A stretch of DNA of 64,000 bases, taken from Verrucomicrobiia bacterium (lineage in GTDB: Bacteria > Verrucomicrobiota > Verrucomicrobiia > Palsa-1439). The position numbers and the translations under genes are program-made. The notes under the pieces are model-generated. The model did no database searches and was not told the DNA's origin. It worked only from the letters and a program-made list of their open reading frames with translations. The DNA is taken from NCBI GenBank assembly GCA_052146795.1, contig JBKQMH010000024.1, forward strand, positions 2,853 through 66,852, given 5' to 3'. This document shows, piece by piece, positions 1 through 64,000 of this stretch (position 1 is the first letter of the stretch; every line of letters starts with the position of its first letter).

Positions 1-1
1 T

Positions 2-775
2 TTTGTCACGGCGAACGCAGGCAACCTCGTTGTGGGTGGGGCATTTGTGAACCAGGGCACATTGGCGATGGCGAACAGCATGGGTACGTTCGCCGGCACG
101 GTTGTGAACAGCGGCGCATGGATCACGGACCCGACGACCAATATTTTCCAGAACACCTACACGCTCACCAGGAGCGGTTATATCCAGGCGAGCGCGGGTG
201 ACGTCTACATCTTCACGAACAATGGCAGCCAGGTGGCCAGCTTCGTGAACCAGAGCGCGCAATCGAACACCTTCAATACGGTGACCGCGAAGTTCGTCTT
301 CAATGCGACGCTGTCGCTGACGCAGACGATGTACGCCGCCGGCAGCAACATCGGCAATCTCGACGTCTCGGGCGGGTTCGACGCCGTGTTGGTCGGCGTG
401 GCGGCCACGAACGCGCTGTTCCAGTACCAGAACAACTTCGCGTTGGGCACCCTGGAGATCAGCAGCACGACGGAGGTGGCCGGCGCAGAGGTGGACGGCG
501 GCGTCGATCCCGGCGGGTTGCAATCCGCGTTGTTTGTGAATCAACTGGATCTCGATCCCGGCGCCCACCTCATCATCAGCAACGACGTCCAGATCTACTT
601 CATCTCGTCGAACACGTTCAGCTCCTCGCAGGTCACGCTGTTGGGCGACGCCGGTCTGCATCTGCTCACCAGTGACGCCAGCCTCGTCGTGCCCGAACCG
701 ACGGTTGTCCTGCTCTGGCTGAGCAGTATCGCCACGCTTTATGCAGCCCGCAAACGCGGCGCCGGCAAGAAGTAG
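2..775 (+). CDS. PEP-CTERM sorting-domain protein, 5' partial. It carries autotransporter-associated beta-strand repeats of the 'GGAFVNQGTL' type.
   Basis: The reading frame is open from the window edge. The C-terminus VPEPTVVLLWLSSIATLYAARKRGAGKK has the PEP motif, a hydrophobic helix and a basic tail. Confidence 0.8.
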   Translation, partial: FVTANAGNLVVGGAFVNQGTLAMANSMGTFAGTVVNSGAWITDPTTNIFQNTYTLTRSGYIQASAGDVYIFTNNGSQVASFVNQSAQSNTFNTVTAKFVFNATLSLTQTMYAAGSNIGNLDVSGGFDAVLVGVAATNALFQYQNNFALGTLEISSTTEVAGAEVDGGVDPGGLQSALFVNQLDLDPGAHLIISNDVQIYFISSNTFSSSQVTLLGDAGLHLLTSDASLVVPEPTVVLLWLSSIATLYAARKRGAGKK

Positions 776-826
776 GGCTGCATTTTCCTGTCGTGACAAG
801 CTTTGCTCGACGGGTAAACTGCAGCC

Positions 827-1513
827 ATGATTGATGGGCAGACCCCAAAGTGGATCGACCGGCTCGAACGCCTGATGCCGGGATTGGGAATCCCGAACCT
901 TGCCTTGTACCTCTGTGGGGCGCAGGGGCTTGGTTTCTTTCTGGTGCTGGCCAATCCGCGGGCGTTGTCGCTGCTGATTCTCGACCCAGATTCGGTGCTT
1001 CACGGTGAACTCTGGCGGCTCATCACCTTTCTGGCGGTGCCGCTGACACTCAGTCCATTGTGGATGGTGTTTGCGCTCTGGTTCCTGTACTTCATCATCA
1101 ACGGCATCGAGCAGGAGTGGGGAGAATTTCGGACGACGTTGTACGTGCTGGTTGCCGTGTTGCTCACCATTGCGTTTTCGTTTGTGTTTGGCTGCCGCAT
1201 TTGGAGCATAATCGAATTGCAATCAACTCTGTTTCTCGCGGCGGCCACGATTGCGCCCGAGTTTCAGATCCTTCTGTTCTTCATACTTCCCGTCAAAATG
1301 AAATGGTTGGCGTGGCTGTCGGTGGCATACATCATCTGGTCGCTGATTGTCGGTTCGTGGCTGGGGCGGTTGTACCTGCTGGTCATGTACGCCAATTATC
1401 TATTGTTTTTCGGGCCGTATTTCGTGGACCGGGTCAAAGCGTTTCGTCGTCGCCGGAAGTTTCAACATGACGTGGCGGCAGGAAGGGGTTCAGAGGAAGA
1501 GACGCCCGAATGA
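827..1513 (+). CDS. Hypothetical polytopic integral membrane protein.
   Basis: ATG ORF of 228 aa with about 5-6 hydrophobic segments. It is 4-nt coupled (ATGA) to the downstream aldo/keto reductase. I recognise no family motif. Confidence 0.4.
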
Positions 1514-2709
1514 CCACCCCGATGAAATACCGCCGGTTCGGGCGCACGAACCTGCAGATTCCGGTCATTTCTTGCGGCGGCATGCGCTACCAGCATTCCT
1601 GGAAAGACGAAGAGGCCGGTGGGAACACTCCCGAGGGCCAGGCCAACCTCGAAGCCACCATCCAGCGGGCGCTGGAATTGGGTATCAACCATATCGAAAC
1701 GGCGCGCGGGTACGGCACCTCGGAGGTGCAATTGGGACGAATTCTCCCACGATTGCCGCGGGAGAGGATGATCGTGCAAACCAAGGTCAGCCCGCGCGCG
1801 GACACCAGGGAATTTCTGGCCACGTTCGACCAGTCGATGAAGAACCTGCAACTGGATTACGTCGACTTCCTGGGCATCCACGGCATCAACAACGAGGAAC
1901 TCCTCGAATTTACGTTGCGTCGCGGCGGATGTCTGGAGGTCGCGCGGCAACTCCAGAAGGACGGGCGCGTCCGGTTCATCGGGTTCTCCACGCACGCAGT
2001 GCCGCGGGTAATCGCGAGGGCCATCGAGTCGGACGAATTCGACTACGTGAACCTGCATTGGTACTTTGTGAACCCGCTGAATTGGCCGTCGGTGCTGGCG
2101 GCCACGAAACACGACATGGGCGTGTTCATCATCAGCCCGAACGACAAGGGCGGGAAGTTGCAGGACCGGCCGACGAAGATGGCGGAGTTGTGCGCGCCGC
2201 TGACGCCGATGCAGTTCAATGATTTGTATTGCCTAGCCCGGCCCGAGGTGCACACGCTCAGTTGCGGCGCGTCACGCCCGACGGATTTTGACGAACACGT
2301 CGCCGCGCTGGAGTTTTGCGACCGCGCCGCCGAGGCGACCGCGCCGATTGAACGGCGGCTGCGCGCGGAGATGGAACGCGAACTCGGGGCGGATTGGTGC
2401 GCGCATTGGACCGAGGGCTTGCCGGAGTTTACCGAAGCGCCGAACCAAGTGAACATCATCGAGATCACGCGGTTGTGGATGTACGCGAAATCGCTCGGCC
2501 TCGTCGAGTGGGGCAAGATGCGTTATAACCTGCTCAGCGGCAACGGCGGGCACTGGTTCCCCGGCGAAATGGCCAACAAGGTGGAAGACGAACGCCAATT
2601 GCTGACGGCGATTGCGAAGAGCCCGTTTGCGGCGCGGATTCCACAGATCCTGCGGGAAGCGCACGCGATGCTGTACGCCGAGCCCAAGAAGCGCCTGAGC
2701 CAGAGCTGA
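1510..2709 (+). CDS. Aldo/keto reductase family oxidoreductase.
   Basis: 399-aa ORF with AKR motifs ([15 protein letters not shown]; a Y..K dyad context). Confidence 0.85.
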
Positions 2710-2719
2710 GATCGCGAAG

Positions 2720-3535
2720 TTACGAAGCCAGCGGAATCCCGTTTTCTTTTGCCACCTTGCGCAAGGCTTCTACCGCGACGCCGAAAAGAGTGGGTCCCGA
2801 GAAGCCCGAGAATTGACCGGCGGCGGCGAGGTGAGGTTCGAAGCTCAAGAGTCCGCGATAGCCGCTGGCGTAAGCGTCCTTGAGGATTTCGCCGATGTGC
2901 CCGTCGCCTTCGCCCGCGGGCACGACCTTGCCGCTGCCATTCAGGGCGTCCTTCACGTGAATGTGGACCGTGTACGGCTTAAGCAGCGGCCAGTTATCGA
3001 GCGGATTATCTCCCGCCTGGATGAAGTTGGCGAAATCGAAGGCGGCACGAAGCTTGGGCGTGTCGATGCTTCGGTGCAGATCGAGACAGGCCGGGCCGCG
3101 CTCGCCGTAAATGTCCTTTTCGTTTTCGTGGACGAGCGCCGGTCGGTATTTCAGGATGTACTCCACTTTCTTTTGCAGGCGGCGGATCACTTCCTTGCGG
3201 CCATGGGGGAACGCTTCGTAGTAACTGAAAATGCGGACGAACGGCGCATCGAAGAACTCGGCCAACTCGACGGCGATCTTGAACCGTTCGAAGTGGGGCT
3301 CGAACGGCTCGCTGAGCTTCACTTTCCCGATGGGGGAACCGATGCCGATGACGGCGAGGCCGTTGTCGGCGAGCTTGCGTTTGATCTCCGCGCGCATCGA
3401 TTTGTCGAAATTGAGGACGTTCTTGCCGGCGACGCCGCGCAATTCAATGTGCGTCACGCCGTGTTTCTTGCAGGTCGCAATCTGGACATCGAGGTCGGGT
3501 GAGATTTCGTCGGCGAACGCCGCTAGCCGGAGCAT
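2720..3535 (-). CDS. Sugar phosphate isomerase/epimerase (xylose isomerase-like TIM barrel).
   Basis: Internal ATG (MLRLAAFADEISPDLD...) chosen over the upstream extension. It overlaps the next gene by 13 nt. Sequence character is TIM-barrel family. Confidence 0.65.
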   Translation of the reverse strand: MLRLAAFADEISPDLDVQIATCKKHGVTHIELRGVAGKNVLNFDKSMRAEIKRKLADNGLAVIGIGSPIGKVKLSEPFEPHFERFKIAVELAEFFDAPFVRIFSYYEAFPHGRKEVIRRLQKKVEYILKYRPALVHENEKDIYGERGPACLDLHRSIDTPKLRAAFDFANFIQAGDNPLDNWPLLKPYTVHIHVKDALNGSGKVVPAGEGDGHIGEILKDAYASGYRGLLSFEPHLAAAGQFSGFSGPTLFGVAVEALRKVAKENGIPLAS

Positions 3536-4296
3536 ATGTGGTCTCGCGTGTATTCGAAACTTTGCTTCAAGGAAACGAACGGGTCGCCGGGGCAGGTATC
3601 CTGCTCGATGCAGAACCACTGACAACCGGCGGCTTCAGCGGCCGGGATAATCCGCGTCCAATCGAGATTGCCGTTGCCGATTTCGGCGAAGGTCACTTTG
3701 TTTTCGGTCGTCACGGTGTAATCCTTCATGTGCAGGATGGGCAACCGGTTCTTGAGGCGCTTGCACCACGCCACCGGGTCACCGCCGCCGTGCTGGACCC
3801 AGTACGTGTCGGGTTCGCCCTGCAGGTAACGCGGATCGGTTTCCTCGAAGAGGATTTCAAGGATGGGTTTGCCGGCGAGGCGACGAAACTCGATGTGATG
3901 GTTGTGGTAACAAAGCACCTGACCAGCATCATGCAACACTTTGCCTGCCGCATTGAGTCGCTTCGCAAATGATTTCACGTCGGGCAGTGTATCGAACTTG
4001 ATTCCCGCGGGCCAGGCGTAAGCGGTGAGCGCGCAACCGAGTTTCTGGAGGTGTTCGACAACGCGTCGCGGTTCGTTAAGAATCAGGTCGCTGTCCTCAT
4101 GCGTGGCGCAACACGTCAGGCCTTCGCCGTTGAGCAGCGCGACCAGTTCGCTATCGGAAATCGGCCCGAGACCGCTGAGCTGGACGGCCTGATAGCCGAT
4201 GGCGCGGATTTTTTTCAGGGTTTGCGCGATTTCGGCCGGTGTTTTGGCGAAATCGCGGACGGTGTACAATTGTGCGGCGACTTGTTTGATTTTCAT
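3523..4296 (-). CDS. Sugar phosphate isomerase/epimerase (xylose isomerase-like TIM barrel), second paralog.
   Basis: 257-aa ORF MKIKQVAAQLYTVRDF.... ATGA overlap with the upstream Gfo/Idh/MocA gene. Confidence 0.7.
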   Translation of the reverse strand: MKIKQVAAQLYTVRDFAKTPAEIAQTLKKIRAIGYQAVQLSGLGPISDSELVALLNGEGLTCCATHEDSDLILNEPRRVVEHLQKLGCALTAYAWPAGIKFDTLPDVKSFAKRLNAAGKVLHDAGQVLCYHNHHIEFRRLAGKPILEILFEETDPRYLQGEPDTYWVQHGGGDPVAWCKRLKNRLPILHMKDYTVTTENKVTFAEIGNGNLDWTRIIPAAEAAGCQWFCIEQDTCPGDPFVSLKQSFEYTRDHICSG

Positions 4297-5453
4297 CGAT
4301 GGAAAGAACCGGCGAGATCGTCGGTGACGGTACCATGCTTGCGCGGCGCACCCTTTTTGAAGCGCGACGCGGGGAATTTTTCCTGGAGGTGCTTCTCGTA
4401 AGCGGCGGCGTCCAGCGGCAGATCGACAGTTTGGTTACGGGCGGAAGAAAAGAGGATGGCATTGGCAAGCTCCACGGAATGAACGCCTTCCGGGGCTGGC
4501 GCGATCAACGGTTTGCCGTCGAGGATGGCATCGACAAAATTCTGGAGCACTTCGACGTGCTGACCGCCGTGGTCGGGAAAGGTGAGCTTCTCTTCTTTTG
4601 TGGCCGGGACAGCAAACGGCTTGCTGGCGGCGCGGCTGAACTCGGTCATGGGCGTTTCATTTTTCGTGAACAAGAGGACATCGTTTTCGAACACGAGCCG
4701 TCCGTTCTCGGCGGCGACTTCGAGGCGGTTGGTGCCGGGGGCTTCGCCCGTGGAGGCGATGAACACGGCGGTCGCGCCATCGGCGTATTCGAAGTACGCG
4801 GTCACGTCGTCCTCGACCTCGATATCGTGATAGCGGCCGAATCGGCAGAACCCGCGGACGCGGTTGGGCATGCCGAAGAGCCACTGGAACAGGTCGAGAT
4901 TGTGCGGGCATTGATTGAGGAGCACGCCGCCGCCTTCGCCGGCCCACGTGGCGCGCCAGGCGCCGAGCTTGTAATACGCCTCGGCGCGGAACCAATTCGT
5001 GATGATCCAGTTCACGCGTCGGATGGGGCCGAGCTCGCCGTGTTGGATGAGTTCGCGCACCTTTCGGTAATAGGGATCGGTGCGTTGATTGAACATGGCG
5101 GCGAAGACCTGTTTCGGGTTGTGATGCGCGGCGATGAGGCGTTCGCAATCCGCTTTGTGGACGGAAATCGGTTTCTCCACGAGCACATGCAGGCCGCGTT
5201 GCAAAGCATCGATGCCAATGGTGGTGTGATCGTAGTGCGGGGTGGCGATGAGCACGGCATCGACGGCGCCGGACCGAACCAACTCGTCGCTGCGGGTGAA
5301 ACCTTTGGCCTTCGGGAAGCGGGCGAATTTTTCCGGGGCAGGATCGCACACGGCGGTGAGTTCGCAGCGGTGGACGGCGCCGGACGATATTTTGTCGGCG
5401 TGTCCCGAACCCATGTTGCCAAGGCCGATAATTCCCAATCGAACGGATTTCAT
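4293..5453 (-). CDS. Gfo/Idh/MocA family NAD(P)-dependent oxidoreductase.
   Basis: N-terminal Rossmann segment MKSVRLGIIGLGNMGSGHA. 386 aa. First gene of a three-gene minus-strand operon. Confidence 0.85.
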   Translation of the reverse strand: MKSVRLGIIGLGNMGSGHADKISSGAVHRCELTAVCDPAPEKFARFPKAKGFTRSDELVRSGAVDAVLIATPHYDHTTIGIDALQRGLHVLVEKPISVHKADCERLIAAHHNPKQVFAAMFNQRTDPYYRKVRELIQHGELGPIRRVNWIITNWFRAEAYYKLGAWRATWAGEGGGVLLNQCPHNLDLFQWLFGMPNRVRGFCRFGRYHDIEVEDDVTAYFEYADGATAVFIASTGEAPGTNRLEVAAENGRLVFENDVLLFTKNETPMTEFSRAASKPFAVPATKEEKLTFPDHGGQHVEVLQNFVDAILDGKPLIAPAPEGVHSVELANAILFSSARNQTVDLPLDAAAYEKHLQEKFPASRFKKGAPRKHGTVTDDLAGSFHR

Positions 5454-5615
5454 TGTGCTCGCAGTTGCGCCCCTCCTTCATCCTATGCCACCGGCGGCGC
5501 GTCAAGCGTGTTTTCCCCGAGGCGGCTCCAATTGTTCGCCCTCACGAGTTGGCCAAGCGTGTGAAGCGTAGGAGCCTGCTTTACGGGGGCTCGTTTCGCG
5601 GCTACTCTCACGCTC

Positions 5616-6545
5616 GTGGACAACATTGCGCATGGGTTGACGGGGGCGTTGATCGGGTACTGCGGGTTTCGGCAGCGCGGGGGGAGCGAATCGGGCCGCG
5701 CGGCGCTGTGGACGTGCGTTGCGGCAGCGGAATTTCCCGACATCGATATCCTGACGGCATTCTTCGGGCGCGACACCTATTTTCGCTGGCATCGAAGTTT
5801 CACGCATTCGGCGATCCTGTTGCCGGTGTGGGCGGCGTTGGTGGCGTGGATGTTTTGGTTGATCTGGGACCGGAAGAACTACCGATTGTTATGGTGGGCG
5901 GCGGTGGCGGGGATCGCGTCGCATTTGTTGATGGATTGGCTGACGAACTACGGGACCGAATTGTTCTGGCCGTTGACCGACGCGCGGTTGGCGCTGAACT
6001 GGGTGTTTATCGTGGACGTGTACGTGTGGGGCCTGCTGCTGATCGGGACGGTGGCGGCGGTGTGGACGCAGCGCGCGTGGGTGGCGAGAGGGGCGTTGGG
6101 AGTGGTCGGGGCCTACTTTCTGTTTTGCGGAGCGTCGCGGGCGTACGCGCTGCGCGCGTACGAGGCCGGGCTGGTGACGGGAAGAACCGATGCGTTTCCT
6201 TTGCCGATGGACCCGCTGCATTGGACGATCGTGCGTGATGACGGCGTGGCGGACCATTGGACGGACGGCTCGCGCAACGACACCTTCATGCAGTTTCACG
6301 ACGACAAACTGTTGCCGAAGGCGGAGGCCACGGAAGCGGTGAAGCTGTTTCGGTGGTTCGCGGTGTTTCCGCTCGTGGAGAAAATGGAGGAGAACGGTCA
6401 CATGGTGTTGCGCTATCGCGATCTGCGGTTTCGTTCGGGGATGCCGCGGGGCGCAGTGGGAGAGGGGATGTTCGTCATCGCGAAGGTGGTGTTTGACGAC
6501 CAGGGGAACGTCGTGTGGGCCGGGCTGACGAATGGAAGGAATTGA
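5616..6545 (+). CDS. Membrane-bound metal-dependent hydrolase of the YdjM/DUF457 type.
   Basis: GTG start. N-terminus DNIAHGLTGALIG is typical of the YdjM family. Several transmembrane helices. Confidence 0.55.
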   Translation: MDNIAHGLTGALIGYCGFRQRGGSESGRAALWTCVAAAEFPDIDILTAFFGRDTYFRWHRSFTHSAILLPVWAALVAWMFWLIWDRKNYRLLWWAAVAGIASHLLMDWLTNYGTELFWPLTDARLALNWVFIVDVYVWGLLLIGTVAAVWTQRAWVARGALGVVGAYFLFCGASRAYALRAYEAGLVTGRTDAFPLPMDPLHWTIVRDDGVADHWTDGSRNDTFMQFHDDKLLPKAEATEAVKLFRWFAVFPLVEKMEENGHMVLRYRDLRFRSGMPRGAVGEGMFVIAKVVFDDQGNVVWAGLTNGRN

Positions 6546-6644
6546 TGGGCTCTTACCTCAGGCGCTCCGTTCATCAAATGTGGTTGACGAAGTCCGGGCG
6601 GGAAAGGATGATGAATTTGCGATTTGGTTTGGAGAAGCCTCTGG

Positions 6645-7736
6645 ATGGCCGCGGATTCTAGCAAACGAAGGATTCTCGTGACGGGGTCGAATGGACTGAT
6701 CGGGTCAGAGGTCTGTCTGTACTTCGCGACGCGAGGGTTTGACGTGTCCGGCGTCGACAACAACCAACGGGCGGTCTTTTTTGGTCCGCAAGGGGACACG
6801 CGCTGGAACCAAAGCCGCCTCCAGAAAGCGATCCACGATTTCCATCATTACGAAGTGGACGTGCGGGACCGGGATCGCATCGAACAGACAGTCAAGGATG
6901 TTTCTCCCCAGTTGATCGTGCACGCGGCGGCACAACCGTCGCACGACCTGGCGGCTTCCATGCCGTTCGCGGATTTCGACACCAATGCCGTCGGCACGTT
7001 GAACATGCTGGAGGCCGCGCGGCGGCACTGTCCGGAATCGCCGTTCGTCTATCTATCGACCAACAAGGTTTACGGAGACGGACCCAACACGATTCGGCTG
7101 AAGGAACTCGACACGCGCTGGGATTACGATGACCCCCGGTTTGTGGACGGGATTCCGGAGTCATTCGGTGTGGATCAGGTATTGCACTCGCTGTTTGGGG
7201 CGTCGAAACTGGCGGCCGATACGCTGGTTCAGGAATACGGGCGGTACTTCAAAATGCCGACGTGCTGTTTGCGAGGGGGCTGCCTGACCGGGCCCAACCA
7301 TTCCGGAGTGGAACTGCACGGGTTTCTCAGCTATCTGATCAAATGCAACTTCGAGGGCAAGCCCTACAAGATTTACGGCTACAAGGGCAAACAGGTTCGC
7401 GATAACATCCACTCGGAAGATGTGGCCGCGTTCATCCACGAGTTCTATTTGCGGCCGCGTTATGCCGAGGTCTACAACATCGGCGGTGGTGGTGGGAACT
7501 CGTGCTCGATACTCGAAGCGTTTGCGATGGTGGAGCAACTGAGCGGAAAGAAACAGGTTTACGAATACGTCGATCAGAACCGTATCGGAGACCACATCTG
7601 CTACTATAGTGACCTGCGCAAGATGAAGGAACATTATCCGTCATGGTCGATCACCAAGACCCTGCCGCAGATATTCGATGAGATCGCGGCCTCCTGGAGT
7701 CGACGGCTGGCTGATGGAGCTGTGGATGGCGGCTAA
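6645..7736 (+). CDS. NAD-dependent epimerase/dehydratase (extended SDR).
   Basis: [14 protein letters not shown] Rossmann motif. ATG at 6645. A TTG at 6624 is an alternative start. Confidence 0.8.
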
Positions 7737-7765
7737 TCCATGACGAAAATGGCACTGGGAGGACC

Positions 7766-8836
7766 ATGAAGATACTGATCACCGGAATTTGCGGTTTTGC
7801 CGGGAGCACGATTGCAGAGGAATTGGCGAGGCGGTCAGCGGGCTACCAGTTGTTTGGGTTGGATAACCTGAGCCGGGCCGGGAGCGAGGTCAATTTGCCC
7901 CGCCTGAAGAGATGCGGAGTGCGGTTTTTCCCCGGCGATGTCCGTAACGCCAGCGATCTGGAATCTCTGCCGACGGTCGATTGGGTCATCGACGCCGCGG
8001 CAAACCCGAGCGTGCTCGCCGGCATCACCGGGCAGGTGAGCAGCCGCCAGCTCGTCGAGCATAATCTATCGGGGACCATCAACGTGCTCGAATACTGCAA
8101 GCGTTCCGCCGGTGGGCTGGTGTTGCTCAGCACGAGCCGCGTGTATTCGATTGCGGCGCTGGCGAGCGCACCGATGGACGTGGTGAAGGACGGCTTTGTA
8201 CCCCGGCAACGCGAGATCAAGCTACCGGGCTGGACCGACCGGGGAATCAATGAAGACTTTTCCACACAACCTCCCTTGTCCTTGTACGGCTGCTCGAAAC
8301 TCGCATCGGAACTTCTGGCGTTGGAGTACGGAGCGGCGTTTGGATTGCCCGTGTACATCAATCGTTGCGGGGTCCTGGCCGGCGCGGGCCAATTTGGGAA
8401 GCCGGACCAGGGAATTTTTTCATTCTGGATTCATTCTTATTGCCAGAAACGGCCGCTCCAGTACATCGGTTTTGGCGGACGCGGCCATCAAGTGCGCGAT
8501 TGCCTGCATCCGCGCGATCTCGTGCCGCTATTGCACGATCAAATGCAGAGTTCGGGCAAACTGGCCGGGCAGATCATCAATTTGAGCGGGGGAATCGCGA
8601 GCGGCATGTCGCTGGCGCAATTGAGCCAATGGTGCCTTCAGCGGTTTGGTCCGCACACGGTGGGAAGCGACAGCGCCCAGAGACCGTTCGATGTTCCCTG
8701 GATCGTGCTGGATTCGTCCCGCGCGGAGCGCCTGTGGGGCTGGCGTGTGGTGACGCCTGTGGGGCAGATATTGGACGAGATCGCCGAGCATGCGGTGGCG
8801 CACCCCGAATGGTTGGACTTGTCGAGCAGCGCATGA
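7766..8836 (+). CDS. NAD-dependent epimerase/dehydratase (extended SDR), second paralog.
   Basis: MKILITGICGFAGSTIAEEL with a YGCSK catalytic dyad. A GGGAGG Shine-Dalgarno sequence lies upstream. Confidence 0.8.
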   Translation: MKILITGICGFAGSTIAEELARRSAGYQLFGLDNLSRAGSEVNLPRLKRCGVRFFPGDVRNASDLESLPTVDWVIDAAANPSVLAGITGQVSSRQLVEHNLSGTINVLEYCKRSAGGLVLLSTSRVYSIAALASAPMDVVKDGFVPRQREIKLPGWTDRGINEDFSTQPPLSLYGCSKLASELLALEYGAAFGLPVYINRCGVLAGAGQFGKPDQGIFSFWIHSYCQKRPLQYIGFGGRGHQVRDCLHPRDLVPLLHDQMQSSGKLAGQIINLSGGIASGMSLAQLSQWCLQRFGPHTVGSDSAQRPFDVPWIVLDSSRAERLWGWRVVTPVGQILDEIAEHAVAHPEWLDLSSSA

Positions 8837-9612
8837 CCGAACCAACTCCAACGGCACCGCCCTTGTCATTGCTGTCCGTGGTGATCCCCGCGCGGAATGA
8901 GGAGGGCTGCATTTCCTCGACGGTGGAACACCTGTACGTGGAGTTGCGTCTTCACGATGTGCCGCATCAGATCATCGTGGTGGATGACGGGAGCAGCGAC
9001 AAAACATGGTCGCTGCTGGTGGAACTTCAAAAGCGAGTTCCGACTCTGAGCCCGGTCCAAAACTTGGGGCCGAACGGGTTTGGCAGGGCCGTCATTTGCG
9101 GACTGGACGCGATGCGAGGCGACGCGGTGGTGATCATGATGGCTGACGAGTCGGATGACTGTCGGGATGTCGTGCGGTATTGGGTGGAATTGAACAAGGG
9201 GTTCGATTGCGTATTTGGCAGCCGGTTCATCAAGGGCGGCGGGGTGATCGACTATCCACGACACAAGCTTGTGTTGAATCGTCTGGCCAATCTGTTTCTG
9301 CGGATCCTATTTCGCATCCGGCTCAACGACACCACGAATGCCTTCAAAGCGTATCGCAAAGAGGTAATCGCGGGCTGTCGTCCACTGATTTCCCCGCACT
9401 TCAACCTGACGGTGGAGCTTCCATTGAAGGCGATCGTGCGCGGCTACACGTGGACGGTCATTCCGATCACGTGGCGCAATCGCCGTACGGGCGAGGCCAA
9501 GCTCAAGATCAAGGAGATGGGTAGTCGCTACCTGTTTGTGTGCCTGTACGTGTGGCTGGAAAAGTACTTCAGCCGCGGCGACTACCGGAAGCGAGGAAAG
9601 GATAAGGCGTAA
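8833..9612 (+). CDS. GT2 glycosyltransferase of the DPM1/GtrB type (polyprenyl-phosphate sugar synthase-like), soluble.
   Basis: ATG overlaps the previous stop (ATGA). Motifs: SVVIPARNEE, VVDDGSSD, TNAFKAYRKEV (resembles the TSGFRLYRR motif of Dpm1/GtrB). Confidence 0.75.
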   Translation: MTEPTPTAPPLSLLSVVIPARNEEGCISSTVEHLYVELRLHDVPHQIIVVDDGSSDKTWSLLVELQKRVPTLSPVQNLGPNGFGRAVICGLDAMRGDAVVIMMADESDDCRDVVRYWVELNKGFDCVFGSRFIKGGGVIDYPRHKLVLNRLANLFLRILFRIRLNDTTNAFKAYRKEVIAGCRPLISPHFNLTVELPLKAIVRGYTWTVIPITWRNRRTGEAKLKIKEMGSRYLFVCLYVWLEKYFSRGDYRKRGKDKA

Positions 9613-9993
9613 CGGCGGATTTGGGGAGCAAGTGGAGCATTGCGTCCAAGACTTCCTGGAGATTTTTGCGGCGGATCACGAAGCTTCAATTTTGGCGCAC
9701 GGAATGCTGCATTCTGCAACGCATGAGATGTTCTCTCCAACATTTGATGGAATTGTGAATCAATTCAGACGCCCGCATACCGAGGAAAACACCAAGCCCG
9801 TAATAAAATCGCCCGCCCTGACTCGCGCACGAGTCCGGTCGTGGACGACGATGCTGCGTTACTGTATGGTGTGAGCCTGGACTTGCATACATGTCGCTCC
9901 AACGTGGTGACGGCATCCTCCGGTGTCGACGGCCTGAACAGGCTCATCCCCGCCAACCCGGAAGAGTACCCGTTCGCGCCGCAACGGGCCACG

Positions 9994-12336
9994 ATGAGAC
10001 GCGCCATTTTCACCAGCGTGCTTTTCGGGATCGTGCTTGTTGGCAGAGAGGGACAGACATTCGCCCAAACTTCGCCCAATCAGGCAACGATAGTATCAAC
10101 CCTCCCGGCAGCTTCGGCTTTCACCAATGTCTACGGAATTTACGGTACAAACTTCATCACCATTGCTCCGTGGACCTCCCAAGGTATCTTCTACCAAGGA
10201 GATGCTGTTACGATTTCCAACCGAATTGGCACCACCATTGAAGTTTATGATTTCCACAGCAATCACGTCACCAACCATGCGCCGCCTGTTACCCTAACCA
10301 ATCTTCCCATGGGGCACTATTTTGTCCAGGTGGATGGCGCCAACGGAGGGTTCGGAGACCGGTCAATGTTCAGTGTTTGGCCAAAAGGGTACACGAATTA
10401 TCTGCACTCAGACATTGGGTCGTTTTATACACCCGGTACATTTGGCGAGTCCAATCGTTTCGCTCGATTGGCCATAGGCGTCTGTCGGTCCGGCTGGTCG
10501 GCCTGGGGAAGCGAGGATTGGTGCGGTAACATTCTTTGGTTTACTGGGGGGCCTAATACGACAAACCTTGTTCCACCTTTTGTTGGTCTCATAAACACTA
10601 ATGGCAACGTTAGTGATACCAACGCATACCTCTGGACCTTGTATGACCAGTTTGTAAATGGTGGTGGTCCGCTTTATCGGGGATTGTGGGCAAATGGCAA
10701 CCTCTCCGACTCTAATGGGGGCGGCGGCGTGACGCAGTGGCCCAATCCGCCTGCGGCGAAGGGGATAATAATTGAGACGGGTCACATAACGAATGATTGT
10801 TTGAACTACTACGCCCCATTTGTAGACGATACGAACTCGTTGAGTAGTTGGGTTCATGAGGTGGCCATTACCTGGTCCAACATTGCCGTACGTTACGGCA
10901 CAAATTGCTTCTACGAAATTCTCAACGAACCAGCGTACCCCACCTTGGCGTTTACTACGAATCAAGGCAACCCATACGGAATGATAACCAACAATCCCGA
11001 CGTGACGGAGTATCCAGCATCTCTGGCCGTTAGCGCCGCATGTAGCGTCATTCATTACGTCTGCCCGTCTTGCCAGGTGAAGGCTCCGAATACATGGTTT
11101 GACGCTGCCCACATCTCCATGGTGACAAATCGATTCGTTGTTCAGGGCTATACGAATGTCAGCGAAATTACATGGCATGACGGCAGCATGTTATGGGGAC
11201 CGATGGACAGTACGTGTATCTATACGGATGCTCCATTCTATGTAGTTCTATCAGTAGATGCTTACAATAGAATTGTTACGGGCATTTATCATAAGCCGTA
11301 TTACATCACTGAATGGTATCCGGCGTCACCAGATGTGATGGGGAAAACGAATGGGTGGTGGGTGTCGAGTCCTCAGGAGTGGGGACGGAGCGGTGGTACC
11401 AATTTTAACCCTAAGTCATGGGGTTGGTACGTGATGAACATGCGTTGGTGGAAGGACATTATTCTCAACGAATCAACCGGTTGTAAGGGTATTCAGGGTT
11501 GGCAGATAACAGACGGTGGCGGCCGTATTCCGGCGGGCGATAATCTAACTGATTATGCAGGTTGGAATCATAATAGTGAACACGATGACATCTATGGATG
11601 CGGTCCGAGACCTACCGTCGACGGGCAGGCTATGCTTTCCTGGTGGTTGACCGGAGGCACACCCCTCGCCAATTGGTTATCAGGTAATCCACTAGTATGT
11701 ATTGACATGATGGGCAGCTATTCCAATGGTCCTCCGGGGCTGCATTTTTGGGAATGGCAGTTTGCTGACGGAACGACCAACACGTTCGTTTGGTCGGACG
11801 AAATGGTCACGGTGACGACTAACTTCGGCGTTGGATTAACTGACATCTTCTCCAATCAATGGAACGGTCCAATTGGAATGGAACCGGTAATTGCTTGGGG
11901 CTGGCCGAACAACAGACTGGGGGGGACATTTTCCATTGTGCCCGTGGCTGCGTTCAACGCCAGTCCGACCTACGGCCCGGCGCCGATGACCGTGACGTTT
12001 ACGGACGGTTCTGCCGGTGCGATTACCAACCGCTCCTGGCAATTCGGTGACGGCTTCGTGACCAATACGAGCGAGATCACGGTGGTTCACCGATACACGG
12101 GGCCCGGCAGCAACACCGTCCAATTGGTCGTTAGCGGCCCGAGTGGCGCCAGTAGCAAGGCCCAATCCAATATGGTCATCGTCACTCCAGTTTCTCCCCC
12201 GCAAAATGGTGGGGGCAGGAACGGCCTTCCGCCGGGCCTCGGCGGTACGACCGGTGGGAACACCGGTGGCACCAACAACGTTCCGCCAGCGGATGGTGGG
12301 GCCAACAGCAATTGGCGATTATTGATTACTTATTAG
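9994..12336 (+). CDS. Secreted TIM-barrel glycoside hydrolase (GH5-like 'ILNEP' motif) with a C-terminal PKD domain and a Gly/Thr-rich tail.
   Basis: Signal peptide MRRAIFTSVLFGIVLVG...AQ. FYEILNEPAYPT motif. PKD-like segment PTYGPAPMTVTFTDGS...WQFGDG. GC is noticeably lower than in neighbouring genes. Confidence 0.6.
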   Translation: MRRAIFTSVLFGIVLVGREGQTFAQTSPNQATIVSTLPAASAFTNVYGIYGTNFITIAPWTSQGIFYQGDAVTISNRIGTTIEVYDFHSNHVTNHAPPVTLTNLPMGHYFVQVDGANGGFGDRSMFSVWPKGYTNYLHSDIGSFYTPGTFGESNRFARLAIGVCRSGWSAWGSEDWCGNILWFTGGPNTTNLVPPFVGLINTNGNVSDTNAYLWTLYDQFVNGGGPLYRGLWANGNLSDSNGGGGVTQWPNPPAAKGIIIETGHITNDCLNYYAPFVDDTNSLSSWVHEVAITWSNIAVRYGTNCFYEILNEPAYPTLAFTTNQGNPYGMITNNPDVTEYPASLAVSAACSVIHYVCPSCQVKAPNTWFDAAHISMVTNRFVVQGYTNVSEITWHDGSMLWGPMDSTCIYTDAPFYVVLSVDAYNRIVTGIYHKPYYITEWYPASPDVMGKTNGWWVSSPQEWGRSGGTNFNPKSWGWYVMNMRWWKDIILNESTGCKGIQGWQITDGGGRIPAGDNLTDYAGWNHNSEHDDIYGCGPRPTVDGQAMLSWWLTGGTPLANWLSGNPLVCIDMMGSYSNGPPGLHFWEWQFADGTTNTFVWSDEMVTVTTNFGVGLTDIFSNQWNGPIGMEPVIAWGWPNNRLGGTFSIVPVAAFNASPTYGPAPMTVTFTDGSAGAITNRSWQFGDGFVTNTSEITVVHRYTGPGSNTVQLVVSGPSGASSKAQSNMVIVTPVSPPQNGGGRNGLPPGLGGTTGGNTGGTNNVPPADGGANSNWRLLITY

Positions 12337-12864
12337 CCGCAGGTCGCGCCGCAGCTTCTTTCACCTCGTCGGTCGGACGATGACGCCAGGGGACGGTTGG
12401 GTGGTTGACCTCAGGCGTGGCGCGATGCTCAGGCTGCGCCAGCGTGTAGATGCTGTACGCGAGCGGCTTGGGAAATAAAGTCCGTGCGCGCCGGCGCGCC
12501 GGTGGTGATGTAGTACGATGGCGGTCGTGAGCTTGCGGATTCGGATTGATCCGGTGCTGGAGCCGAGAAAAGACTTGATGGCGCTGTCAGAGGGGATACC
12601 ATGCTGGCCCATGAGGCTGAATGGATCGCGATGGTCGCGGGGCGTATGTCGTATGGGAAATGTCGGCTGGGCGGTAACTGAGGGGGTTCGCAGCGACAAG
12701 CAGTCAGCGTTGACAGTGAGTTTTGCCGTCACCAGACAGTGGTCCAGGGAACAGTTGAGATATTTGGATTCTATTCGCGGCGCTGGCGGTAGCAAGGGCC
12801 GCGAGGGAAGCGTCTGGCAAGGCGTAGCCCAGGGTCGAACCGAGTGACGCTGTGAGCAACAGCT

Positions 12865-12893
12865 TGACATCGGGGTGACCAGCCAGTAAAGTA
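12865..12893 (+). promoter_or_regulatory. Sigma70-like promoter upstream of the exosortase operon.
   Basis: TTGACA, then 17 nt, then TAAAGT. It sits about 27 nt upstream of the exosortase ATG at 12920. Confidence 0.45.
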
Positions 12894-12919
12894 GGGACGT
12901 TTTCCTCCTCAAGCAACAC

Positions 12920-14074
12920 ATGACTACCAAGGCTTCAGTACTCACAGTAAGATTTCCCTCCGCTTTTCCTGACTGCGTGCGGGTGGCACTCAGTTTGGTA
13001 ATTGGGGTGCTCGTGTATTACGCTTACTGGATGCAGCCAGCGGAGGGGGGCATGTCCTGTTATCAGTGGTTGATCGCGCACTGGAACGGAATCTCAAACT
13101 ATTCGCACGGCCCGCTGATTCCCTTGATTGCTTCAGCACTGCTGTGGTGGAACCTGTCGGAGCATGGCCGCGGGGACGAGGATTGGGGGCCGTACTGGCG
13201 GGCCATGGGGGGCGCTGGCGCCGTATTGATGATCTGGATTGTGGGCAGTTCCATTAACAAAGACTGGGAGGATAAGGCCTACTTCTGGTCGCTGACGCTG
13301 TTGCCGTTGACAATCGCATGGCAGGTGTGGGCGTTGCGCGGCCATCTGGTGGGACAGGACGAACCACCCGCGACAACAGGACCGGCGGTCGTGGCGGTGG
13401 CCATGGCGATTTATTACGCGGGAGTGAAAGCTGTTCAGCCCCGCGTGGTCGTCATCTCGGGGATCGTGCTGTTGTACGGTTTGGCGTTGAGTTTTCGCGG
13501 TCGCGATGTGTTTCGTCGGGTGTTTTTTCCGATCACATTTCTGTTCTTGATGGTGCCATTGAATTTTCTGGACGACATGGTCGGATTTCCATTGCGGATG
13601 TTCGTCGCCAGGGTTGCAACCCTGGCCCTCAACTCCATGGGCATCGAGGCCGTGCAACGCGGATCGGGCATCATCTCCCACGTCTTTAGTTTTGATGTGG
13701 CCGATCCGTGCAGCGGGATCCGCTCGTTGATGGCACTGACGACAGTCACCGCGGCCTACGCCTATGTGACGCAACGGGCGCAGTGGAAGCGTTGGTTTTT
13801 ATTTCTTTGCGCCATGCCGTTGGCGGTGCTCGGCAACCTGGCGCGGGTGATCTCGATCGCGTTGGTAGCGCAGGTATACGGGCAGAAAACGGCCACGGAG
13901 GTTTACCACGAGTGGTCGGGGTTTATTCTCTTTCCCGTAGCTCTCGCGGTGATGGTACTCATCGGACTGCTGTTGAATTTTCCATTTTACCGCCTGTTCC
14001 AAAACTGGCTGAAACCGCCGCCGCCACCACCGGACAAGGGGCTGGATGACGACAGGCTTCCGCCTGCAGCATGA
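12920..14074 (+). CDS. Exosortase (EpsH/XrtA-type archaeosortase/exosortase family).
   Basis: About 8 transmembrane segments. Conserved motifs CSGIRSL (Cys) and LGNLARV (Arg). Followed by EpsI. Confidence 0.85.
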   Translation: MTTKASVLTVRFPSAFPDCVRVALSLVIGVLVYYAYWMQPAEGGMSCYQWLIAHWNGISNYSHGPLIPLIASALLWWNLSEHGRGDEDWGPYWRAMGGAGAVLMIWIVGSSINKDWEDKAYFWSLTLLPLTIAWQVWALRGHLVGQDEPPATTGPAVVAVAMAIYYAGVKAVQPRVVVISGIVLLYGLALSFRGRDVFRRVFFPITFLFLMVPLNFLDDMVGFPLRMFVARVATLALNSMGIEAVQRGSGIISHVFSFDVADPCSGIRSLMALTTVTAAYAYVTQRAQWKRWFLFLCAMPLAVLGNLARVISIALVAQVYGQKTATEVYHEWSGFILFPVALAVMVLIGLLLNFPFYRLFQNWLKPPPPPPDKGLDDDRLPPAA

Positions 14075-14087
14075 CGGGAGAAGTTGC

Positions 14088-14873
14088 ATGAGTGAATCAT
14101 CCGCGACAACAACGCCGCCAGCGGCCGTACAACCGGAAGGACAACCCGCCGCGCCGCTACGACGGGGTCCGAGCACGAAACAAATCTCGATCGTGGTTGT
14201 GATCCTGGCAGTCGGGGTGTTGCTCACGGCGACGACCTCGGATGTGGCGAAAGTTTCCGAGCCGGGTGTGAAGTTGTATCCCGATGGAAGCCCGTATCTG
14301 ATCGATCAGGCAGGCGATTGGGCGGGTGGGGAGAAGACGGGATTGACTGAAGACGAACAGCGCCTTTTACCCAAGGACACGGAAGGTTCGCGGCGGATCT
14401 TTAAGGACAAGGACGGCCACGAGTTGTTTTGCTCGATTGTGCTGGCGGGACGCGATGTGACCAGCATTCATCGTCCCGAACTCTGTTTGCCCGGCCAAGG
14501 TTGGAAAATCCAAAGCGAATATACGCAGTCCATACCCGTGGTCGCAGCGCCGGGCGGCACGCTGAACGTGATGCGCATGAACGCCTCTCGCCCGGTTCGG
14601 CTGGCCGGTGGCCGGACGACGCAGGCGCGGTCGGTGTTCGCGTATTGGTTTGTGGGCAAGGATCGGGTAACTCCCTACCATTGGCAGCGCATCTATTGGA
14701 CCGCCAAAGACCGTATCTTTTACAACACGAACCACCGCTGGGCCTACATTTTAATTCACATACCGATCAAGGGCGATGCAGAGGAGGGCGCGTCAGTCAA
14801 ATCGCAAGATGATGCGATGAAGGTGGTCGACAGGTTTATCCAGGCGATTTACCCCGCCCTCGTTGCCAAGTAG
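14088..14873 (+). CDS. epsI: EpsI family protein (exosortase-associated).
   Basis: Hallmark HRPELCLPGQGW. N-terminal transmembrane anchor. GGGAGAAG Shine-Dalgarno before ATG 14088. Alternative start at 14046. Confidence 0.85.
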   Translation: MSESSATTTPPAAVQPEGQPAAPLRRGPSTKQISIVVVILAVGVLLTATTSDVAKVSEPGVKLYPDGSPYLIDQAGDWAGGEKTGLTEDEQRLLPKDTEGSRRIFKDKDGHELFCSIVLAGRDVTSIHRPELCLPGQGWKIQSEYTQSIPVVAAPGGTLNVMRMNASRPVRLAGGRTTQARSVFAYWFVGKDRVTPYHWQRIYWTAKDRIFYNTNHRWAYILIHIPIKGDAEEGASVKSQDDAMKVVDRFIQAIYPALVAK

Positions 14874-14951
14874 CCGTGATGGGACGGCGCCGCAGGCGTG
14901 GGTGGGGGATGAACGGTGCGCCAGAAGCGCCAGAAGTGCCGGAGTGTTCCA

Positions 14952-16370
14952 ATGTCAAATAGACGAAGAGAGGTCATCATTCAAGTCAGCCAGATCGCTG
15001 ACGGGCTGCTGATTGCTGTCGTCTTTTGGTTTGCCCACGCGTTCCGCGAGCAGCTCGCCTTCTCGTTCCCGTTTCCGTATCACGTCCTCGGGCGCACGAT
15101 TCAGTACGGTATGATCGCGCCGTTTCGCTACTACAAGTGGTTGTACTTGATCGTGCTCCCTGTGTATCCATTTCTTCTGGACGCTAACGGCTTTTACAGC
15201 CGCTCCCACAGCCAGCAGCTTCGCAATACGGTGTGGATTCTCGTGAAGTGCAGCATTATCTGCGCGCTAGCGGTCGTGGCGGCGATGTTTTTCTTCCGGC
15301 TGTCCGCGCTGAGCCGTGGTGTTGTGGTGATATTCATGTTGTTCAGTATCGTCGCGCTGTTTGTGAAGGACCAGTTGTTTCAGGCGCTCCTGCGCCATCG
15401 CGCCCGCAGTGGAAAGGAAGTAACGGAGATCATCCTCGTGGGCTCGGAGGAAAGTAACGCGGAGTTTGCCGGGCTGCTCGACGAACACCCGGAATGGAGC
15501 CTCCGTGTCGCCGCCAAACTCGACTCCAACACCGACTTGGTTTCGGAACTTCCCGCCATGTTGCACCGCTACCCCGTCGGGTGCGTGGTCTTCAACGTCA
15601 GTCAAACCGCCTTCGGTGAAATTGAAAAGGCGATCCTCGCGTGCGAAGTCGAAGGCGTCGAGGCGTGGCTCGTGGCCGACTTCGTCAAGACGTCCATCGC
15701 GCGGGCGACTGTGGACGATTTTTACGGGAAGCCACTGTTGATTTTCCGCACCACACCCGAGATTTCCTGGCAGCTTGTCTGCAAGCGGCTCATCGACATG
15801 GCAGGCGCGACGCTCGGCTTGGTCGTCTTGGGTCCGCTGGTCATGGTGCCCGCGGCGATCATCCTAAAGCTTACATCGCCCGGCCCCATGCTGTTCTCGC
15901 AGAAGCGCAGCGGGTTGCATGGGCGCCTCTTCACCATGTACAAGTTTCGCTCGATGGTGACCAACGCCGAATTGCTGAAGGCGGAACTCGAAGTCTTCAA
16001 CGAAATGCGCGGCCCGGTCTTCAAGATGGAGGACGACCCGCGGATCACGCCGGTTGGCCGCTTCTTGCGCAGGACCAGCATCGACGAATTGCCCCAACTC
16101 TGGAATGTCCTCGTCGGGGACATGAGCCTCGTCGGCCCGCGCCCGCCGATTCCCACCGAAGTCCAGCACTACGACCCGTGGCACCGCCGCCGCCTCTCCA
16201 TGAAGCCCGGCCTCACCTGCATCTGGCAGATCAGCGGCCGCAACCAAGTCGGCTTCGACCAGTGGATGAAACTCGACATGCAGTACATCGACAACTGGTC
16301 GCTCTGGCTCGACATCAAGATCCTGGCCCGCACCCTCCCCATCGTACTTACGGGCTTCGGGGCAAAATAG
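14952..16370 (+). CDS. Exopolysaccharide polyprenyl glycosylphosphotransferase (WbaP/EpsB-type 'bacterial sugar transferase').
   Basis: N-terminal transmembrane segments. C-terminal domain PGLTCIWQISGRNQV...DIKILARTLPIVL. Confidence 0.85.
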   Translation: MSNRRREVIIQVSQIADGLLIAVVFWFAHAFREQLAFSFPFPYHVLGRTIQYGMIAPFRYYKWLYLIVLPVYPFLLDANGFYSRSHSQQLRNTVWILVKCSIICALAVVAAMFFFRLSALSRGVVVIFMLFSIVALFVKDQLFQALLRHRARSGKEVTEIILVGSEESNAEFAGLLDEHPEWSLRVAAKLDSNTDLVSELPAMLHRYPVGCVVFNVSQTAFGEIEKAILACEVEGVEAWLVADFVKTSIARATVDDFYGKPLLIFRTTPEISWQLVCKRLIDMAGATLGLVVLGPLVMVPAAIILKLTSPGPMLFSQKRSGLHGRLFTMYKFRSMVTNAELLKAELEVFNEMRGPVFKMEDDPRITPVGRFLRRTSIDELPQLWNVLVGDMSLVGPRPPIPTEVQHYDPWHRRRLSMKPGLTCIWQISGRNQVGFDQWMKLDMQYIDNWSLWLDIKILARTLPIVLTGFGAK

Positions 16371-16497
16371 GCGAGGCTGCGCCCACACCTGCCTGGTCAT
16401 CCATTCTTGTCCATTCGTGGCACTTGCATTTGGCAGCATTCTGTTTTAGAGGGAAGCTCGTGCCAATTCGTGTTTTCAAACCGTTGACGGGCTGACC

Positions 16498-18051
16498 ATG
16501 TCCCGAATCAAGCGTTTCGTCCACATTCTGGCTTCCAGTTACGCTTCGCTGGGCGCCGGCGCTGTGTTCGCCCTCGTGTCCGTGCCGATGGCTTTGCACT
16601 TCCTACCGAAAGCAGAGTTCGGTCTTTGGGCGGTGATGACACAGGCCATTAGCTATATCGCGCTGATCGATGCGGGCATGACGGGTGCCGTGGCTCGTCA
16701 TCTGATCGACTACAAGGATAATCCCGGAGGCGGTGATTATGGCAGTGTGATCCTCACCGGTAATCTCGTGTGGGTAATCCAGGGCGCCATCATTTTTCCG
16801 GTGGGGTTTGCATTGGGTCCCTGGCTCGCACAATTGTTGGCCATTCCGTCGGACCTGCAGCATGAATTCATCATCCTGGTCCGCTGGCAGAGCGCCATCG
16901 TGGCGTTTGGATTCGCCACGCGGCTTTTCGCGCAGATGATCTACGCGCACCAGCGAAATGCCCCGGCAAATTACGTGGAGATTCTCGGTTTTGCGATCAG
17001 TTTGTTCACACTGTGGGTCGCGTTTGTGTGGGGCCAGGGTGTGTACAGCATCTTGTGGGCGGGAGGCATCAGCGCCATCGTGAGCCAGTTGCTGTTGTTC
17101 CTCGTCTGCTGGAGATGCAGGATGTTCCCGCCTTGGGGCGCTTGGGGCCGGCCCACGTGGGCGAGATTCCACCAACTCTTTCACTACGGCAAAGACGTCT
17201 TTCTGGTCATGATGGGCTCGCAACTTGCCTCCGCCAGCCAAACCATCGTGATCACCCGCACCCTCGGGCTGGATGCCGCTGCCGTCTGGTCGGTTTGTAC
17301 GAAATTGTTTGTCTTCGCGGGTGAATTGATCTCGCGCGTCTCCAACTACGCCGAGCCGATGTTTGCCGAGATGATGGCGCGCGGTGAGCATAACCGGTTG
17401 CGCACGCGCTTTCGTGACATCGTCACGATCTGTGGCACGATGAGTGTCTGGGTGGCCGTCGGGTTGGCCCTTGGCAACGCTCCCTTTGTACGCGTGTGGA
17501 CGGCGGGAAAGATCTTCTGGTCGCCCTGGAACGACGTGCTGCTGGGGGTCTGGCTGGTCACGCGATCGATCGTGCGCTGCCACGTCAACCTGATCGTGAT
17601 CAGCAAGAGGATTGGATTCCTTCGGTTCGTCGTATTCGCTGAGGGTATTGTGTTTGTAGTGCTGGCGCTGCTTGTTTCTCGGCGGGGAGGCATCCCGTCC
17701 ATCGTGGGAGCGTCGATTCTCTGTTCCCTGCTACTAACCGGAGACTATAGCGCGCGCAGAAACGCCAAGTACCTCGACTATTCGCGACGGGAGGTCGTGT
17801 TTGGCTGGTTACAGGGCCTGATGCGCTTGTCGGCCTTTCTCGTTCCTTTGGCACTGCTGACGTGGTGTGTTTGTCTGTCGCTTCCCGTCAAATGGCGTCT
17901 TGTGTGTGACTCCATCGTCCTCGGTATTGGTGGCGGACTGCTGTGGCTTCGTTACGGGATCCCTGCCGAAATTCAAGCCGAAGTGCTTGCCCATCTGCCT
18001 TCTCCGTTTACAGCACTGTTGGGAAAGGTTTTTCTCAGGCAGGACGCCTGA
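16498..18051 (+). CDS. Polysaccharide biosynthesis protein / Wzx-like oligosaccharide flippase (MOP superfamily).
   Basis: 517 aa with about 12-14 transmembrane segments and a typical polysacc_synt N-terminus. Confidence 0.7.
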   Translation: MSRIKRFVHILASSYASLGAGAVFALVSVPMALHFLPKAEFGLWAVMTQAISYIALIDAGMTGAVARHLIDYKDNPGGGDYGSVILTGNLVWVIQGAIIFPVGFALGPWLAQLLAIPSDLQHEFIILVRWQSAIVAFGFATRLFAQMIYAHQRNAPANYVEILGFAISLFTLWVAFVWGQGVYSILWAGGISAIVSQLLLFLVCWRCRMFPPWGAWGRPTWARFHQLFHYGKDVFLVMMGSQLASASQTIVITRTLGLDAAAVWSVCTKLFVFAGELISRVSNYAEPMFAEMMARGEHNRLRTRFRDIVTICGTMSVWVAVGLALGNAPFVRVWTAGKIFWSPWNDVLLGVWLVTRSIVRCHVNLIVISKRIGFLRFVVFAEGIVFVVLALLVSRRGGIPSIVGASILCSLLLTGDYSARRNAKYLDYSRREVVFGWLQGLMRLSAFLVPLALLTWCVCLSLPVKWRLVCDSIVLGIGGGLLWLRYGIPAEIQAEVLAHLPSPFTALLGKVFLRQDA

Positions 18052-18311
18052 ACATCCGTTTTCCACAAATGCGCCGGCGATCAGATTGTTAGTTACGGCT
18101 ACCGGGCATGGGAGTGAACACAGTGCCCCATGACGGCACCGGCAGGCGCCCGGTTTGCACGATTTGCTGCGAAGCTGTGCGGGTCGTCTGCCGAAGCCTT
18201 GAACTTGTTGGGGTGTGGCCGCCTGGATACCACCTCACCGGCCAGAAGATGAGGTGCATCGGGATGTGTTGAGGACGATCCAAGCGGGCCAGGCTGGGGT
18301 CGTTCCGTCAG

Positions 18312-18986
18312 TCAGGGAACCGAGACGGCCCCCAGTCTTTTGACCACGCGGGCCGGGTTGCCCGCCACCAAGGAGTCGGGCGGGATCTCTTTGAGCGCGA
18401 CGACGCTGCCGGCGCCAACAATGCTGCGGTCGCCAATCGCGACGCCTTTCAGGATGATCGCATTGGCGCCGATCAGGATGTCGTCGCCGATCACGACGGG
18501 AGCGGTTTTGCACGCGGCAAGGTCAGCCATGGCGTCGCGGCGGGACAGATAATCTAACGCGTGATAGTCATGGTCGTAGATGCGAGCGTTCCCACCGATG
18601 TTTACGTGCTGTCCGATGCGGATGCTGCTCTTGGAGGACAGGGCCGCAAACGAACAACCGCTATTGTCCCCGAAGGTGATGTGGCCGTCACCCATGCAGT
18701 GGAGGATCGTGGGATTCGTCCGCCCCACCAGATTGGAGCCGGTGCGCGAGTTGATGGTGACGTTCTGGCCGAGCCGGATCGCGCCGCGCCGCGCGACCCG
18801 GACGATGACGCGGCCATCCACGCGAAGGTTCCGGCCATAGGGGCAGCCCAACAAAAGCAGGAGCAGCTTGGTTTGAAGCGTCCAGAAGAAGGTGGAGAGG
18901 TGTCCGACGACGATGTCGAAGAGCACAAACAAGTGAGCGGGGAAATCGTACTTGGCGATGAATTGGCGCAAACGAGTTTTGTTCAT
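18312..18986 (-). CDS. Hexapeptide-repeat acetyltransferase (WcaF/maltose O-acetyltransferase-like).
   Basis: Left-handed beta-helix repeats (IGDDILIGANAIILKGVAIGDRSIVGAGSVV). ATG chosen at MNKTRL. Confidence 0.8.
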   Translation of the reverse strand: MNKTRLRQFIAKYDFPAHLFVLFDIVVGHLSTFFWTLQTKLLLLLLGCPYGRNLRVDGRVIVRVARRGAIRLGQNVTINSRTGSNLVGRTNPTILHCMGDGHITFGDNSGCSFAALSSKSSIRIGQHVNIGGNARIYDHDYHALDYLSRRDAMADLAACKTAPVVIGDDILIGANAIILKGVAIGDRSIVGAGSVVALKEIPPDSLVAGNPARVVKRLGAVSVP

Positions 18987-19002
18987 GGCTCTGTCCATCC
19001 AA

Positions 19003-20205
19003 TCAACGACGTCCGTAGGCTTCAAGCCCCAAGATTTCCTGGTACGCCTGCACCGTTTGTACCGCGACGCGGTCGGGCAGATGGCGGTCGCGGGCGCGTT
19101 GGCGCGCGGCCTCGCCCAGGCGCGCTCGTAGCTCCGGAGCCTTGAGCAATTGGAGGATGGCGTTCGCAAGCTCGGCAGGATTCCGAGGCGGAACCAGCCA
19201 GCCGGTCTGGCCGTGCTCGACCATGGAAGGGATTCCGCCGACCGCGGTGGCGATCACGGGCAGACCCGACACCATTGCTTCGGCGAGAGTGTTCGGACTG
19301 TTTTCGTTTCCCGACGGCAAAATAAACAGTTGGTTGTCGAGATGGTGTTTGGCGATCTGCTCGGCTGACTGAAAGCCCAGGAACTGAACGTTACCGGTGA
19401 TCTGCAACCGTTCACACAGTTGCTGATGCGGCACCTGATCCCCGCCACCGATTACCGTGAGCATGGTCTTTGGTTTCGTTTGTACCGCGAGTTTCAATGC
19501 CTCCAGAAGAACGTCCAGACCCTTGCGCGCTTCGAGTGAGCCGACGTACAGAAGTCGATCCTCATCACGCGCGCGCCATTCGTTCTGAAAGTAGACTGGG
19601 TTCATGGCTTCGTGGATCGTAAAAATGCGGGCGTTGGGGTTGACCGATCGGATGAACCCCGTGTCAAAACTGGTTCGACAGGTAAAGTACCTGGCGCGAC
19701 GCACGCAGTCCTGCTCGTAATGGCGGACGATTCGGGACCGCAGACACGGGTCCGTCTTAAAGTATTCGGTGACGATCCCCTGGATGGAGATCAGGCACGG
19801 CAGCCGCGTCTTGACAGCCGTGAGTGCGTAGGCAGCTTCCGTACCGTGGGCATGGACGACATCAGGCTCTATCGCCTGAACTTCTCTGAGTAACCGAGCG
19901 ACGTTCGCTCGAAAGCGGCTCAGGATATCCAGCGGCAGCCAGGGTGGGAACCCCCGGTTCAGGAAGGGTATGCCCGTCTTCACGACATGGAATGCAATGC
20001 GACCTTTCTGGACACGCTGGGTGGATGAGACGCGGCTGCTTTCGGTGACCAGATGCAATTCCACGTCCGGTCTCGCAGCGAGTGCATTCGAGAGATTGAC
20101 GATCCAACTGCACGGGTGCTCCGTGGAGGGTCTCCGCTTGACGTGAACCTCGGGCTCCAATGACAGGATCGGGAAAGGCGCGAGCCAGACGGCCTTCGTT
20201 TTCAT
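19003..20205 (-). CDS. GT4 family glycosyltransferase.
   Basis: C-terminal EARKG...VIATAVGGIPSMVEHGQTGWLVPP. Start at MKTKAVWLAPFP. ATGA overlap with the upstream gene. Confidence 0.8.
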   Translation of the reverse strand: MKTKAVWLAPFPILSLEPEVHVKRRPSTEHPCSWIVNLSNALAARPDVELHLVTESSRVSSTQRVQKGRIAFHVVKTGIPFLNRGFPPWLPLDILSRFRANVARLLREVQAIEPDVVHAHGTEAAYALTAVKTRLPCLISIQGIVTEYFKTDPCLRSRIVRHYEQDCVRRARYFTCRTSFDTGFIRSVNPNARIFTIHEAMNPVYFQNEWRARDEDRLLYVGSLEARKGLDVLLEALKLAVQTKPKTMLTVIGGGDQVPHQQLCERLQITGNVQFLGFQSAEQIAKHHLDNQLFILPSGNENSPNTLAEAMVSGLPVIATAVGGIPSMVEHGQTGWLVPPRNPAELANAILQLLKAPELRARLGEAARQRARDRHLPDRVAVQTVQAYQEILGLEAYGRR

Positions 20206-21764
20206 GCGGAAACCCGTGTTCCTCCGTTGTTCCACGAAAGAGGTCGTGCGACCACGGCCGGTTCCGTGGAGGGAGGCCGGCGTTCGCTCATGCGCCAGAC
20301 CAGTGTCAGCAGGCCAATCAGAAACAAATGCTCGGGCACTTGGCTGTCGTACGCTCCGAAAATAAACGTGTAATGAACAGGCGCCCAAACGAGTTGGACG
20401 GCCAGGAAGATCGCCACGGGAAGCAGGGGGGTGCCACGGCATCGACGAACGCATTTCACAGAGGAGGTCGCCGCGCCAATCATAAGCGCATAGAACAGAA
20501 TCAGTCCCACCACCCCGGCATAGCGAATCGTGGTCAATGGGCCGTTGTGGAAGGCGCCGCTGATGTCGGCCGATTCCTCGAAGCCGAGGTGAGCCGTCGC
20601 TCCGAAATCTGCTTCACTCACACCGAAACCATCACCGATCCACCAGTTCTTGGCGACTCCGCCTTCTTGGAGGAGCTGACGCCACCAATCCCATCGCGCA
20701 TTACTTCCCTTGACCTCGTCCCTGACGGCCTCGTTCCATTGACCGGGGAGGTCTGCCAGCGCGCGCTGCGCGGCCAAGGGCAAATCAAACAAGCGACCCT
20801 GGCTAAAGACCAGAAGCCCGAGGAAGGCTGCGCCGATTGTGCCTCCCAGAACGACTTCGCGCCAGCCACGGTGGAACCACGCAGCCAACGCCATGTATGC
20901 GAATGCGATCGCCACGCGGTTTCGGTAGCCCGACACGAGGATTGCGACAAATCCCAGTGCAGACAGATAGAATTGCCATCGCATCGGGTTAAGAAACTTG
21001 CGCGGCAGGTAATAGGCGGACAACAACTGTAGGAGCGTCACCCCAAAGGGTCCCAAAAAGTCGAGTCGGCGAACCCCCTCCGCAGCTGTCGTGGCACGGA
21101 GACTCCCCACATACTCCGAGGTGGAAACACTGCTATAGAAAAACCAGACGTAGGGTGTACTGGAAGGGAAAATGTACACAAGCGAGCCGATCAAGGTGGA
21201 AAACGTCATGCTGGCCATCAGCCACAACGGGATTCTGACGACGCTCTTGTAGGATTCAGGCAAATGCACGATGACCCAATAGGCACACCAGCCAATGAAC
21301 ATGTCAAAGTAGGGTCGTCCTCCCATCGTTGCCGCGCCGAGAGCGTGCACACCCACGGGGTGAAACGCAAATGTAAGGGCAATCCAGAAACAGTTGATGA
21401 CCACGAGTGCGCCCAACGCACCCCTCGACTGTCGACTGGTCTGGCCGAGGACACGTTGCATCAAATACGAAAAAGTCACCAGTAAGACCATTGCTTGACT
21501 GATTGATAGTGGCACAGGAAGCGCGTGGATTTGGCCCGTCAGGTACCAAGTGATGACAATCAAAAGCCAGGCACTTCGTTGCATTCCTACAATCACGAAG
21601 ACCGTCGCTGCCACACCGGCCACAACGGCCAAGATCAAGAACTGCTGGTATGCAATCCAGTACGCGACGACCACGGCAAGCACCATGCAAATGGCCACGG
21701 TAATCCAACGGCGGATTGCCTCGGTGGCCAACTGCTGGTCGTTGATGATCTCGGAAAACTTCAT
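20202..21764 (-). CDS. O-antigen ligase/polymerase-like (Wzy_C) polytopic membrane protein.
   Basis: 520 aa with more than 10 transmembrane segments and a large periplasmic loop. Start at MKFSEIIND. Confidence 0.55.
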   Translation of the reverse strand: MKFSEIINDQQLATEAIRRWITVAICMVLAVVVAYWIAYQQFLILAVVAGVAATVFVIVGMQRSAWLLIVITWYLTGQIHALPVPLSISQAMVLLVTFSYLMQRVLGQTSRQSRGALGALVVINCFWIALTFAFHPVGVHALGAATMGGRPYFDMFIGWCAYWVIVHLPESYKSVVRIPLWLMASMTFSTLIGSLVYIFPSSTPYVWFFYSSVSTSEYVGSLRATTAAEGVRRLDFLGPFGVTLLQLLSAYYLPRKFLNPMRWQFYLSALGFVAILVSGYRNRVAIAFAYMALAAWFHRGWREVVLGGTIGAAFLGLLVFSQGRLFDLPLAAQRALADLPGQWNEAVRDEVKGSNARWDWWRQLLQEGGVAKNWWIGDGFGVSEADFGATAHLGFEESADISGAFHNGPLTTIRYAGVVGLILFYALMIGAATSSVKCVRRCRGTPLLPVAIFLAVQLVWAPVHYTFIFGAYDSQVPEHLFLIGLLTLVWRMSERRPPSTEPAVVARPLSWNNGGTRVSA

Positions 21765-21945
21765 CGCGCAGGCCGCTTTCTCAGGTTCTGAGTGTCCTGA
21801 CTGTACATGAACCCACATTGGGCTGCAAGTGCTGTGCCACCAGTCGGGCGACTTGAGGGGACGCACTTTGGCCGCTGGTTGACCCTCGAAGCGGCATGCA
21901 CCGGCGAGCGGCAAGTTTGATTACGTGGTCGGTTGAAGCATCACG

Positions 21946-23616
21946 TTAATCCCGTTCCACGTATCGCTGGGCAATGGGGACGCGGCGACCGATACCGAAG
22001 GCTTTGGTGGTGACGCGCAAGCAGGGCGGGGCTTGTTTGCGTTTGTACTCGTTGAGGTCGATTTTGCGGACGACATCGCGGACGAGCTTCTCACCGTAAC
22101 CCGTTTCCTTCACGATCTCGAGCGTCGATTTCGCTTCTTCGACGTAGCGCTTGATGATCGCGTCCAGAATGTCGTAGGGCGGAAGCGAATCCTGGTCGGT
22201 TTGATTCGGGCGAAGTTCCGCGGACGGCGCTTTCGTGATGGAAGCTTCCGGAATGGGGAATCCTTTCTTTCCCGCCGTTCGCTTTCCATTCTGGTTGATG
22301 TACCGGGCGAGTTCATAGACCATCGTTTTGGGCACGTCGGCGATGACGCCGAGGCCTCCATTCATGTCGCCGTAGAGCGTGCAGTAGCCGACAGCCAATT
22401 CCGATTTATTGCCTGTGGTCAGCAGCATGTGGCCGAACTTGTTCGAGAGCGCCATCAACGTCGTGCCGCGAATGCGCGCCTGGATGTTTTCCTCGGTCGT
22501 GTCTTCCGTCAGTCCCTTGAACACCGGCTGTAGCGTGGCTTTGAACCGCTCGAAGACATCCTGAATCACGATCGTCTCCCACCGAATCCCGAGGTTGTGC
22601 GCCAGGTCCCGCGCGTCGTCGATGCTGCCCCGCGACGAAAACTGCGAGGGCATGGAAACCCCCATCACGTTTTCGGCGCCGAGCGCCGCGACCGCCAGGC
22701 AGGCCGTGACCGCGGAGTCGATCCCGCCGCTGAGGCCGAGCACGACCGATTTGAAACCGCATTTGCGCGTGTAATCGCGCAGTCCGAGCACCAGCGCATC
22801 GTGCAGGGCCGCGGCCGGCTTGACCGGCTCGGGCTGAATGGCAACCGGCGAATCCAGGTCAACCAGCACCAGGTCTTCGGCGAAAGCCGCCCCGGCTGCG
22901 ACGAGATGACCGGAAGCGTCGAACACCAGGCTGTTGCCGTCGAACACCAGTTCGTCATTGCCGCCGACGAGATTGCAGTACAGGACCGGAACGCCGTACC
23001 GTTGCGCCACGGCGCGGAGCATATCGTGGCGAACGTGTTCCTTGCCCAGATGGTAGGGCGACGCCGACATGTTCAGCAGCAATTGGGCGTGTTTGTCTCC
23101 TCGCATCAACTCAAAAATCGGGCTGCGTTCGTACAGGCGCTTGGGCAGGTAATCTTGCGGCCAGATATCCTCGCAAACCGTTAGCCCCAGACGCCGATCG
23201 GCGAATTCGACCACGGTATTCGACTCCGCCGGCTGAAAATAGCGATCTTCGTCGAAAACATCGTACGTGGGCAGGAGCATTTTTTGGCGGCGAGCGATAA
23301 TCCTGCCGTTTTGGATCAGCGCGACGGCATTCCAGTAATCGCGGCCGGGGCGTTTGGTATTGAAATCAACATACCCGACAAGCAACGCGGTCTGGCCAAC
23401 CTGCGCGGCGAGCTCCTCCAGCACGCGCAGGTTGTCATCCACGAAGCGGTGTTTAGCGAGCAAATCGCGCGGCGGATAGCCCGTGATGGCCATCTCGGGG
23501 GTCATAACGAGGCCAGCCCCCGCGGTGGTGCCGCGGCGGTAGAAATCGAGGATTCGGGCACCGTTGCCGCCCAGATCGCCCACGGTGGCATCCAGTTGCG
23601 CCAGCGCGATCTTCAT
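21946..23616 (-). CDS. nadE: Glutamine-dependent NAD+ synthetase.
   Basis: N-terminal CN-hydrolase domain (MKIALAQLDATVGDL) followed by a C-terminal NAD synthetase domain. 556 aa. Confidence 0.9.
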   Translation of the reverse strand: MKIALAQLDATVGDLGGNGARILDFYRRGTTAGAGLVMTPEMAITGYPPRDLLAKHRFVDDNLRVLEELAAQVGQTALLVGYVDFNTKRPGRDYWNAVALIQNGRIIARRQKMLLPTYDVFDEDRYFQPAESNTVVEFADRRLGLTVCEDIWPQDYLPKRLYERSPIFELMRGDKHAQLLLNMSASPYHLGKEHVRHDMLRAVAQRYGVPVLYCNLVGGNDELVFDGNSLVFDASGHLVAAGAAFAEDLVLVDLDSPVAIQPEPVKPAAALHDALVLGLRDYTRKCGFKSVVLGLSGGIDSAVTACLAVAALGAENVMGVSMPSQFSSRGSIDDARDLAHNLGIRWETIVIQDVFERFKATLQPVFKGLTEDTTEENIQARIRGTTLMALSNKFGHMLLTTGNKSELAVGYCTLYGDMNGGLGVIADVPKTMVYELARYINQNGKRTAGKKGFPIPEASITKAPSAELRPNQTDQDSLPPYDILDAIIKRYVEEAKSTLEIVKETGYGEKLVRDVVRKIDLNEYKRKQAPPCLRVTTKAFGIGRRVPIAQRYVERD

Positions 23617-23820
23617 TCGTAAAAAGAATCCACCTTGCGTTTCCCAATTGGCCGGCGGCCACCGACCGTCGTGACCGATTGCGTCTGCATGACAATCATA
23701 GTATCACCTCGCGAGGTTCCGTCAAAAGATTCTTGCTGTTCGTAGCGTGGATTTGCGAAGGCGGAAGCCACTTCATCACCTCTACATCGACAACAGGCCT
23801 GATTCGCGCGGCTTCGATGT

Positions 23821-25185
23821 CTATTCTAAAACGCGCGGGCTAATCGCATGTACGGTGTGCTTAGACAGCAAACACGCATAGCCTACCCCTGCGTAGACGG
23901 TCAGAGTCAAGTCCCATGGGAGCCGGTACCGCTGATACCATTCGGTGATTACCATCACCTCGAAGGCGGTCAGTGCCAGGAACACCAGCAGGGCAAGGCG
24001 CGAGATCGCCAGGTGCCGCATCCGCCACCAACCGTAGTAGCCCGCCGGAAAAATCAGCAGCCAAAACACCGTGGCGATCACTCGATTCCGTGGCGACATC
24101 TGTCCGGTGAACGGCCCCAAGGTCGCGCACAACCTGACGAAACACAGCTTCGCATATTGGGCTGGGTTCTCGCGAATCCAGAGCAGCGCGGCCGGGGTGG
24201 AGTGGTGACCGGTGCGCTCCAGATAGGCGGCGTAACGCGCCGCCTCCTGCTCCGACATCTTCCAACGGGTCCACGGATTGCCGGGCCGCCGCTCCCAGAG
24301 GCTCCCAAGTCGCATACTTTCATAATACGGATTGTTTGCTTCCCACAGGATGGAGGCGGCGGCTTCCTCGGTGCCTTTCTCCGCCAGGGGCCCGCGCGCC
24401 GATACCTCCAACAGCACGCGGCTGGCCGCCGCGCCCAGCGCCACCAGGGCGCAGACCACGCAGACCGCGCGGCGGGTATCGATGAATTGCCACAGCAGCC
24501 ACAGACCCGCCGCCCCAGCGACGACGAAGAAGGCGGCCTGCGCGTAGGCACCCAGAGAGATCGCCAGCGTGAACAGCCACAACCGACCGCTCGTCTGCGG
24601 GCTGGAGGCAGCAAACAGCGCGAGTGCCATTACGAACAAAACCAGGGGCGTCGGGCCGATAGAGCCCACATGCATCGCCAACCGCAGATTGATGAAGACC
24701 AGCAAGGCCGCGATGATCATAGCCAACACACCCTGCCTTGTCGCAATCCGCCATGCCGCGCACGCCACAAACAGACACGTCAGGCCCGCCAACACCGCTT
24801 GCGCCACGGCCACCGGCAGCAAGCGAATACCTCCGCCCCAATAACAAGCAGCCAGAAAGTAAGCGTACACCGGAGCGTGGAAGAAAAACTTACCCGTACG
24901 GGCACGCGGTACACCGGTGCGAAGCGTTGCCATCGCCGCACGATTGTAGACGGTGGCATCCCGGTCCGCATCGCCGTTCCACCCCGGAAAACTGGCCAGA
25001 AAAGCTTCGCCCTCGAGATGCAGGCTGGTGCGGGTAGGGAGATTCTCAGCGTGTGTGGCGTAGTAAACGCCAAAGATCAGGTGGAAAACAAATGTTCCGA
25101 TCACCAGCAAACCTATCGGCAGGTGATTCCGTTGGAACAACTTCGCAGCATCCTGTATGTCGGCCTGACCTTGTCCCGCGTTCAT
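23821..25185 (-). CDS. GT-C membrane glycosyltransferase of the ArnT/PMT_2 type (GT83/GT39-like).
   Basis: Start at MNAGQ. First periplasmic loop DADRDATVYNRAAMA...KFFFHAPVYAYFLA resembles the ArnT DExRYAE...KPPLxY region. About 11 transmembrane segments. Confidence 0.6.
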   Translation of the reverse strand: MNAGQGQADIQDAAKLFQRNHLPIGLLVIGTFVFHLIFGVYYATHAENLPTRTSLHLEGEAFLASFPGWNGDADRDATVYNRAAMATLRTGVPRARTGKFFFHAPVYAYFLAACYWGGGIRLLPVAVAQAVLAGLTCLFVACAAWRIATRQGVLAMIIAALLVFINLRLAMHVGSIGPTPLVLFVMALALFAASSPQTSGRLWLFTLAISLGAYAQAAFFVVAGAAGLWLLWQFIDTRRAVCVVCALVALGAAASRVLLEVSARGPLAEKGTEEAAASILWEANNPYYESMRLGSLWERRPGNPWTRWKMSEQEAARYAAYLERTGHHSTPAALLWIRENPAQYAKLCFVRLCATLGPFTGQMSPRNRVIATVFWLLIFPAGYYGWWRMRHLAISRLALLVFLALTAFEVMVITEWYQRYRLPWDLTLTVYAGVGYACLLSKHTVHAISPRVLE

Positions 25186-26279
25186 CGGCCACCCGGCTCC
25201 TTGTCCGTGGGCCGCCCGGCTCCCGTCGCCGCCCGAGAAGCGACCGCATGCTGTGCGATGTTGACCGCCAGACCGTGTTCTCCCGACATGTTCCACAGGA
25301 CACTGCGATCCCCGGTCGTAATCGCCGTGTAAAAGTTGGCGTGAGTGATGTCCATGCCGTAGTGCAACCGGTGCCGGACGTACTTGACTCCGTTGGCAAT
25401 GAATCCGCGCCAGTGCTGAAAGGTCGTGAGAAACGAAGTGGTGAAAACCTCCTTCATCAAATGCTGCCCGTCGTTCGGAAGCACGGTCGAGATGTCGCGG
25501 AACATGTCCACCATCGCGTACCGCTTCGTTCCAAACACAATGAAGAACCATTCGCAGATGGGGCTCTCGAAGTTGCTATACACGGTTCCCGGCAAGCCGT
25601 TGACTTCCACCGTGATGTCCAGAATCTGTGGCGTGTTCTTGCCGGACGGGGAACCAACCACGGCCACGTCTTTGATCGCCACGTCCCCCCCGCCAAACCG
25701 GCGCAGCAGGTAGAACACATGCGGCGATTCGTCGTAGAACAACCCCAACGGAAGATCGTCCCCCCAAGCGGGAAGCCGACGCGTATCATTGCTAAACTGA
25801 ATGCAGTAGAAGCTTGTAACCGTCCCCAACTTGCCCTCGGCGATGAGCTGTTGCAGTTTGCGGAAACTGGAAGAGAACTGGAAGTTCTGATTCACCGCGA
25901 GGATGACCCGCTTCGCCGTCGCAAGGTCGATGAGTGTGCGGCCCTCCTGCAAATCGGTTACAAACGGTTTCTCAACGAGCACATGTTTCCCGATCTCCAA
26001 ACAGGCACGGACAGCCGGGGCATGCTGCTTGGGCGGTGTCGCAATAAGCACTGCGTCCACCTCCTGCAACAGAGGAATCGACCGCAACTGGCTGCTGTCG
26101 GAGCACACCACCGCGTGGGGGATTCCAAAGAGCCGGGCAACTCGTTCACTCTTGCTCTGCGTGTGATCGACGATGAGGGTGGGTTCAAATCGCTCGCGAC
26201 CCGCGGCGACCAACGCGGGCAAATGCCGCGTCTGCATGATGTTGCCCGCACCAATCAGAGCCAGCTTCAGTTTCTTCAT
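25182..26279 (-). CDS. Gfo/Idh/MocA family oxidoreductase.
   Basis: MKKLKLALIGAGNIMQTRHLPAL. ATGA overlaps on both sides. Confidence 0.8.
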   Translation of the reverse strand: MKKLKLALIGAGNIMQTRHLPALVAAGRERFEPTLIVDHTQSKSERVARLFGIPHAVVCSDSSQLRSIPLLQEVDAVLIATPPKQHAPAVRACLEIGKHVLVEKPFVTDLQEGRTLIDLATAKRVILAVNQNFQFSSSFRKLQQLIAEGKLGTVTSFYCIQFSNDTRRLPAWGDDLPLGLFYDESPHVFYLLRRFGGGDVAIKDVAVVGSPSGKNTPQILDITVEVNGLPGTVYSNFESPICEWFFIVFGTKRYAMVDMFRDISTVLPNDGQHLMKEVFTTSFLTTFQHWRGFIANGVKYVRHRLHYGMDITHANFYTAITTGDRSVLWNMSGEHGLAVNIAQHAVASRAATGAGRPTDKEPGGR

Positions 26280-27439
26280 CGCGGCAGTCCCATGTCCCGA
26301 AAAAGAAAGCGTTCCGTGAGGGCGGCGCAAGAAAAATCGCGCACGATTCGTTCTTGAAGATTTCGCGCCACGCGCGCCCGCAATCCGGGTGCTTGGTCCA
26401 GCCTTCGAAGCGCGGCGTCAATCCGGGTGGGTTCTCCCCGCTCGATCAGGAGCCCCGTTTCGCCATCGACAACGATTTCCGCCGCCCCGCCGCAAGGGGT
26501 AGAGATGACCGCCAATCCACACAACCCCGCCTCGAGCAGAATCGTCGGCAACCCCTCGGGGTAGTTGGACGGGTTGACCAGTACGAACGCTTGCGTCATC
26601 ACGCTCATGACCGTCGCCAGTGGCTGGAGTCCCAAGAATAGAATCTTCGCGTCCTGTTTCGCAGCCTCGCGCAGGGGAGATTCGAGTTCGCCACACCCGA
26701 TGACGACCAGAAGGTAATCCTCCCGATCCCGAGCAAAACTCTGGAAGGCGGCTACCAATTCCATGACACCCTTCTCTTTTACCAGCCGGCCCACGGCAAG
26801 CACAACTTTTTTATCGGCCATCGACCCGATGAGCTCACGGAGTGGCACCACCTCGGTGGGTCGCTGATCCGGATCGACCCCGTTGTAACACACGCCCGCT
26901 TGGCGAACGCCGAACCGGCGGAGCCATTTCACACACGCCTGCGCCACACCAAATACGCGGGGACGGAAGCTTAGGACCGCCAAGGTCATCAAATGTTCGT
27001 AGACATGGCAGGCTGCATTCCACCAGCGGTTGCCGAGCTGGATGTAGTCCGAGCTGTGATCAATGAGCGCCAGCTTGCTTCCCGAGCACCGCGCCCACAA
27101 GCATCCGAGCACCGAGAGAAGATAATAGCGTGTATGGACGATCGTCAGTTCGCCGGGCCGTGAGATGAACTCTCGCGTGAGATGGTAAAGCTGACCCGGG
27201 TTCGTGGGAAATGGCATCCGACAATGGGCCAGAGGGCTCCAACAATGGAGACGGTAGATGGTGATCTGGGGCTGTACGTCAGACCACCCCAGTTGTTCCG
27301 AGTCATGCGTGATGATGCGCACGGCAAAGCCGAGCCGAACACACTCCCTCGCCTGCAAATTGACGTACCGTTCCACGCCGCCCGGATACGGAAGATAATG
27401 CGAACACACTATCGTAATCAACCGTTGACTGGACTCCAT
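26276..27439 (-). CDS. GT4 family glycosyltransferase.
   Basis: EGLPTILLEAGLCGLAVISTPCGGAAEIVVDGETGLL. Start chosen at MESSQRLITIV. Confidence 0.8.
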   Translation of the reverse strand: MESSQRLITIVCSHYLPYPGGVERYVNLQARECVRLGFAVRIITHDSEQLGWSDVQPQITIYRLHCWSPLAHCRMPFPTNPGQLYHLTREFISRPGELTIVHTRYYLLSVLGCLWARCSGSKLALIDHSSDYIQLGNRWWNAACHVYEHLMTLAVLSFRPRVFGVAQACVKWLRRFGVRQAGVCYNGVDPDQRPTEVVPLRELIGSMADKKVVLAVGRLVKEKGVMELVAAFQSFARDREDYLLVVIGCGELESPLREAAKQDAKILFLGLQPLATVMSVMTQAFVLVNPSNYPEGLPTILLEAGLCGLAVISTPCGGAAEIVVDGETGLLIERGEPTRIDAALRRLDQAPGLRARVARNLQERIVRDFSCAALTERFLFRDMGLPR

Positions 27440-27467
27440 GGGGCGGTTGGACAATTGTTTCACTGAA

Positions 27468-28439
27468 TCACGGCATGCTCTTGCGAATCGTGGACTGCAC
27501 GGATTCTCTCGGAACGTTTTGGACATCCATCACCAGTGCCTGCAAAAGCAGTTGCAGACCTAAGATCACGGGCAATACAGCGATCATCACTGTGCCAGTC
27601 GGAGTGGGTAGGCCCGCGTGGGCGTACCACCACCAGTAGTACCCACCCCACAGAATGCCAAAAATCGTTGCCGCCAAACCCGTAACGATGAAGAGTGACA
27701 CCGCATTGAAATCCCGCACGAAGTACTGCATCACGACACGCCCCACCAGTCCCCGCAGCAGCAGGGGCGGAAACTCCAGCAGGGTACGCGTTTCGGACAG
27801 GTGGCTGACCTTCTCGTTGTAACGCGCCGGCATGTACACGTCGCGCACCACCGCGCGGTTCAAGCCCAACTCCAGCAGCATGCTGTTCTCGAAGAAAAAC
27901 CTTTTGTGGATCCTGTTTTGGTCCAGCAGCGGCAGCACGGCGGCATGAATCGCCACGTAACCGTTGTTGGGATCGAAAAGGTTCCAGTAGCCTGAAGCCA
28001 TCTTGGCCATGAACGATAGGCCGATGTTGCCCAGCCTCCGCACCCACGGCATGCGAACCAGTTCGCGGCTGTGCAGAAACCGATTTCCCTTCACGTAGTC
28101 GGCCTCGCCCAGCCGGATCGGTTCGATCAACGCGGGCAGGCCGGCCGGATTCATCTGGCCGTCACCGTCCATTTTCACCAGTACATCCGCGCCCAGTTCC
28201 AGGGCCTTGGCGAATCCCGTCAGCGCTGCCCCGCCGACACCCTGATTGTGATCGTGGCGCAGCACCACCAGCCGCTGATCGCCGACAGAGCGCGCTCGAT
28301 CCAGCGTGGCGTCGGGCGACGCATCGTCCACGACCACGATGTGGTCCACCCACGACGGCAATCCGCGAATCACGTCTTCGATGCGTTCCTCCTCGCGATA
28401 GGCAGGAATTACGATGGCAATTCGCAGATTCTGGTACAT
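27468..28439 (-). CDS. GT2 glycosyltransferase with two C-terminal transmembrane helices (ArnC/GtrB/CsbB-like polyprenyl-phosphate sugar synthase architecture).
   Basis: AIVIPAYREEERI, VVDDASPD, a DGDGQ motif, and C-terminal hydrophobic helices. Start at MYQNLRIAIV. Confidence 0.8.
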   Translation of the reverse strand: MYQNLRIAIVIPAYREEERIEDVIRGLPSWVDHIVVVDDASPDATLDRARSVGDQRLVVLRHDHNQGVGGAALTGFAKALELGADVLVKMDGDGQMNPAGLPALIEPIRLGEADYVKGNRFLHSRELVRMPWVRRLGNIGLSFMAKMASGYWNLFDPNNGYVAIHAAVLPLLDQNRIHKRFFFENSMLLELGLNRAVVRDVYMPARYNEKVSHLSETRTLLEFPPLLLRGLVGRVVMQYFVRDFNAVSLFIVTGLAATIFGILWGGYYWWWYAHAGLPTPTGTVMIAVLPVILGLQLLLQALVMDVQNVPRESVQSTIRKSMP

Positions 28440-28597
28440 GAATGTTCCGAACCTATAACAAGCGCAAACATGCAATGGAAGTGCAAAGTCTCCCCGTGTA
28501 GCGCGGCGCCTGCCGCACGACGGCTTCACGCGCTCGGAGAGGACTCAACCCTGGCTCATTACACAGGTAGAATCTTAACACAACCGGTCGCCTCTTG

Positions 28598-29791
28598 TCA
28601 TTGAGGGGACGACTCGGTAGCGAATTCGTCAAACACCGCGATCATCCGTTTCCCGAAATGGCCGTGAGTATAGTACCGCTCGAATCTTTCTTTGTTCGCC
28701 CGCCCCATGCGCTCTCGTAACTCCGGATCGTTGGCCAAATGCAGGATTTTCCCGGCCAGATCGGACGGGTTCAGTTCTTCCGCCAGCAGTCCGTTGACGC
28801 CGTCCGTGAGAATCTCACTTCGTGCCCCCCCCCGTGTGGCCACAATGGGCAAGCCCGACTGCATGGCTTCCAGCAGCACGATGCCAAAAGCTTCCAGTTG
28901 GGCCGGCGGCGGAAAGACAAGAAGGCTTGCCGACGCCAGTGTGCGCCATTTCGCTTCCCCATAAACCGCGCCAAGGAATTGGACCGCTTGGCACAGACCA
29001 TGATCCTGGAGGAATTGTTCCCCTTCCGCCTTCTCTGTCGCACGAAACCATTCGCCGGCCATGAGTAATTTGGCATCGGGACGGTGCGCCAGCACCAGCG
29101 GCATGGCCGCAAACAAGTCAAAGATCCCCTTGGTCCTTGCGAGGCCACCCAGATACAGGATCCGTAAACCAGTACGCCCTCGATCGGGTGGAGGAAGGCC
29201 GGGTTGCGGTTCAATGCCGATCGGGACTACCTTGATCCTCTGCGGCGATACAACCGCCTCGAAATCGCTGCGCAAGCACTCCGCCAACACCAGCACGAGC
29301 GCCGCGCCGCGCACGTTGGTGTCAAAGCGGCGCTGTAGTTTCGGTGAGAGGGAGTCGCGAAATCGGGACGCGCCGGATCCATGTGACCAGAGCACCACCG
29401 GCACCCTGAACGCCCTCGCCAGCCCGATGAGCACCGAGTCTTTTAAGAACGCATTGCGATTGTACGCGATTGGGTAACAGCAAAAATCGAAGCGCCGCGT
29501 CAACAGGCAGCAAAGTTCGTGGAGGAAAAACCCTGCCAGTTTCAAGAGCTTGCTGATACGAACTACCTCCAGTTCGCGAATATTGCTCACCACACTGAGG
29601 TTGATGAACGTGACGTCGAAGTGGCGTGCGAATTCCGAGCACATCAGGGTTTGATATGCGACGCTCGGACCAAACACGGGCGGCGGAAGCCAGCCGAACA
29701 GCAGGATGCGCCGTTTCCGTCCGCACGGGTTCCCTTCCCGGGGGGCCGGCGCACCGGCTTCGTTGCCTCCCGTGCATGATGATCTTATCAC
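28598..29791 (-). CDS. GT4 family glycosyltransferase (start uncertain).
   Basis: EAFGIVLLEAMQSGLPIVATRGG...DGVNGLL. The maximal ORF extends to 30058, but that extension is Arg/Cys-rich junk. A GTG at 29791 is preceded by GAGGGA and gives the GT4 N-terminus ...RRILLFGWLPPPVFG. Confidence 0.7.
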   Translation of the reverse strand: MIRSSCTGGNEAGAPAPREGNPCGRKRRILLFGWLPPPVFGPSVAYQTLMCSEFARHFDVTFINLSVVSNIRELEVVRISKLLKLAGFFLHELCCLLTRRFDFCCYPIAYNRNAFLKDSVLIGLARAFRVPVVLWSHGSGASRFRDSLSPKLQRRFDTNVRGAALVLVLAECLRSDFEAVVSPQRIKVVPIGIEPQPGLPPPDRGRTGLRILYLGGLARTKGIFDLFAAMPLVLAHRPDAKLLMAGEWFRATEKAEGEQFLQDHGLCQAVQFLGAVYGEAKWRTLASASLLVFPPPAQLEAFGIVLLEAMQSGLPIVATRGGARSEILTDGVNGLLAEELNPSDLAGKILHLANDPELRERMGRANKERFERYYTHGHFGKRMIAVFDEFATESSPQ

Positions 29792-30080
29792 AAAAAGTCG
29801 TCCCTCGAACGTTGCCAGCGCGCATCGGCCACCTTTGTTCAAGTGCGTGCGACGCGGGCAAACCTTGCTCCGTTGAGCGTGCCTCAGTTTCGCCCAAGAG
29901 GCTGGTCGTTTCAAGGAAAGAAGGCGAGGATAAGCCAATAAATCTCTGTGATATTTGTTTGCAGCAGGCGCGCGCAAAGGCGCCCTGCTGTGGCAGCACG
30001 AATTTGTGGCTTGCGACCAAGCCCAGGCGATGCGCAGCGAGTGTTTGAGCGCCATCATCTGAAGGGCGCCAAAAAAACCG

Positions 30081-31289
30081 TTGTTTAGCGAGGTGCCCAG
30101 CGGGCTGGACTTGCATCATCCGCCCTATCTGAATCTGCGGGCCAACCAGATGTTCTACGCGCTAGCGCTGCTGGCGCGTCAGATCGGGCTTGAATTGCGG
30201 CACCTCGCCAGTCAACGTTTCGATTTTGTGTTCTGCCCGGTTTCTCTGAACCGCAGCGCTTTTCTCAAGGACACAATGTTTCTCGCAATTGCCCGCGTGC
30301 TCGGCGTGCCCGTCGTGTTGTACGGCCACGGCAACAACCTCCCGGAGTTCCGCAACAAATCGCCCCGCTGGCTGCAACGCCTGATTGATTGGGCGGTCCG
30401 CGGCGCGGCGGCGGCGACGGTGCTTGGCAAATGCCTGCGGTTCAATTTTCCGGGTCATCTTCGCGAAGACCAGGTGTTCGTCGTTCCCACCGAAATCGAA
30501 GTGCCCAACCCGTCGCCTGCGGCGACGAAACCGGCCGGCCGATTCACTGTGCTCTACCTCGGCAATCCGGTGCGGGAAAAGGGTGTGTTCGTCATCCTCG
30601 ACGCGCTCCCGTTGGTGCGGGGACGTTGTCCCCAAGCCCATTTCGTCTTCGCCGGCGCGTGGTGGTCTGAAAAGGACGGCGCGGAGGCCGACCGCCTGGT
30701 GCGGGAACGCGGCCTGTCGTCCTGCGTGGAGTTTACGGGAATGGTGACGGGCGACCGCAAATGGGGAATCGTTACCCAGGGTGATGTGTTGGTGCTTCCG
30801 ACCTATTTCCGTTACGAGACGCTCGGCCTGGTGTTGCTGGAGGCGATGGGTGTTGGATTGCCCGTCATCACGACGCGGCGGGCGGCGATTCCCGAAATCG
30901 TGGAGGAGGGTATCAGCGGCCTGTTTGTGGCCGAACAGGATGCCCGCGACCTCGCCGACAAAATCATCACGCTCGCCGGCGATCCGGCCCTTCGCGCGCG
31001 CATGGAGCCTGTGGGAATGGCGCGACTTGAATCCATCGTCGACTTGGAAACGATCTCGAAAGAGCGTGACCGTCACAACACGCGCCTCGTCCACAGCGGA
31101 CGGGATAAATTACGGGCCACACCACCCGGGATTCGCGAGAACCGGGGCAAGCATTGGCTGGCGCAGACACATCACGCCAACCCGCGGACAATCCGCCGAC
31201 GCATCCCGAGCCACAGTCCCATCAGCGCCACCCCGGCCAACGTGATACAGCTGATCGTCGCGCCCAGCCGAAATGACAGCGGGACGTAG
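30081..31289 (+). CDS. GT4 family glycosyltransferase, apparently N-terminally truncated (possible pseudogene). Paralog of the divergently transcribed gene 28598..29791.
   Basis: TTG start. An in-frame TGA at 30060 lies upstream. It lacks the roughly 25-aa Gly-rich N-terminal donor-binding segment that is present in its paralog. Confidence 0.55.
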   Translation: MFSEVPSGLDLHHPPYLNLRANQMFYALALLARQIGLELRHLASQRFDFVFCPVSLNRSAFLKDTMFLAIARVLGVPVVLYGHGNNLPEFRNKSPRWLQRLIDWAVRGAAAATVLGKCLRFNFPGHLREDQVFVVPTEIEVPNPSPAATKPAGRFTVLYLGNPVREKGVFVILDALPLVRGRCPQAHFVFAGAWWSEKDGAEADRLVRERGLSSCVEFTGMVTGDRKWGIVTQGDVLVLPTYFRYETLGLVLLEAMGVGLPVITTRRAAIPEIVEEGISGLFVAEQDARDLADKIITLAGDPALRARMEPVGMARLESIVDLETISKERDRHNTRLVHSGRDKLRATPPGIRENRGKHWLAQTHHANPRTIRRRIPSHSPISATPANVIQLIVAPSRNDSGT

Positions 31290-33592
31290 CGAAACTCGAT
31301 TTCGTGGTCACCTGCAGTAACAAACACCGCTCGCATCACATAGTCGGCGCGATAGATCGGCGTGGGCGCGCCGTCAACCGTCGCGTACCAACCGGGATAA
31401 AACGTGTCCGCCAACAGCACGACCCCGGGAACGGAGCAGTGCACGCGCCCGCGCACGCGGCGCGGTGTATATTCTTCCACCTCCACTTTGCCGGCAGCGT
31501 CCTGCGACATGGCGGAGGAGGAGAGTTGGCTGCGAAATAATTCGGGCGGCTCGGTTTCGATGAACACGGTCCGGCGCGGCTCGAAAGTTGGTGCGCTCAT
31601 GGCCGCCAAGATCTGCTTTCGATCCGGCACGACCTTCCAGACAGGAAAGAACTGCATCCGTGGCAGGCACCGGTCATTGAGGTACAGACGCACTCCCTGG
31701 GCGTTCTTGAGCAATGAGAAATGGTTCGCGGGAAGCGTGACATCGTCCGGTACGAGGACATACTTGATGTTGAGCAGGTCGGCCACCGGGGTCCATTGCC
31801 CGTCGTGTTGATACGGCAGGAGGAGCAGGTCCTCCGGTTCCAGGGAGACGGCACCGTCGATGACGGATAGATGATAAGCCGTCAGGATGCCCCAGGCCAA
31901 AAAAAACCTGTCTGCACCGGGCGCCCATGGCTGCGGCTGCACGCGGAAAAGGCCGTGATCTGCCTGCACCGTCTTGATCGTTTCCAGCGGCGGATATAGT
32001 GGAAACTGTCGCAGGTCAATCTGCGGCACCACGTTTCGCCCCAGCACCGTCAAATCCGTCACGGTGGACAGTAGCAGTGCGGCAGCGAATGTATTTCGGC
32101 TCAGCCACCCGCGCACATAAGCCTGCCATCCCGCGACAACAATAACCAGAAATGTCAACGGCAGCCAGAAAACCACATTCGTGATCCGGTAGTGTCGCAG
32201 AAACAATTCCACACGGTCCAATTCCCACTGCCGATTGTGGAACGCCGACCCGCCCTCATGGCTCAAGATGTATTTTTGGCCGGCCTCCAGCAGCCGGTTC
32301 CAGTTCGCCGCAACAATCCACTGCGCGGTGAGCAGCCCAATCGTCACCATCACGCCGATCACCAGCATGCCGATCATCGTTCGACGGACGGCGCGGCTGT
32401 TCGCGGCCCGCATTTCCAGCAAAGCATCCATGCCGTAGGCCGCGATCACGCATTCGCTGAACACGACGACAATAAGGAATCGGTGATAGACAAGCCGCAG
32501 CAACGGCGTAAAGAAAATGATGACCAACACACCGCCCGATGTCAGCAGCAGCCAACGCACTGGCCGTTCTCGCACGACGAAAGCGCCGACAACAAACAAC
32601 ATACAAGGCACGATCCCTATGTAGCCGTTGAAATCAGCCATATCGGCCCCAAACGCCCTGGTCAACGAATAGGATTCCGTCGAACCGGCCAGTCCGGGAA
32701 ACATAAAGGTCAGCAGAAAGGGAATCCCCAACAGTGTGTGGCGCACAGTTGCCCCCGACCCCGCCGCGTGCAGATCACGTGTGATACCTGTAACCAACAC
32801 CTCGAGGGTCGGCAGTAATTGCACGGCGGATACGAGGATTCCCACCATCAGGACAATCCCTGCTCGTGCCACCCTGTTCGCGCGGCCGTCTGGGTTGGCG
32901 GCGAAAACCGTGCCCGCCAGGTAGCCAACGCACAGGAAACCGAGGTGCGACGAAGCCTGGATATTTCCGCAGATCATGGCCAGGCCGAGGACAACACCTG
33001 CGCCGGCTGCATATCCCCATGAGGTGCGGCGGACCGAACGCTCCACCAGCAGAAGGATCAACGGCGCCCAAGCAAACGTGCTGGGCAACCGCCAATACCA
33101 CATCAAGAACTGGCTGCTCAGCGCATAGGCAACAGCACCGACGAACGCTGCCGGGCCTGACCGTCCCAGCTCCCGCAGGAATGCGAACATCAGCACGCCC
33201 GCCAGCCACATCTCAAGTACGATCCCCAGACTGAAACCTCGTTCCGAAGACAAAAACAAATAGAGGATCTTGAACGGACTCAGCACACCATATTGGCTAT
33301 CCGCCATAAGCGGAAACCCGCCGAGTATCTGCGGGTTCCAAAGCGGAACTTCCGCGCGACGCGCGTCTTCCTGCCAAAACTTTGCATACGGGTAGTCGGC
33401 CCGCAAAATGTCGAATGTGTAGTGGTTTCGAACGTGAGCATCTTGAACCCCGGCGTCGTAGGGCGCAGTAAGTTGGTTCAACACATCGGTCGGCACCAAG
33501 CTACACCCGCGGAAAATCGTCTCGTGAAAGAAGATGATGATTACCCCGGACAACAAGGCGAGCCAGCCGAGGGTTTGCGGTCGTAATTTCAC
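31172..33592 (-). CDS. YfhO-family-like large polytopic membrane protein (putative GT-C glycosyltransferase).
   Basis: About 810 aa. Many N-terminal transmembrane segments, a periplasmic C-terminal domain and a C-terminal transmembrane helix. GTG start at 33592 (the maximal ORF runs to 33736). Confidence 0.45.
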   Translation of the reverse strand: MKLRPQTLGWLALLSGVIIIFFHETIFRGCSLVPTDVLNQLTAPYDAGVQDAHVRNHYTFDILRADYPYAKFWQEDARRAEVPLWNPQILGGFPLMADSQYGVLSPFKILYLFLSSERGFSLGIVLEMWLAGVLMFAFLRELGRSGPAAFVGAVAYALSSQFLMWYWRLPSTFAWAPLILLLVERSVRRTSWGYAAGAGVVLGLAMICGNIQASSHLGFLCVGYLAGTVFAANPDGRANRVARAGIVLMVGILVSAVQLLPTLEVLVTGITRDLHAAGSGATVRHTLLGIPFLLTFMFPGLAGSTESYSLTRAFGADMADFNGYIGIVPCMLFVVGAFVVRERPVRWLLLTSGGVLVIIFFTPLLRLVYHRFLIVVVFSECVIAAYGMDALLEMRAANSRAVRRTMIGMLVIGVMVTIGLLTAQWIVAANWNRLLEAGQKYILSHEGGSAFHNRQWELDRVELFLRHYRITNVVFWLPLTFLVIVVAGWQAYVRGWLSRNTFAAALLLSTVTDLTVLGRNVVPQIDLRQFPLYPPLETIKTVQADHGLFRVQPQPWAPGADRFFLAWGILTAYHLSVIDGAVSLEPEDLLLLPYQHDGQWTPVADLLNIKYVLVPDDVTLPANHFSLLKNAQGVRLYLNDRCLPRMQFFPVWKVVPDRKQILAAMSAPTFEPRRTVFIETEPPELFRSQLSSSAMSQDAAGKVEVEEYTPRRVRGRVHCSVPGVVLLADTFYPGWYATVDGAPTPIYRADYVMRAVFVTAGDHEIEFRYVPLSFRLGATISCITLAGVALMGLWLGMRRRIVRGLA

Positions 33593-33920
33593 TGTTCCAC
33601 CAGAATAATTGAACAGCCCCGGGAAACAAGCAAGCTTGTAGCGGGAAACCGGGCCAACGCCGTGCGCCTCATCGCGATCATCCAGTGTTGCGTGTTCTTC
33701 CCCATGCGCCACCACCGGACTCACCGGAAATCGCACGGGTGATGTGTGCTCAACTTACTCACAGGATACCCCTCAACGATGGATGCGACGCGCTGGGTTT
33801 GCACTCGGCGCCGCTGGCCAGCCTGCGCGGGGCCACCCCGTCCAACCGCAATACCTTCTCCCGCGCCAATCCGGGTTGACTACTTCGGTTCGTTGTGGTC
33901 CCTGAAAGACCCCTGCGACG

Positions 33921-34778
33921 CTAAGAACCCGCATCCGACACCGCCAAGCGAAACGTTGGATTATCCACTTCGAACGCCGTGCGCCGATCAGGCTGGGCCT
34001 GCGTGTAGATGGCGTACTGGAACGGCGACTGGCGGTAACAGCCGTGGCGCCACTTGGCGAGGCGGTGGCGCGCTGCCCACAATGGCGCGAGCACGCGCGC
34101 CCACAACGGCGCGGCGGCGCGCAAAGCCGCTTTCTCGCGGATCGCATTCGGCAGGAAGTTCATATTCTGCCCCGTGCGCGTGAACGCCGAAGTGTAGCGA
34201 CGCAGCATGGCGACGCGGACGCCTTTCTCCAGCATCCGCAACACCCACACAGCATCGCCCACGTCCCGCCATTGCGAATCGAAAAACAGCCCGTAGCGCT
34301 CCAGCGAACTGTGCCGGAAAAACGTCGCGCACGTCAGGGTCGGCAGATGACAGACCTGCACGTGACGGCGCGATGGCTTGACGATTTTGCGATACGCGAC
34401 GAACTGCCCATCGGGGCCCACCACCACCGCATCTGCGAACACCGCCTCCACCTCCGGATGCGCCTCGAAAAACTCCTTCACCGCCGCCAACGCCCCCGGC
34501 AAATACTGCTCATCGCAGTTCAGATACGCCAGCAAATCACCCGACGCCCGTCGCAGCCCGCGGTTGATCGCGTCGTACATCCCGCTGTCCTTTTCCACGA
34601 AAGCACGAACCCGTTTATCCTCCCGCAACCAATCCAGCGTCCCATCATCCGACACCGCATCCTGCACGATGTGTTCGAGCGTGACGCCACGCTGGTCGGC
34701 CACGGACGCCACGCAAAGCTTCAACCACGCGCTGTTGCGAAAACTGGGAGTGATAATCGAAAAATCCACGCCCCGCAC
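33921..34778 (-). CDS. GT2 family glycosyltransferase (soluble).
   Basis: FSIITPSFRN...DAINRGL...NCDEQY. GTG start. The ORF extends to 34979, but that extension is unlikely to be coding. Confidence 0.7.
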   Translation of the reverse strand: MRGVDFSIITPSFRNSAWLKLCVASVADQRGVTLEHIVQDAVSDDGTLDWLREDKRVRAFVEKDSGMYDAINRGLRRASGDLLAYLNCDEQYLPGALAAVKEFFEAHPEVEAVFADAVVVGPDGQFVAYRKIVKPSRRHVQVCHLPTLTCATFFRHSSLERYGLFFDSQWRDVGDAVWVLRMLEKGVRVAMLRRYTSAFTRTGQNMNFLPNAIREKAALRAAAPLWARVLAPLWAARHRLAKWRHGCYRQSPFQYAIYTQAQPDRRTAFEVDNPTFRLAVSDAGS

Positions 34779-35279
34779 TCTATCACAAGCACCCCGCCAG
34801 GCAAGCCATACAGACACGACGATTGCATCTGGGTGAGTGTGATTGTGCTGTTGTAAATGGGCGGGTGCGACCGGTTTACGGAGGCGTGTTTTTGACTTCC
34901 GGTTGGATGGGGTTTGTGGTTGAAGATGGGGATCGCCAACCCTCTCGATCGAGGCCAGTTGCCCGCGCGGCCCGAGCACCGCGGCTCTACCAGCAAAATC
35001 GCTTACTCAACGAGTTCACTTGTAGCCCTCCCTCGTGAATCAAGGGGCCAAACAGGTCGTGGTCCTCATGACAACGACACCCGGGAATTGCTCGACGATG
35101 AATCTTCCCCTTCGCTTTTTCGTCTCCATTACGGTTTACTTTGAGGCGCCTTGGAGCGAAGGCACGGGCTGTAGAATTGGCTTGTCAGCGTTGTCAAAGA
35201 CGTTACCATAAACTTTTACTCGAAACAATCGATCAGCGACAGGCGTGAAGCGTAAACCATATTGAGAAATGTAGGTTCC

Positions 35280-36257
35280 ATGCAAAACAGAATTCTAGTT
35301 GGGGGTGCGGGCGGGTTCATCGGCGGGCATCTGGTTGCCGACCTGCTGCGCAAAGGTCACACGAAGATTCGCGCGGTGGACATCAAGCCGTTCAATGAGT
35401 GGTATCAGCAGTCTCCAAAAGTCGAAAACCTCCAACTCGATTTGCGACTCAGGGACGCCTGTGAACGTTCCGCCGACGGCGTCGACGAAGTCTACAACCT
35501 GGCGGCCGACATGGGCGGCATGGGGTTCATCGAGAACAACCGGTGCCTGTGCATGTTGAGCGTGCTCATCAACACCCACCTGTTGATGGCGGCCCACAAG
35601 GCCGGCGTGAAGCGGTATTTTTATGCCTCGTCGGCTTGTGTCTACGCCGCGGACAAACAGACCGATCCGAACATTACCGGCCTTCGGGAAACCGACGCCT
35701 ATCCGGCAATGCCGGAAGACGGTTACGGCTGGGAGAAACTCTTCAGCGAACGCATGTGCCGACATTTCACCGAGGATTTCGGTCTGATCACGCGGGTGCC
35801 GCGGTTTCACAACGTGTATGGCCCGCACGGCACGTACGATGGCGGCCGGGAAAAAGCCCCGGCGGCCGTCTGCCGCAAAGTGATTTCCGCCAAGCTCGCC
35901 GGCCAGCATGAAATCGAGATTTGGGGTAACGGCGAGCAGACCCGCAGTTTCATGTACATCGACGACTGCCTCTACGGCATCGACCAGATCATGCACAGTG
36001 ACAAGGTGACCTTTCCCATCAATCTCGGCAGCGCGGAAAAAGTTTCCATCAACCAGCTCGTGGACATTGTGGAGGAGATCGCGGGGGTCAAATTGAAGCG
36101 CCGCTACAATCTTTCCGCCCCCAAGGGCGTCAATGGCCGGAACAGCGAGAACACATTGATCAAGAAGACGCTCGGTTGGGAACCGTCCACGCCGCTACGC
36201 GACGGGATGAAAAAGACCTATAATTGGATTCTCGGCGAAATGACCAAACACGCCTGA
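35280..36257 (+). CDS. GDP-mannose 3,5-epimerase-like NAD-dependent epimerase.
   Basis: Motifs match GME: NLAADMGGMGFI, YASSAC(V/I)Y, GREKAPAA(V/F)CRK, RGRNS(E/D)N. Confidence 0.75.
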   Translation: MQNRILVGGAGGFIGGHLVADLLRKGHTKIRAVDIKPFNEWYQQSPKVENLQLDLRLRDACERSADGVDEVYNLAADMGGMGFIENNRCLCMLSVLINTHLLMAAHKAGVKRYFYASSACVYAADKQTDPNITGLRETDAYPAMPEDGYGWEKLFSERMCRHFTEDFGLITRVPRFHNVYGPHGTYDGGREKAPAAVCRKVISAKLAGQHEIEIWGNGEQTRSFMYIDDCLYGIDQIMHSDKVTFPINLGSAEKVSINQLVDIVEEIAGVKLKRRYNLSAPKGVNGRNSENTLIKKTLGWEPSTPLRDGMKKTYNWILGEMTKHA

Positions 36258-36335
36258 GCCACACTGAGTAATGGTCGCGTCGATCTGTCTGTGCAAGAGG
36301 AGAAACCACCGAGAGACGCCAGCGGGGTTGAAATC

Positions 36336-37658
36336 ATGATCGCCTCTCGCGCACAACCCGGCGTTCTCCGCCGCTACCTCCAGGGAAATTGGCGGTATTG
36401 GCGCGAGTTCCGCCGCACCCAATGGCTCTCGGCCGATGAATTTCAGGCCCGCCAGATGGCGCAACTGCGCTGGCTGCTCGAAGACGCCGCGCAGAACGTG
36501 CCGTATTACCAGTCGCTGTTCGACAAGCTCGGCGCGACGCCGGATGATTTCCGCCAGTTGTCCGATCTTGCCCGTCTGCCGGTGCTGGAGAAGCAGCAGG
36601 TGCGGGAAACTCCGGATCAATTTCTTCATCGCTACAGCGACAAAAGCCAGCTCATTGAAGATCACACAAGCGGATCGACGGGCCAGCCGCTGCGGTTCTT
36701 CCTCACGGTCGAGCAAAAAGCCTGCGAGATGGCGCACTCGATCCGGTTTTGGCGGTGGGCAGGGTATCGCACCGGGGCGCGCATCGTGGCGTTTCGCCAT
36801 TACATTCCCAAACGCCCAACCGATCCGCTGTGGCAGCTGGATCGCCGCACCCGCACGCTGTTTTTCAGCGTGTATGACATGAAGCCGGTCAACCTGCGCG
36901 CCTATGTCGAGGAATTCAACCGCTACCAACCGCGGTTTGTGCGCGGCTATCCATCGTCGATCTACATTTTCGCCCAGTTTGCGGCCAGCGAAGGACTCCG
37001 CGTCCACGCGCCGCAAGCCGTGCTGTCCTCCAGTGAAACGCTCTCACCGGAGATGCGGTCGGTCATCGAACGCGTGTTGCAATGTCCCGTGTACGACTGG
37101 TGGGGCAGCAACGAGCGCGTTGGCACGGCCTGCCAGTGCGAGCGCCGCGGGCCGTTCCACGTTAATGGCGAGGGCGGCATCCTCGAATTGGCCCCGCTCC
37201 CGAACGCCGCGGGCGACGCCGGCCAGCGGATGATCGGCACGGGCTTGATCAACCACGCGATGCCGTTGATTCGGTATGACCTCGGCGATCTGGCGCTCCC
37301 GGCGAAGGAACCGTGCGGGTGCGGACGCGGGCTGCCGTGCATCGAGCGCATTCTCGGACGCGTCAACGACACGATTGTCACGGGCGAGCACAAATATATT
37401 CCGTCGGTGCGCTTTTACACGTTGTTTGAGACACACGACAAAGTGCGGCAGTTTCAAGTCATCCAAACCGAGCCCAATGCGGTGGTGGTGCGCATCGTGC
37501 CGGCCCGCGCGTTCAATGGCGCGGAGACGGACGAACTGCGGGTCAAGCTGGCCCGGTTTCTGGGCGACGCCGTCAAAATCGAATTCGAACTGGTCGACCA
37601 CATTCAGCCCGAGCCCAGCGGCAAAATCCGCAACGTGGTGTCGCTGGTGAAACCATGA
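36336..37658 (+). CDS. PaaK/F390-synthetase ('CapK') family adenylate-forming enzyme.
   Basis: AMP-binding motif TSGSTGQP. ATG at 36336. A GTG at 36291 is an alternative start. Confidence 0.75.
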   Translation: MIASRAQPGVLRRYLQGNWRYWREFRRTQWLSADEFQARQMAQLRWLLEDAAQNVPYYQSLFDKLGATPDDFRQLSDLARLPVLEKQQVRETPDQFLHRYSDKSQLIEDHTSGSTGQPLRFFLTVEQKACEMAHSIRFWRWAGYRTGARIVAFRHYIPKRPTDPLWQLDRRTRTLFFSVYDMKPVNLRAYVEEFNRYQPRFVRGYPSSIYIFAQFAASEGLRVHAPQAVLSSSETLSPEMRSVIERVLQCPVYDWWGSNERVGTACQCERRGPFHVNGEGGILELAPLPNAAGDAGQRMIGTGLINHAMPLIRYDLGDLALPAKEPCGCGRGLPCIERILGRVNDTIVTGEHKYIPSVRFYTLFETHDKVRQFQVIQTEPNAVVVRIVPARAFNGAETDELRVKLARFLGDAVKIEFELVDHIQPEPSGKIRNVVSLVKP

Positions 37659-38422
37659 TTCGCGCCGACCTCCATTGTCATACGTGCTACTCGCACGACA
37701 GTTTCGCGGCGGTGGACGCGGTGCTCGAACAGGCGTCGCGTCGCGGCCTGACGCACCTGGCGATCACCGACCACGACGAGATCGACGGCGCCTTGCGCGC
37801 GCGCGACGAGAGCCACGGTCTCGCGATCATCGTGGGCACGGAGGTCTCGCTGGAAGGCGGAGCGCACATCATCGGGTTGTTCCTGGAACGCAAGATCACG
37901 GCGCGACAATGGCGGGAAGCGGTGGATGAAATCCGCGCGCAACGCGGTTTCGTGGTGCTGCCGCATCCGTTTCAGCCGACATCGGGACTGTTGCGCGGCG
38001 GCATCGACGAGGAACTGTTGCGGAACGTGGACGCCATCGAGGTGTGCAATGGTTATGAGCCGCCCGACCGCAACGAGTCCGCGGCCAGACTGGCGCGCGA
38101 ACGCAACCTGCCGGCGCAGGCGGGGAGCGACGCGCATTATGCGGTGGACGTGGGGCGCGCGTGCGTTGAATTTCCGGATGTTTCCGGCGAATTGACGCCG
38201 GAGGCGTTGCGTCAGGCGACGCGCAAACTGTTCGGGCCGGCGCAGGATTTGTCGGGACTGCATGCCGCCGACTCGGCGTTTCGCGCACACACGGCCCCGC
38301 GGGCGCGCAAACTGCTTCCGAAAGCGTTGCGCAATTGCGCCAAAAAGGTAAACTGGTTGCGCGTGCAGCGCCAAATCGAACGCCAGGCACACGAACCCGT
38401 ACGAAAGGAATTCCACGGATGA
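37655..38422 (+). CDS. PHP-domain metal-dependent phosphoesterase.
   Basis: LHCHTCYSHD ... HLAITDHD PHP motifs. ATGA overlap with the upstream gene. Confidence 0.75.
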   Translation: MIRADLHCHTCYSHDSFAAVDAVLEQASRRGLTHLAITDHDEIDGALRARDESHGLAIIVGTEVSLEGGAHIIGLFLERKITARQWREAVDEIRAQRGFVVLPHPFQPTSGLLRGGIDEELLRNVDAIEVCNGYEPPDRNESAARLARERNLPAQAGSDAHYAVDVGRACVEFPDVSGELTPEALRQATRKLFGPAQDLSGLHAADSAFRAHTAPRARKLLPKALRNCAKKVNWLRVQRQIERQAHEPVRKEFHG

Positions 38423-39516
38423 CCGCTTCCTCAACGGACAAATGGGTACCACCGCACGTCGCGGCGCTGGACGGCTATCACGCAACCCCGCCCGTCGCCA
38501 GCGGCCCGGATGTACTGAAGATGGACCTGAACGAGTGCCAGGCGCCGCCGTCGCCGCGGGTGCTGGCGGCGTTGCGCGCCACGGTCGGCGAGAATGCGAC
38601 CCTGAACTGGTATCCCGACAGCGTGTGCACGGCGGTGCGGCAATCGCTGGGCCGCTACCTGAACGTGCCGTCGAATTTTTTGCTCGTGGCGAACGGGTCG
38701 AACATGGCGATGGAGCTGGTCGCGCGGGCGTTTCTGGTCCGGGACGATCCGGTGCTCATCGTGTCACCCGTGTACGCCGTCTTCTCGGTGCAGTGCAAAC
38801 TGCAACAGGCGCGGATCGAGTCGTTCCAGTTCAGCAAGCCGTTTGCGCCCGATTTTCAGGAACTGCTCGCGAAGGGTGGCGCGCACAAGATGATTTATCT
38901 CGCGAACCCGAACAACCCGACGGGCGTCGGTTATCCGCGGGAACAGATCCGCGCGCTGTTGGAGAAGCGGCGGGATGCGCTGGTCGTGCTCGACGAAGCC
39001 TACGTTGAGTATTACGGCGAAAGCAGCGTTGGGTTGATCGAGACGCACCCGAATTTGCTGGTCTTGCGGACCCTTTCCAAGGCGTTTTCGCTGGCCGGGA
39101 TGCGGTGCGGCTATGTGGTCGCCCAACCGACCGTGTTGGACATACTGGGGCGCGTGCTGGCGCCGTGGGCCGTCAGCGGCCTGACGCAGGTTGCCGCGCA
39201 CGCCGCGGTGGAAGACCTGGAGTACATGCGGAAGACGGTTGCGGAATGCAGTCGCGCGCGGCAGCAGGCGGTTGACGGCCTGAAGGAACTCGGATTTGTC
39301 GTTCACAACACGCAGGCGAATTTCATCCTCTGGCAGGTGCAGTCGCCGGCGCGCGCCGTGGAAGCGCTGGCCGCGCGGAACGTCCATGTCAGCAACAAGG
39401 ACTCCGTCCCGCAAATGAAAGGTTATTTGCGCGTGACCGTGGGCAGCCGCGAGCAGACGCAACGATTTCTGGGAATCGTCCAAGAGCTTCGGGCCAAAAG
39501 ATTGTTGGAGCCGTGA
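38419..39516 (+). CDS. Histidinol-phosphate aminotransferase family (class II PLP enzyme; HisC/CobD-like).
   Basis: About 365 aa, typical HisC-like. ATGA overlap. Confidence 0.8.
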   Translation: MTASSTDKWVPPHVAALDGYHATPPVASGPDVLKMDLNECQAPPSPRVLAALRATVGENATLNWYPDSVCTAVRQSLGRYLNVPSNFLLVANGSNMAMELVARAFLVRDDPVLIVSPVYAVFSVQCKLQQARIESFQFSKPFAPDFQELLAKGGAHKMIYLANPNNPTGVGYPREQIRALLEKRRDALVVLDEAYVEYYGESSVGLIETHPNLLVLRTLSKAFSLAGMRCGYVVAQPTVLDILGRVLAPWAVSGLTQVAAHAAVEDLEYMRKTVAECSRARQQAVDGLKELGFVVHNTQANFILWQVQSPARAVEALAARNVHVSNKDSVPQMKGYLRVTVGSREQTQRFLGIVQELRAKRLLEP

Positions 39517-41588
39517 AACAACTCGTCCAGGATTTCAAGACCGGCGACATCAAGCTGGTCGACGTGCTGTCGCCAGCGCTGCCGCCGGGCTGCGTGCGCG
39601 TCCGCAACGCGTTCTCGTTGGTCAGCGCGGGCACGGAACGGGCGACGGTGAACCTGGCGCAGCAATCGCTGGTCGGCAAGGCGCGGTCGCGGCCGGATTT
39701 GGTCCGGCGCGTGATCGAGACGGTCAAGCGCGAGGGTCTTGCCGCGGCGGTACGCAAGGTCCAGTCGCAACTCGATCAGTGGAAAGCGCTGGGCTATTCG
39801 TGCGCCGGCACGATTATCGAGGTCGGCGAGGGCGTGACGGGATTGTCGGTCGGCGACCGCGTGGCGTGCGGCGGACAGGACTACGCGAGCCACGCCGAGG
39901 AGGTTGTGGTCCCGCAGAACCTCTGCGCGAAATTGCCGGAAGGCGTGGCGCTGGAGCACGCGGTGTTTACCACGCTCGGCGCGATTGCCATGCAGGGTGT
40001 GCGGCAGGCCGATGCGCGTCTGGGGGAATCCGTCGCAGTGATCGGCCTGGGGTTGGTCGGGCAATTGACCGCGCAGATCCTGAAGGCGGCGGGTTGCGTC
40101 GTGCTGGGAATCGACGTGAGTGCCGAGGCCTGTGAGTTGGCCACGCGGTGCGGCTGCGACGCAGTGGCGACGCGTACCAGTGGCGACATCGAGCGCCTGG
40201 CGGCCCGGTTGACGAACGGGTTCGGAGTGGACGCGGCAATCATTGCGGCGGCGGCGCCGACGAACGACCCGATTGAATTGGCCGCGAAGATTTGCCGCGA
40301 GCGGGGTCGGGTGGTGATGGTCGGCGTGACGGGGATGGAGCTTCCGCGCGATCTGTTCTACGAGAAGGAACTCGAATTCAGGCTGTCCCGCAGCTACGGC
40401 CCGGGACGATACGATCCGCTCTACGAAGAAAAAGGCGTGGATTACCCGATTGGTTACGTCCGCTGGACCGAGCAACGGAACATGGAAGCGTTCGTCCAGT
40501 TGCTGGCCGGCAAACGCGTGGACGTCACGCCGCTGATGACGCATACATTCGCGATTGAGGACGCGCCAAAGGCCTACGAGTTGATCACGGGGAAGACCCA
40601 GGAGCGATTTGTGGGCGTGCTCCTGAAATACCCGATCGGAGAAGGGCGGGGCGCGAAACGGGCAACGATGGCGACGAGTGCTTCATCGGCGGCCCGCCAT
40701 TCGTCGGTGGTGCTTGGCGTGATTGGCGCCGGGAATTACGCGCAGAGCGTCCTGTTGCCGCAATTCAAAGCGAACGCGGACGTGACGTTGCGGACGGTGT
40801 GCACGGCCACGGGCGTGAAAGCGGAAAAGGCGAAAGAGAAATTTGGGTTTGAAACCAGCACCACCAACTGGCGCGACGTATTGGCGGACAAGGCGGTGAA
40901 TACGGTACTGATCGCGACGCGGCACGACTTGCACGCGGAGATCGTCATGGAAGCGTTGCGGGCTGGAAAAACGGTGTTTTGCGAGAAGCCACTGTGTCTG
41001 CGCGCCGAGGAACTCGACGAAATTACCAGTGTGATCCAGACGAGCGGCAACTCGCGGTTGACGGTGGGATTCAATCGGCGGTTTGCGCCGTTTGCCGCGC
41101 GGGCGCGTGGACTGGCGGGACCGTTGGTGATGCGCTATCGCGTGAGCGTGCAGCCGTTGCCGTCGGACCATTGGATCAATGACCCGGCGGCCGGCGGCGG
41201 TCGCATCCTCGGCGAGGTGTGCCATTTCATCGATTTCCTGCGGTTTACAGCGCGATCGCGAGTGGTCTCGGTGTTCGCGCAGGGATTTGGCGGCGAGAAC
41301 GTGCAGGTCGCGCTCCGATTCGCCGATGGATCAGTGGGATCGATCGATTACTTCAACATCGCCGACGCAGCATTGAAAAAGGAACAAGTCGAAGTGTTCG
41401 CGGGCGGCAAGCACATGATCGAAGACGATTTTCGTGAGAAGGGCCAAGCGGAGGAAGTGAGGCAGTTCGTGCACGCCGTGAAAACGGGCGGGCCGATGCC
41501 GATTCCGCTGGAAGAGATTGTGGACAGCACGCGGGCGACGCTGGCGGTGATGGAATCGATCCGGACAGGACGGGCGATCGAACTGTAA
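39513..41588 (+). CDS. Bi-domain oxidoreductase: N-terminal MDR Zn-dependent alcohol dehydrogenase-like domain fused to a C-terminal Gfo/Idh/MocA domain.
   Basis: GTG start overlapping the previous stop (GTGA). VIGLGLVGQ Rossmann motif, followed by VLGVIGAGNYAQS. Confidence 0.75.
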   Translation: MKQLVQDFKTGDIKLVDVLSPALPPGCVRVRNAFSLVSAGTERATVNLAQQSLVGKARSRPDLVRRVIETVKREGLAAAVRKVQSQLDQWKALGYSCAGTIIEVGEGVTGLSVGDRVACGGQDYASHAEEVVVPQNLCAKLPEGVALEHAVFTTLGAIAMQGVRQADARLGESVAVIGLGLVGQLTAQILKAAGCVVLGIDVSAEACELATRCGCDAVATRTSGDIERLAARLTNGFGVDAAIIAAAAPTNDPIELAAKICRERGRVVMVGVTGMELPRDLFYEKELEFRLSRSYGPGRYDPLYEEKGVDYPIGYVRWTEQRNMEAFVQLLAGKRVDVTPLMTHTFAIEDAPKAYELITGKTQERFVGVLLKYPIGEGRGAKRATMATSASSAARHSSVVLGVIGAGNYAQSVLLPQFKANADVTLRTVCTATGVKAEKAKEKFGFETSTTNWRDVLADKAVNTVLIATRHDLHAEIVMEALRAGKTVFCEKPLCLRAEELDEITSVIQTSGNSRLTVGFNRRFAPFAARARGLAGPLVMRYRVSVQPLPSDHWINDPAAGGGRILGEVCHFIDFLRFTARSRVVSVFAQGFGGENVQVALRFADGSVGSIDYFNIADAALKKEQVEVFAGGKHMIEDDFREKGQAEEVRQFVHAVKTGGPMPIPLEEIVDSTRATLAVMESIRTGRAIEL

Positions 41589-41594
41589 CCGCTG

Positions 41595-42644
41595 ATGAAC
41601 CCACCGAAGATGTCCAAGGCGGTCGCCACCCAAGGCAAACGATTTCGCGACGTCTGGCAGCAGTTACACGAGTACGGCACGTCGCGCGGTTGGCGCGGGT
41701 ATGACCCGTACGACGGATTAAACTCACCACTCGCGCGCTTGTTGCCGGGAAAACTGGCGCGTCAAGCCTGGACGCAGTTGCATCGGCGCAGCCCGGTTAA
41801 TCTGCGGCCATTGTGCGGGATCCAACCGACACTCAACCCCAAAGCGCTGGCGCTGGCCGCGCTCGGGAGCCGGGACGAAAGATTGTTGGATCAACTCGAG
41901 TCGCTGCGAACGCCGCAAGGCGGCTGGGGATATCCGTTCGCCTGGCAATCACGGGCGTTTTTTGCGCCGCGCGGGACGCCCAATCTCATTTGCACGGCGT
42001 TCGCCGCGCGGGCCTACGAGCGAATGGGACGGAAATGCGACGTGAGCTTTCTGGAAAGGCAGTTACTGCGCGAGCGAGACGGCGAATGCTGGCTGTCGTA
42101 TGTGCCGCATTCCGACACGCAGGTGCACAACGTCAACATGATCGGCGCCACGTTGCTGGGACGGCGCGATTGCATGGAGTTTTCGGTCAAGCGCCAGCGA
42201 GTGGACGGTTCGTGGTGGTACGGAGAGTCTGAGAACCAGCATTGGATCGACAATTTTCACACGGGATACAGCCTCGTGGCGCTGAAAGATTACGAGAAGC
42301 GATCCGGCGACGGCAGTTTTGCGGACAGCGCGGAGCGCGGGTTTGCGTTTTGGGAGAAATCATTTTGGCGGACGGATGGCGCGCCGCGGTATTACCACAA
42401 CGAAGACTACCCGTTTGACACCCACTGCAGCGCGCAGGGAATCCTGACATTCCTGGCTTTCGGGCGCGTCGAGAAGGCCGTTCAGGCAGCGGAATGGGCC
42501 GTGGAAAACATGTGGGACAAGCGAGGTTTTTTCTGGTATCAATGCGGACGCCGTGGGACCAACCGTTTGAGCTACATCCGGTGGACACAAGCGTGGATGT
42601 ACTACGCCTTGGCGGAATTGCTTTCGATGATTGAGCGGACATGA
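41595..42644 (+). CDS. Hypothetical protein, possibly an (alpha/alpha)-toroid fold (QGGWGY and DGSWWY motifs).
   Basis: 349 aa, soluble, inside the operon. Functional assignment uncertain. Confidence 0.4.
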   Translation: MNPPKMSKAVATQGKRFRDVWQQLHEYGTSRGWRGYDPYDGLNSPLARLLPGKLARQAWTQLHRRSPVNLRPLCGIQPTLNPKALALAALGSRDERLLDQLESLRTPQGGWGYPFAWQSRAFFAPRGTPNLICTAFAARAYERMGRKCDVSFLERQLLRERDGECWLSYVPHSDTQVHNVNMIGATLLGRRDCMEFSVKRQRVDGSWWYGESENQHWIDNFHTGYSLVALKDYEKRSGDGSFADSAERGFAFWEKSFWRTDGAPRYYHNEDYPFDTHCSAQGILTFLAFGRVEKAVQAAEWAVENMWDKRGFFWYQCGRRGTNRLSYIRWTQAWMYYALAELLSMIERT

Positions 42645-43750
42645 TGAAAATGCGGATTGTCAACATAGTCGGGGCGCGGCCCAACTTCATGAAGATGGCG
42701 CCGCTGATGGAGGAGTACGCGCGCCATCCGGAGGATTTTGCGCCGGTGCTGGTGCATACAGGCCAGCACTACGATGACAACATGTCGAAGCTGTTTTTCG
42801 AGGAGTTGCGCCTGCCGAAACCGGATGTGTACCTCGGGGTCGGCTCCGGGTCGCACGCCGAGCAGACCGCGCGGGTGATGATCGAACTGGAGAAGCTGCT
42901 CGTGGCGGACCGTCCGGATCTGGTGATGGTCGTTGGCGACGTGAACTCGACGCTGGCCGCCGCGTTGGTCGCGGCCAAGCTGTGCATTCCACTGGCGCAC
43001 GTCGAGGCGGGTCTGCGGAGTTTCGACCGGACCATGCCGGAGGAGATCAACCGCGTGGTGACGGATACGCTGAGCGATTATTGCTTCACGACCTGTGCGG
43101 ATGCGAACGAGAACCTCCTGCGGGAGGGAATCGCCAGGGAAAAGATATTCTTTGTGGGCAACGTGATGATCGACACGTTGCTGAAACTGCGGGACGAAAG
43201 CCTCAAGTCGGACATTCGCAAGGAACTGCGGTTGGACTCCGAATACGGGTATGTGACGTTGCACCGGGCCAGCAATGTGGATTCGAAAGAGGTGCTCTCG
43301 GGGATCCTTTCGGCGCTGGAATCGATCCAACAGCGACTGCCGCTGGCATTTCCGGTGCATCCCAGGACCGGTGCTCGACTGAAAGAGTTCGGCTTTTGGG
43401 ACCGGGTAAACCGATGGCCGAATATCAGGATTGTCGGGCCGCTGGGCTATCTGGATTCGTTGTGTCTCATGGCTGGCGCGAAGCTTGTCCTGAGCGATTC
43501 GGGCGGTATCCAGGAAGAGACGACTGTGCTTGGCGTTCCGTGCCTGACCCTTCGCAATAACACCGACCGTCCCGTGACCGTGACCGAGGGCACAAGCACT
43601 CTCGTCGGAACAGCCCAAGAGAAAATCATTACTGAAGCCGTAAAGATCATTGACGGAAATCGCAAGAATGGTCGCGTCCCAAAGTATTGGGATGGCAAAG
43701 CGGCGTCGCGAATCGCCAGATGCCTGTTGGAGCATCCGCCTGGCAAGTGA
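42641..43750 (+). CDS. wecB: UDP-N-acetylglucosamine 2-epimerase (non-hydrolyzing).
   Basis: MRIVNIVGARPNFMKMAPL...HTGQHYD. ATGA overlap. Confidence 0.9.
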   Translation: MMKMRIVNIVGARPNFMKMAPLMEEYARHPEDFAPVLVHTGQHYDDNMSKLFFEELRLPKPDVYLGVGSGSHAEQTARVMIELEKLLVADRPDLVMVVGDVNSTLAAALVAAKLCIPLAHVEAGLRSFDRTMPEEINRVVTDTLSDYCFTTCADANENLLREGIAREKIFFVGNVMIDTLLKLRDESLKSDIRKELRLDSEYGYVTLHRASNVDSKEVLSGILSALESIQQRLPLAFPVHPRTGARLKEFGFWDRVNRWPNIRIVGPLGYLDSLCLMAGAKLVLSDSGGIQEETTVLGVPCLTLRNNTDRPVTVTEGTSTLVGTAQEKIITEAVKIIDGNRKNGRVPKYWDGKAASRIARCLLEHPPGK

Positions 43751-44502
43751 AAGTGCCTCCTTCAGAGAAGGTTACGCTTTTTGGCGTCCCGATTGACAAC
43801 CTCACGATGGCGGAGGTGGTCGATCGCATTGAAGCGATGGTCCGGGATGGGGGGATTCACCAGCACGTGGTTGTCAACGTGGACAAAATTGTCAAGATGC
43901 AGTCGAATCCAAGTCTGCGGCAGACAATTCTAGATTGTGACCTTATCACAGTCGACGGACAGCCAGTGATTTGGGTTTCCAAATTATTCAAATGTCCTAT
44001 CAAAGAACGGGTTACGGGGGTAGATTTGTTCAATGCATTGATGGCGCGGTGTGGGGAGCGTGGACTTCGACCATACCTACTGGGTGCGCGTCAGGAAATC
44101 GTGGCAAAGGTGGTGGACGTGCTGAAAGCCAGGTATCCAAAGCTTGATCTGGCTGGTTGGCGAAATGGCTATTGGACGGCTGACGAAGAGGACAATATTG
44201 TACAGGCAATCAAGCAGGCCAAGCCGGATGTGCTCTGCATGGCTCTCGGGTCTCCGAAACAGGAGCTGTTCCTGGGAAAATGGAAGCAGGAAATGCGCGT
44301 GCCGTTCGTGATGGGGGTGGGTGGCAGCTTTGACGTAACGGCCGGAGTTCTGCGGCGTGCGCCGCAGTGGATGCAGCGATTGGGGTTGGAGTGGTTGTTC
44401 CGTTTGGCACAAGAGCCGCGGCGGCTTTGGCGGCGCTACTTGAATGAGGACATGGCGTTTTTCCGGTTGGTATGGCGGGAATGGCGGGCGAAACGGTCCT
44501 AG
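43747..44502 (+). CDS. WecG/TagA/CpsF family glycosyltransferase (GT26).
   Basis: LFGVPIDNLTMAEVVDRI...CMALGSPKQE. GTG overlapping the wecB stop. Alternative ATG at 43720. Confidence 0.8.
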   Translation: MKVPPSEKVTLFGVPIDNLTMAEVVDRIEAMVRDGGIHQHVVVNVDKIVKMQSNPSLRQTILDCDLITVDGQPVIWVSKLFKCPIKERVTGVDLFNALMARCGERGLRPYLLGARQEIVAKVVDVLKARYPKLDLAGWRNGYWTADEEDNIVQAIKQAKPDVLCMALGSPKQELFLGKWKQEMRVPFVMGVGGSFDVTAGVLRRAPQWMQRLGLEWLFRLAQEPRRLWRRYLNEDMAFFRLVWREWRAKRS

Positions 44503-44574
44503 GGATGGGAATGAATGTCGTTTCCCGCTTGCCTTTTCGGTTGGTTTCACAAGAATAGCCCGACGCACTTTTGA

Positions 44575-44595
44575 CCCCGACATCGGATGTCGGGG
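44575..44595 (+). promoter_or_regulatory. Perfect 9-bp stem, 3-nt loop hairpin (CCCCGACAT cgg ATGTCGGGG) between the WecG-family gene and the TPR gene.
   Basis: Seen directly in the sequence. No U-tract follows on either strand. Confidence 0.4.
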
Positions 44596-44608
44596 TTGAC
44601 GGAGGATC

Positions 44609-45322
44609 ATGGCACGAGAAGCGCAAGACGACTTACGAATAACGGACCAATTTGATTTTGAGGTGTTTTGGGAGAAGCACGGAAAGCAGATCACGGGCGG
44701 AGTGATAGCCGTTGCCGCGTTCGGTCTGTTACTTCTCTACTGGCAGCACCAAGCGAATTATCAGGTCGAACAGGCTAACGAGAACTTGGCGCATGCGACG
44801 GATTCAGCGTCACTGCAGGCGGTCGCGCGCGATTTTCCCAAGTCGCCAGTGGCACCCGAGGCACTGGCGCGGCTCGCGGATTTGTTTTACCGGAATGGCC
44901 GATATCCCGAAGCCGCAAGTACTTACCAATCACTCATCAGGGATTTTCCCAGTCATCCGCTGGCCGTGTCGGGCAAGTTGGGTTTGGCGGAGGTCTTGGA
45001 GGCACAGGGCAACACCGACGGCGCCAAGGCCCAGTACTCGCAGATCATAAACTCGGGACCGAACAGCTATATTGCGAATGCCGCCAAGATGGGGCTGGCA
45101 CGGTGCCTGGAGGTACAAGGCCAAAAGAAGGAGGCACGGCAACTGTACGAGGAGTTGCTGGCGGTAGGTCAAAACTCCCCGTGGTTTGAGAAGGCCTATC
45201 TCCGCATGGTGGTACTCAATCGCGATGTGCCTCCAGAAAAGGCCGATCAACCTTCGGCAAACCCGTCGCCCGCACCCGTGTCGGGGGGGCCACAATTGCC
45301 ACCAACATCCGGGTCGCCGTAG
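44609..45322 (+). CDS. Membrane-anchored tetratricopeptide-repeat protein (YfgM/YbgF-like).
   Basis: N-terminal transmembrane segment, TPR-like helical repeats, Pro-rich tail. GGAGGA Shine-Dalgarno. Confidence 0.6.
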   Translation: MAREAQDDLRITDQFDFEVFWEKHGKQITGGVIAVAAFGLLLLYWQHQANYQVEQANENLAHATDSASLQAVARDFPKSPVAPEALARLADLFYRNGRYPEAASTYQSLIRDFPSHPLAVSGKLGLAEVLEAQGNTDGAKAQYSQIINSGPNSYIANAAKMGLARCLEVQGQKKEARQLYEELLAVGQNSPWFEKAYLRMVVLNRDVPPEKADQPSANPSPAPVSGGPQLPPTSGSP

Positions 45323-45340
45323 CCCCGTTTATTTCGTGAC

Positions 45341-45368
45341 TTGACATACTTCCGTCTATTTCTATACT
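45341..45368 (+). promoter_or_regulatory. Promoter P1: TTGACA, 16 nt, TATACT.
   Basis: Near-consensus sigma70 elements. The first of two tandem diverged copies, each followed by a GCCAATT.ACG..GGAGGTT leader motif. Confidence 0.55.
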
Positions 45369-45453
45369 CGGCGCCAATTGACGGGAGGACAAGAGGTTGC
45401 GCTGTTTTGCGCCAAGTGTGCGCAAACACGCTGAGAACCTCGGGAAAACGGGC

Positions 45454-45481
45454 TTGACACATTTGGGGTGTGGCCTATACT
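45454..45481 (+). promoter_or_regulatory. Promoter P2: TTGACA, 16 nt, TATACT.
   Basis: Second copy, 113 bp downstream of P1 and about 165 nt upstream of the outer-membrane protein start codon. Confidence 0.55.
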
Positions 45482-45647
45482 CCCGCCAATTACGTTAGGA
45501 AAGGGAGGTTCGGTTCCGCTTCGGTATGGAGTTTTGCAGTACCACGGCAATGGAGGATTGTCGTTGAAGCGGAGGATCTCTGACAAATGAAATCAAGGAC
45601 TTGTGTTGTTGTAGCACAACGAACGTAAACAACCAAAGGAGGACACA

Positions 45648-47126
45648 GTGAAAAAACTATGGCTAGTAGTCGCGCTGGCAACCTTGGGGGGATTGGCCAG
45701 TAAGACATTCGCCGATGTCCAGAATATCCGCCTCAGCGGGGACATCCGTATCCGCGGGTATTTTCTCGATAGCGCGGGTGGTGATATCCCCGATGGTGCA
45801 CCGTACGCGCCAATCAAGGGAAGCACCACGATCATTGAACAACGAACGCGGGTGTCGGTGGAAGCCGACCTTGAAGACCACGTGCTCGTCGTGGTGACCC
45901 TGCAGGCCGAAGGTCAGTGGGGCGCCGACAACGGCGTAGGCGCTACGGGAGCAGGAACGGGAAATGCCAACGGTACTTCCTTGGATTCATCGGGCAATCC
46001 GAACGCATCTGGGAACAAGATCGCCCGTCTGTGGGGAGTGGGCGTTGCCGAGGCATACGTTCAGTTCAATGAAGTGTTCTACACACCCGCCACGCTCAAG
46101 CTGGGTCGCCAGTACCTGCAATACGGTCGCGGGTTGATCCTCAGCAGCGTGGAACAGGAATACAACTATGACGCCGCCCGGCTCGTGCTCGACTACTATC
46201 CGTTGACGATTGACATCGTCGGCGCCGAGGTGGTCAACAACCAGAGCTTTGGGGGCACACCAAACAAAGCCCTCCAAGGCGCGACGGTGCCGCCGCCGCT
46301 AGGCGCGAGCGATCTATTGTTCGTCAATGCGCGCTATGAGCTGAGCGACTCCGCCATTAAAGACGTCGAAGCGTACCTCGGTTGGCTTTCGCAGAGCGCG
46401 AATAATCTGATCTCAGAAAGCCGTGTGCCTGCGACGCTGGCAGCCAGTTCCCCAATCATTGTCGGGTTGCGCGCCGACATCAATCCAGTGGATGCGCTCC
46501 AGACTTGGTGGGAAGCCGCTTATGAGTTTGGCGCCAATGGCAGTGGTGTTGCCGGTGCCGGTGATAATGGAGGCACGATCGGGGCGTTTCTTCTGAACGC
46601 GGGTGGTAAGTACACGTTCAAGGACGTGCAGTGGGTACCGGTATTGAATGGAAACTTCATTTACGCATCTGGTGGCGGCGATGGCCAGGAAGTCTCGGGT
46701 GCTGGAAATGCCCAGTTCCGCCCATGGTTCGACTACGCGGACGGGTACAATGGTTATCTGTTCGAACCAGCCCTGTCGGATATTGCCATCTTCAACCTGG
46801 GCGCATCGGTGAAGCCGTACGAGAACACCACGCTCTCGCTCCAAAGTTACTACTACATGAAGGCCGACAAGGCTGGCCTTGCCGGCAGCAACGGCAACGT
46901 TGACTGGGGCGGCCCGACGTGGGCTGCGCCCGCTGTCGGCTCCACCGGCAACGACAACGGTCTCGGGTGGGAATTGGATGGCATCCTCGGCTACGACTAC
47001 AGCAAGGACGTTCGTGCGCAGCTTGTCTACGGCGTGTTCTTGCCAGGGGACGCCTATCGCAACGCAGCGGTACAGGTAACCCGCGCGGCGGAGGAAGTCC
47101 GAGCCGAACTCAATGTGAAGTTCTAG
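45648..47126 (+). CDS. Outer-membrane beta-barrel protein (porin-like).
   Basis: GTG start with an AAGGAGGA Shine-Dalgarno sequence. Signal peptide MKKLWLVVALATLGGLASKTFA. Gly/Asn/Tyr-rich. C-terminal ...ELNVKF (terminal Phe). Confidence 0.55.
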   Translation: MKKLWLVVALATLGGLASKTFADVQNIRLSGDIRIRGYFLDSAGGDIPDGAPYAPIKGSTTIIEQRTRVSVEADLEDHVLVVVTLQAEGQWGADNGVGATGAGTGNANGTSLDSSGNPNASGNKIARLWGVGVAEAYVQFNEVFYTPATLKLGRQYLQYGRGLILSSVEQEYNYDAARLVLDYYPLTIDIVGAEVVNNQSFGGTPNKALQGATVPPPLGASDLLFVNARYELSDSAIKDVEAYLGWLSQSANNLISESRVPATLAASSPIIVGLRADINPVDALQTWWEAAYEFGANGSGVAGAGDNGGTIGAFLLNAGGKYTFKDVQWVPVLNGNFIYASGGGDGQEVSGAGNAQFRPWFDYADGYNGYLFEPALSDIAIFNLGASVKPYENTTLSLQSYYYMKADKAGLAGSNGNVDWGGPTWAAPAVGSTGNDNGLGWELDGILGYDYSKDVRAQLVYGVFLPGDAYRNAAVQVTRAAEEVRAELNVKF

Positions 47127-47151
47127 TCTTACCACAAGGCAAGCAACTGCC

Positions 47152-47190
47152 GAAGGCCCCCCGCAACTGCGGGGGGCCTTCGTTTTGTCT
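47152..47190 (+). terminator. Rho-independent terminator.
   Basis: GAAGGCCCCCCGC aact GCGGGGGGCCTTC followed by GTTTTGTCT. Confidence 0.8.
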
Positions 47191-47228
47191 GGGCCGCACC
47201 GCGTCCGGTGTGCTTTCATTCAAGCGTC

Positions 47229-47762
47229 ATGACCGAGGAAATCTTTGATGTTGTTGACCACCGCGATCAGGTCGTCGGCACGGCGACGCGCTCTCACGTT
47301 CACGCGCAAAGACTACGTCATCGAGCCGTGCATGTGTTTCTCTTCAATCTCAAGGGCGAACTCTTCATTCAAAGACGGGCGGCCACAAAAGACTCGTTTC
47401 CAGGATGTTACGATTCGAGCGCCTCGGGCCACCTGAACAGCGGCGAGGATTACGACCGGTGCGCGAAACGTGAACTTCAAGAGGAGCTGGGACTGGTTCT
47501 GCCAGCACACCGGTTTCTCAAGCACTTTAAGATCGAGGCCTGTGAGGATACGGGCTGGGAGTTCGTTTGGGTTTACAGTGTGGCTTCGGACGAACAACCC
47601 AGAATCAACCTCGACGAGCTGGAGTCCGGCGAGTTCTGGACGCAGCAGCACTGCCAATCAATGCTGGCTTCGTATCCCGAGCAGTTCGCCCGCAGTTTCC
47701 CGCTGGTTTTCAAGGAATTCGATCGGCGACGCCTTAGGCCGGCCGCACCCAAACCGGGCTAG
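47229..47762 (+). CDS. NUDIX hydrolase.
   Basis: Nudix box GHLNSGEDYDRCAKRELQEELG. Confidence 0.75.
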   Translation: MTEEIFDVVDHRDQVVGTATRSHVHAQRLRHRAVHVFLFNLKGELFIQRRAATKDSFPGCYDSSASGHLNSGEDYDRCAKRELQEELGLVLPAHRFLKHFKIEACEDTGWEFVWVYSVASDEQPRINLDELESGEFWTQQHCQSMLASYPEQFARSFPLVFKEFDRRRLRPAAPKPG

Positions 47763-47859
47763 AACCGAAACCGTTGCAAACCACCGGCGTTTCTCGTATA
47801 CAGGGGACAGCCGGGCCGGTTGGGTCATCGTGCCCACTTGACGAGAGCACAGGAGATTT

Positions 47860-48165
47860 ATGCCGACAGTGGAATTCTTGAATGCAGGCAAGAAAGTGGA
47901 TTGCGGGCAATACGCGAACCTCCGCAAGGTCGCGCTGCTGCATGATGTTCCCGTGTACAAGGGCATCGATGAGAAAATCAATTGCCAGGGGAACGGCTTG
48001 TGCGGCACGTGCATCGTCGAGGTTGTGGAAGGGGCCGGGAATCTTTCACCGAAAACGCGCCGCGAAAAGCTGCGATTGAAGGGCCAGCCGGCCAATCGGC
48101 GCCTGAGCTGCCAGTGTCAAGTCATGGGGGATGTCACGTGCATTACCTCGCCCGCCTTGGATTGA
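47860..48165 (+). CDS. 2Fe-2S ferredoxin-like protein.
   Basis: CQGNGLCGTC...C cysteine pattern. AGGAG Shine-Dalgarno. Confidence 0.7.
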   Translation: MPTVEFLNAGKKVDCGQYANLRKVALLHDVPVYKGIDEKINCQGNGLCGTCIVEVVEGAGNLSPKTRREKLRLKGQPANRRLSCQCQVMGDVTCITSPALD

Positions 48166-48282
48166 CCTGGGAACATGACTTGCCTAGGACCACCCCGACG
48201 CGGTAAACTGGCGCTTTATGCAGGTCGCGTCACGGATGGGAGAACGCAGCGCTGAAATGGGAGCTTGATTAAGGGGTCGTTT

Positions 48283-48918
48283 ATGGATTTGAAACCAGCG
48301 ACGGAACTGCGCGCAGTCACGAGAAATCTCTACGGCTGGGCCAGCTTTCACCCCCAGTGGAAGACCGATTTCAATAGTTACGCGCTGAGAACGTCCGAGG
48401 GGGTCGTCTTTGTGGATCCGCTGAAGCCGGATCCTGAAGTGATCAAGAAACTGGAAGCGCTCGGCGAACCCATCGGGATTCTCCTGACCAACGCCCACCA
48501 TAACCGCGACGCGGACTGGTTCCGCAAACAGTACGAGATTCAGGTGTACGCCCATGAAAAGGCGAAGGCGGATTGTGAGACGAGCATCGATGTCCTGCTG
48601 ATGGATGGCGAGCGCCTGCCGGGCGGGGTAAAAGCCGTGCATCTACCCGGCAGTTCGGAAGGCGAGATGGCCTACTACGCAAAATCCAGCGGCGGCATCG
48701 TCCTGATGGGAGACACCCTGGTCAATCAACGCGGCAAGGGATTGACGCTGCTGTCGGACGCCTACATCGAAGACAAAAAGCAAATGTTGCAGTCGCTCCA
48801 AAAACTTCTCGAATTGGACTTCAAGATCGCCACATTCGCCCATGGCGATCCGATTGTCCAGGACGCCAGGAAAGCCATTGCCCGCTTCGTGAAAAAACCA
48901 AAAAAGAATGCCCCATGA
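48283..48918 (+). CDS. MBL-fold metallo-hydrolase.
   Basis: LLTNAHHNRDADW (H.H.D motif). AAGGGG Shine-Dalgarno. Confidence 0.7.
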   Translation: MDLKPATELRAVTRNLYGWASFHPQWKTDFNSYALRTSEGVVFVDPLKPDPEVIKKLEALGEPIGILLTNAHHNRDADWFRKQYEIQVYAHEKAKADCETSIDVLLMDGERLPGGVKAVHLPGSSEGEMAYYAKSSGGIVLMGDTLVNQRGKGLTLLSDAYIEDKKQMLQSLQKLLELDFKIATFAHGDPIVQDARKAIARFVKKPKKNAP

Positions 48919-49037
48919 GCCAACAATACAATAAAGTCGAAAAACGCCGCCGCCGCACCGCCTACCTCAGACGCCGCAAGGCGCGCCAGAAGAAGTCCGC
49001 CCCCAAAGCCGCCTCATCCGCCACTGCCGCACGCTGA
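48915..49037 (+). CDS. Small highly basic protein of 40 aa (MSQQYNKVEKRRRRTAYLRRRKARQKKSAPKAASSATAAR), translationally coupled.
   Basis: ATG overlaps the MBL gene stop (ATGA). It is below the length cut-off of the supplied ORF track. Confidence 0.3.
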   Translation: MSQQYNKVEKRRRRTAYLRRRKARQKKSAPKAASSATAAR

Positions 49038-49104
49038 CTGACTCTGTTCTGTGCGGGGTGTCGCGAGGAAGCGTGATGCCCCAAGTTAAGTTTACTCAGG
49101 CCCA

Positions 49105-50118
49105 CTACGCCACGGGAGCGAGGCCGTAGTTCTTCGTGTGCAATTTGGACAGGCTGGACAATTCCGTGTCCGTGAGGTCAGGCGTGTCCGAGGCCGCCGC
49201 AAATTCGTGGAGTTGCCGCTCGTTGTAGATGTTCGGCAACACGGAACAGATACTCGGTTCTGCGAGGATAAACTTGATCGCTGCCTGCCCCAGCGTCCGC
49301 CCCGTGTCCTTCGTCAGGAACGCGACTTGTTCCACCTTTTTCAGTCCGTCCACCAGCCAGGCCTTGCGCTTGGCATCGTCGGCTACGCGGAAGCTGCGGT
49401 GATCGTCCTTGGTGAACGTCGTGGCCTCGGAATACACGCCTTCCAGCAGCCCGGAGCAATGCGGCACGCGCGTAAACACGCTCCGATCGCACTCGCGCGC
49501 GGCAGGGAAAATCGGCTCCCCGATCATTTGTTCGAACAGATTGTAAATGATCTGCACGTGCGCGCTGCGTTCCCGCAGCGCCGCAATCCCTTCGGCAATC
49601 TGCCGCCGGTCGATCGCCGGCCCGAGCGCGACGCCAAACGCGAGAATCTTGCCGGCCTCGCGCAACTCGTGCAGTGTGGCGAACACCTCGTCGTTGCGGA
49701 TGGTCTCGATACGCGGGTTGTGGAGCTGGTAGAAATCGATGTGGTCGGTGTTCAATCGGCGCAAACTTTGTTCGCACGCCATGCGGATGAAATCCGGCGA
49801 CCAATTGTGGGGCCGCTCACGCTGGCCGGGTTGCACGCCGGGGTGATTGTAAAAATCGTAGCCGAATTTCGTGGCGATCACGATGTCGTCACGGCGTCCC
49901 TCGAAGGCCCGGGCCAGCACGACCTCGCCTTTGCCGTCACCATAGACGTCCGCCGTGTCGAAAAAATTCACGCCGAGATCGAGGGCCTGGCGCAACAGGC
50001 TGACGCCCGTGTCGTAGTCCTCATCCGCGACACCCCACATCTTGGTGCCAACCGTCCACACGCCGAAACCGACTTCGGAGACCTTGAGGTTTGTGCCTTT
50101 AAGAATGCGATATTTCAT
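49105..50118 (-). CDS. Aldo/keto reductase.
   Basis: [21 protein letters not shown]...FFDTADVYG. Confidence 0.85.
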
Positions 50119-50236
50119 GGCGAATCCCGAGATACGTCACCGCCTGTTTATAACTGAAGACAGGACAGATGCACAAGCCCGTTGACAATCCGCTCGTGAC
50201 TAATGTCCTGCCGCCGCAAACACCAGCCGCAGCCGG

Positions 50237-50662
50237 TTATTTTTGCGGCGTGTTGGGGGTCGGCGACGTGGCTGCCGGCGCTGGCTGTTGACCTTGCGTG
50301 ATGGCTTTCTGCCAGTAGTCGTCGGAGTACGTCAGCTTCGGGATGTTGCTCCAAAACCCGTTGATCATGCCCCCGATGGGCGGACGATAAATGGACGTAT
50401 CACCGCGCTGCGTATCGATGAGGAACAACACGGTCCCGCGGTCGCCCTGGTTGGCCACGACGATTTGAAATCGGCCCGTGCCGGCCTGGTCGAGTTTTCC
50501 CTCTATGCGGGTGAGACGCTCCTGTGCCTTGGTGACCTCGTCCTGGGTCTTGCCGGCCTGCTGTTGGATATCATCAAGCTTGGAGCAGGAGGTTGTAAAC
50601 AACAGAACGAATGCCGCGAGTGAACACGAAATGATAGCTGGCCTTGAGATGCGACCTTTCAT
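50237..50662 (-). CDS. Hypothetical lipoprotein.
   Basis: Signal peptide with lipobox LLFTTSC|S. Confidence 0.5.
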   Translation of the reverse strand: MKGRISRPAIISCSLAAFVLLFTTSCSKLDDIQQQAGKTQDEVTKAQERLTRIEGKLDQAGTGRFQIVVANQGDRGTVLFLIDTQRGDTSIYRPPIGGMINGFWSNIPKLTYSDDYWQKAITQGQQPAPAATSPTPNTPQK

Positions 50663-50806
50663 CTAACGTTCCTCCTGTTCTGGTGCGCGGTGCTGATGAA
50701 CCGGCACAAGCTTGGCCTTCCTTGTAGCAGTGCCGCCCGATGGCTGTCAAGCAGCCGGATTTCCGATGGACAGGTTGCGGCGGATGCGCTAAGTAGTTAC
50801 CGGGCA

Positions 50807-51394
50807 ATGCAACCGAGCAACCATATCGCGTTTAAAGAATGGGCGGTCGTCGTGGACGCGTTGGGGCAGGGCGAACAGGTCCTGATCCTCCGCAAGGGCG
50901 GCATTCGCGAGGAACGCGGCCAGTTCCAGGTCGACCACCGCGAATTCTGGCTGTTCCCGACGCAATATCACGAGGCCGAGCGCTCTATCATTCCGTCCAA
51001 ACGCCCCCGGTTGCGCGACATGGCCGCCGCCGCGCCGAAAGAGGCCGTCGACATCGAATATTACGCGGTCGCCGATTCCGTCATCCAGATCACCGGCCCC
51101 GAAGTGCTCAAGCGCCTGCAGGGACGACATATTTGGAGCGAGCAAATTTTGCAGGAGCGGTTCCAATTCGGACGCGAACCGGGGTTGCATGCGCTCCTCA
51201 CGCGCGTCTATCGTCGGCCCGCTCCCGAACGGTTTGCCATGCGTGAGTCCTATGGCGGTTGCAAGAGCTGGGTGGAGCTGGAACGCGCGCTGCCCACTGA
51301 AAGCTTGACGACAGTGCTCCCAGATGTTGAATATAGCGCCCATCGGAAGGAAATGTTGGAGATGCTAGCCGATCATGCCCTTGCTCATTCATAA
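50807..51394 (+). CDS. DUF1802-like protein.
   Basis: N-terminal IAFKEWAVVVDALGQGEQVLILRKGGI. Confidence 0.45.
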   Translation: MQPSNHIAFKEWAVVVDALGQGEQVLILRKGGIREERGQFQVDHREFWLFPTQYHEAERSIIPSKRPRLRDMAAAAPKEAVDIEYYAVADSVIQITGPEVLKRLQGRHIWSEQILQERFQFGREPGLHALLTRVYRRPAPERFAMRESYGGCKSWVELERALPTESLTTVLPDVEYSAHRKEMLEMLADHALAHS

Positions 51395-51821
51395 AAAGCC
51401 CGATGGGACGGAAAAGACCCTCGAATTCAGCAATAAACCTCTGATCGTCGGTCGTCTGCCCGAGTCCGAAATCTCCGTGCGCGACTCGTTCATTTCGCGC
51501 GTGCATTGCGGATTCACCTTCGCCAACAGCCAGTTTTCGCTCAAGGATCTCGGTTCCACCAACGGCACCTACCGCAATGGCGCCCGCGTGTTCGAGTGTG
51601 CACTCTCCTCGGGCGACAAAATCCAGGTCGGCAACACGACGCTCGTGTTCGAGATCGACTCGAAAAACAACAACGCGTCCCTGCGGCAGATCCCGCAGAT
51701 GGTCGCGCCGCCGTTGACGGTCGGGGGCTCGACGCCGCCCCGCCCGGACCTCAAACAAGTGACCACGCCGGTGAATCCGCCGGCAAGCCGGCCGGCGCCA
51801 CCCAGCGTCAAGCCCAAGTGA
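51375..51821 (+). CDS. FHA-domain protein.
   Basis: LIVGRLPESEISVRDSFISRVHCGF...GSTNGTYRNG. Overlaps the upstream gene by 20 nt. Confidence 0.75.
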   Translation: MPLLIHKKPDGTEKTLEFSNKPLIVGRLPESEISVRDSFISRVHCGFTFANSQFSLKDLGSTNGTYRNGARVFECALSSGDKIQVGNTTLVFEIDSKNNNASLRQIPQMVAPPLTVGGSTPPRPDLKQVTTPVNPPASRPAPPSVKPK

Positions 51822-51838
51822 CCTTTCTCCGTCGTCCC

Positions 51839-52291
51839 ATGATCGTGGCGCGACAGCCGGTGCTGCTCCTGTTTCTTGCTGCCTGGCTGATGTGTTTTGC
51901 GTCCGCGCCGGTCCGATCGGAAGATTCCACCAACCAGGTCAAATCGGCGACAGACCTCGCGCGGGAAAAGGCCCGGCAGCAACGGCGGAACTTGCCATTC
52001 ACCAAGGGCACGCTCAGGGACATTGATTTTCTGCGACACGAACTCAGGCTCGCGACGGTCGATGGCGTGCGGACGTTCACCTACACGCCGCGAACGTATA
52101 TCTTTCGCGACAAAACCAAGGTCACAGTGGACCAATTGAAAACTGGCGATATCATTGCCCTGCGTTTCAATACCGACAATGATGGTGTCAGCACTATTGT
52201 CCGCATCAAAGCCTATGGCACACCCACGGCCGGCGCCGCGCCGCCGGGACCGGCCATTTCCACCAACCAGTTAAACAACGCGTCACAATGA
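51839..52291 (+). CDS. Hypothetical exported protein.
   Basis: Signal peptide MIVARQPVLLLFLAAWLMCFASAPVRS. Read in a different frame from the listed 51506 ORF N-terminus. Confidence 0.4.
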   Translation: MIVARQPVLLLFLAAWLMCFASAPVRSEDSTNQVKSATDLAREKARQQRRNLPFTKGTLRDIDFLRHELRLATVDGVRTFTYTPRTYIFRDKTKVTVDQLKTGDIIALRFNTDNDGVSTIVRIKAYGTPTAGAAPPGPAISTNQLNNASQ

Positions 52292-52842
52292 AAAAGGTCC
52301 TCGTGCCCCTTGCGCCCGGCTTCGAGGAAATTGAAGCCATCACCGTGATTGATGTTTTGAGGCGGGCCGGGGTGGACGTGGTGGTTGCCGGAACGCAATC
52401 CGGCCCGATCGAAGCTTCGCGTAAAACCCGGCATGTTCCCGATTGCACGCTGGACGACATTCATGCCGACGATTTTGACATGATCGTCCTGCCGGGCGGC
52501 CAGCCCGGCACCAACAATCTGCGTAACGATCCACGCATCAAACAAATTATTGAGACCCTACGGACAAAAAACCGCCGGATCGCGGCCATTTGCGCCGCGC
52601 CCAGCGTCCTGTCCGCCTACGGCATCTTGAAAGGCCGCACCGCCACCAGTCATCCCAGTGTCCGGACGGAAGTCGCCGCGGGTGCGAAGGAGATTTCCGA
52701 TCACCGCGTTGTCATCGACGGACCCATCGTGACCAGCCAGGCCGCGGGCACCGCGATGGAATTTGCCTTCGCGCTTGTCGAAATGCTCTGCGGCGCCGAC
52801 AAAGCGGCCGAGGTCAACCGCGGCGTGCTCGCCCGGCTCTGA
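52288..52842 (+). CDS. DJ-1/PfpI family protein.
   Basis: Catalytic Cys in AAICAAPSVL. ATGA overlap. Confidence 0.8.
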   Translation: MKKVLVPLAPGFEEIEAITVIDVLRRAGVDVVVAGTQSGPIEASRKTRHVPDCTLDDIHADDFDMIVLPGGQPGTNNLRNDPRIKQIIETLRTKNRRIAAICAAPSVLSAYGILKGRTATSHPSVRTEVAAGAKEISDHRVVIDGPIVTSQAAGTAMEFAFALVEMLCGADKAAEVNRGVLARL

Positions 52843-52899
52843 CGATTTACCCGCGTTGCATTTCGTGGCCCGCACGGTAGAATCCCCCACAGAGGCTGG

Positions 52900-53688
52900 G
52901 TGAAACGGAGAAGCACAACAGCAGTCGCGCTCACGGTCGCCGGGTCCGACAGCGGCGGTGGCGCCGGCATTCAAGCCGACCTGAAGACATTCCATGCGCA
53001 CGGCGTTTTCGGCACGTGCGCCATCACATGCATCACAGCGCAGAACCCGTCTCGCGTCAGCACCGTGCAGCCACTCAACCCGCCTCTCGTGGCCGAGCAG
53101 ATGGACCGCATCTTTGAAGCGTTCCCCGTCCGCGGCGCGAAAACCGGCATGTTATACGACGCGGCAATCATCGAGGCGGTCGCACACGAATTCGCCCGTC
53201 GCAAGTTCGGCAAACTCGTGGTCGATCCGGTCATGGTGGCCAGCAGCGGCGCGTTGTTGCTCAAGAAAGACGCGGTCACCGCGCTCACATCGAAACTCTT
53301 TCCGCTCGCGGCAGTCGTGACGCCGAACCTCGCCGAGGCGGAAGTGCTCGCGCGTCGCACCATCCGCACGCTCGATGACTTGCGCTTGGCGGCCCTTGTC
53401 CTCACGGAGAAATACGGCGTCCCGTTTCTGGTCAAAGGCGGGCATCTGCATGGGGCCAACCGTGCGGTGGACGTCTTGTTCGATGGCAAACGCCTGTATG
53501 AATACCGCGCGGCGATGGTGCCGAAGATCAAGACGCACGGTACGGGATGCACGTTCTCGGCGGCGATCACCGCCAATCTGGCGCTGGGTCACGGTTTGAC
53601 CCAGTCCATCGGGCGCGCGAAACGATTTGTGACACTGGCCATATGTGACGCCGTGAAAGTGGGGCGACACCGGGCGCTGAGAATATGA
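52900..53688 (+). CDS. thiD: Hydroxymethylpyrimidine/phosphomethylpyrimidine kinase.
   Basis: VAGSDSGGGAGIQADL...GGHL motifs. GTG start. Confidence 0.85.
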   Translation: MKRRSTTAVALTVAGSDSGGGAGIQADLKTFHAHGVFGTCAITCITAQNPSRVSTVQPLNPPLVAEQMDRIFEAFPVRGAKTGMLYDAAIIEAVAHEFARRKFGKLVVDPVMVASSGALLLKKDAVTALTSKLFPLAAVVTPNLAEAEVLARRTIRTLDDLRLAALVLTEKYGVPFLVKGGHLHGANRAVDVLFDGKRLYEYRAAMVPKIKTHGTGCTFSAAITANLALGHGLTQSIGRAKRFVTLAICDAVKVGRHRALRI

Positions 53689-56108
53689 AACGTCCGCTCA
53701 CGGGGCTCGTGGTCACCTACGCCTCGGGGATTTGGATCGGGCCGCTCGTTGGTTGGGCGTTGACGCCTTTGCTCCTGACGTCGGCTGGTTGCCTCATACT
53801 CTTCCTCTTCTTGCGGCGAACGCCATTGGCCCGGGTCACACTGTTCGCGGCGGCGTTCGTGTTGGGGATCGCCGGGTATCGCCAGGCCACAACGATTTCG
53901 TCCCCGATCGATATTGTGCGCCTGCTCGAACCGCGCGACCAAAGCGTCGCGTTGCAGGGCGTGATCGTCACGGACACGGGCGAGCGCGACAGGCCCGCCA
54001 GCGAAACGGATACCGAGCGACTGCGCTTTTCCCTCGTACTACGAGCAGTGCAGCGGAACGGGCAGTGGGTTCCCGCAACCGGGACGGTCCTGGTGTTCGT
54101 GAGCGACGCGCGCGAGGTCGCGCCGTTGCGTTACGGCGATCTCATCCAGTTCTCGGGAGTGTTGCGCGTGCCGGCACCGGTGCGCAATCCGGGCGCATTC
54201 GATTGGCGGGGATGGCTGGAGCGGCGCGGGATTCATTTCACCGCGACGATCCGCAAGGACGATTTGCTGGAAGTGGAGGCCCACGACCAGGGTAATCCGG
54301 TGATTGCCATGTCGTTGCGGTTGAGCCGGTATCTCGAACGCACGCTACGCCTCGGCCTTGAGGGCGAGCCGAAGCTGGCCGGTGCGCTCGCGGGCATGGT
54401 GATCGGCGAGCGCTCGGAAATCCCGACGGAGACGTACAAGGATTTCCAGCGCACGGGTGTCTTCCATGTGTTTGCCATCAACGGACTGCACGTCGGTTTG
54501 GTGACGGGAATTGTGTTGATCGTTTTGCGCATGGCGCGGATTCCACGACGATGGTGCGCCTTGTTGGCGGTGCCGGCACTGGTTCTGTATGTGTTCGCCA
54601 CCGGCGCGCATCCCGGCGCGGTGCGGGCACTGATCATGGCGTGCGCGTTGCTGGTTGGGTGGATGTTGGTGCGTCCCGCCGACACGTTGAACAGCCTGGC
54701 CGCGGCGGCGCTGGTGATTCTCCTCTGCGACCCGACGCAACTGTTTGGCAGCGGGTTCCTGCTTTCGTTTTCCGTCGTGCTGGCCATCGTGACATTGACG
54801 CCGCTCATCGAAGCGCGGTTGTCGCCATGGGCCGCAACCGATCCGTTTCTGCCCGAAGAATTCGTACCGACTTGGAGGAAGAAGCTTGGGCGACGGCTGC
54901 GACGGGTCATCCAACTGCTGAGTTGCTCGGTGGCGGCGTGGCTCGGGCTGGTGCCATTGATGGCGTTGTATTTCAACCTGTTCACGCCGATCAGCGTCAT
55001 CGCCAATCTGCTCGTAATCCCGTTGCTCGGATGCATCATCGCGCTCGGGTTGCTGGCTGCCCTGGCGCACGCCGCGAGCGCATGGTTGGCGTTGACGCTG
55101 AATAATGCGAACAGTCTCCTGATCGCCACGATGGTTCACGGTGTGGACTGGCTCGGGGCGGTGCCGTTGGGTCATAGGTTTGTCCAAGCGCCACCCGTGT
55201 GGTTGGTGTGGACGTATTACGGATTTGGCGTGCTTGTGCTGGGCAAGAGGATTTCCGCGCACCGCCGGCGGATCATTGCGGCGCTGGTGGTGCCGGTCAT
55301 GATTGTGGCGTTGTTCGTCCGTGACGGACCGTCGAACAAAGTCGATCTGACCGTACTGTCGTTGAGCGATGGTACGTCGATCTTTGCCCAGGTGCTCGGG
55401 AGCCACCACGACTTGTTGATTGATGGCGGCGGCGGCTGGGATGGAATGCACGTCGTGGTCCCGTTCCTGCGGTCGGAAGGCGTGAATCGCCTCGCCGCCA
55501 CCGTGCTCACCTGCGGCGACAAGCCCCATGCGGCGGGGTTGACCGTCGTGGTGAGCGAAGTGGGGGCCCGGCAGGCCGTCTGGAGCGGGATCCCCTCGCG
55601 CTCGAAGTATTGCTCGGAATGGGTCAACCAGATCAAGGCGCGGGAGATTCCCCTGCGTGTAGTCAAAGCCGGCGACGAGCTTGGTTCCACATCGGATGCG
55701 CGTATCCGGGTGCTCAGCCCGCCGCCCGGCGTGGTCGCCAGCCGCGCCGATGACAACGCGCTCGTGCTGGCCGTCGAGTACGGGCCGACGCGGGTGCTGT
55801 TGATGTCCGATGTTGGCGAGACGGTTGAGAAACGGTTGTTGAAGGACTACAGCGATCTTCGCGCCCGGGTCGTGGTGAAGGGGCAACATTCCAAGGAATC
55901 ATCCTGCACGGCGGAATTCCTCGATGCGGTGCGCCCCGAAACCGTCGTGCAGATCGTCAACGCCGAAGACAGCCACCGTTATCCCGAGCCGGCGTTGCGC
56001 GACCGGCTAGCGGCGCGCGGCATCGCTTACCTCCGCACCGACGACAATGGCGCCGTGACGATCCGGTTGACAAAGAATGGATGCGAAGTGCACACGTTTG
56101 TGAAATAG
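53685..56108 (+). CDS. comEC: ComEC/Rec2 family DNA internalization protein.
   Basis: 807 aa with an N-terminal DUF4131-like segment, a competence transmembrane core (FHVFAINGLHVG) and a C-terminal MBL domain. ATGA overlap with thiD. Confidence 0.85.
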   Translation: MKRPLTGLVVTYASGIWIGPLVGWALTPLLLTSAGCLILFLFLRRTPLARVTLFAAAFVLGIAGYRQATTISSPIDIVRLLEPRDQSVALQGVIVTDTGERDRPASETDTERLRFSLVLRAVQRNGQWVPATGTVLVFVSDAREVAPLRYGDLIQFSGVLRVPAPVRNPGAFDWRGWLERRGIHFTATIRKDDLLEVEAHDQGNPVIAMSLRLSRYLERTLRLGLEGEPKLAGALAGMVIGERSEIPTETYKDFQRTGVFHVFAINGLHVGLVTGIVLIVLRMARIPRRWCALLAVPALVLYVFATGAHPGAVRALIMACALLVGWMLVRPADTLNSLAAAALVILLCDPTQLFGSGFLLSFSVVLAIVTLTPLIEARLSPWAATDPFLPEEFVPTWRKKLGRRLRRVIQLLSCSVAAWLGLVPLMALYFNLFTPISVIANLLVIPLLGCIIALGLLAALAHAASAWLALTLNNANSLLIATMVHGVDWLGAVPLGHRFVQAPPVWLVWTYYGFGVLVLGKRISAHRRRIIAALVVPVMIVALFVRDGPSNKVDLTVLSLSDGTSIFAQVLGSHHDLLIDGGGGWDGMHVVVPFLRSEGVNRLAATVLTCGDKPHAAGLTVVVSEVGARQAVWSGIPSRSKYCSEWVNQIKAREIPLRVVKAGDELGSTSDARIRVLSPPPGVVASRADDNALVLAVEYGPTRVLLMSDVGETVEKRLLKDYSDLRARVVVKGQHSKESSCTAEFLDAVRPETVVQIVNAEDSHRYPEPALRDRLAARGIAYLRTDDNGAVTIRLTKNGCEVHTFVK

Positions 56109-56172
56109 ATTTGTTCTCGTCGAATCATTCTGACTTGTCTGGCCGGCTGTCGCTCGCCATACTGCGCGGGAG

Positions 56173-57354
56173 ATGGTGGTAATCATCAATGGACGGGTGA
56201 TTGCTCCGCACAGCGTGCTGGAGCAGCATTGCGTCGTGATTGATGGCGGCAAGATCAAGCAGGTGGCGCCGACGGCGCAGGTGTTGTGGCCCGAAGATGC
56301 GCACGTGATCGACGCCCAGAACAACTTCGTCGCGCCGGGCTTCGTGGACATGCACGTTCACGGCGCGCTGGGCCGCGACGCCATGGATGGCACGGTCGAA
56401 GCGCTGGCGCAGATAGCGAAATTTCACGCGGCGGGCGGGACAACGGCGATGACGCCGACGACCACGACGCATTCGACGGAGAAGATTTCTGGTGCGTTGC
56501 AGGCGATTGACGACGCGATGGGGCACGATTTTGGCGGGGCGCAAATCGTCGGGGCGCACATCGAAGGGCCGTATATTTCACGGGAACGTAACGGGGCGCA
56601 GCCGGCGCAGTATATCCGTGACGCGATCCCGGCAGAGTACGTGCCGTGGCTCGACCGCGATGGATTGGTGACGCAAATGACGCTGGCGCCCGAAGCGACC
56701 GGAGCGCTGGAACTCATCGACGCGCTTTTGGAGCGGGAGATCCTGCCGAGCGGCGGCCACACAGCGGCCAGCTACGAACAGGCGCGCGCGGCGGTGGATC
56801 GCGGGTTGTGTCACGCGACGCATTTGTTCAATTGCATGTCGAGCGCGACCAAGTCGGGCGCGTTTCGATTGCCCGGGGCGCTGGAGACGTTTCTGGCCGA
56901 CGAACGGGTCATGGTGGAAGTGATTGCCGACGGCAAACACGTGCACCCGGAACTGATGCGGCTGGCGGTGCGGGCGAAGGGCGTGGACAAGGTGTGCCTG
57001 ATCACCGATGCGACGGCGGGTGCGGGATTGGCCGAGGGCGCCAAGTTCATGGTCGGGGAAACCGGCGCCGTGGTTCGCGACGGCGTGGGGATGACGGCGG
57101 ATGGTTTGTCGCTGGCCGGCAGCGTGTCGACGATGATTCAGATGGTGCGGAAGATGGTCGAGTTGGCGGGCGCGTCGCTGCCTGACGCGGTGCGGATGGC
57201 GAGCCTAAACCCCGCGCGCGCGCTGGGAATGGGCGGTCGTAAAGGCAGCATCGAAGTGCGGAAGGACGCCGACATGGTGATTTTCACGGACAAGTTCGAC
57301 GTGTTGAAGACGGTGATTGGCGGACGCGTGGAGTACGAAGCCAAAACGGCATGA
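56173..57354 (+). CDS. nagA: N-acetylglucosamine-6-phosphate deacetylase.
   Basis: PGFVDMHVHGALG...GAHIEGPYIS motifs. Confidence 0.85.
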   Translation: MVVIINGRVIAPHSVLEQHCVVIDGGKIKQVAPTAQVLWPEDAHVIDAQNNFVAPGFVDMHVHGALGRDAMDGTVEALAQIAKFHAAGGTTAMTPTTTTHSTEKISGALQAIDDAMGHDFGGAQIVGAHIEGPYISRERNGAQPAQYIRDAIPAEYVPWLDRDGLVTQMTLAPEATGALELIDALLEREILPSGGHTAASYEQARAAVDRGLCHATHLFNCMSSATKSGAFRLPGALETFLADERVMVEVIADGKHVHPELMRLAVRAKGVDKVCLITDATAGAGLAEGAKFMVGETGAVVRDGVGMTADGLSLAGSVSTMIQMVRKMVELAGASLPDAVRMASLNPARALGMGGRKGSIEVRKDADMVIFTDKFDVLKTVIGGRVEYEAKTA

Positions 57355-57379
57355 GCGTGATGATTCAGGTGACGATCCG

Positions 57380-58276
57380 ATGATTGTGATTACGGGGGCA
57401 ACGGGGTTCGTTGGCGAAGAAGTCGTCAAGCAGGCGCGCGAGGCGGGTTATCCTGTGCGGGCCATCGTGCGCGAGCCGCAGCGGGCGCAGTGGTTGGCGG
57501 AGCGCTACGGCGCGGAGTTGTTTCACGGCAACGTGTTGTATGCGCCGTCGATTGAAGGCGCGATGAAGGATGCGAACTGCGTCATTCATCTCGTGGGGAT
57601 CATCTACGAATGGAAGGAAAACACGTTTGAGCGGGTGCACGCGCAGTCGACCCGGCACGTGATTGATGAGGCGAAAAAGGCGGGTGTGAAACGGTTCGTG
57701 CACATGAGTGCGCTCGGCGTGCGGGAGAACGCGCGGAGCCGATATCACCAGAGCAAGTGGGCGGGGGAGGAATCCGTGCGCAAGAGCGGATTGGCCTGGA
57801 CGATCTTCCGTCCGTCGTTCATCTACGGCCCGAGAGACAAGGGGATCAACACGCTGGCGCAGCTTGTGCGGCGGCTGCCATTGATCCCGGTGTTGGGGAG
57901 CGGCAACAGCAGAATCCAGCCGATCTCCGTTGAGAACGTCGCGAAAGCGTTTGTCGGGGCGGTTCGGAACGACGTGAGCATCGCCAAGACCTATGACCTG
58001 TGCGGGCCGGACGCGTTCACGTGGAACGAACTGTATGACAAGCTGCAGGCGATTCTCGGCACGCGGAAGAAGAAAGTCCACCTGCCATTGCCGGTCGCGC
58101 GGGTACAGGCGGCGATCTTCGAGAGGCTTCTCGCGAATCCGCCATTCACGCGCGACCAGCTCCTGATGTTGCAGGAGGACAACGTGGGCGACCCCAAGCC
58201 GGCGGAACGCGAATTTGTGCTCCAACCGCAGAGGTTCGAAGAAGGCGTGGCGCGATATCTCAAGCGTGACACGTGA
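57380..58276 (+). CDS. NAD(P)H-binding SDR (NmrA/complex I NDUFA9-like).
   Basis: MIVITGATGFVGEEV. Confidence 0.7.
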   Translation: MIVITGATGFVGEEVVKQAREAGYPVRAIVREPQRAQWLAERYGAELFHGNVLYAPSIEGAMKDANCVIHLVGIIYEWKENTFERVHAQSTRHVIDEAKKAGVKRFVHMSALGVRENARSRYHQSKWAGEESVRKSGLAWTIFRPSFIYGPRDKGINTLAQLVRRLPLIPVLGSGNSRIQPISVENVAKAFVGAVRNDVSIAKTYDLCGPDAFTWNELYDKLQAILGTRKKKVHLPLPVARVQAAIFERLLANPPFTRDQLLMLQEDNVGDPKPAEREFVLQPQRFEEGVARYLKRDT

Positions 58277-58278
58277 GG

Positions 58279-58313
58279 AAACAAAAACAGGGAATCCATT
58301 GCTGGATTCCCTG
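58279..58313. terminator. Bidirectional intrinsic terminator between convergent genes.
   Basis: Perfect 11-bp stem CAGGGAATCCA ttgc TGGATTCCCTG. AAACAAAAA lies on the left (a U-run for the minus-strand gene) and TTGAAAT on the right. Confidence 0.7.
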
Positions 58314-58351
58314 TTGAAATGCCACGACCGGATCGGTCGGAGCGAATCTGG

Positions 58352-58741
58352 TTACTGGGCAGGCTTCGGCGCTGCGGGCGGGCCGATGTGGTGTGCCGTC
58401 GCTACGCCGTCTTCCTCGGTGTAGTGGACGGTGACCTTGTCGCCGACTTTGATGTCCGCGATCGCCGCGTCCTTCTTGGCGGCGGTGCTGTACTTGGTCT
58501 TATCGTCAATCTTGAAGGTCTTGCTGTCCGCCTCTCCCTTCTTGACGATGACGGTACCGGCCTTTGCGTCAATTGACGCAATATCACCCGTGTATTGATG
58601 CCGTTTCGTTCCCGGCTTGGAACCGATCGGGGGCGCGGCCGCGTTTGTGGACGTGCCCTGGGCCTGAACCAATCCCGTGAACGAAAGCGCGAGCGCGGCA
58701 ATACCCAGAGCCATCGCTGTGCGCAGTAGACGTTTGCTCAT
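58352..58741 (-). CDS. Hypothetical secreted protein.
   Basis: Signal peptide MSKRLLRTAMALGIAALALSFTGLVQAQG. Lys/Asp-rich beta-type repeats. Confidence 0.45.
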   Translation of the reverse strand: MSKRLLRTAMALGIAALALSFTGLVQAQGTSTNAAAPPIGSKPGTKRHQYTGDIASIDAKAGTVIVKKGEADSKTFKIDDKTKYSTAAKKDAAIADIKVGDKVTVHYTEEDGVATAHHIGPPAAPKPAQ

Positions 58742-58965
58742 GTGTTTCCTCCTCATTTGTTATGAAGGTTAGTAATCCCTCAGCAGCCTCTGCATCGGTC
58801 TTTAGAGCAAATCCGATAGTCCGTCAAGCCTGAATCATGAGCATCAGGCCTGACGGGCTTTTTGCTTGATTCACCCGGGCTTCGGGTTCAATCTCAGGCA
58901 GCCTCGCCCCGGCGAGTAAGGCGGAGTTTCACAACCGAAACCAGTTTTTGACGGAGATTTTCCAC

Positions 58966-61005
58966 ATGTCAGTTGACATCACGAAGATTCGCACGGTAGC
59001 CGTCGTCGGCCACGCCTCCAGCGGCAAGACCTCGTTGATCGACGCCGTGCTGTTCATCTCGAAAGCGGTGAACACCCACGGCCGGGTCGCCAACGGGACC
59101 AGCGCCGCGGATTGTTTGCCCGACGAGATCGAACGCAAGATCACCATTCACGCCAAGACGTTTCACTGCCAGTGGGAGGGCCATCGGGTCACACTGCTGG
59201 ACACGCCGGGGTTTTCCGATTTTTTTGGTGACACGCTGGCCGCCGTTCGCGCGGCGGACGCGGCGATCGTCGTCATCGACGGGGTGGGCGGCATCGAGGT
59301 CGGGGCGCGCCGCATTTGGAAGATGCTCGACGAAATGCAGAAACCGCGGCTGATATTCGTCAGCAAGCTCGACAAGGAGAACAGCGACTTCTTCCGGTGC
59401 GTCGAGCAAATTCGCGGCGTGTTTGGGAAGAACTGCATCCCGTTCGAACTGCCGCTCGGCAAGGAATCGGGCTTTTCGAAGGTGCTGAACCTGCGCACCA
59501 CGCCCGAAGCGGACGTGCCGGCGGAGCTTAAAGAACAGTTTCACAAGTCGCACGAGAGCCTGGAGGAAGCCGCCGCCGAGCAGGATGACAAACTGCTCGA
59601 AGAATTCCTCGGCGGCCAGGCGCTGACGGTTGACGAGATCACCAAGGGCACGCACGTTGGCGTCGCCCGCGGCACGACTGTGCCGATTTATTGCGGTTGC
59701 GCGGAAAAAGAGGTCGGGGTGCGCAATCTATTGGAAGGCGTCACCGCGCTGCTGCCGTCACCGGCCGATGTGGGCGCGGTCGCCACGGAAGACGGCGGGA
59801 GCGTCGAGCCGAAAGCGGACGCGCCGTTCAGCGGGTTTGTGTTCAAGGCGACGGTGGACCCGTACGCGGGACATCTGGCGTATGTGCGCGTGATTTCGGG
59901 CACGTTAAAATCCGATTTGGACGTGGTCAACGCCACGCGCGGCGGAAAGGAACGCATCCCGCAGTTGTTAAGTATGCAGGGCAAGACGCAATCCATCGTG
60001 GCGGAGGCCGGTCCGGGCGAAATTGTGGCGTTGGCCAAGCTCAAGGACACGCACATCAACAATACGCTGTGCGATCCCGCCAAGGTTGTGAAGTACCCGC
60101 CGATCCGGTTCCCGCGGTCGGTGATGAGTTACGCGGTGCATCCGCACACGGCGAAGGACGAGGAAAAAATCAGCGTCGCGCTGCATCGGCTGGTCGAGGA
60201 GGACCCGACGTTTCACATGGAACGGAATCCGAACACGAAGGAGCTGGTCATCTCAGGGATGGGCGACCAGCACTTGGCCGTGGTGGTGGACAATTTGAAG
60301 AAGCGGCTGGGCGTGAACGTCGATCTCAGCACGCCGAAGGTGGATTACAAGGAGACCATCACCGCCAAAGGCGACGGCCACTACAAACACAAGAAACAAT
60401 CCGGCGGCCACGGCCAATACGGCGAAGCCTATGTGAAGATCGAGCCGCAGCCGCGCGGCAAGGGCTTCGAGTTTGACAGCGAGGTGGTCGGCGGGTCGAT
60501 CCCGCGCAATTTCATTCCGGCGGTCGAGAAAGGCTGCATGGAAGGAATGCAGGGGGGAGTCGTGGCGGGCTTTCCGGTGGTCGATGTGCGGGCGATTGTG
60601 TATGACGGCTCGTATCACGACGTTGATTCCAACGAAATCAGTTTCAAGATTGCGGGGCTGCACGCATTCAAGGAAGCGATGCAGAAAGCGCGTCCCGCGC
60701 TGCTCGAGCCGATCATGAACGTTACCGTGTTCGTTCCCGACCAGTACATGGGCGACGTCACGGGTGATCTGAACCACCGCCGCGGGCGCATTCTCAGCGT
60801 CGAGCCGGCGGATGGCTTGCAAGCCATCAAAGGCCAGGTGCCACAGGCCGAGTTGTTCAAGTACGCCAGCGAACTGCGGTCGATGACCGGTGGCCGCGCG
60901 TCGTTCGAGATGGAATTCTCCCACTACGAACAAGTCCCCCAACACGTTGCTGTGAAGGTCGTCGCCGAAGCCCAGGCGGCCAAGAAAGCCCAAGCGGAAA
61001 GTTAG
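58966..61005 (+). CDS. Elongation factor G-like translational GTPase (divergent EF-G paralog).
   Basis: G-domain (GHASSGKTS, DTPG) plus domains II-V. The G1 motif deviates from the canonical AHIDAGKTT. Confidence 0.8.
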   Translation: MSVDITKIRTVAVVGHASSGKTSLIDAVLFISKAVNTHGRVANGTSAADCLPDEIERKITIHAKTFHCQWEGHRVTLLDTPGFSDFFGDTLAAVRAADAAIVVIDGVGGIEVGARRIWKMLDEMQKPRLIFVSKLDKENSDFFRCVEQIRGVFGKNCIPFELPLGKESGFSKVLNLRTTPEADVPAELKEQFHKSHESLEEAAAEQDDKLLEEFLGGQALTVDEITKGTHVGVARGTTVPIYCGCAEKEVGVRNLLEGVTALLPSPADVGAVATEDGGSVEPKADAPFSGFVFKATVDPYAGHLAYVRVISGTLKSDLDVVNATRGGKERIPQLLSMQGKTQSIVAEAGPGEIVALAKLKDTHINNTLCDPAKVVKYPPIRFPRSVMSYAVHPHTAKDEEKISVALHRLVEEDPTFHMERNPNTKELVISGMGDQHLAVVVDNLKKRLGVNVDLSTPKVDYKETITAKGDGHYKHKKQSGGHGQYGEAYVKIEPQPRGKGFEFDSEVVGGSIPRNFIPAVEKGCMEGMQGGVVAGFPVVDVRAIVYDGSYHDVDSNEISFKIAGLHAFKEAMQKARPALLEPIMNVTVFVPDQYMGDVTGDLNHRRGRILSVEPADGLQAIKGQVPQAELFKYASELRSMTGGRASFEMEFSHYEQVPQHVAVKVVAEAQAAKKAQAES

Positions 61006-61110
61006 TAAAGCGGTCGGGACGCGGGGCTGTCCGCGCGGGGCTGAACTGTTAGGCTGGTTTGGATCTGATTCTGGTTTCTACTACCGGAGGCGGCGACGCT
61101 ATCGCACTTG

Positions 61111-62523
61111 TCAGTTTCTCGCTTTGTACGTTGTGTATCCGCTCGGATAATTGGTTCGGGTAAAGAGAATGAAATCACGGAGGAAGTTTAGAATCACCGG
61201 ATTTGAGATATCGCTGTGGCCATTCATAATCCGCTTATCCACAGCGACATCCAGAAAGGGATTGCCGGTTTTGAAGGCATAACCATTGTTGGTGCGGGGT
61301 TGAAGAATACAGGCGTAATTGGTGCCACCGATTGAATCGGCGAACACATACGGGACCGTATTACTGGCGCTCGGCGCAGTATTGTTTGTCGCCAGCGCGT
61401 CTTGCAGTGGGCTCGGGGCCGGTGTCAGCGGTGACGCGGATGAACTGGGGCCATAATTGGTATAGTTGAGGTCGTAGGTGATGTAGTCTGAATCGTGTCC
61501 CAGCGTCTCCAGTATGGCACGTCTTTGGTCCGGGGTCTCGCCCTTAGAAACGTTAAACAGCCACACTTCGTTCGTCCCCTTACTCGGCCTGGTATCCTCC
61601 AGACAAGTGGAGAGCGCGCGTCCGACGGGAAACGCGGTTCCGGTGGCCTCATCAGTCTTGGAGGTGAAAATGGCCAGCACGGGCGCCTGGTTTGTCGGAT
61701 AGCTGATGTCAGGAGAAGTGGCGAGCGATATGAGGTTGTTGCAGAGCGAAGATTCAAATGCCGGATTTAACAGGACAACCAGATTGCCCAGCGACCGGAC
61801 GGGTTCCGTGTTCTTGTGTCTCGTGGCCAGAATGAGTCGTTCGGTCAGGACTTGCGAAACGGCCGAAAATACCAGCTGTCCCCCAAAACTGTGCCCGATG
61901 ATAATCAACTCGGTTGGCGGAAAGTTTGTCCGTGAGTTGAAATCATCCTGCATGATTTCCAATTCCGTGAATACCTGCGTGGCTGCTCCCTGGTGGCCGA
62001 TGCGCTCGGCGACATCTTTGCGGTTGTAGAAACTGAATAGATTACCGAGTGGCGGAAACCAATTCGACTTAAACGACAACCCCCGCCAGCCGACGAAAAC
62101 TCCGAAGATGTTGCGGGGAGAAATGTTCGAGCTCAGGCCGGACAACACGCCCCGAAACATCTGGACATTGGGGTCGTCATAGCGAGCATTGCTTTCCCAG
62201 CCATGGACAAACACGACAATCGTCAGTCCGTGGGTAGCGTTGTCGGCCTCATTGGAAATGGCGTCTTTCACGGCCTGCCACTGCTGGTGCGCCCAAAACC
62301 AACCCTGATCATCAAATTCCACATACCCAATCTTGCCGGTGGCGTTAGTTTCAATCACCGCCGCTGTGATGGGATCGATGGGGGGCAAATACGATGGTCG
62401 ATTGGTGTCGGATTCAGAAGTTATCGGTAAAAACCGGCGGTACGGATCGTTCGCTGTGCAACCAACGAGATGGAGCAGCAGAACGGCAAACAGGCATACA
62501 CAGGCGGTTCGTTTGATTTTCAT
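61111..62523 (-). CDS. Secreted alpha/beta-hydrolase lipase/esterase (lipoprotein).
   Basis: Lipobox LLLHLVGC. GHSFGG nucleophile elbow. Confidence 0.65.
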   Translation of the reverse strand: MKIKRTACVCLFAVLLLHLVGCTANDPYRRFLPITSESDTNRPSYLPPIDPITAAVIETNATGKIGYVEFDDQGWFWAHQQWQAVKDAISNEADNATHGLTIVVFVHGWESNARYDDPNVQMFRGVLSGLSSNISPRNIFGVFVGWRGLSFKSNWFPPLGNLFSFYNRKDVAERIGHQGAATQVFTELEIMQDDFNSRTNFPPTELIIIGHSFGGQLVFSAVSQVLTERLILATRHKNTEPVRSLGNLVVLLNPAFESSLCNNLISLATSPDISYPTNQAPVLAIFTSKTDEATGTAFPVGRALSTCLEDTRPSKGTNEVWLFNVSKGETPDQRRAILETLGHDSDYITYDLNYTNYGPSSSASPLTPAPSPLQDALATNNTAPSASNTVPYVFADSIGGTNYACILQPRTNNGYAFKTGNPFLDVAVDKRIMNGHSDISNPVILNFLRDFILFTRTNYPSGYTTYKARN

Positions 62524-63482
62524 ATGCGGTTCTCCGATTGTTCCCATATGACTTCGCGCCCGCGATCCCCCCTGCGACTTCGTTCCCTGATTACCTCTTC
62601 CCCCACAGCTTTACAAGAGCGTTTTCTGTCTCCACGCACCGGAAGGGGTCCACGCTTCCGGGCGCGTCGCTTAATCGATCTGACCCCGAGCCGAGCACGC
62701 CTCCTTGAGAGCTCCGGCGGTGGGGGCGCCGTTGGTCGGCATGCGGCGATCCATCCGCGCGCGACGCTCGACGATTTTATTTCGTTTTGGGTTTGACATG
62801 CGTATCGTGTTACGATACTGTTGCCGTGTTGTTCTTTGACAGAGGGGATGCGAGGAGGTAAACACTCCGGTGGGGCGTTAACCCCCCTCACCTTAATCCT
62901 CTCCCCCAAGGGGCGAGGAGACCGGCAGAAGGCTGGGGATGTGGCTATGCGACTTGTGATAGTCAGCGCGGCACCAAGGTGGGCATGGGAGTCCACCCCT
63001 ACGAAGGACAGGCCGAGGGGGTGGGGCCACGCAAAAAAATAAAAAATACAAACGAACCCAAATTTAGCTAGGCCGGCGTGGAAAATTGTTTCGGGGAAAG
63101 CCAAAAACGAACCCAAATCGAACCGAAGTGCACTTTGGGCCGATTGTAGGGCTAAGGATCAGGGCACAAAGATGTTAGGCAGATTGGATTCGGGAACGGC
63201 GGCTGGAGCCGTTTGGGGCTGTTTTGGGATGTTTTTGGGCACTTTGGTTTGAGGCTTGGTTCTACAAGCGGCGCGGACGCAGAGGAGCGCGTCCCTCCAC
63301 CTCGACGGTCATAGACCGCCGCTACAGCTTTTGGGGTTGGATTGACGGTGGTGAGATTGTCTGTTAAGCTTGCTGTTGATCGTTCTGGTCGTTGTAGCGC
63401 CCTCAACACGAATGAATCCGTGGCAACTTCCCGAGTAATTGAGACCCTGACAGTGAGACCCGCCGCAACGGTTGTGAAGTCA

Positions 63483-64000
63483 ATGGACCAAGCGGCAGCG
63501 TCCGAGCTGGCGACCGTCAAATCGCCGCGGGTGGCAACCCCGGCGGAACGGGTCGTCACCGACGGCAAATTCTTCCGCGTCGGCCCGCAGAAGTTTCACC
63601 CCAAGGGCGTGACGTACGGGCCGTTCAAGCCGGACGAGACGGGCGGCACGTTCCCGAAGCCCGAGCAGGTGGAGCGCGATTTCGAGTTGATGAAGCAGCT
63701 CCACGCGAACTGCCTGCGGGTCTATCACGTCCCGCCGCGCTGGTTCCTCGATCTGGCGCAGGAGCACGGGTTGAAGGTGTTGGTGGACTATTATTGGCCC
63801 AAGCACACGTGTTTCCTCGAAGACGCGGAGACGGTGCAGTTCGCGCGGCGCGCGACGCGGGAGGCGGCCAAGGCGGTAGCGGGTCACGCGGCGGTGTTTG
63901 CCCTGACGTTGGCCAACGAAATCCCGCCCGACATCTGCCGCTGGTACGGGGCGACGCGCATTGCGCACTTCATTGATGAACTCGCGGCGATTGTCAAGGA
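63483..64000 (+). CDS. TIM-barrel glycoside hydrolase-like protein, 3' partial.
   Basis: ATG ORF open to the window end and not present in the supplied track. Motifs KGVTYGP, LHANCLRVYH and LANEIPPD resemble a GH5/GH2-type barrel. Confidence 0.4.
   Translation, partial: MDQAAASELATVKSPRVATPAERVVTDGKFFRVGPQKFHPKGVTYGPFKPDETGGTFPKPEQVERDFELMKQLHANCLRVYHVPPRWFLDLAQEHGLKVLVDYYWPKHTCFLEDAETVQFARRATREAAKAVAGHAAVFALTLANEIPPDICRWYGATRIAHFIDELAAIVK

Follow-up and report, generated by a model that had tools for sequence, protein, structure and literature searches.

Multi-component transmembrane glycosylation systems, in which a GT-A works together with a GT-C glycosyltransferase, decorate LTA, WTA, rhamnan, O-antigen and LPS (PMC8035078), and those compared with the locus described here are GtrA-GtrB-GtrV (O-antigen), ArnC-ArnEF-ArnT (lipid A), CsbB-GtcA-YfhO (LTA/WTA) and CsdAB of Lactococcus. 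For some members of the YfhO family, protein O-glycosyltransferase activity has been proven (10.1101/2024.05.05.592596). Proteins of the 'O-antigen ligase family' are the Wzy component of EPS clusters in which WecG, Wzx and glycoside hydrolases are encoded as well (PMC11340318). A further term of comparison is given by the XrtA-EpsI systems, represented by EpsB/EpsB2 of Methylobacillus, Zoogloea and Aquincola and by CrtB of Nostoc. What exosortases join PEP-CTERM proteins to, and whether these proteins carry glycans, is not yet known (PMC12188702, PMC7468200); a proposal in the literature has the exosortase link the newly formed C-terminus to some compound not yet identified (PMC7468200, PMC12188702), and PEP-CTERM proteins are enriched in glycosylation-associated residues, although glycosylation itself has never been demonstrated (PMC12188702). 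Candidate genes for this attachment/glycosylation question would come from a locus in which exosortase and protein-glycosylation machinery are truly coupled.

The locus lies in a 64 kb stretch of DNA from an uncultured Verrucomicrobiia bacterium, the whole of which is referred to as the window. Gene identities were drawn from Pfam, NCBIfam, PDB-sequence and structure searches, some 57 proteins of the window being scanned with Pfam. The window contains an extensive gene cluster for surface polysaccharide, in which a small exosortase unit is embedded; the locus is well equipped, yet broadly ordinary, because its lipid-linked-sugar enzymes most likely decorate polysaccharide and not exosortase cargo. 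Comparative genomics distinguishes three modules, namely an exosortase core, an epimerase-GT2_A unit and a GT-C module. The preferred reading, to which a probability of about 0.6 may be assigned, is that of a composite envelope-glycan locus in which the most probable acceptor of the sugars handled by the GT-C enzymes is a polysaccharide, either O-antigen-like or EPS.

The exosortase core and the PEP-CTERM protein

The single exosortase around which the original prediction was built is encoded at 12920-14074 (+): it matches PF09721 with 177 bits and TIGR02602 with 148.5 bits (cut-off 105.6), and carries the Cys, Arg and His motifs as CSGIR at 264, GNLAR at 305 and YHEW at 329. By its profile scores it is of unclassified subtype, the NCBIfam XrtA model being matched with 152.5 against a cut-off of 208. 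The gene is followed by that of the exosortase partner protein EpsI (14046-14873, +; PF11984, 65 bits; TIGR02914, 44.4 against a cut-off of 42.8) and, adjoining the latter, by that of a polyprenyl glycosylphosphotransferase (Bac_transf, PGT; 14916-16370, +; PF02397, 230 bits), the only priming enzyme detected in the window. The PGT passes the general TIGR03025 model (387 bits, cut-off 296) and stays below the XrtA-linked NCBIfam sugar transferase model TIGR03013 (193.9 against 393). The exosortase motifs, EpsI, the adjacent Bac_transf, the EPS-type neighbourhood and the presence of a PEP-CTERM protein liken the locus to XrtA-EpsI systems (PMC9850573, PMC12188702), from which it differs in remaining under the XrtA and TIGR03013 cut-offs, in the absence of PrsK/PrsR, PrsT, Wza and Wzc nearby (the Nostoc crtB locus has Wza, Wzc and Wzy) and in that cargo genes are not clustered with the exosortase. 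Such a core would cleave PEP-CTERM proteins and start an undecaprenyl-PP-linked glycan.

The exosortase-EpsI-PGT order is kept in all 11 ortholog loci of related species, with differing flanking genes, and the triad is also found in the distant locus L051; in a sister clade, the genes flanking the core encode Dpy19-like and DUF2079 membrane proteins. On its upstream side, the core is preceded in the window by the gene of a secreted 781-aa protein (9991-12336, +) of low GC content (0.51), with a C-terminal PKD domain recognized by Pfam and PDB searches. The protein is not of the PEP-CTERM kind; it is a possible glycan-processing enzyme, with counterparts 54-57% identical in loci L007 and L013 and a homologue beside a PMT_2-like gene in L026.

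The PEP-CTERM cargo gene that had been predicted is present as an ORF open at the window start (2-775, +), which encodes the C-terminal part of the protein and is the single PEP-CTERM C-terminus in the 64 kb window. Its C-terminus, VPEPTVVLLWLSSIATLYAARKRGAGKK, ends as VPEP-TVVLLWLSSIATLYAA-RKRGAGKK, i.e. a PEP motif, a hydrophobic helix and a basic tail; the assignment comes from reading these features, since no NCBIfam or Pfam model matched the ORF. The gene lies 12 kb from that of the exosortase, with unrelated metabolic genes between them, and 23-30 kb from the GT-C genes, and the last 257 residues of the protein contain 19% Ser+Thr and no Ser/Thr-rich linker.

The epimerase-GT2_A unit

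Between the cargo gene and the exosortase core, the + strand carries a YdjM-like membrane protein gene (5616-6545) and two genes for SDR sugar-nucleotide dehydratase/epimerases (6624-7736 and 7766-8836), all three assigned by Pfam and NCBIfam, which form a unit with GT2_A (8833-9612) in an order shared by loci L007, L013, L049 and L052. GT2_A is a soluble-type GT2 that, in PDB-sequence and NCBIfam searches, resembles polyprenyl-phosphate sugar synthases: its top PDB match is the Pyrococcus Dol-P-Man synthase (DPMS) 5mlz (E 7e-22), followed by ArnC and GtrB, and its NCBIfam matches (AglJ, Dol-P-hexose transferase, PgfS and ArnC) are all below cut-off. The two epimerases and GT2_A would make a polyprenyl-phosphate monosaccharide at the cytoplasmic face.

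Conservation of the unit is very high; GT2_A has more than 8000 homologues at E<=1e-30, and the top 120 clusters are 77-94% identical. This degree of identity, together with the resemblance to ArnC, the surroundings of GT2_A in L050, L052 and L055, where the nearby genes are of housekeeping or unrelated function, and the fact that it adjoins another, ArnT-like, PMT_2 GT-C gene in L049 and L051, would suit a unit devoted to a housekeeping, Arn-like modification of LPS or lipid A/core in the envelope, placed next to the exosortase with no further tie, so that exosortase core and glycan genes would be neighbours of unrelated function. Such an arrangement is rather unlikely: equivalents of ArnA, ArnB and ArnD were not found, the two SDR enzymes could be assigned to no particular sugar, and an exosortase-EpsI pair of a different subtype lies within 1-2 kb of the epimerase-GT2_A unit in L051 and L054, that is, in two of seven contexts sampled by size alone, which is seemingly above chance.

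The presence of the unit beside these other exosortases and the Dpy19-like/DUF2079 flanks of the sister-clade core could mean that exosortases and GT-C chemistry are genuinely linked in function. A more far-reaching possibility takes the recurrence of epimerase-GT2_A beside two unrelated exosortase subtypes, and its pairing with a PMT_2 GT-C, to mean that Verrucomicrobiia exosortases are wired to polyprenyl-P-monosaccharide/GT-C chemistry, so that the sugar made by the unit would be transferred in the periplasm to PEP-CTERM proteins or to the acceptor glycan of the exosortase. Decidedly unlikely as it is, it would, if true, name for the first time a definite set of enzymes by which PEP-CTERM proteins could be glycosylated or tethered, as has long been postulated.

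Genes for surface-polysaccharide assembly

The region that follows the core would form, with the GT-C genes described below, a variable heteropolysaccharide region as the third module, providing Wzx, a Wzy_C protein, four GT4 enzymes, one ordinary GT2, an acetyltransferase and a ManNAc/CapK precursor block. The flippase, correctly anticipated, is of the Wzx (MOP) type (16498-18051, +; Polysacc_synt_3 and Polysacc_synt matches, WZX_like below cut-off). It is followed by a WbbJ-/WcaF-like hexapeptide-repeat sugar O-acetyltransferase (18312-19169, -) and by the first of the GT4 genes, GT4_a, given as its longest ORF (19003-20454, -), the true start of which is probably near 20200, the homologue in L049 being of 398 aa. 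The others are GT4_b (26276-27526, -), next to a GFO/IDH/MocA sugar oxidoreductase (25182-26330, -), both from profile searches and gene calls in L001, and GT4_c (28598-30058, -) and GT4_d (30081-31289, +), recognized by Pfam; the count of GT4 genes in the 2-34778 region is therefore four and not five as originally proposed. GT2_C (33921-34979, -), a soluble WcaE/TuaG/PglI-like GT2 in Pfam and NCBIfam searches, is by these matches of the ordinary cytoplasmic chain-building type. A housekeeping gene, that of NAD+ synthetase (NadE; 21946-23616, -), is found inside the glycan operon.

The precursor block (35262-44502, +) belongs to the same cluster and, in profile searches, comprises an epimerase, a CapK-like ligase, a PHP phosphoesterase, a HisC-like aminotransferase, an ADH+GFO fusion, a 349-aa protein of no assignment, WecB and a WecG/TagA glycosyltransferase; it is syntenic and 77-84% identical in L003, L035 and L043. 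This 35-44.5 kb block, which lies past the region first annotated, had been missed, as had EpsI, the priming PGT and the acetyltransferase. Further downstream, a TPR protein and an outer-membrane beta-barrel of the Alginate_exp family (44609-47126, +; profile searches) represent a possible export route, which is absent from all 17 related loci considered below and is not conserved with the cluster.

The gene at 20202-21764 (-) encodes a membrane protein of the Wzy_C (O-antigen ligase/polymerase) family, itself matched by no Pfam or NCBIfam model. It was recognized through its homologues, most of the 72 listed carrying PF04932, and through a structure model (pLDDT 82.6), which resembles WaaL 7tpg most closely in fold (E 1.5e-5) and FtsW and RodA next; two residues, R281 and H406, do not vary among the homologues. 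On grounds of family and predicted fold, both apparently shared with WaaL, it may be a polymerase, a ligase or an O-oligosaccharyltransferase, three activities that cannot be told apart in this way. Thus, of the proposed 'Wzy_C/PglL-like' protein, the family assignment holds, indirectly, and a PglL-type acceptor is not readable from sequence.

The PGT and Wzx are parts of a Wzx/Wzy pathway, of which the Wzy_C-family protein would be the polymerase or else a ligase, and similar sets of PGT or WecG, Wzx, 'O-antigen ligase family' Wzy and glycosyltransferases, along with an acetyltransferase, secreted glycan-active proteins and a strain-level swap of the variable part, are found in O-antigen/EPS clusters such as that for Sphingomonas promonan (PMC11340318). 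The present locus differs in its embedded exosortase core and in the absence of Wza, Wzc and Wzz from window and related loci. As originally noted, no Wza/Wzc pair is encoded: no Poly_export, Wzz or GNVR match was obtained when ~57 proteins encoded in the 64 kb were scanned, and Wza/Wzc are also absent from the Pfam-labelled related loci (L003-L006 and L049-L055). The observation is true but not diagnostic, because the related loci show the same absence and an O-antigen-type pathway would do so too.

A PGT, Wzx, glycosyltransferases and a Wzy_C protein in the absence of Wza/Wzc/Wzz also amount to a PglL-type gene set, which brings in the possibility of en bloc transfer, whereby an Und-PP oligosaccharide begun by the PGT would be joined to protein by the Wzy_C protein, as a PglL-type O-oligosaccharyltransferase, or by the exosortase itself, which would pass the cleaved PEP-CTERM protein to the lipid-linked glycan. 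Precedents for the latter are sortase, which uses lipid II, and PorU, which uses A-LPS. The conservation of the exosortase-EpsI-PGT triad in all 11 ortholog loci, as well as in distant L051, speaks for such a scheme, as does the conjugation of the new C-terminus proposed in the literature (PMC7468200, PMC12188702). However, an O-antigen or EPS pathway fits the identical gene set, the Wzy_C gene goes with the variable glycan module and not with the exosortase, the protein has its best fold match in a ligase, with a sequence that does not separate ligases, polymerases and oligosaccharyltransferases, and an exosortase acceptor has been directly evidenced in no system, all of which makes en bloc transfer very improbable here.

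The GT-C enzymes and their predicted partner synthase

According to the preferred, polysaccharide-directed reading, the variable region would also supply a second polyprenyl-P-sugar synthase, GT2_B, and the PMT_2-like and YfhO-like GT-C enzymes. GT2_B (27468-28439, -), classed by PDB-sequence and NCBIfam matches, has C-terminal TM segments (ORF residues 276-332); its top PDB match is again DPMS 5mlz (E 1.4e-19), followed by ArnC and GtrB, and its top NCBIfam matches, AglJ and PpgS, are below the equivalog cut-offs. Both GT2_A and GT2_B thus resemble the polyprenyl-phosphate sugar synthase type, in agreement with the earlier count of three GT2 genes, two of this type (5mlz being the best match of each) and the third the WcaE/TuaG-like GT2_C.

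The two GT-C transferases that had been proposed are likewise found, in one case through indirect evidence. The YfhO-family protein (31172-33589, -; ~805 aa) matches PF09586 with 57 bits in its C-terminal part only, is polytopic, with at least 10 hydrophobic segments and a large C-terminal extracytoplasmic part, and has homologues of 796-809 aa labelled YfhO. The PMT_2-like protein (23821-25185, -; 454 aa) matches no Pfam or NCBIfam model itself and was identified by its homologues, some of which carry PF13231 (PMT_2), one being fused to a GT2 domain, and by a structure model (pLDDT 91), whose matches to ArnT 5ezm, STT3, AglB and Pmt4 all have a probability of 1.0 but TM-scores no higher than 0.35-0.51. 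It has no large periplasmic domain, and just past the first TM helices an invariant D76 and a nearly invariant E74 form an ExD-type acidic pair. A protein O-mannosyltransferase (PMT, GT39) was considered and rejected, given the 454-aa length, the lack of PMT or MIR domain matches in profile searches and a fold match to Pmt4 no better than those to ArnT and STT3.

Like the Gtr, Arn and CsbB-YfhO systems, the locus encodes Dol-P/Und-P-sugar synthase-type GT-A enzymes and polytopic PMT_2 and YfhO GT-C enzymes, with GT-A and GT-C genes coupled inside a polysaccharide cluster (PMC8035078); unlike them, it brings a pair of synthases together with GT-C genes, of which there are two here and three elsewhere, in one super-locus, in a diderm verrucomicrobial host, and has no gene in the window for a small flippase of the GtrA/GtcA/ArnEF type, which may be present elsewhere in the genome. 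Among the ORFs of 80-260 aa, a single one (827-1513) has three or more hydrophobic segments, and it gave no GtrA match, only rhomboid at E 0.23. Modelled on these multi-component transmembrane systems, the scheme would have the repeat unit assembled in the cytoplasm on Und-PP as its carrier, translocated by Wzx and then polymerized or ligated by the Wzy_C protein, with the GT-C enzymes adding side-branch sugars at the periplasmic face from polyprenyl-P-sugars. Sugar transfer via lipid-linked monosaccharides is well supported by inference, because two DPMS/ArnC/GtrB-like GT2 enzymes accompany two GT-C enzymes in pairings conserved across genomes. This part of the original prediction, which had PEP-CTERM proteins and/or EPS glycosylated from lipid-linked monosaccharides, stands; as to the acceptor, the evidence leans to EPS or a surface glycan and away from PEP-CTERM proteins.

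Module separation and the acceptor

Around 17 related PMT_2-like loci, neighbours within 10 kb include GT4_c (12/17), GT2_C (11/17), YfhO and GT2_B (10/17 each) and Wzy_C (9/17); exosortase, EpsI, PGT and Wzx occur in none within that distance. The MAG Bin_23R carries the GT-C module on a contig of 566 kb and the exosortase core on another, of 39 kb, and contig_15775 is syntenic over ~41 kb with no exosortase, a PMT_2 gene taking the place of the PKD-protein-exosortase-EpsI-PGT genes of the window. Locus L007 is 96-98% identical up to the PGT and has different genes directly downstream, its Wzx being only 45% identical; strain-level variation of this kind is typical of polysaccharide-antigen loci. 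Most of the apparent coupling, with the exosortase core beside the glycan region, comes from modules that can be separated and that have come to adjoin each other in this lineage. The acceptor leans to a surface glycan because the GT-C module keeps with GT4, GT2 and Wzy_C genes and in 0/17 cases with an exosortase, and because of the split in Bin_23R, the 41 kb syntenic locus and the variation of L007 past the PGT. The missing exosortase neighbours are weaker evidence than they might seem, since PGT and Wzx are also absent within 10 kb in the same 17 loci; against a polysaccharide acceptor stands the lack, in the window, of a small GtrA/ArnEF-type flippase, Wza/Wzc, Wzz and a recognizable WaaL partner.

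The protein alternative is that the YfhO-like and/or PMT_2-like enzyme uses polyprenyl-P-sugars as donors to attach single sugars, in the periplasm, to Ser/Thr residues of exported proteins, whether PEP-CTERM or others, either ahead of exosortase cleavage or following it. The YfhO-family enzymes PgfM1 and PgtC2, with PgfS or GtrB, O-glycosylate Ser/Thr-rich stretches of streptococcal surface proteins, and the present locus is similar in pairing an Und-P-sugar GT2 with a YfhO-family GT-C that would act outside the cytoplasm (10.1101/2024.05.05.592596). The YfhO protein weakly matches the NCBIfam PgfM1/PgfM2 models, GT2_A matches PgfS, and PEP-CTERM proteins are rich in glycosylation-associated residues (PMC12188702). 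By analogy with these enzymes, and from the occurrence of epimerase-GT2_A(-methyltransferase-PMT_2) units 1-2 kb from unrelated exosortase-EpsI genes in L051 and L054, this branch may be kept alive, the Dpy19-like and DUF2079 flanks of the sister-clade core adding to it. It is, nevertheless, unlikely, as the Pgf scores are far under the cut-offs (29 and 21 bits against 1400-1500), none of the 17 GT-C module loci has an exosortase within 10 kb, the exosortase core of Bin_23R being on another contig, and the constant neighbours of the module are polysaccharide-building genes. Furthermore, the one PEP-CTERM gene is remote from both exosortase and GT-C genes and its product has no Ser/Thr-rich linker, whereas in S. 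mutans the adhesin substrates of Pgf are encoded in the cluster.

As most of the coupling is a lineage-specific juxtaposition, the candidates for PEP-CTERM attachment or glycosylation narrow to two smaller, better-conserved associations, i.e. that of exosortase-EpsI with the priming phosphoglycosyl transferase and the recurrent epimerase-GT2_A(-PMT_2) unit. At the same time, a conserved ~40 kb surface-glycan super-locus with three GT-C families is documented in peat/soil Verrucomicrobiia.

Gene content of the locus

Coding frames in the window, which derives from an uncultured member of the Verrucomicrobiia and has a GC content of approximately 59%, were chosen on the basis of third-position GC, and about 57 proteins were searched with Pfam and NCBIfam. 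The tail of a PEP-CTERM protein (2-775, plus strand) is followed on the same strand by a polytopic protein of 228 aa (827-1513) and, on mixed strands, by four metabolic genes encoding an aldo-keto reductase, two xylose-isomerase-like TIM barrels and a GFO oxidoreductase (1510-5453). The plus-strand genes at 5616-18051 encode YdjM, two SDR epimerase/dehydratases, whose sugar product is not assignable from the NCBIfam and Pfam matches, the glycosyltransferase GT2_A (8833-9612), a low-GC secreted PKD protein, the exosortase (Xrt, 12920-14074), EpsI (14046-14873), a Bac_transf phosphoglycosyl transferase (PGT, 14916-16370) and Wzx. On the minus strand (18312-30058), genes are found for an acetyltransferase, GT4_a, a Wzy_C-family protein (20202-21764), NadE, a PMT_2-like GT-C (23821-25185, 454 aa), a GFO oxidoreductase, GT4_b, GT2_B (27468-28439) and GT4_c; GT4_d (30081-31289, plus strand) comes next, along with a YfhO-like GT-C and GT2_C (31172-34979, minus strand). 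The cluster extends further than originally proposed, up to 44.5 kb, with an epimerase, a CapK-like ligase, a PHP protein, a HisC-like aminotransferase, an ADH+GFO fusion, an unknown protein of 349 aa, WecB and WecG. Directly after WecG, genes for a TPR protein and an Alginate_exp beta-barrel are found (44609-47126). In NCBIfam, the 228-aa membrane protein and the 349-aa protein had no match, nor had the PEP-CTERM tail and the beta-barrel.

The gene list of the original prediction, which saw in this locus a glycosylation system for PEP-CTERM proteins and/or an exopolysaccharide, is thus mostly right, but EpsI and the priming PGT directly after it had been overlooked, and four GT4 genes are counted instead of five. 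The PEP-CTERM gene is indeed present, as the sole one in the window, separated from the exosortase by unrelated genes. Wza and Wzc, reported as missing, have no match in the 64 kb, but their absence is uninformative because every related locus with Pfam labels shares it and an O-antigen-type glycan would lead one to expect it.

Lipid-linked sugar synthases and GT-C proteins

Two of the three GT2 enzymes had been assigned to the lipid-phosphate-sugar synthase type, and the database matches agree. Among all PDB sequences, GT2_A and GT2_B are closest to the Pyrococcus Dol-P-Man synthase, then to ArnC and GtrB, and in NCBIfam their top matches (AglJ, PpgS, Dol-P-hexose transferase, PgfS and ArnC) do not reach the equivalog cut-offs. 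The proposed use of lipid-linked monosaccharides is well founded.

The two predicted GT-C transferases are also borne out, the YfhO-like protein (31172-33589) by passing the Pfam threshold and the PMT_2-like one by homologues, some of which carry PF13231, and by a confident predicted model resembling ArnT, STT3, AglB and Pmt4 in Foldseek searches. The Wzy_C/PglL-like assignment likewise holds, with PF04932 in most of the homologues listed and a confident model resembling WaaL and SEDS proteins, though its own sequence, like that of the PMT_2-like protein, had no match in Pfam and NCBIfam profile searches. For the window sequences themselves, the placement of both proteins comes from structure prediction and Foldseek only, the alignment profiles of the two having given zero matches in a search of PDB sequences. 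With hhalign, the PMT_2-like profile gave no signal against YfhO, a Dpy19-like protein or DUF2079, a putative member of the GT-C clan. One PMT_2-like homologue (P0104) carries a fused GT2 domain, for which BLASTP gave no match to any GT2 gene of the window.

Separability of the exosortase core and the GT-C glycan region

The exosortase was surveyed with one genome per species, yielding 11 orthologous loci in Verrucomicrobiia (65-96% identity), which were compared by tblastn with all window proteins. The Xrt-EpsI-PGT triad is kept in 11/11, the upstream YdjM-epimerase-epimerase-GT2_A-PKD set only in the two closest relatives; in the remaining nine loci, the PMT_2-like, YfhO, GT2_B and Wzy_C genes were found in none within 10 kb (tblastn). 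In the 96%-identical relative (L007), identity remains at 96-98% through the end of the PGT gene, after which gene content differs: an epimerase gene, genes for two unknown proteins and a Wzx gene with no more than 45% identity are found there. Such a switch in gene content is typical of surface-polysaccharide antigen loci. In a sister clade (loci L008, L009, L012 and L015), the triad has other flanking genes. It is preceded by an SBP_bac_5 solute-binding gene and by one for a Dpy19-like protein of the membrane (PF10034, 64 bits), the latter also found upstream of the core in two further loci (L016 and L017), and is followed in the same orientation by genes for an epimerase and for a membrane protein of the DUF2079 family, so that different putative GT-C families adjoin the same exosortase. 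In two loci (L010, 15881-17443; L012, 13794-17238), inserted restriction-modification genes separate the PGT gene from the epimerase gene that follows, which marks the 3′ end of the PGT gene as a recombination-prone boundary.

The reciprocal view was obtained by collecting contexts of the PMT_2-like gene through exact look-ups and a metagenome scan, leading to 17 loci longer than 15 kb, a few of them near-duplicates. Near these homologues, GT4_c is found in 12/17 loci, GT2_C in 11, YfhO and GT2_B in 10 each, and the Wzy_C protein and CapK in nine each; Xrt, EpsI, PGT or Wzx occur within 10 kb in 0/17. Furthermore, the GT-C module and the exosortase core of MAG Bin_23R lie on separate contigs, of 566 kb (L004) and 39 kb (L016), respectively, and on contig_15775 two loci (L049 and L003) together span approximately 41 kb syntenic with 6.6-42.6 kb of the window, where the PKD protein-Xrt-EpsI-PGT segment gives way to two small genes and a PMT_2 GT-C. 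Thus, the exosortase core can be separated as a unit from the glycan region with the GT-C genes, the two happening to sit together in this lineage.

The GT2_A unit

Homologues of GT2_A are found in more than 8000 database clusters at E ≤ 1e-30, the best 120 of which are 77-94% identical, an unusually high conservation. In the sampled contexts, seven homologue loci (L049-L055) picked solely for the length of their contigs, an SDR epimerase is always ahead of GT2_A. A PMT_2-type GT-C adjoins it in L049 and L051, the two copies being 44% identical to each other and that of L051 scoring slightly below the Pfam threshold, and a PMT_2 gene lies 5 kb away in L053. An exosortase-EpsI pair is found 1-2 kb from GT2_A in L051 and L054 (one divergent, one co-directional), with exosortases of a different subtype (31-38% identity to that of the window); near GT2_A in L050, L052 and L055, neither a PMT_2 GT-C nor an exosortase-EpsI pair occurs. 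The recurrence of GT2_A by exosortases is the strongest argument for a link between exosortases and lipid-linked monosaccharides, within a small sample of seven loci, of which L051 and L054 may be kin. Two small leads are worth following up, namely the Xrt-EpsI-PGT triad, which is invariant, and the recurrence of the epimerase-GT2_A(-PMT_2) unit by exosortases.

Possible pathway and acceptor

The analysis itself shows the families and folds of the enzymes, which residues are conserved and how the genes are linked. From established knowledge, the Bac_transf enzyme would start an Und-PP-linked glycan, the GT4 and GT2 enzymes would lengthen it in the cytoplasm, Wzx would flip it and the Wzy_C-family protein would polymerize or ligate it. 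The GT-A synthases would make polyprenyl-P-sugars, to be used by the GT-C enzymes outside the cytoplasm for decorating glycopolymers, as described for GT-A synthase/GT-C systems (PMC8035078). Judging by the genes conserved around those for the GT-C enzymes, the default acceptor would be the polysaccharide. Family membership would be compatible with protein acceptors too, given that Ser/Thr-rich regions of proteins are glycosylation targets of the YfhO-family enzymes PgfM1 and PgtC2 (10.1101/2024.05.05.592596); for PEP-CTERM proteins, glycosylation or attachment to a glycan is so far only a proposal (PMC12188702, PMC9850573, PMC7468200).

Accessory genes

The PKD protein (9991-12336; secreted, 781 aa) lies in a low-GC island (51% versus 59%). 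Relatives in which the flanking genes reach 91-98% identity share only 54-57% in this protein, possibly a glycan-active enzyme that evolves fast or was replaced horizontally. Its N-terminal 640 aa contain an EILNEP motif reminiscent of GH5, yet this assignment was set aside, being unsupported by any model or PDB sequence. In one related locus (L026), a PKD-protein homologue adjoins a PMT_2-like gene.

The 228-aa polytopic protein, 52 bp after the PEP-CTERM gene, has a weak rhomboid match (E 0.23) and a WR motif; the GxSG catalytic motif is absent and no family match was obtained. NadE (21946-23616), a housekeeping NAD+ synthetase, is embedded in the glycan operon of the minus strand, with the Wzy_C gene on one side and the PMT_2-like gene on the other, and is missing from the corresponding position in related loci. 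The TPR protein, which is YbgF/CpoB-like, and the Alginate_exp barrel were considered as an export pair and rejected; they occur in 0/17 related glycan loci, which makes their link to the cluster doubtful.

The block at 36291-42644, comprising the CapK-like ligase, the PHP phosphoesterase, the HisC/CobD-like aminotransferase, the ADH+GFO fusion and the 349-aa protein, is 77-84% identical across genomes (L003, L035 and L043), far above the glycosyltransferases; its product is probably an amino-alcohol or amide substituent of an unusual kind.

Follow-up and report, generated by a model that had tools for sequence, protein, structure and literature searches.

Several groups of described membrane proteins resemble the one analyzed here. 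The O-antigen ligase WaaL (PF04932; CAZy GT121; structure 7TPG from Cupriavidus metallidurans) has 12 helices, a large helical periplasmic loop before the last of them, an Arg-Arg-His constellation, and an H-N-x9-G-xx-G motif. A Wzy_C-type membrane protein encoded near exosortases is described by TIGR03097 ([quoted passage not shown]). The protein O-oligosaccharyltransferases (O-OTases) PglL, TfpO (PilO), PglS, and TfpM use a glycan on undecaprenyl diphosphate (Und-PP) as donor and depend on a His and arginines; Wzy_C and this essential His are common to all known O-OTase classes (PMC9829042, PMC3643930). The PglL_A motif (PF15864) separates PglL from WaaL (Schulz 2013). Finally, Wzy polymerases of clan GT-C1 (GT125-GT129, e.g., Pseudomonas aeruginosa Wzy) have a GT-C_B-type architecture, a long C-proximal periplasmic loop, and conserved arginines. 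The position at which these related polymerases have Asp or Glu is occupied by a His in O-ligases (Meitil et al. 2024, PMC10920833).

The locus compared with these systems lies in a 64,000-nt stretch of DNA (the window) from a Verrucomicrobiia bacterium. The gene of interest (the target) is a real gene, as the sequence-only reading held, and codes for a membrane enzyme with 14 predicted helices. It runs on the minus strand from an ATG at 21764 to a TGA at 20204-20202. The longest mechanical open reading frame reaches a TTG at 21914; NCBI annotates the identical protein at 520 aa. The genes around it are as follows.

12920-14873, plus strand: exosortase (generic 8TM_EpsH) and EpsI, a neighboring module outside the conserved cassette
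14916-16370, plus strand: polyprenyl glycosylphosphotransferase (Bac_transf, TIGR03025), priming enzyme for the Und-PP-linked donor
16498-18051, plus strand: Wzx-like MOP flippase (Polysacc_synt_3), convergent with the cassette
18312-18998, minus strand: hexapeptide-repeat (WbbJ-like) sugar O-acetyltransferase, third gene of the target-GT4-acetyltransferase cassette
19003-20205, minus strand: GT4 glycosyltransferase, 400 aa, translationally coupled to the target
20202-21764, minus strand: the target, a Wzy_C-superfamily (WaaL-fold) membrane glycan transferase by homologs, motif, and AlphaFold (AF2) fold, 520 aa, ~14 transmembrane helices
21946-23616, minus strand: NadE, glutamine-dependent NAD+ synthase (housekeeping), the next gene upstream of the target
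23821-34979, minus strand except for one GT4 paralog: remaining string of glycan genes, listed below
23821-25185, minus strand: PMT_2/ArnT-like GT-C
26276-27526, minus strand: GT4
27468-28529, minus strand: GT2
28598-30058, minus strand: GT4
30081-31289, plus strand: GT4 paralog
31172-33736, minus strand: YfhO-like GT-C
33921-34979, minus strand: GT2

The TGA of the target overlaps the ATG (20205) of the GT4 gene in an ATGA junction. Coupling of this kind had been proposed for both downstream genes and exists only for the GT4 gene; the acetyltransferase ATG lies 4 nt past the GT4 stop. A scan for promoters and terminators around the target gene gave chance-level results only. The exosortase, EpsI, the priming phosphotransferase, and the flippase lie 2-9 kb from the target on the opposite strand. 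No second Wzy_C-type protein was found in the window, and no gene of the 23821-34979 string is a candidate Wzy. An unannotated 576-aa open reading frame in that string (23821-25551) was considered as the true Wzy and rejected: the gene codes for 454 aa, and its homologs are PMT_2/ArnT-like GT-C proteins. Wzz, Wzc, and Wza were absent from the Pfam-scanned genes of the window and from seven Pfam-annotated loci.

Assignment of the target to the O-antigen-ligase-like (Wzy_C) superfamily, as first proposed from the sequence, is right, though only indirectly. Even at E ≤ 10, neither Pfam, PF04932 (Wzy_C) included, nor NCBIfam yields a match for the target itself, and PDB sequence-profile searches with both family alignments, narrow and broad, returned nothing; in this it is unlike WaaL. 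PF04932 is, however, matched by 35 of 49 homologs in one set (scanned at E ≤ 1) and by 34 of 78 in another (E ≤ 0.1). Two orthologs, 62% and 51% identical to the target, reach 42.5 and 38.9 bits, above the gathering threshold of 31.7, and their matches span residues ~266-426, a region conserved in the target. Some family members carry the PGAP label "O-antigen ligase family protein." The AF2 model of the target (pLDDT 83, pTM 0.83) found WaaL (7tpg_B, E = 6.8e-6) as the top PDB match in Foldseek and the SEDS proteins FtsW and RodA next; TM-scores to WaaL were modest (0.42/0.51). The protein is about 100 residues longer than WaaL, with ~14 predicted helices instead of 12, and has a single large loop (residues 322-407) that recalls the WaaL loop. 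The suggested comparison of Wzy_C with PglL-type profiles thus came out for Wzy_C through orthologs but not for the target directly, whereas PglL_A was matched by neither the target nor any relative (0/49 and 0/78), a result that rules out the PglL class only, as TfpO/PilO-type enzymes also do without PglL_A.

Residue conservation carries the comparison with WaaL further. Among the residues predicted to be periplasmic, R233, R281, R334, R357, G377, G379, and H406 are invariant, and D378 is nearly so (≥90%). The four arginines and H406 are unchanged in all 85 sequences of a combined alignment, and R281, R334, R357, and H406 remain so across a 134-sequence alignment. Alignment with enterobacterial WaaL sequences (hhalign, 167 columns) pairs R281 with R215, R357 with R288, H406 with H338, and G417/G420 with G349/G352 of Escherichia coli WaaL, in a register to which hhalign gives a probability of only 1.6%. 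The WaaL alignment was needed for the right register; the single E. coli WaaL sequence gave a spurious match of 20-25 columns. The resulting target motif, H406-N407-x9-G417-xx-G420, has the same H-N-x9-G-xx-G form as E. coli WaaL and the solved C. metallidurans WaaL, and this form occurs in 206 of 217 family sequences. The control polymerase, WbbH of E. coli O16, has neither the motif nor any similarity. Where ligases have their His, this family too has an invariant His (85/85) and not the Asp/Glu of GT-C1 polymerases. R233 and R334 are two invariant arginines more than WaaL has.

The family comprises ~1,604 clusters at 50% identity, the best 150 of which align essentially full-length, and all members with an organism label are Verrucomicrobiota. 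Gene context was compared in ~38 distinct loci; the 36 from GTDB were found with a narrow search pattern ([FYL]H[NS]GPL[TS][TA]IR) and so form a biased sample. Family members are consistently embedded in Und-PP glycan assembly loci. A GT4 homolog (58%-90% identity) lies immediately downstream in 13 other distinct loci, the whole target-GT4-acetyltransferase cassette is conserved in nine others, and NadE is directly upstream in two (L005 and L013). The target is 62%-80% identical to its close relatives, compared with 93%-95% for the flanking NadE and 87%-90% for GT4. At least two contigs carry two paralogs, and the members of such pairs adjoin different sugar-gene blocks. Searches near family members for LPS-core heptosyltransferases, with E. 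coli WaaC, WaaF, and WaaU as queries, gave no matches; the sole core-type gene is one Glyco_transf_9 between two paralogs on one contig. Unlike WaaL, the target sits in variable glycan loci, coupled to GT4, with no recognizable core-oligosaccharide cluster.

Export genes differ among subclades. In three loci (L031, L034, and L038), the family gene is flanked by wzm (ABC2_membrane) on one side and wzt (ABC_tran + Wzt_C) on the other, and members 53%-63% identical to this subclade (L027 and L035) adjoin Wzx-like flippases. The wzm/wzt subclade is only ~30% identical to the target, and in the target's own clade all loci seen are of Wzx type; the subclades could therefore differ in function. The ABC-transporter (wzm/wzt) pathway of O-polysaccharide export has no polymerase step, and placement in such operons therefore argues against a Wzy polymerase. 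Occurrence of closely related members with both Wzx and wzm/wzt points to independence from the export route, as expected of a ligase such as WaaL.

Our leading explanation, to which we give about even credence, is that the target is a divergent WaaL-type ("His-type") glycan ligase of a Verrucomicrobiota family. For its chemistry and acceptor, we infer the following by homology. The neighboring priming transferase and the GT2 and GT4 enzymes would build a glycan on Und-PP, which would be O-acetylated and brought to the periplasmic face by the Wzx-like flippase. There, R281 and R357, aided by R233 and R334, would bind the Und-PP moiety in the target, and H406 would activate the acceptor hydroxyl. 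The whole glycan would be passed on in one inverting step with release of Und-PP. The acceptor would most likely be lipid A-core, which would make this family the O-antigen ligase of the phylum. Several points count against the ligase reading: the target itself matches no profile, the hhalign probability is low and the TM-scores are modest, the wzm/wzt evidence comes from a subclade distant from the target, no lipid A-core genes other than the one Glyco_transf_9 were found beside family members, paralog pairs occur, and three of 78 members weakly match TIGR04370. The window also holds no other candidate polymerase, which leaves polymerization unexplained: there is none, or the polymerase is encoded elsewhere.

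That gap is the starting point for an alternative we consider unlikely, in which the target is a Wzy-type polymerase that joins Und-PP repeat units flipped by Wzx, the polymer being ligated or exported by proteins encoded elsewhere. The window encodes a priming transferase, a Wzx-like flippase, at least seven glycosyltransferases, and an acetyltransferase, yet no polytopic protein besides the target that is Wzy_C-like or lacks another assignment; like GT-C1 polymerases, the target stands beside Wzx and glycosyltransferase genes, and it is tightly coupled to the GT4 gene. Its divergence, faster than that of the flanking genes, resembles that of serotype-specific genes, and the placement of paralog pairs beside different sugar-gene blocks fits as well. 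Weak matches to TIGR04370 ("repeat unit polymerase"; 3/78) and PF01901 (1/78) lean in the same direction. Against these stand the invariant His where related polymerases have Asp/Glu, the members within wzm-wzt operons with their 53%-63% identical relatives beside Wzx, and the lack of a Wzz/Wzc co-polymerase or Wza in the genes and loci scanned with Pfam. Wzy proteins are also hypervariable, unlike a family in which the best 150 of ~1,600 clusters are conserved over their full length. The initial doubt about a plain Wzy polymerase was therefore well placed, given the invariant His and the wzm/wzt operons.

A second alternative, to which we likewise assign a low probability, is a protein O-OTase (PglL/TfpO/WsaB-like) that would attach the Und-PP-glycan to Ser/Thr residues of proteins in the periplasm or at the surface, perhaps including PEP-CTERM cargo of the neighboring exosortase. 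The catalytic signature fits an O-OTase as well as it fits a ligase, and general O-glycosylation systems are likewise laid out with Wzx but no polymerase or co-polymerase. The ABC-transporter context does not exclude a protein acceptor, because WsaB, the O-OTase for the S-layer of Geobacillus, is likewise found with Wzm/Wzt. Potential protein substrates are close by in some loci: a secreted beta-helix protein is encoded directly upstream in one subclade (which includes L034), and in the window, an exosortase lies 6 kb off and a PEP-CTERM protein is encoded at 2-775. On the other side, no member matches PglL_A or, the weak TIGR04370 matches aside, any NCBIfam model (E ≤ 1 in the set of 49 and E ≤ 0.1 in the set of 78). 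In the target's own clade, no pilin-like or other recurrent target gene is found beside the family member, and the family is spread over Verrucomicrobiota inside sugar-assembly loci, unlike the genes for PglL, TfpO, PglS, and TfpM. LPS-bearing diderm bacteria also require a WaaL, for which no other candidate turned up; across 37 loci, no other membrane protein has the ligase motif.

The exosortase link on which the PEP-CTERM version of this alternative depends is a property of few loci. A position inside an exosortase locus, as described by the sequence-only reading, applies to the window and to a single relative at 80% identity (L010); exosortase and EpsI adjoin the family member only there, in 2 of the ~38 distinct loci, so the position is not a property of the family. 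PEP-CTERM open reading frames occur near members in two loci, L016 and the window, where the distance is 19 kb. The Wzx-like flippase of the window is 95% identical to that of L010 and only 43%-46% identical to those of other close relatives; the exosortase-EpsI-PGT-Wzx operon behaves as a separate module, which also weighs against an O-OTase. The window exosortase scores 152.5, below the XrtA cut-off of 208. TIGR03097, presumably included in NCBIfam 20.0, was matched by neither the target (E ≤ 10) nor the 49 and 78 relatives. Like the proteins that TIGR03097 describes, the target is a Wzy_C-type membrane protein with an exosortase gene nearby, but the model match, an XrtA-level exosortase, and conserved adjacency are absent. 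Our literature search returned nothing relevant on an exosortase-linked "O-glycosylation ligase" or on ligases and O-glycosylation in Verrucomicrobia.

Glycosylation of PEP-CTERM cargo by the target as an exosortase-linked ligase, which had been put forward from the sequence, is accordingly not supported: there is no PglL_A match, and both exosortases and PEP-CTERM proteins are rare near members. We regard as improbable the fuller version, in which the family is the O-OTase of general surface-protein glycosylation in Verrucomicrobiota and acts here on PEP-CTERM proteins of the adjacent unclassified exosortase; if true, it would be the first link between exosortase sorting and O-glycosylation. 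Equally improbable is another acceptor or role (peptidoglycan, another lipid, a capsule anchor, or a transporter-like role, as reportedly proposed for the Wzy_C protein IctB), which would suit a family too divergent for any curated model, with two more helices than WaaL, two extra invariant arginines, and modest similarity to it, but which sits poorly with the consistent embedding in Und-PP glycan assembly loci and the preserved catalytic constellation of ligases.

The analysis removes a tempting but unsupported tie between the target and exosortase/PEP-CTERM sorting. In current profile libraries, the target and many of its ~1,600 relatives are missed or carry just a generic name. If the ligase reading is true, an invariant His in H-N-x9-G-xx-G together with occurrence beside both Wzx and Wzm/Wzt would give a simple rule for telling ligase-type from polymerase-type Wzy_C proteins in Verrucomicrobiota genomes. 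If this family is the O-antigen ligase of Verrucomicrobiota, its recognition would improve the annotation of cell-envelope glycan pathways for a phylum that abounds in soils, peat, and the gut.

The gene at 20202–21764 (the target) runs on the minus strand from an ATG at 21764 to a TGA at 20204–20202 and encodes 520 amino acids; the mechanically extended open reading frame (ORF) starts at TTG 21914. An identical protein (P0001, 520 aa) from an NCBI Verrucomicrobiia metagenome-assembled genome (MAG) is named 'hypothetical protein'. Hydropathy and an AlphaFold model indicate a polytopic protein with ~14 helices, in which residues 322–407 form one large helical loop. On the same strand, the next gene upstream is NadE, beyond which GT2, GT4, and GT-C genes continue to 34979. 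The sequence-only reading had ATGA coupling to both a GT4 gene and an acetyltransferase gene. This holds for the GT4 gene, whose ATG (20205) shares bases with the target stop; the acetyltransferase gene is close but not ATGA-coupled, since it starts 4 nt past the GT4 stop. Neighboring genes are listed below, with those from 12920 to 18051 converging on the target cassette.

12920–14074, plus strand, exosortase
14046–14873, plus strand, EpsI
14916–16370, plus strand, polyprenyl glycosylphosphotransferase
16498–18051, plus strand, Wzx-like flippase
18312–18998, minus strand, hexapeptide O-acetyltransferase
19003–20205, minus strand, GT4 glycosyltransferase (400 aa)
21946–23616, minus strand, NadE (NAD+ synthase), directly upstream of the target
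36291–47126, plus strand, second sugar block: CapK-like adenylating enzyme, aminotransferase, fused ADH/GFO oxidoreductase (691 aa), WecG/TagA glycosyltransferase, a 349-aa protein without a Pfam match, a TPR protein, and an AlgE-like (Alginate_exp) outer-membrane barrel

NadE is a housekeeping gene set within a glycan gene string, and NadE-target synteny recurs in related loci L005 and L013. An unannotated membrane protein at 23821–25185 (minus strand) was considered as a Wzy and rejected: it is a PMT_2/ArnT-like GT-C enzyme, with no Pfam match itself and homologs that match PF13231. A YfhO-like GT-C enzyme with a GT2 beside it lies at 31172–34979 (minus strand). Two periplasmic GT-C glycosyltransferases in one gene string suggest polyprenyl-phosphate-sugar decoration modules, and at other loci, too, family members have a wide variety of GT-C-like membrane proteins around them. 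The GT4 ORF at 30081–31289 (plus strand) lies head-to-head with a 41%-identical paralog (28598–30058, minus strand), shares ~118 nt with the 3′ end of the YfhO gene, and is perhaps a duplicate undergoing decay, with a lengthened tail. The stretch at 9841–12336 (plus strand), where an 831-aa PKD-domain protein is encoded, has a GC content of 0.51 versus ~0.59 elsewhere and may be recently acquired DNA.

Membership of the target in the O-antigen-ligase superfamily was established only indirectly. Even with the cut-off relaxed to E ≤ 10, the target itself had no match in Pfam or NCBIfam. A word-index search recovered 72 relatives (30%–80% identity), and PF04932 (Wzy_C) matched 35 of 49 full-length relatives. 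Orthologs P0014 (62% identity) and P0036 (51% identity) cleared the 31.7-bit threshold with scores of 42.5 and 38.9 bits, each covering the whole model at residues ~266–426. In an exhaustive profile search, 1,604 cluster representatives passed E ≤ 1e-3, and 525 of them also passed E ≤ 1e-30; among the 1,604, the top 150 are mostly ~500–540 aa and align over essentially their full length. All 36 GTDB loci recovered, by a narrow search pattern, come from Verrucomicrobiota MAGs. The best PDB match to the AF2 model (pLDDT 83, pTM 0.83) is the WaaL ligase 7tpg_B (E 6.8e-6, TM 0.42/0.51), followed by FtsW and RodA. Together, the ortholog scores, the family profile, and the WaaL-like fold therefore place the target as a divergent member of a large family within the superfamily, and the earlier Wzy_C call stands through its relatives and fold rather than a profile match of its own.

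Residues P136, G279, R281, R334, R357, G377, G379, H406, G417, and G420, among others, are invariant among 134 diverse members, and R233 varies rarely if at all. The positive-inside rule puts every invariant residue in a predicted periplasmic loop. The target string H406-N407-x9-G417-xx-G420 has the same form as H338-N-x9-G-xx-G in Escherichia coli WaaL, with an equivalent in the solved C. metallidurans WaaL; of 217 family sequences, 206 contain this motif. A low-confidence profile-profile alignment with enterobacterial WaaL (167 columns, probability 1.6%, E 0.03) pairs R281, R357, and H406 with R215, R288, and H338, which are essential in WaaL and correspond to R224, R298, and H349 of PglL (Schulz et al. 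2013, PMC3643930).

A Wzy polymerase is an unlikely identity, and the doubt already raised about a simple polymerase is borne out by the invariant His, the ABC-transporter contexts, and end-to-end conservation, all of which argue against it. Among GT-C enzymes using Und-PP-sugars in new CAZy families, the proposed acceptor-activating position is a His in O-ligases (GT121), Asp or Glu in same-clan polymerases (GT125–129), and Asp in SEDS proteins (Meitil et al. 2024, PMC10920833); the His is invariant in the target's family. In loci L031, L034, and L038, the family member retains all invariant residues and is flanked by wzm (ABC2_membrane, 3.4e-20) on one side and wzt (ABC_tran plus Wzt_C, the latter 6.7e-9) on the other, sharing 4 nt with wzt in L031. 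Locus L044 repeats this layout with a fragmented copy, and Glf, a SIS-domain isomerase, and BacA occur near members of this type. In the ABC-transporter pathway the full chain is built in the cytoplasm; a polymerase step is absent, and a ligase is required. Members in L027 and L035, 53%–63% identical to the wzm/wzt ones, are instead followed by a Wzx-like flippase; a ligase would be expected to tolerate either export route. Whereas Wzy proteins are hypervariable, this family is conserved over its whole length in many hundreds of clusters, and the control polymerase, E. coli O16 WbbH, has neither the ligase motif nor any similarity to the family. On the polymerase side, the target is the sole candidate within the window, where the family profile found no paralog, and no other membrane protein across 37 loci carries the ligase motif. 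In near relatives the target also diverges faster (62%–80% identity) than NadE (93%–95%) and GT4 (87%–90%), paralog pairs occur on two contigs (57%–58% identical within a pair), TIGR04370 weakly matches 3 of 78 members, and the wzm/wzt-context subclade is only ~30% identical to the target.

One of these pairs lies on a 73-kb contig (L007/L008), with 58.5% mutual identity, ~21 kb apart, and a Glyco_transf_9 (heptosyltransferase-family) gene between them; the second sugar block adjoins the second paralog there. The other pair is P0012/P0029. In the subclade of L027, L031, L034, L038, and L044, the gene immediately upstream of the family member (at about 8.1–9.9 kb in L034) invariably specifies a secreted right-handed beta-helix protein of ~590 aa, which might modify glycans or itself be glycosylated.

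A protein O-oligosaccharyltransferase (O-OTase) is comparably unlikely. Wzm/Wzt genes also accompany the gene for WsaB, an S-layer O-OTase. All known O-OTase classes combine Wzy_C with the same essential His (PMC9829042), so the catalytic signature suits this identity equally well. In the profile comparison, PF04932 was matched via relatives, and PglL_A (PF15864) matched neither the target nor any of 49 and 78 relatives. No family member matched the NCBIfam ligase models, presumably including TIGR03097, the 'exosortase-associated O-glycosylation ligase'; such a ligase is mentioned neither by Haft (2006) nor in the searchable literature.

Glycosylation of PEP-CTERM cargo, as first proposed, is less probable still and was not upheld by these profile results or by gene context. 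When window proteins were searched by tblastn against 44 related loci (~38 distinct; ≤10 kb each side), exosortase, EpsI, and the priming transferase accompanied a family member only in L010, which carries an 80%-identical ortholog, even at E ≤ 0.01. By contrast, 13 other distinct loci have a GT4 homolog (58%–90% identity) as the next gene downstream, followed in 9 by the acetyltransferase, and in 15 loci a flippase that matches the window's Wzx is encoded no more than 7 kb away. Genus-level relatives (NadE 93%–95% identical) share the target-GT4-acetyltransferase cassette, lack the exosortase, and have a Wzx only 43%–46% identical; the exosortase-EpsI-glycosylphosphotransferase-Wzx operon, common to the window and L010 only, therefore forms a module of its own, which in this lineage simply happens to sit next to the cassette. 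PEP-CTERM tails near family members were found only in L016 (two) and at 2–775 in the window, 19 kb from the target. The latter (plus strand; …VPEPTVVLLWLSSIATLYAARKRGAGKK), the only one found in 64 kb, is the C-terminal part of an ORF extending past the left window edge. For the exosortase, the generic 8TM_EpsH model gives the only match, and the protein scores below all named Xrt subtype cut-offs (XrtA 152.5 versus 208). It carries ~100 additional N-terminal residues, is accompanied by a separate EpsI, and may be an unclassified subtype.

Another acceptor or role for the target is improbable. The target is most likely, at middling confidence, a WaaL-type ligase that transfers an Und-PP-linked glycan to lipid A-core. 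The surrounding genes would make the glycan, R281 and R357 would hold the diphosphate of the Und-PP donor, and H406 would activate the acceptor. The novelty is modest: the clade is new and profile-invisible, and its kind is already known.

Follow-up and report, generated by a model that had tools for sequence, protein, structure and literature searches.

In archaeal Dol-P-dependent N-glycosylation, AglJ and further glycosyltransferases act ahead of AglB, which serves a protein acceptor, and in the Haloferax pathway the oligosaccharide is built and modified on a monophosphate carrier. ArnC and ArnT, together with ArnE/F, provide lipid A with aminoarabinose in E. coli and Salmonella. A single sugar is transferred in the ArnC/ArnT, GtrB/GtrC, CsbB/YfhO and GacI/GacL systems (PMC11127046, PMC8035078, PMC10821137). 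The GtrA/GtrB/GtrC and pentofuranose three-component systems of Gram-negative O antigens combine a lipid-monophosphate donor, a flippase and a GT-C transferase for the post-assembly decoration of Wzx/Wzy-type polysaccharides, and a cytoplasmic redox enzyme (the SDR ORF13 or DprE1/E2) has been described that modifies the sugar on its lipid carrier and so determines which side chain is formed (PMC11127046). The lactococcal PSP pathway leads from WpsA/WpsB via WpsC and further glycosyltransferases to the flippase WpsG and the GT-C protein WpsJ. It is a precedent for cytoplasmic extension, since a glycosyltransferase there lengthens the C55-P-linked sugar ahead of transfer by the GT-C protein (PMC10821137).

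The locus described here belongs to a bacterium of the Verrucomicrobiia and is located in a 64-kb window, which is the whole stretch of DNA that was analysed. The minus strand carries, from 28439 to 23821, the genes for the glycosyltransferases GT2 and GT4, a Gfo/Idh/MocA oxidoreductase (Gfo) and a polytopic membrane protein of 454 aa, and the limits of this stretch are exactly the start of GT2 and the stop of the membrane protein gene (Table 1). Three near-identical MAG contigs from NCBI, for which genes had been called independently, yielded the same products of 323, 387 or 395, 365 and 454 aa. Genes overlap by ATGA at two of the three junctions, which resembles the operon with overlapping genes at the E. 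coli arn locus. The original prediction of a four-gene coupled operon agrees with the gene calls, the Pfam matches and these overlaps; the ATGA overlaps that it named are located at GT4/Gfo and Gfo/GT-C, whereas GT2 and GT4 are separated by a spacer of 28 nt (ATG start of GT4) or 4 nt (GTG start). The base composition of the region is ordinary, with a GC content of 0.59-0.61. The GT4 gene located 158 nt upstream of GT2 belongs with the polysaccharide genes around the operon and is not included in the coupled unit, in keeping with the coordinates of the original prediction. A sigma-70-like promoter match was detected at the upstream edge of this gap, its first hexamer overlapping the stop codon of the upstream GT4 gene; with three such matches in the region and 2.6 expected by chance, it is not significant by itself.

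Table 1. Features of the four-gene operon and its surroundings in the window.
Feature	Coordinates	Strand	Length	Remarks
GT2	27468..28439	-	323 aa	starts MYQNLRIAIVIPAY
GT4	26276..27439	-	387 aa	alternative GTG start at 27463 gives 395 aa
Gfo/Idh/MocA oxidoreductase	25182..26279	-	365 aa	
GT-C-fold membrane protein	23821..25185	-	454 aa	
ATGA start/stop overlap GT4/Gfo	26276..26279	-		read directly from sequence; translational coupling
ATGA start/stop overlap Gfo/GT-C gene	25182..25185	-		read directly from sequence
Upstream GT4	28598..29791	-	397 aa	PF00534, 1.4e-31; 397-aa gene call also on L022 and L023
Sigma-70-like promoter match	28572..28601	-		ATGACA-18-TAAGAT, with TG; weak evidence
YfhO-like membrane protein	31172..33736	-	854 aa as longest ORF	PF09586 (YfhO), 1.4e-15, C-terminal part only
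Wzy-like candidate ORF	21914-20202			separate from the 454-aa protein

The GT2 protein comprises a GT-A domain (PF00535, 5.3e-22), an interface helix (residues 216-242) and two C-terminal transmembrane helices. The latter had been anticipated in the original prediction and were recovered both by hydropathy, as strongly hydrophobic segments at residues 246-264 and 284-302, and in the AlphaFold model (pLDDT 90.7), as long helices at 246-275 and 281-307. The best sequence match in the PDB is the Pyrococcus DPMS (5mlz; 1.4e-19, and 2.6e-24 with the family profile), and residues D91, D93 and Q95 of GT2 align with the metal-site residues D89, D91 and Q93 of DPMS, the roles of which have been described (PMC10821137). 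The top 20 matches of a Foldseek search with the GT2 model were ArnC, DPMS and GtrB proteins aligned over approximately 330 columns, i.e. the full length, with ArnC 9asc, which shares the two C-terminal helices, in first place (3.3e-15). The best NCBIfam match, likewise over the full length, was the archaeal AglJ (3.7e-22), with a score of 79 bits that lies far under the cutoff of 325 bits, and the ArnC equivalog of NCBIfam was not reached (22 bits versus a cutoff of 529 bits). Judged by fold, motif and family, GT2 is most likely a polyprenyl-phosphate glycosyltransferase of the DPMS/GtrB/ArnC type that has its own transmembrane helices, whereas the lactococcal system employs a WpsB/GacJ partner.

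The 454-aa protein itself yielded no match in Pfam, NCBIfam or the PDB sequences. Its AlphaFold model is confident (pLDDT 92.7, pTM 0.91), and the 29 best structural matches in the PDB all possess the GT-C fold, including STT3, ArnT, AglB, Pmt4, PglB and PimE; STT3 was the best match (1.5e-4), followed by ArnT 5ezm (3.2e-4, TMq 0.48). Matches to PMT_2 were detected in 24 of the 52 members of the protein family, four of them above the gathering score, and above threshold in eight of ten distant full-length relatives. The membrane topology of the operon proteins, deduced from hydropathy and charge counts only, places D76 in a first external loop (residues 45-104) and a large conserved loop at residues 264-364. 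All members of the core family have D76; with the distant relatives included, D76 and Y80 are each at least 90% conserved, and they line up with D31 and Y35 in 'PDETRYAEISREM' of E. coli ArnT. Of the loop motif DE..Y..E that the original prediction had named as a check, the Asp and the Tyr are thus conserved and aligned with ArnT, but conservation in the family alignments does not extend to the adjacent Glu residues. Fold, transitive PMT_2 homology and the loop residues indicate that the protein most likely represents an outlying PMT_2/ArnT-like GT-C family specific to Verrucomicrobiia, in line with its initial assignment as an ArnT/PMT-like GT-C transferase. In the model, it ends after the last membrane helix and lacks a C-terminal soluble domain, unlike the 550-aa ArnT with its C-terminal periplasmic domain and unlike AglB, STT3 and PglB, in which this domain is large. 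The structural matches of GT2 to ArnC, DPMS and GtrB and of the 454-aa protein to STT3 and ArnT lend support to the ArnC/ArnT-type logic that had been proposed for this pair.

The products of the two central genes are predicted to be soluble. GT4 is a GT-B glycosyltransferase without a transmembrane segment (PF00534, 1.1e-29; PF13439, 3.8e-14) that reached no equivalog threshold of NCBIfam. Gfo (PF01408, 3.7e-25; PF22725, 1.3e-6) has a Rossmann fold from residue 5 onwards and is predicted to be a cytoplasmic, NAD(P)-dependent sugar oxidoreductase. A comparison of 40 homologues shows full or almost full conservation of G10 and G12 in the nucleotide loop, of E103-K104-P105, and of D183 and H187. 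Gfo matched no NCBIfam equivalog and no close relative in the PDB, where the best hit, 3e82 (6.6e-20), covers the N-terminal half only.

On balance, the operon probably specifies a multi-component transmembrane glycosylation with lipid loading, cytoplasmic extension and oxidation, and external transfer. GT2, held on the cytoplasmic face of the inner membrane by its C-terminal helices, would load a sugar from a nucleotide sugar onto polyprenyl (undecaprenyl) monophosphate. On the same face, GT4 would add a second sugar and Gfo would oxidise one hydroxyl group of the intermediate, yielding a keto sugar or, after re-reduction, an epimer; the two steps might occur in either order, and Gfo might act on the nucleotide sugar instead. 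We infer these steps from conserved gene linkage and the WpsA/WpsB/WpsC precedent, which suggest that GT4 may extend the polyprenyl-phosphate-linked sugar and that Gfo may alter it before export. The lipid-linked glycan would then be flipped by a protein encoded outside the operon, and the GT-C protein, by means of D76, would transfer it to an acceptor on the periplasmic side. The likeliest candidate for this acceptor is the polysaccharide of the surrounding exosortase-associated Wzx-type cluster. The window also encodes the exosortase EpsH, EpsI, a priming Bac_transf enzyme and a Wzx-like flippase, and the locus is an exosortase/PEP-CTERM-associated slime-polysaccharide locus. No flippase candidate accompanying the operon was detected in the window, in which GtrA-type and ArnE/F-like genes are absent.

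Together, GT2, GT4 and Gfo form a cassette that occurs repeatedly in different phyla and for which no published description was found. Among 20 well-flanked metagenomic loci with a Gfo homologue, GT4 is directly adjacent in 17, a polyprenyl-phosphate-type GT2 lies within four genes in 15, a large protein with at least seven transmembrane segments is encoded in 17, and all three features coincide in 13. This linkage with GT4 and polyprenyl-phosphate-type GT2 genes in many phyla supports a place for the oxidoreductase in the lipid-linked pathway. In L029, L030 and L031, the gene immediately before Gfo is a GT4 orthologue (81%, 43% and 29% identity, respectively), and the two genes again overlap, by 1 or 4 nt. 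Geopsychrobacter electrodiphilus shows the same gene order (49, 29 and 38% identity), followed first by a methyltransferase gene, then by the gene for GtrA and finally by that for a TPR-bearing membrane protein in which 'YFDDYPG' comes after TM1. The cassette is usually accompanied by a small flippase-like membrane protein of the DUF2304/GacJ-like, GtrA (L031, L068 and L071) or EamA/SMR-like type, and its large membrane partner varies by locus (DUF2142, PMT_2, GT87, YfhO, TPR-bearing or no Pfam match). A Gfo-cassette locus in Firmicutes (L113), with GT2, DUF2304, GT4 and further genes followed by a Wzx-type flippase and with a DUF2142 protein, resembles the lactococcal Wps layout. Since polysaccharide clusters often contain GT4 genes, part of the GT4/Gfo adjacency may reflect shared context and not the same lipid intermediate.

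GT4 is not a bystander but belongs to the conserved content of the cassette, and therefore the donor may be a modified disaccharide instead of a single sugar. It appears rather unlikely that the operon is a classical three-component system in which GT2 makes a polyprenyl-phosphate-monosaccharide, the GT-C protein transfers this single sugar, an unusual nucleotide sugar is made beforehand by the oxidoreductase, and GT4 works on the main polysaccharide repeat unit, being merely co-transcribed. Such a system would conform to the single-sugar transfer in the four described systems named at the outset, to the fact that some Gfo/Idh/MocA enzymes have UDP-sugars as substrates (Gfo is matched by the NCBIfam model for UDP-GlcNAc 3-dehydrogenase at 2.3e-13) and to the several other GT4 genes of the window cluster that clearly belong to the repeat-unit pathway, but GT4 is translationally coupled to the oxidoreductase, and the 17 loci with adjacent GT4 and Gfo include L031 (beside SRP and ribosomal genes) and L030, which have no other polysaccharide genes nearby.

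The family of the 454-aa protein also recurs with GT2. Orthologues of GT2 (66-84% identity) were detected within 5 kb of a 454-aa homologue in L001, L003, L025 and L027, GT2 directly adjoins it in L011 and L012, and one natural fusion of the two (P0104) exists; at about half of the loci with a 454-aa homologue, a GT2 orthologue is absent within 8 kb. YfhO-like orthologues (41-67% identity) adjoin the 454-aa and GT2 homologues in L001, L002, L003, L025 and L027, and the YfhO-like protein of the window, with weak NCBIfam matches to PgfM1/PgfM2, is a second GT-C candidate, a possible consumer of the GT2 product that may share the same donor pool. The two GT-C proteins are not mutually exclusive as consumers. 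That the GT2 product is consumed by the YfhO-like protein, as in CsbB/YfhO, while the 454-aa protein acts on a different lipid-linked substrate, e.g. as polymerase, ligase or transferase of a diphosphate-linked repeat unit, is doubtful. This co-conservation, weak Wzy_C matches in four relatives of the 454-aa protein (best 6.3e-5) and the oligosaccharyltransferases with diphosphate-linked donors among its top structural matches point in that direction; against it, the 454-aa gene shares the operon of GT2 and overlaps the preceding gene, the GT2 fusion exists, L027 unites two GT2 genes, a methyltransferase gene and the 454-aa homologue in a one-strand operon to which the YfhO-like gene is convergent, the protein is devoid of the C-terminal periplasmic domain of oligosaccharyltransferases, and a separate Wzy-like candidate is present.

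The GT4 and Gfo pair was not found at other loci with a 454-aa homologue, nor a 454-aa homologue at the Gfo-family loci; the full four-gene combination, found only on the near-identical MAG contigs, is therefore lineage-specific. A chance packing of unrelated polysaccharide-cluster genes without a common lipid-linked intermediate would suit this restricted occurrence and the density of glycosyltransferase genes at 14.9-35 kb of the window, but is highly improbable in view of the two ATGA overlaps and the independent recurrence both of GT2 with the 454-aa family and of GT2, GT4 and Gfo across phyla.

The proposed multi-component glycosylation shares features with each of the described systems. 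The chemistry of ArnA, ArnB and ArnD is absent, and GT4 and Gfo stand in its place. The archaeal pathway has a protein acceptor, whereas none is indicated for this operon. The GtrABC and pentofuranose systems share the lipid-monophosphate donor and GT-C decoration, but they transfer a single sugar without a GT4, edit it by an SDR or DprE1/E2 instead of a Gfo/Idh/MocA enzyme and, in the case of GtrABC, possess a GtrA-type flippase. With the lactococcal Wps system, the operon would share a DPMS-like GT2 priming undecaprenyl monophosphate, a cytoplasmic extender encoded by an adjacent gene and external GT-C transfer; the Wps system as described has no counterpart of the conserved Gfo, its GT-C family differs, and the host considered here is Gram-negative. 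The kind of pathway that the operon would specify in this bacterium is a known one, in which a lipid-monophosphate donor is followed by GT-C transfer outside the membrane.

The operon encodes a GT2 enzyme, a GT4 glycosyltransferase, an oxidoreductase of the Gfo/Idh/MocA family (Gfo) and a membrane protein of 454 aa of the GT-C type. The original prediction had described these genes as a coupled operon with ATGA overlaps. The gene order and the coordinates were confirmed, and ATGA overlaps are present at the last two of the three internal junctions, GT4/Gfo and Gfo/454-aa gene, whereas the junction between the GT2 and GT4 genes consists of a spacer of 4-28 nt. A further GT4 gene located upstream is set apart from the operon by a gap of 158 nt. 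Scans for promoters (3 promoter-like sites versus 2.6 expected) and terminators (5 terminator-like sites versus 9.1 expected) revealed no enrichment over shuffled sequences, so that the operon boundaries are drawn from the gene spacing only. A Verrucomicrobiia MAG encodes a hypothetical protein identical to the 454-aa protein, and the same gene string occurs on three near-identical MAG contigs at NCBI.

Coordinates of the operon genes and of other features of the window
Feature	Position	Strand	Remarks
PEP-CTERM protein	32-775	plus	247 aa; textbook tail: VVPEP, hydrophobic helix, RKRGAGKK
ORF with GT2 domain	8365-9612	plus	longest ORF 415 aa
ORF rich in Gly, Asn and Thr	9841-12336	plus	831 aa
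Exosortase EpsH	12920-14074	plus	
EpsI/DUF3485	14046-14873	plus	
Priming Bac_transf enzyme	14916-16370		
Wzx-like flippase	16498-18051	opposite to operon	
Polytopic membrane protein	20202-21914	minus	570 aa
Glutamine-dependent NAD synthetase	21946-23616	minus	CN_hydrolase and NAD_synthase domains
Promoter-like site	23725-23698		
GT-C-type membrane protein (operon)	25185-23821	minus	454 aa
Gfo/Idh/MocA oxidoreductase (operon)	26279-25182	minus	365 aa
GT4 (operon)	27439-26276	minus	387 aa; 395 aa if GTG at 27463 is the start
GT2 (operon)	28439-27468	minus	323 aa
GT4	30081-31289	plus	
YfhO-like protein	33736-31172	minus	
Class I/II aminotransferase	38335-39516		
Fusion protein	39513-41588	plus	691 aa; zinc-type alcohol dehydrogenase and second Gfo/Idh/MocA domain

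Since the window contains the gene of a PEP-CTERM protein and, 12 kb downstream of it, the genes encoding EpsH and EpsI/DUF3485, the whole window is an exosortase-type polysaccharide locus, which further holds an acetyltransferase gene, several GT4 and GT2 genes and an epimerase gene. The window is low in GC at one place only (0.51 at 10-12 kb), and it is here, immediately before the exosortase gene, that the 831-aa ORF is found; this ORF lacks a PEP-CTERM tail. In the 415-aa ORF the GT2 domain begins only at residue 171; probably translation starts well downstream of the first codon, or else residues 1-170 represent an unannotated extension. The NAD synthetase gene is found within the polysaccharide cluster directly downstream of the operon, separated from it by a 204-nt gap with a promoter-like site. 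The 570-aa polytopic membrane protein yielded no match in Pfam or NCBIfam, is conserved at 30-42% identity in three Verrucomicrobiia clusters (L003, L004 and L013), and is a candidate for the Wzy-type polymerase or ligase of the polysaccharide cluster. The gene of the 691-aa fusion protein adjoins the aminotransferase gene, and both may belong to a separate amino-sugar pathway. Additionally, the plus-strand GT4 gene and the gene of the YfhO-like protein, a second GT-C candidate, converge with 3' ends overlapping by 118 nt, an overlap that is also called on a MAG contig (L022).

The first enzyme of the operon belongs to the polyprenyl-phosphate GT2 class of the DPMS/GtrB/ArnC type according to its domain, its anchoring and its structure. 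The GT-A catalytic domain was detected with PF00535 (5.3e-22), and the closest solved relative by sequence is the dolichyl-phosphate mannose synthase (DPMS) of Pyrococcus furiosus, with 1.4e-19 for the single sequence and 2.6e-24 for a profile of 39 sequences. The residues D91, D93 and Q95 do not vary among 39 homologues and align with D89, D91 and Q93 of the DXD..Q metal site of Pyrococcus DPMS, in which Mg2+ is bound by D91 and Q93, D89 being the other residue of the DXD motif (PMC10821137). The predicted C-terminal transmembrane helices are borne out by hydropathy peaks at 246-264 and 284-302 and by the AlphaFold model (pLDDT 90.7), in which the GT-A domain is followed by an interface helix (216-242) and two membrane helices (246-275 and 281-307). 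A Foldseek search with this model returned ArnC (3.3e-15), DPMS (2.1e-14, TMq 0.61-0.63) and GtrB (3.9e-13) as the top 20 matches, which span the full length with about 330 aligned columns. The family is large and well conserved, with more than 7,800 matches at E <=1e-10 and 55-83% identity among the best 120 matches. The best NCBIfam matches are AglJ (79.1 bits versus a cutoff of 325) and PpgS (72.1 versus 370), ArnC reaching 22 bits versus 529; because no NCBIfam equivalog cutoff is reached, the sugar is not fixed by orthology.

The 454-aa protein escapes direct assignment by family searches. No match was obtained in NCBIfam and none in Pfam at E <=10 save for an insignificant one to DUF5313, the protein itself staying below the gathering threshold of PMT_2 (PF13231); likewise, searches of Pfam, NCBIfam and PDB sequences both with the protein and with its family profile gave nothing usable, the sole PDB match of the profile being an mRNA cap methyltransferase at E 2.6, which is noise. 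A homologue search yielded 108 clusters with 40-55% identity, and in the genome collection the close relatives are almost exclusively Verrucomicrobiia. PMT_2 is matched by 24 of 52 family members (E <=0.01) over residues of about 93-255, and four members (P0031, P0055, P0069 and P0083) score above the cutoff of 26.1 with 28.2-33.4 bits and cover profile positions 2-154 of 160. A family profile searched against 1.84 billion representatives resulted in 36 matches at E <=1e-30, 329 at <=1e-10 and 3,743 at <=1e-3; full-length relatives about 400 aa long came out with E values between 1e-13 and 1e-56. PMT_2 was detected in eight of ten such distant full-length relatives tested (31.9-60.1 bits), four of which also exceed the cutoff of PMT (PF02366). 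These profile matches indicate that the 454-aa protein is homologous to PMT_2 by a transitive connection through its relatives.

The GT-C fold assumed in the original prediction was recovered in an AlphaFold model of very high confidence (pLDDT 92.7, pTM 0.91), as the best 29 PDB matches are all chains with this fold of solved enzymes, led by STT3 and ArnT. In contrast to ArnT, PMT and the catalytic subunits of OST, the protein lacks a soluble C-terminal domain: in the model the chain ends at residue 454 directly after the last membrane helix (422-445), and the sole large non-membrane segment is an internal loop (264-364). The reading as an oligosaccharyltransferase orthologue was rejected because of the missing C-terminal domain. 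Likewise, a protein of the Wzy/WaaL type was rejected, as only four weak Wzy_C matches occur among the relatives and none among the top structural matches.

The DE..Y loop motif of the ArnT/PMT type is only partly kept. Within the first loop, D76 is invariant in 52 family members, and both D76 and Y80 remain conserved to at least 90% when the PMT_2-positive distant relatives are included; hhalign places them on D31 and Y35 of 'PDETRYAEISREM' of E. coli ArnT, an alignment of modest quality (probability 49.7%, E 1.7e-4). At the positions of the neighbouring Glu residues of ArnT, the 454-aa protein has A77 and R82. Conservation is highest in WEANNPYYE (281-289), in the segment 331-380 and in YxRYRLP (417-423). 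Counts of K and R favour a topology of seven helices, the large external loop 264-364 and three helices (9.0 inside versus 5.0 outside) over the alternative model (5.4 inside versus 8.6 outside), and this charge-based topology would place all conserved loops of the protein in the periplasm.

The oxidoreductase carries the hallmarks of the Gfo/Idh/MocA family, namely an N-terminal Rossmann domain, an EKP motif and C-terminal Asp and His residues. The domains PF01408 (3.7e-25) and PF22725 (1.3e-6) were detected, and the residues G10, G12, E103, K104, P105, D183 and H187, which we take to be the catalytic motifs of this family, are conserved in 40 homologues. Assignment to a subfamily with known substrate was not obtained, as all NCBIfam matches stay far below their cutoffs, the best ones reaching 72 bits versus 330 and, for inositol 2-dehydrogenase, 69.8 versus 355; the PDB matches cover mainly the nucleotide-binding half.

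The co-encoding of a polyprenyl-phosphate GT2 with a GT-C protein is repeated in other genomes. In four loci (L001, L003, L025 and L027), a homologue of the 454-aa protein has an orthologue of the GT2 enzyme (66-84% identity) no more than 5 kb away, and the related Verrucomicrobiia clusters also share the YfhO-like protein (41-67%), the plus-strand GT4 and a second GT2. A more distant GT2 (30-38% identity) lies close to a GT-C gene in L013 and directly adjacent to it in L011 and L012. No GT2 orthologue is present within 8 kb in roughly half of the loci with a homologue of the 454-aa protein. Moreover, a natural fusion of 624 aa (P0104; 2789-4663 of the Logan contig L021) combines a GT2 domain with a 454-aa homologue. 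Since BLASTP detected no similarity between its GT2 half and the GT2 enzyme of the window, the fusion supports a general link of GT2 and GT-C rather than orthology of the GT2 enzymes. The same contig also carries a separate string of GT2, DUF2304 and YfhO-like genes.

The genes between GT2 and GT-C vary by lineage. GT4 and Gfo take this position in the window, a 344-aa GT2 and a methyltransferase in L027 (5386-9272), and epimerase fragments and a YfhO-like gene in L025; the spacing of L027 recurs in L003 (5313-9176) together with a convergent YfhO-like gene, the intervening genes being unannotated. Set beside the window, L027 and L003 give the impression that the first and the last enzyme stay constant while the slot between them is filled in different ways.

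The genes for GT2, GT4 and Gfo recur as a cassette in other surroundings. A Verrucomicrobiae contig (L029) contains homologues of Gfo (74%) and GT4 (81%) together, beside a GacI/GacJ-type pair of GT2 and DUF2304, and in L030 a Gfo/GT4 pair (57% and 43% identity) is located between two large membrane proteins. In Geopsychrobacter electrodiphilus (L031; ARWE01000001, about 979-986 kb), GT2 (49%), GT4 (29%) and Gfo (38%) follow one another in this order and are succeeded by a methyltransferase, GtrA and a membrane protein with TPR repeats at its C-terminus and 'YFDDYPG' behind its first helix. A gut Lachnospiraceae contig (L113) shows the order DUF2142, GT2, DUF2304, GT4, Gfo, GT2, GT2 and a Wzx-type flippase, and Sphingosinicella sp. 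BN140058 (CP035501, about 2.440-2.445 Mb; positions 5752-10195 of L114) encodes, in this order, a GT2 with GT2_TM_C, Gfo, GT4 and an MprF-flippase-like LPG_synthase_TM protein, which suggests another type of flippase candidate for the cassette pathway.

A scan of metagenome contigs provided 80 loci, and the frequencies were counted on those 20 Gfo-family loci whose flanks both reach 4 kb or more. A GT4 gene directly adjoins the Gfo homologue in 17 of the 20, a GT2 of the polyprenyl-phosphate type is found within four genes in 15, and a protein of at least 350 aa with at least seven TM segments within the same distance in 17; all three features coincide in 13 loci, and a small protein with 3-5 TM segments is nearby in 11. 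By sequence, the large partners form many clusters without relation to each other (DUF2142, PMT_2, GT87, YfhO and several without Pfam match), and the small partners are DUF2304, GtrA or EamA/SMR-like proteins. As a homologue of the 454-aa protein is present in none of these Gfo-family cassette loci, the window combines a donor-side cassette of wide occurrence with a transferase specific to its lineage.

With regard to export, a dedicated flippase of the GtrA, ArnE/F or GacJ type was searched for, and no small multi-TM ORF was found in the 64-kb window, nor did tblastn of the window with 41 small membrane proteins from cassette loci give a match. The Wzx-like gene is located on the opposite strand 5.8 kb past the 3' end of the operon and adjoins the gene of the priming transferase.

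From the computed folds and family relationships, the aligned active-site motifs, the gene coupling and the recurrent linkage we infer a sequence of enzymatic steps. The GT2 enzyme would charge polyprenyl phosphate, and the GT4 enzyme may extend the lipid-linked sugar, by analogy with lactococcal WpsC, which extends the GlcNAc-P-C55 made by WpsA/WpsB (PMC10821137). The cytoplasmic oxidoreductase may edit the sugar before export, a role taken in the pentofuranose systems by an SDR epimerase or by DprE1/E2 (PMC11127046). A flippase from outside the operon would export the product, and the 454-aa GT-C protein would transfer it to polysaccharide, or perhaps to proteins. The GT2-derived donor may also serve the YfhO-like GT-C protein. 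The overall scheme of a lipid-linked donor that is built inside and transferred outside by a GT-C protein appears probable to us, while the action of GT4 and the oxidoreductase on the lipid-linked intermediate is a tentative assignment that we hold to be somewhat doubtful. A more far-reaching reading, which we consider rather unlikely, is that GT2, GT4 and Gfo form an undescribed and widespread donor-building cassette for an oxidised (keto or epimerised) disaccharide on polyprenyl monophosphate, transferred en bloc by a GT-C protein recruited by each lineage. The recruited protein would here be a minimal PMT_2-like protein specific to Verrucomicrobiia and elsewhere a DUF2142, GT87, YfhO or TPR-bearing protein, and the acceptor would here be the exosortase-associated polysaccharide or PEP-CTERM proteins. 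No paper describing the cassette was found in a literature search that was incomplete and hence gives no proof of novelty.

The operon resembles the Arn, Gtr, CsbB/YfhO, GacIJKL and Wps pathways in its manner of working, but it is an orthologue of none of them, since every equivalog threshold was missed. It differs from ArnT systems in the missing C-terminal domain of the GT-C protein and from all five pathways in the Gfo/Idh/MocA component, which has no counterpart there. The logic of GT2 and GT-C would not surprise a specialist. The conserved module of GT4 and oxidoreductase, whose GT-C partners are interchangeable, deserves to be pursued and can be tested.

The chemistry of bacterial surfaces is set by extracytoplasmic glycosylation from polyprenyl-phosphate donors, and with it serotype, phage receptors and, through lipid A modification, antibiotic resistance. 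The 454-aa protein represents a compact GT-C protein that is missed by standard domain searches, and it provides a concrete candidate for the decoration of exosortase-handled polysaccharides or proteins, the chemistry of which is poorly known. The cassette, with interchangeable transferases, ranges from Verrucomicrobiota to Geopsychrobacter (Desulfuromonadales), Sphingosinicella (Sphingomonadales) and gut Lachnospiraceae MAGs, and its presence in the sequenced isolates G. electrodiphilus and Sphingosinicella sp. BN140058 may make it testable. Should the lipid-linked sugar be the substrate of both GT4 and the oxidoreductase, the cassette would represent a general route to unusual keto or epimerised disaccharide decorations.
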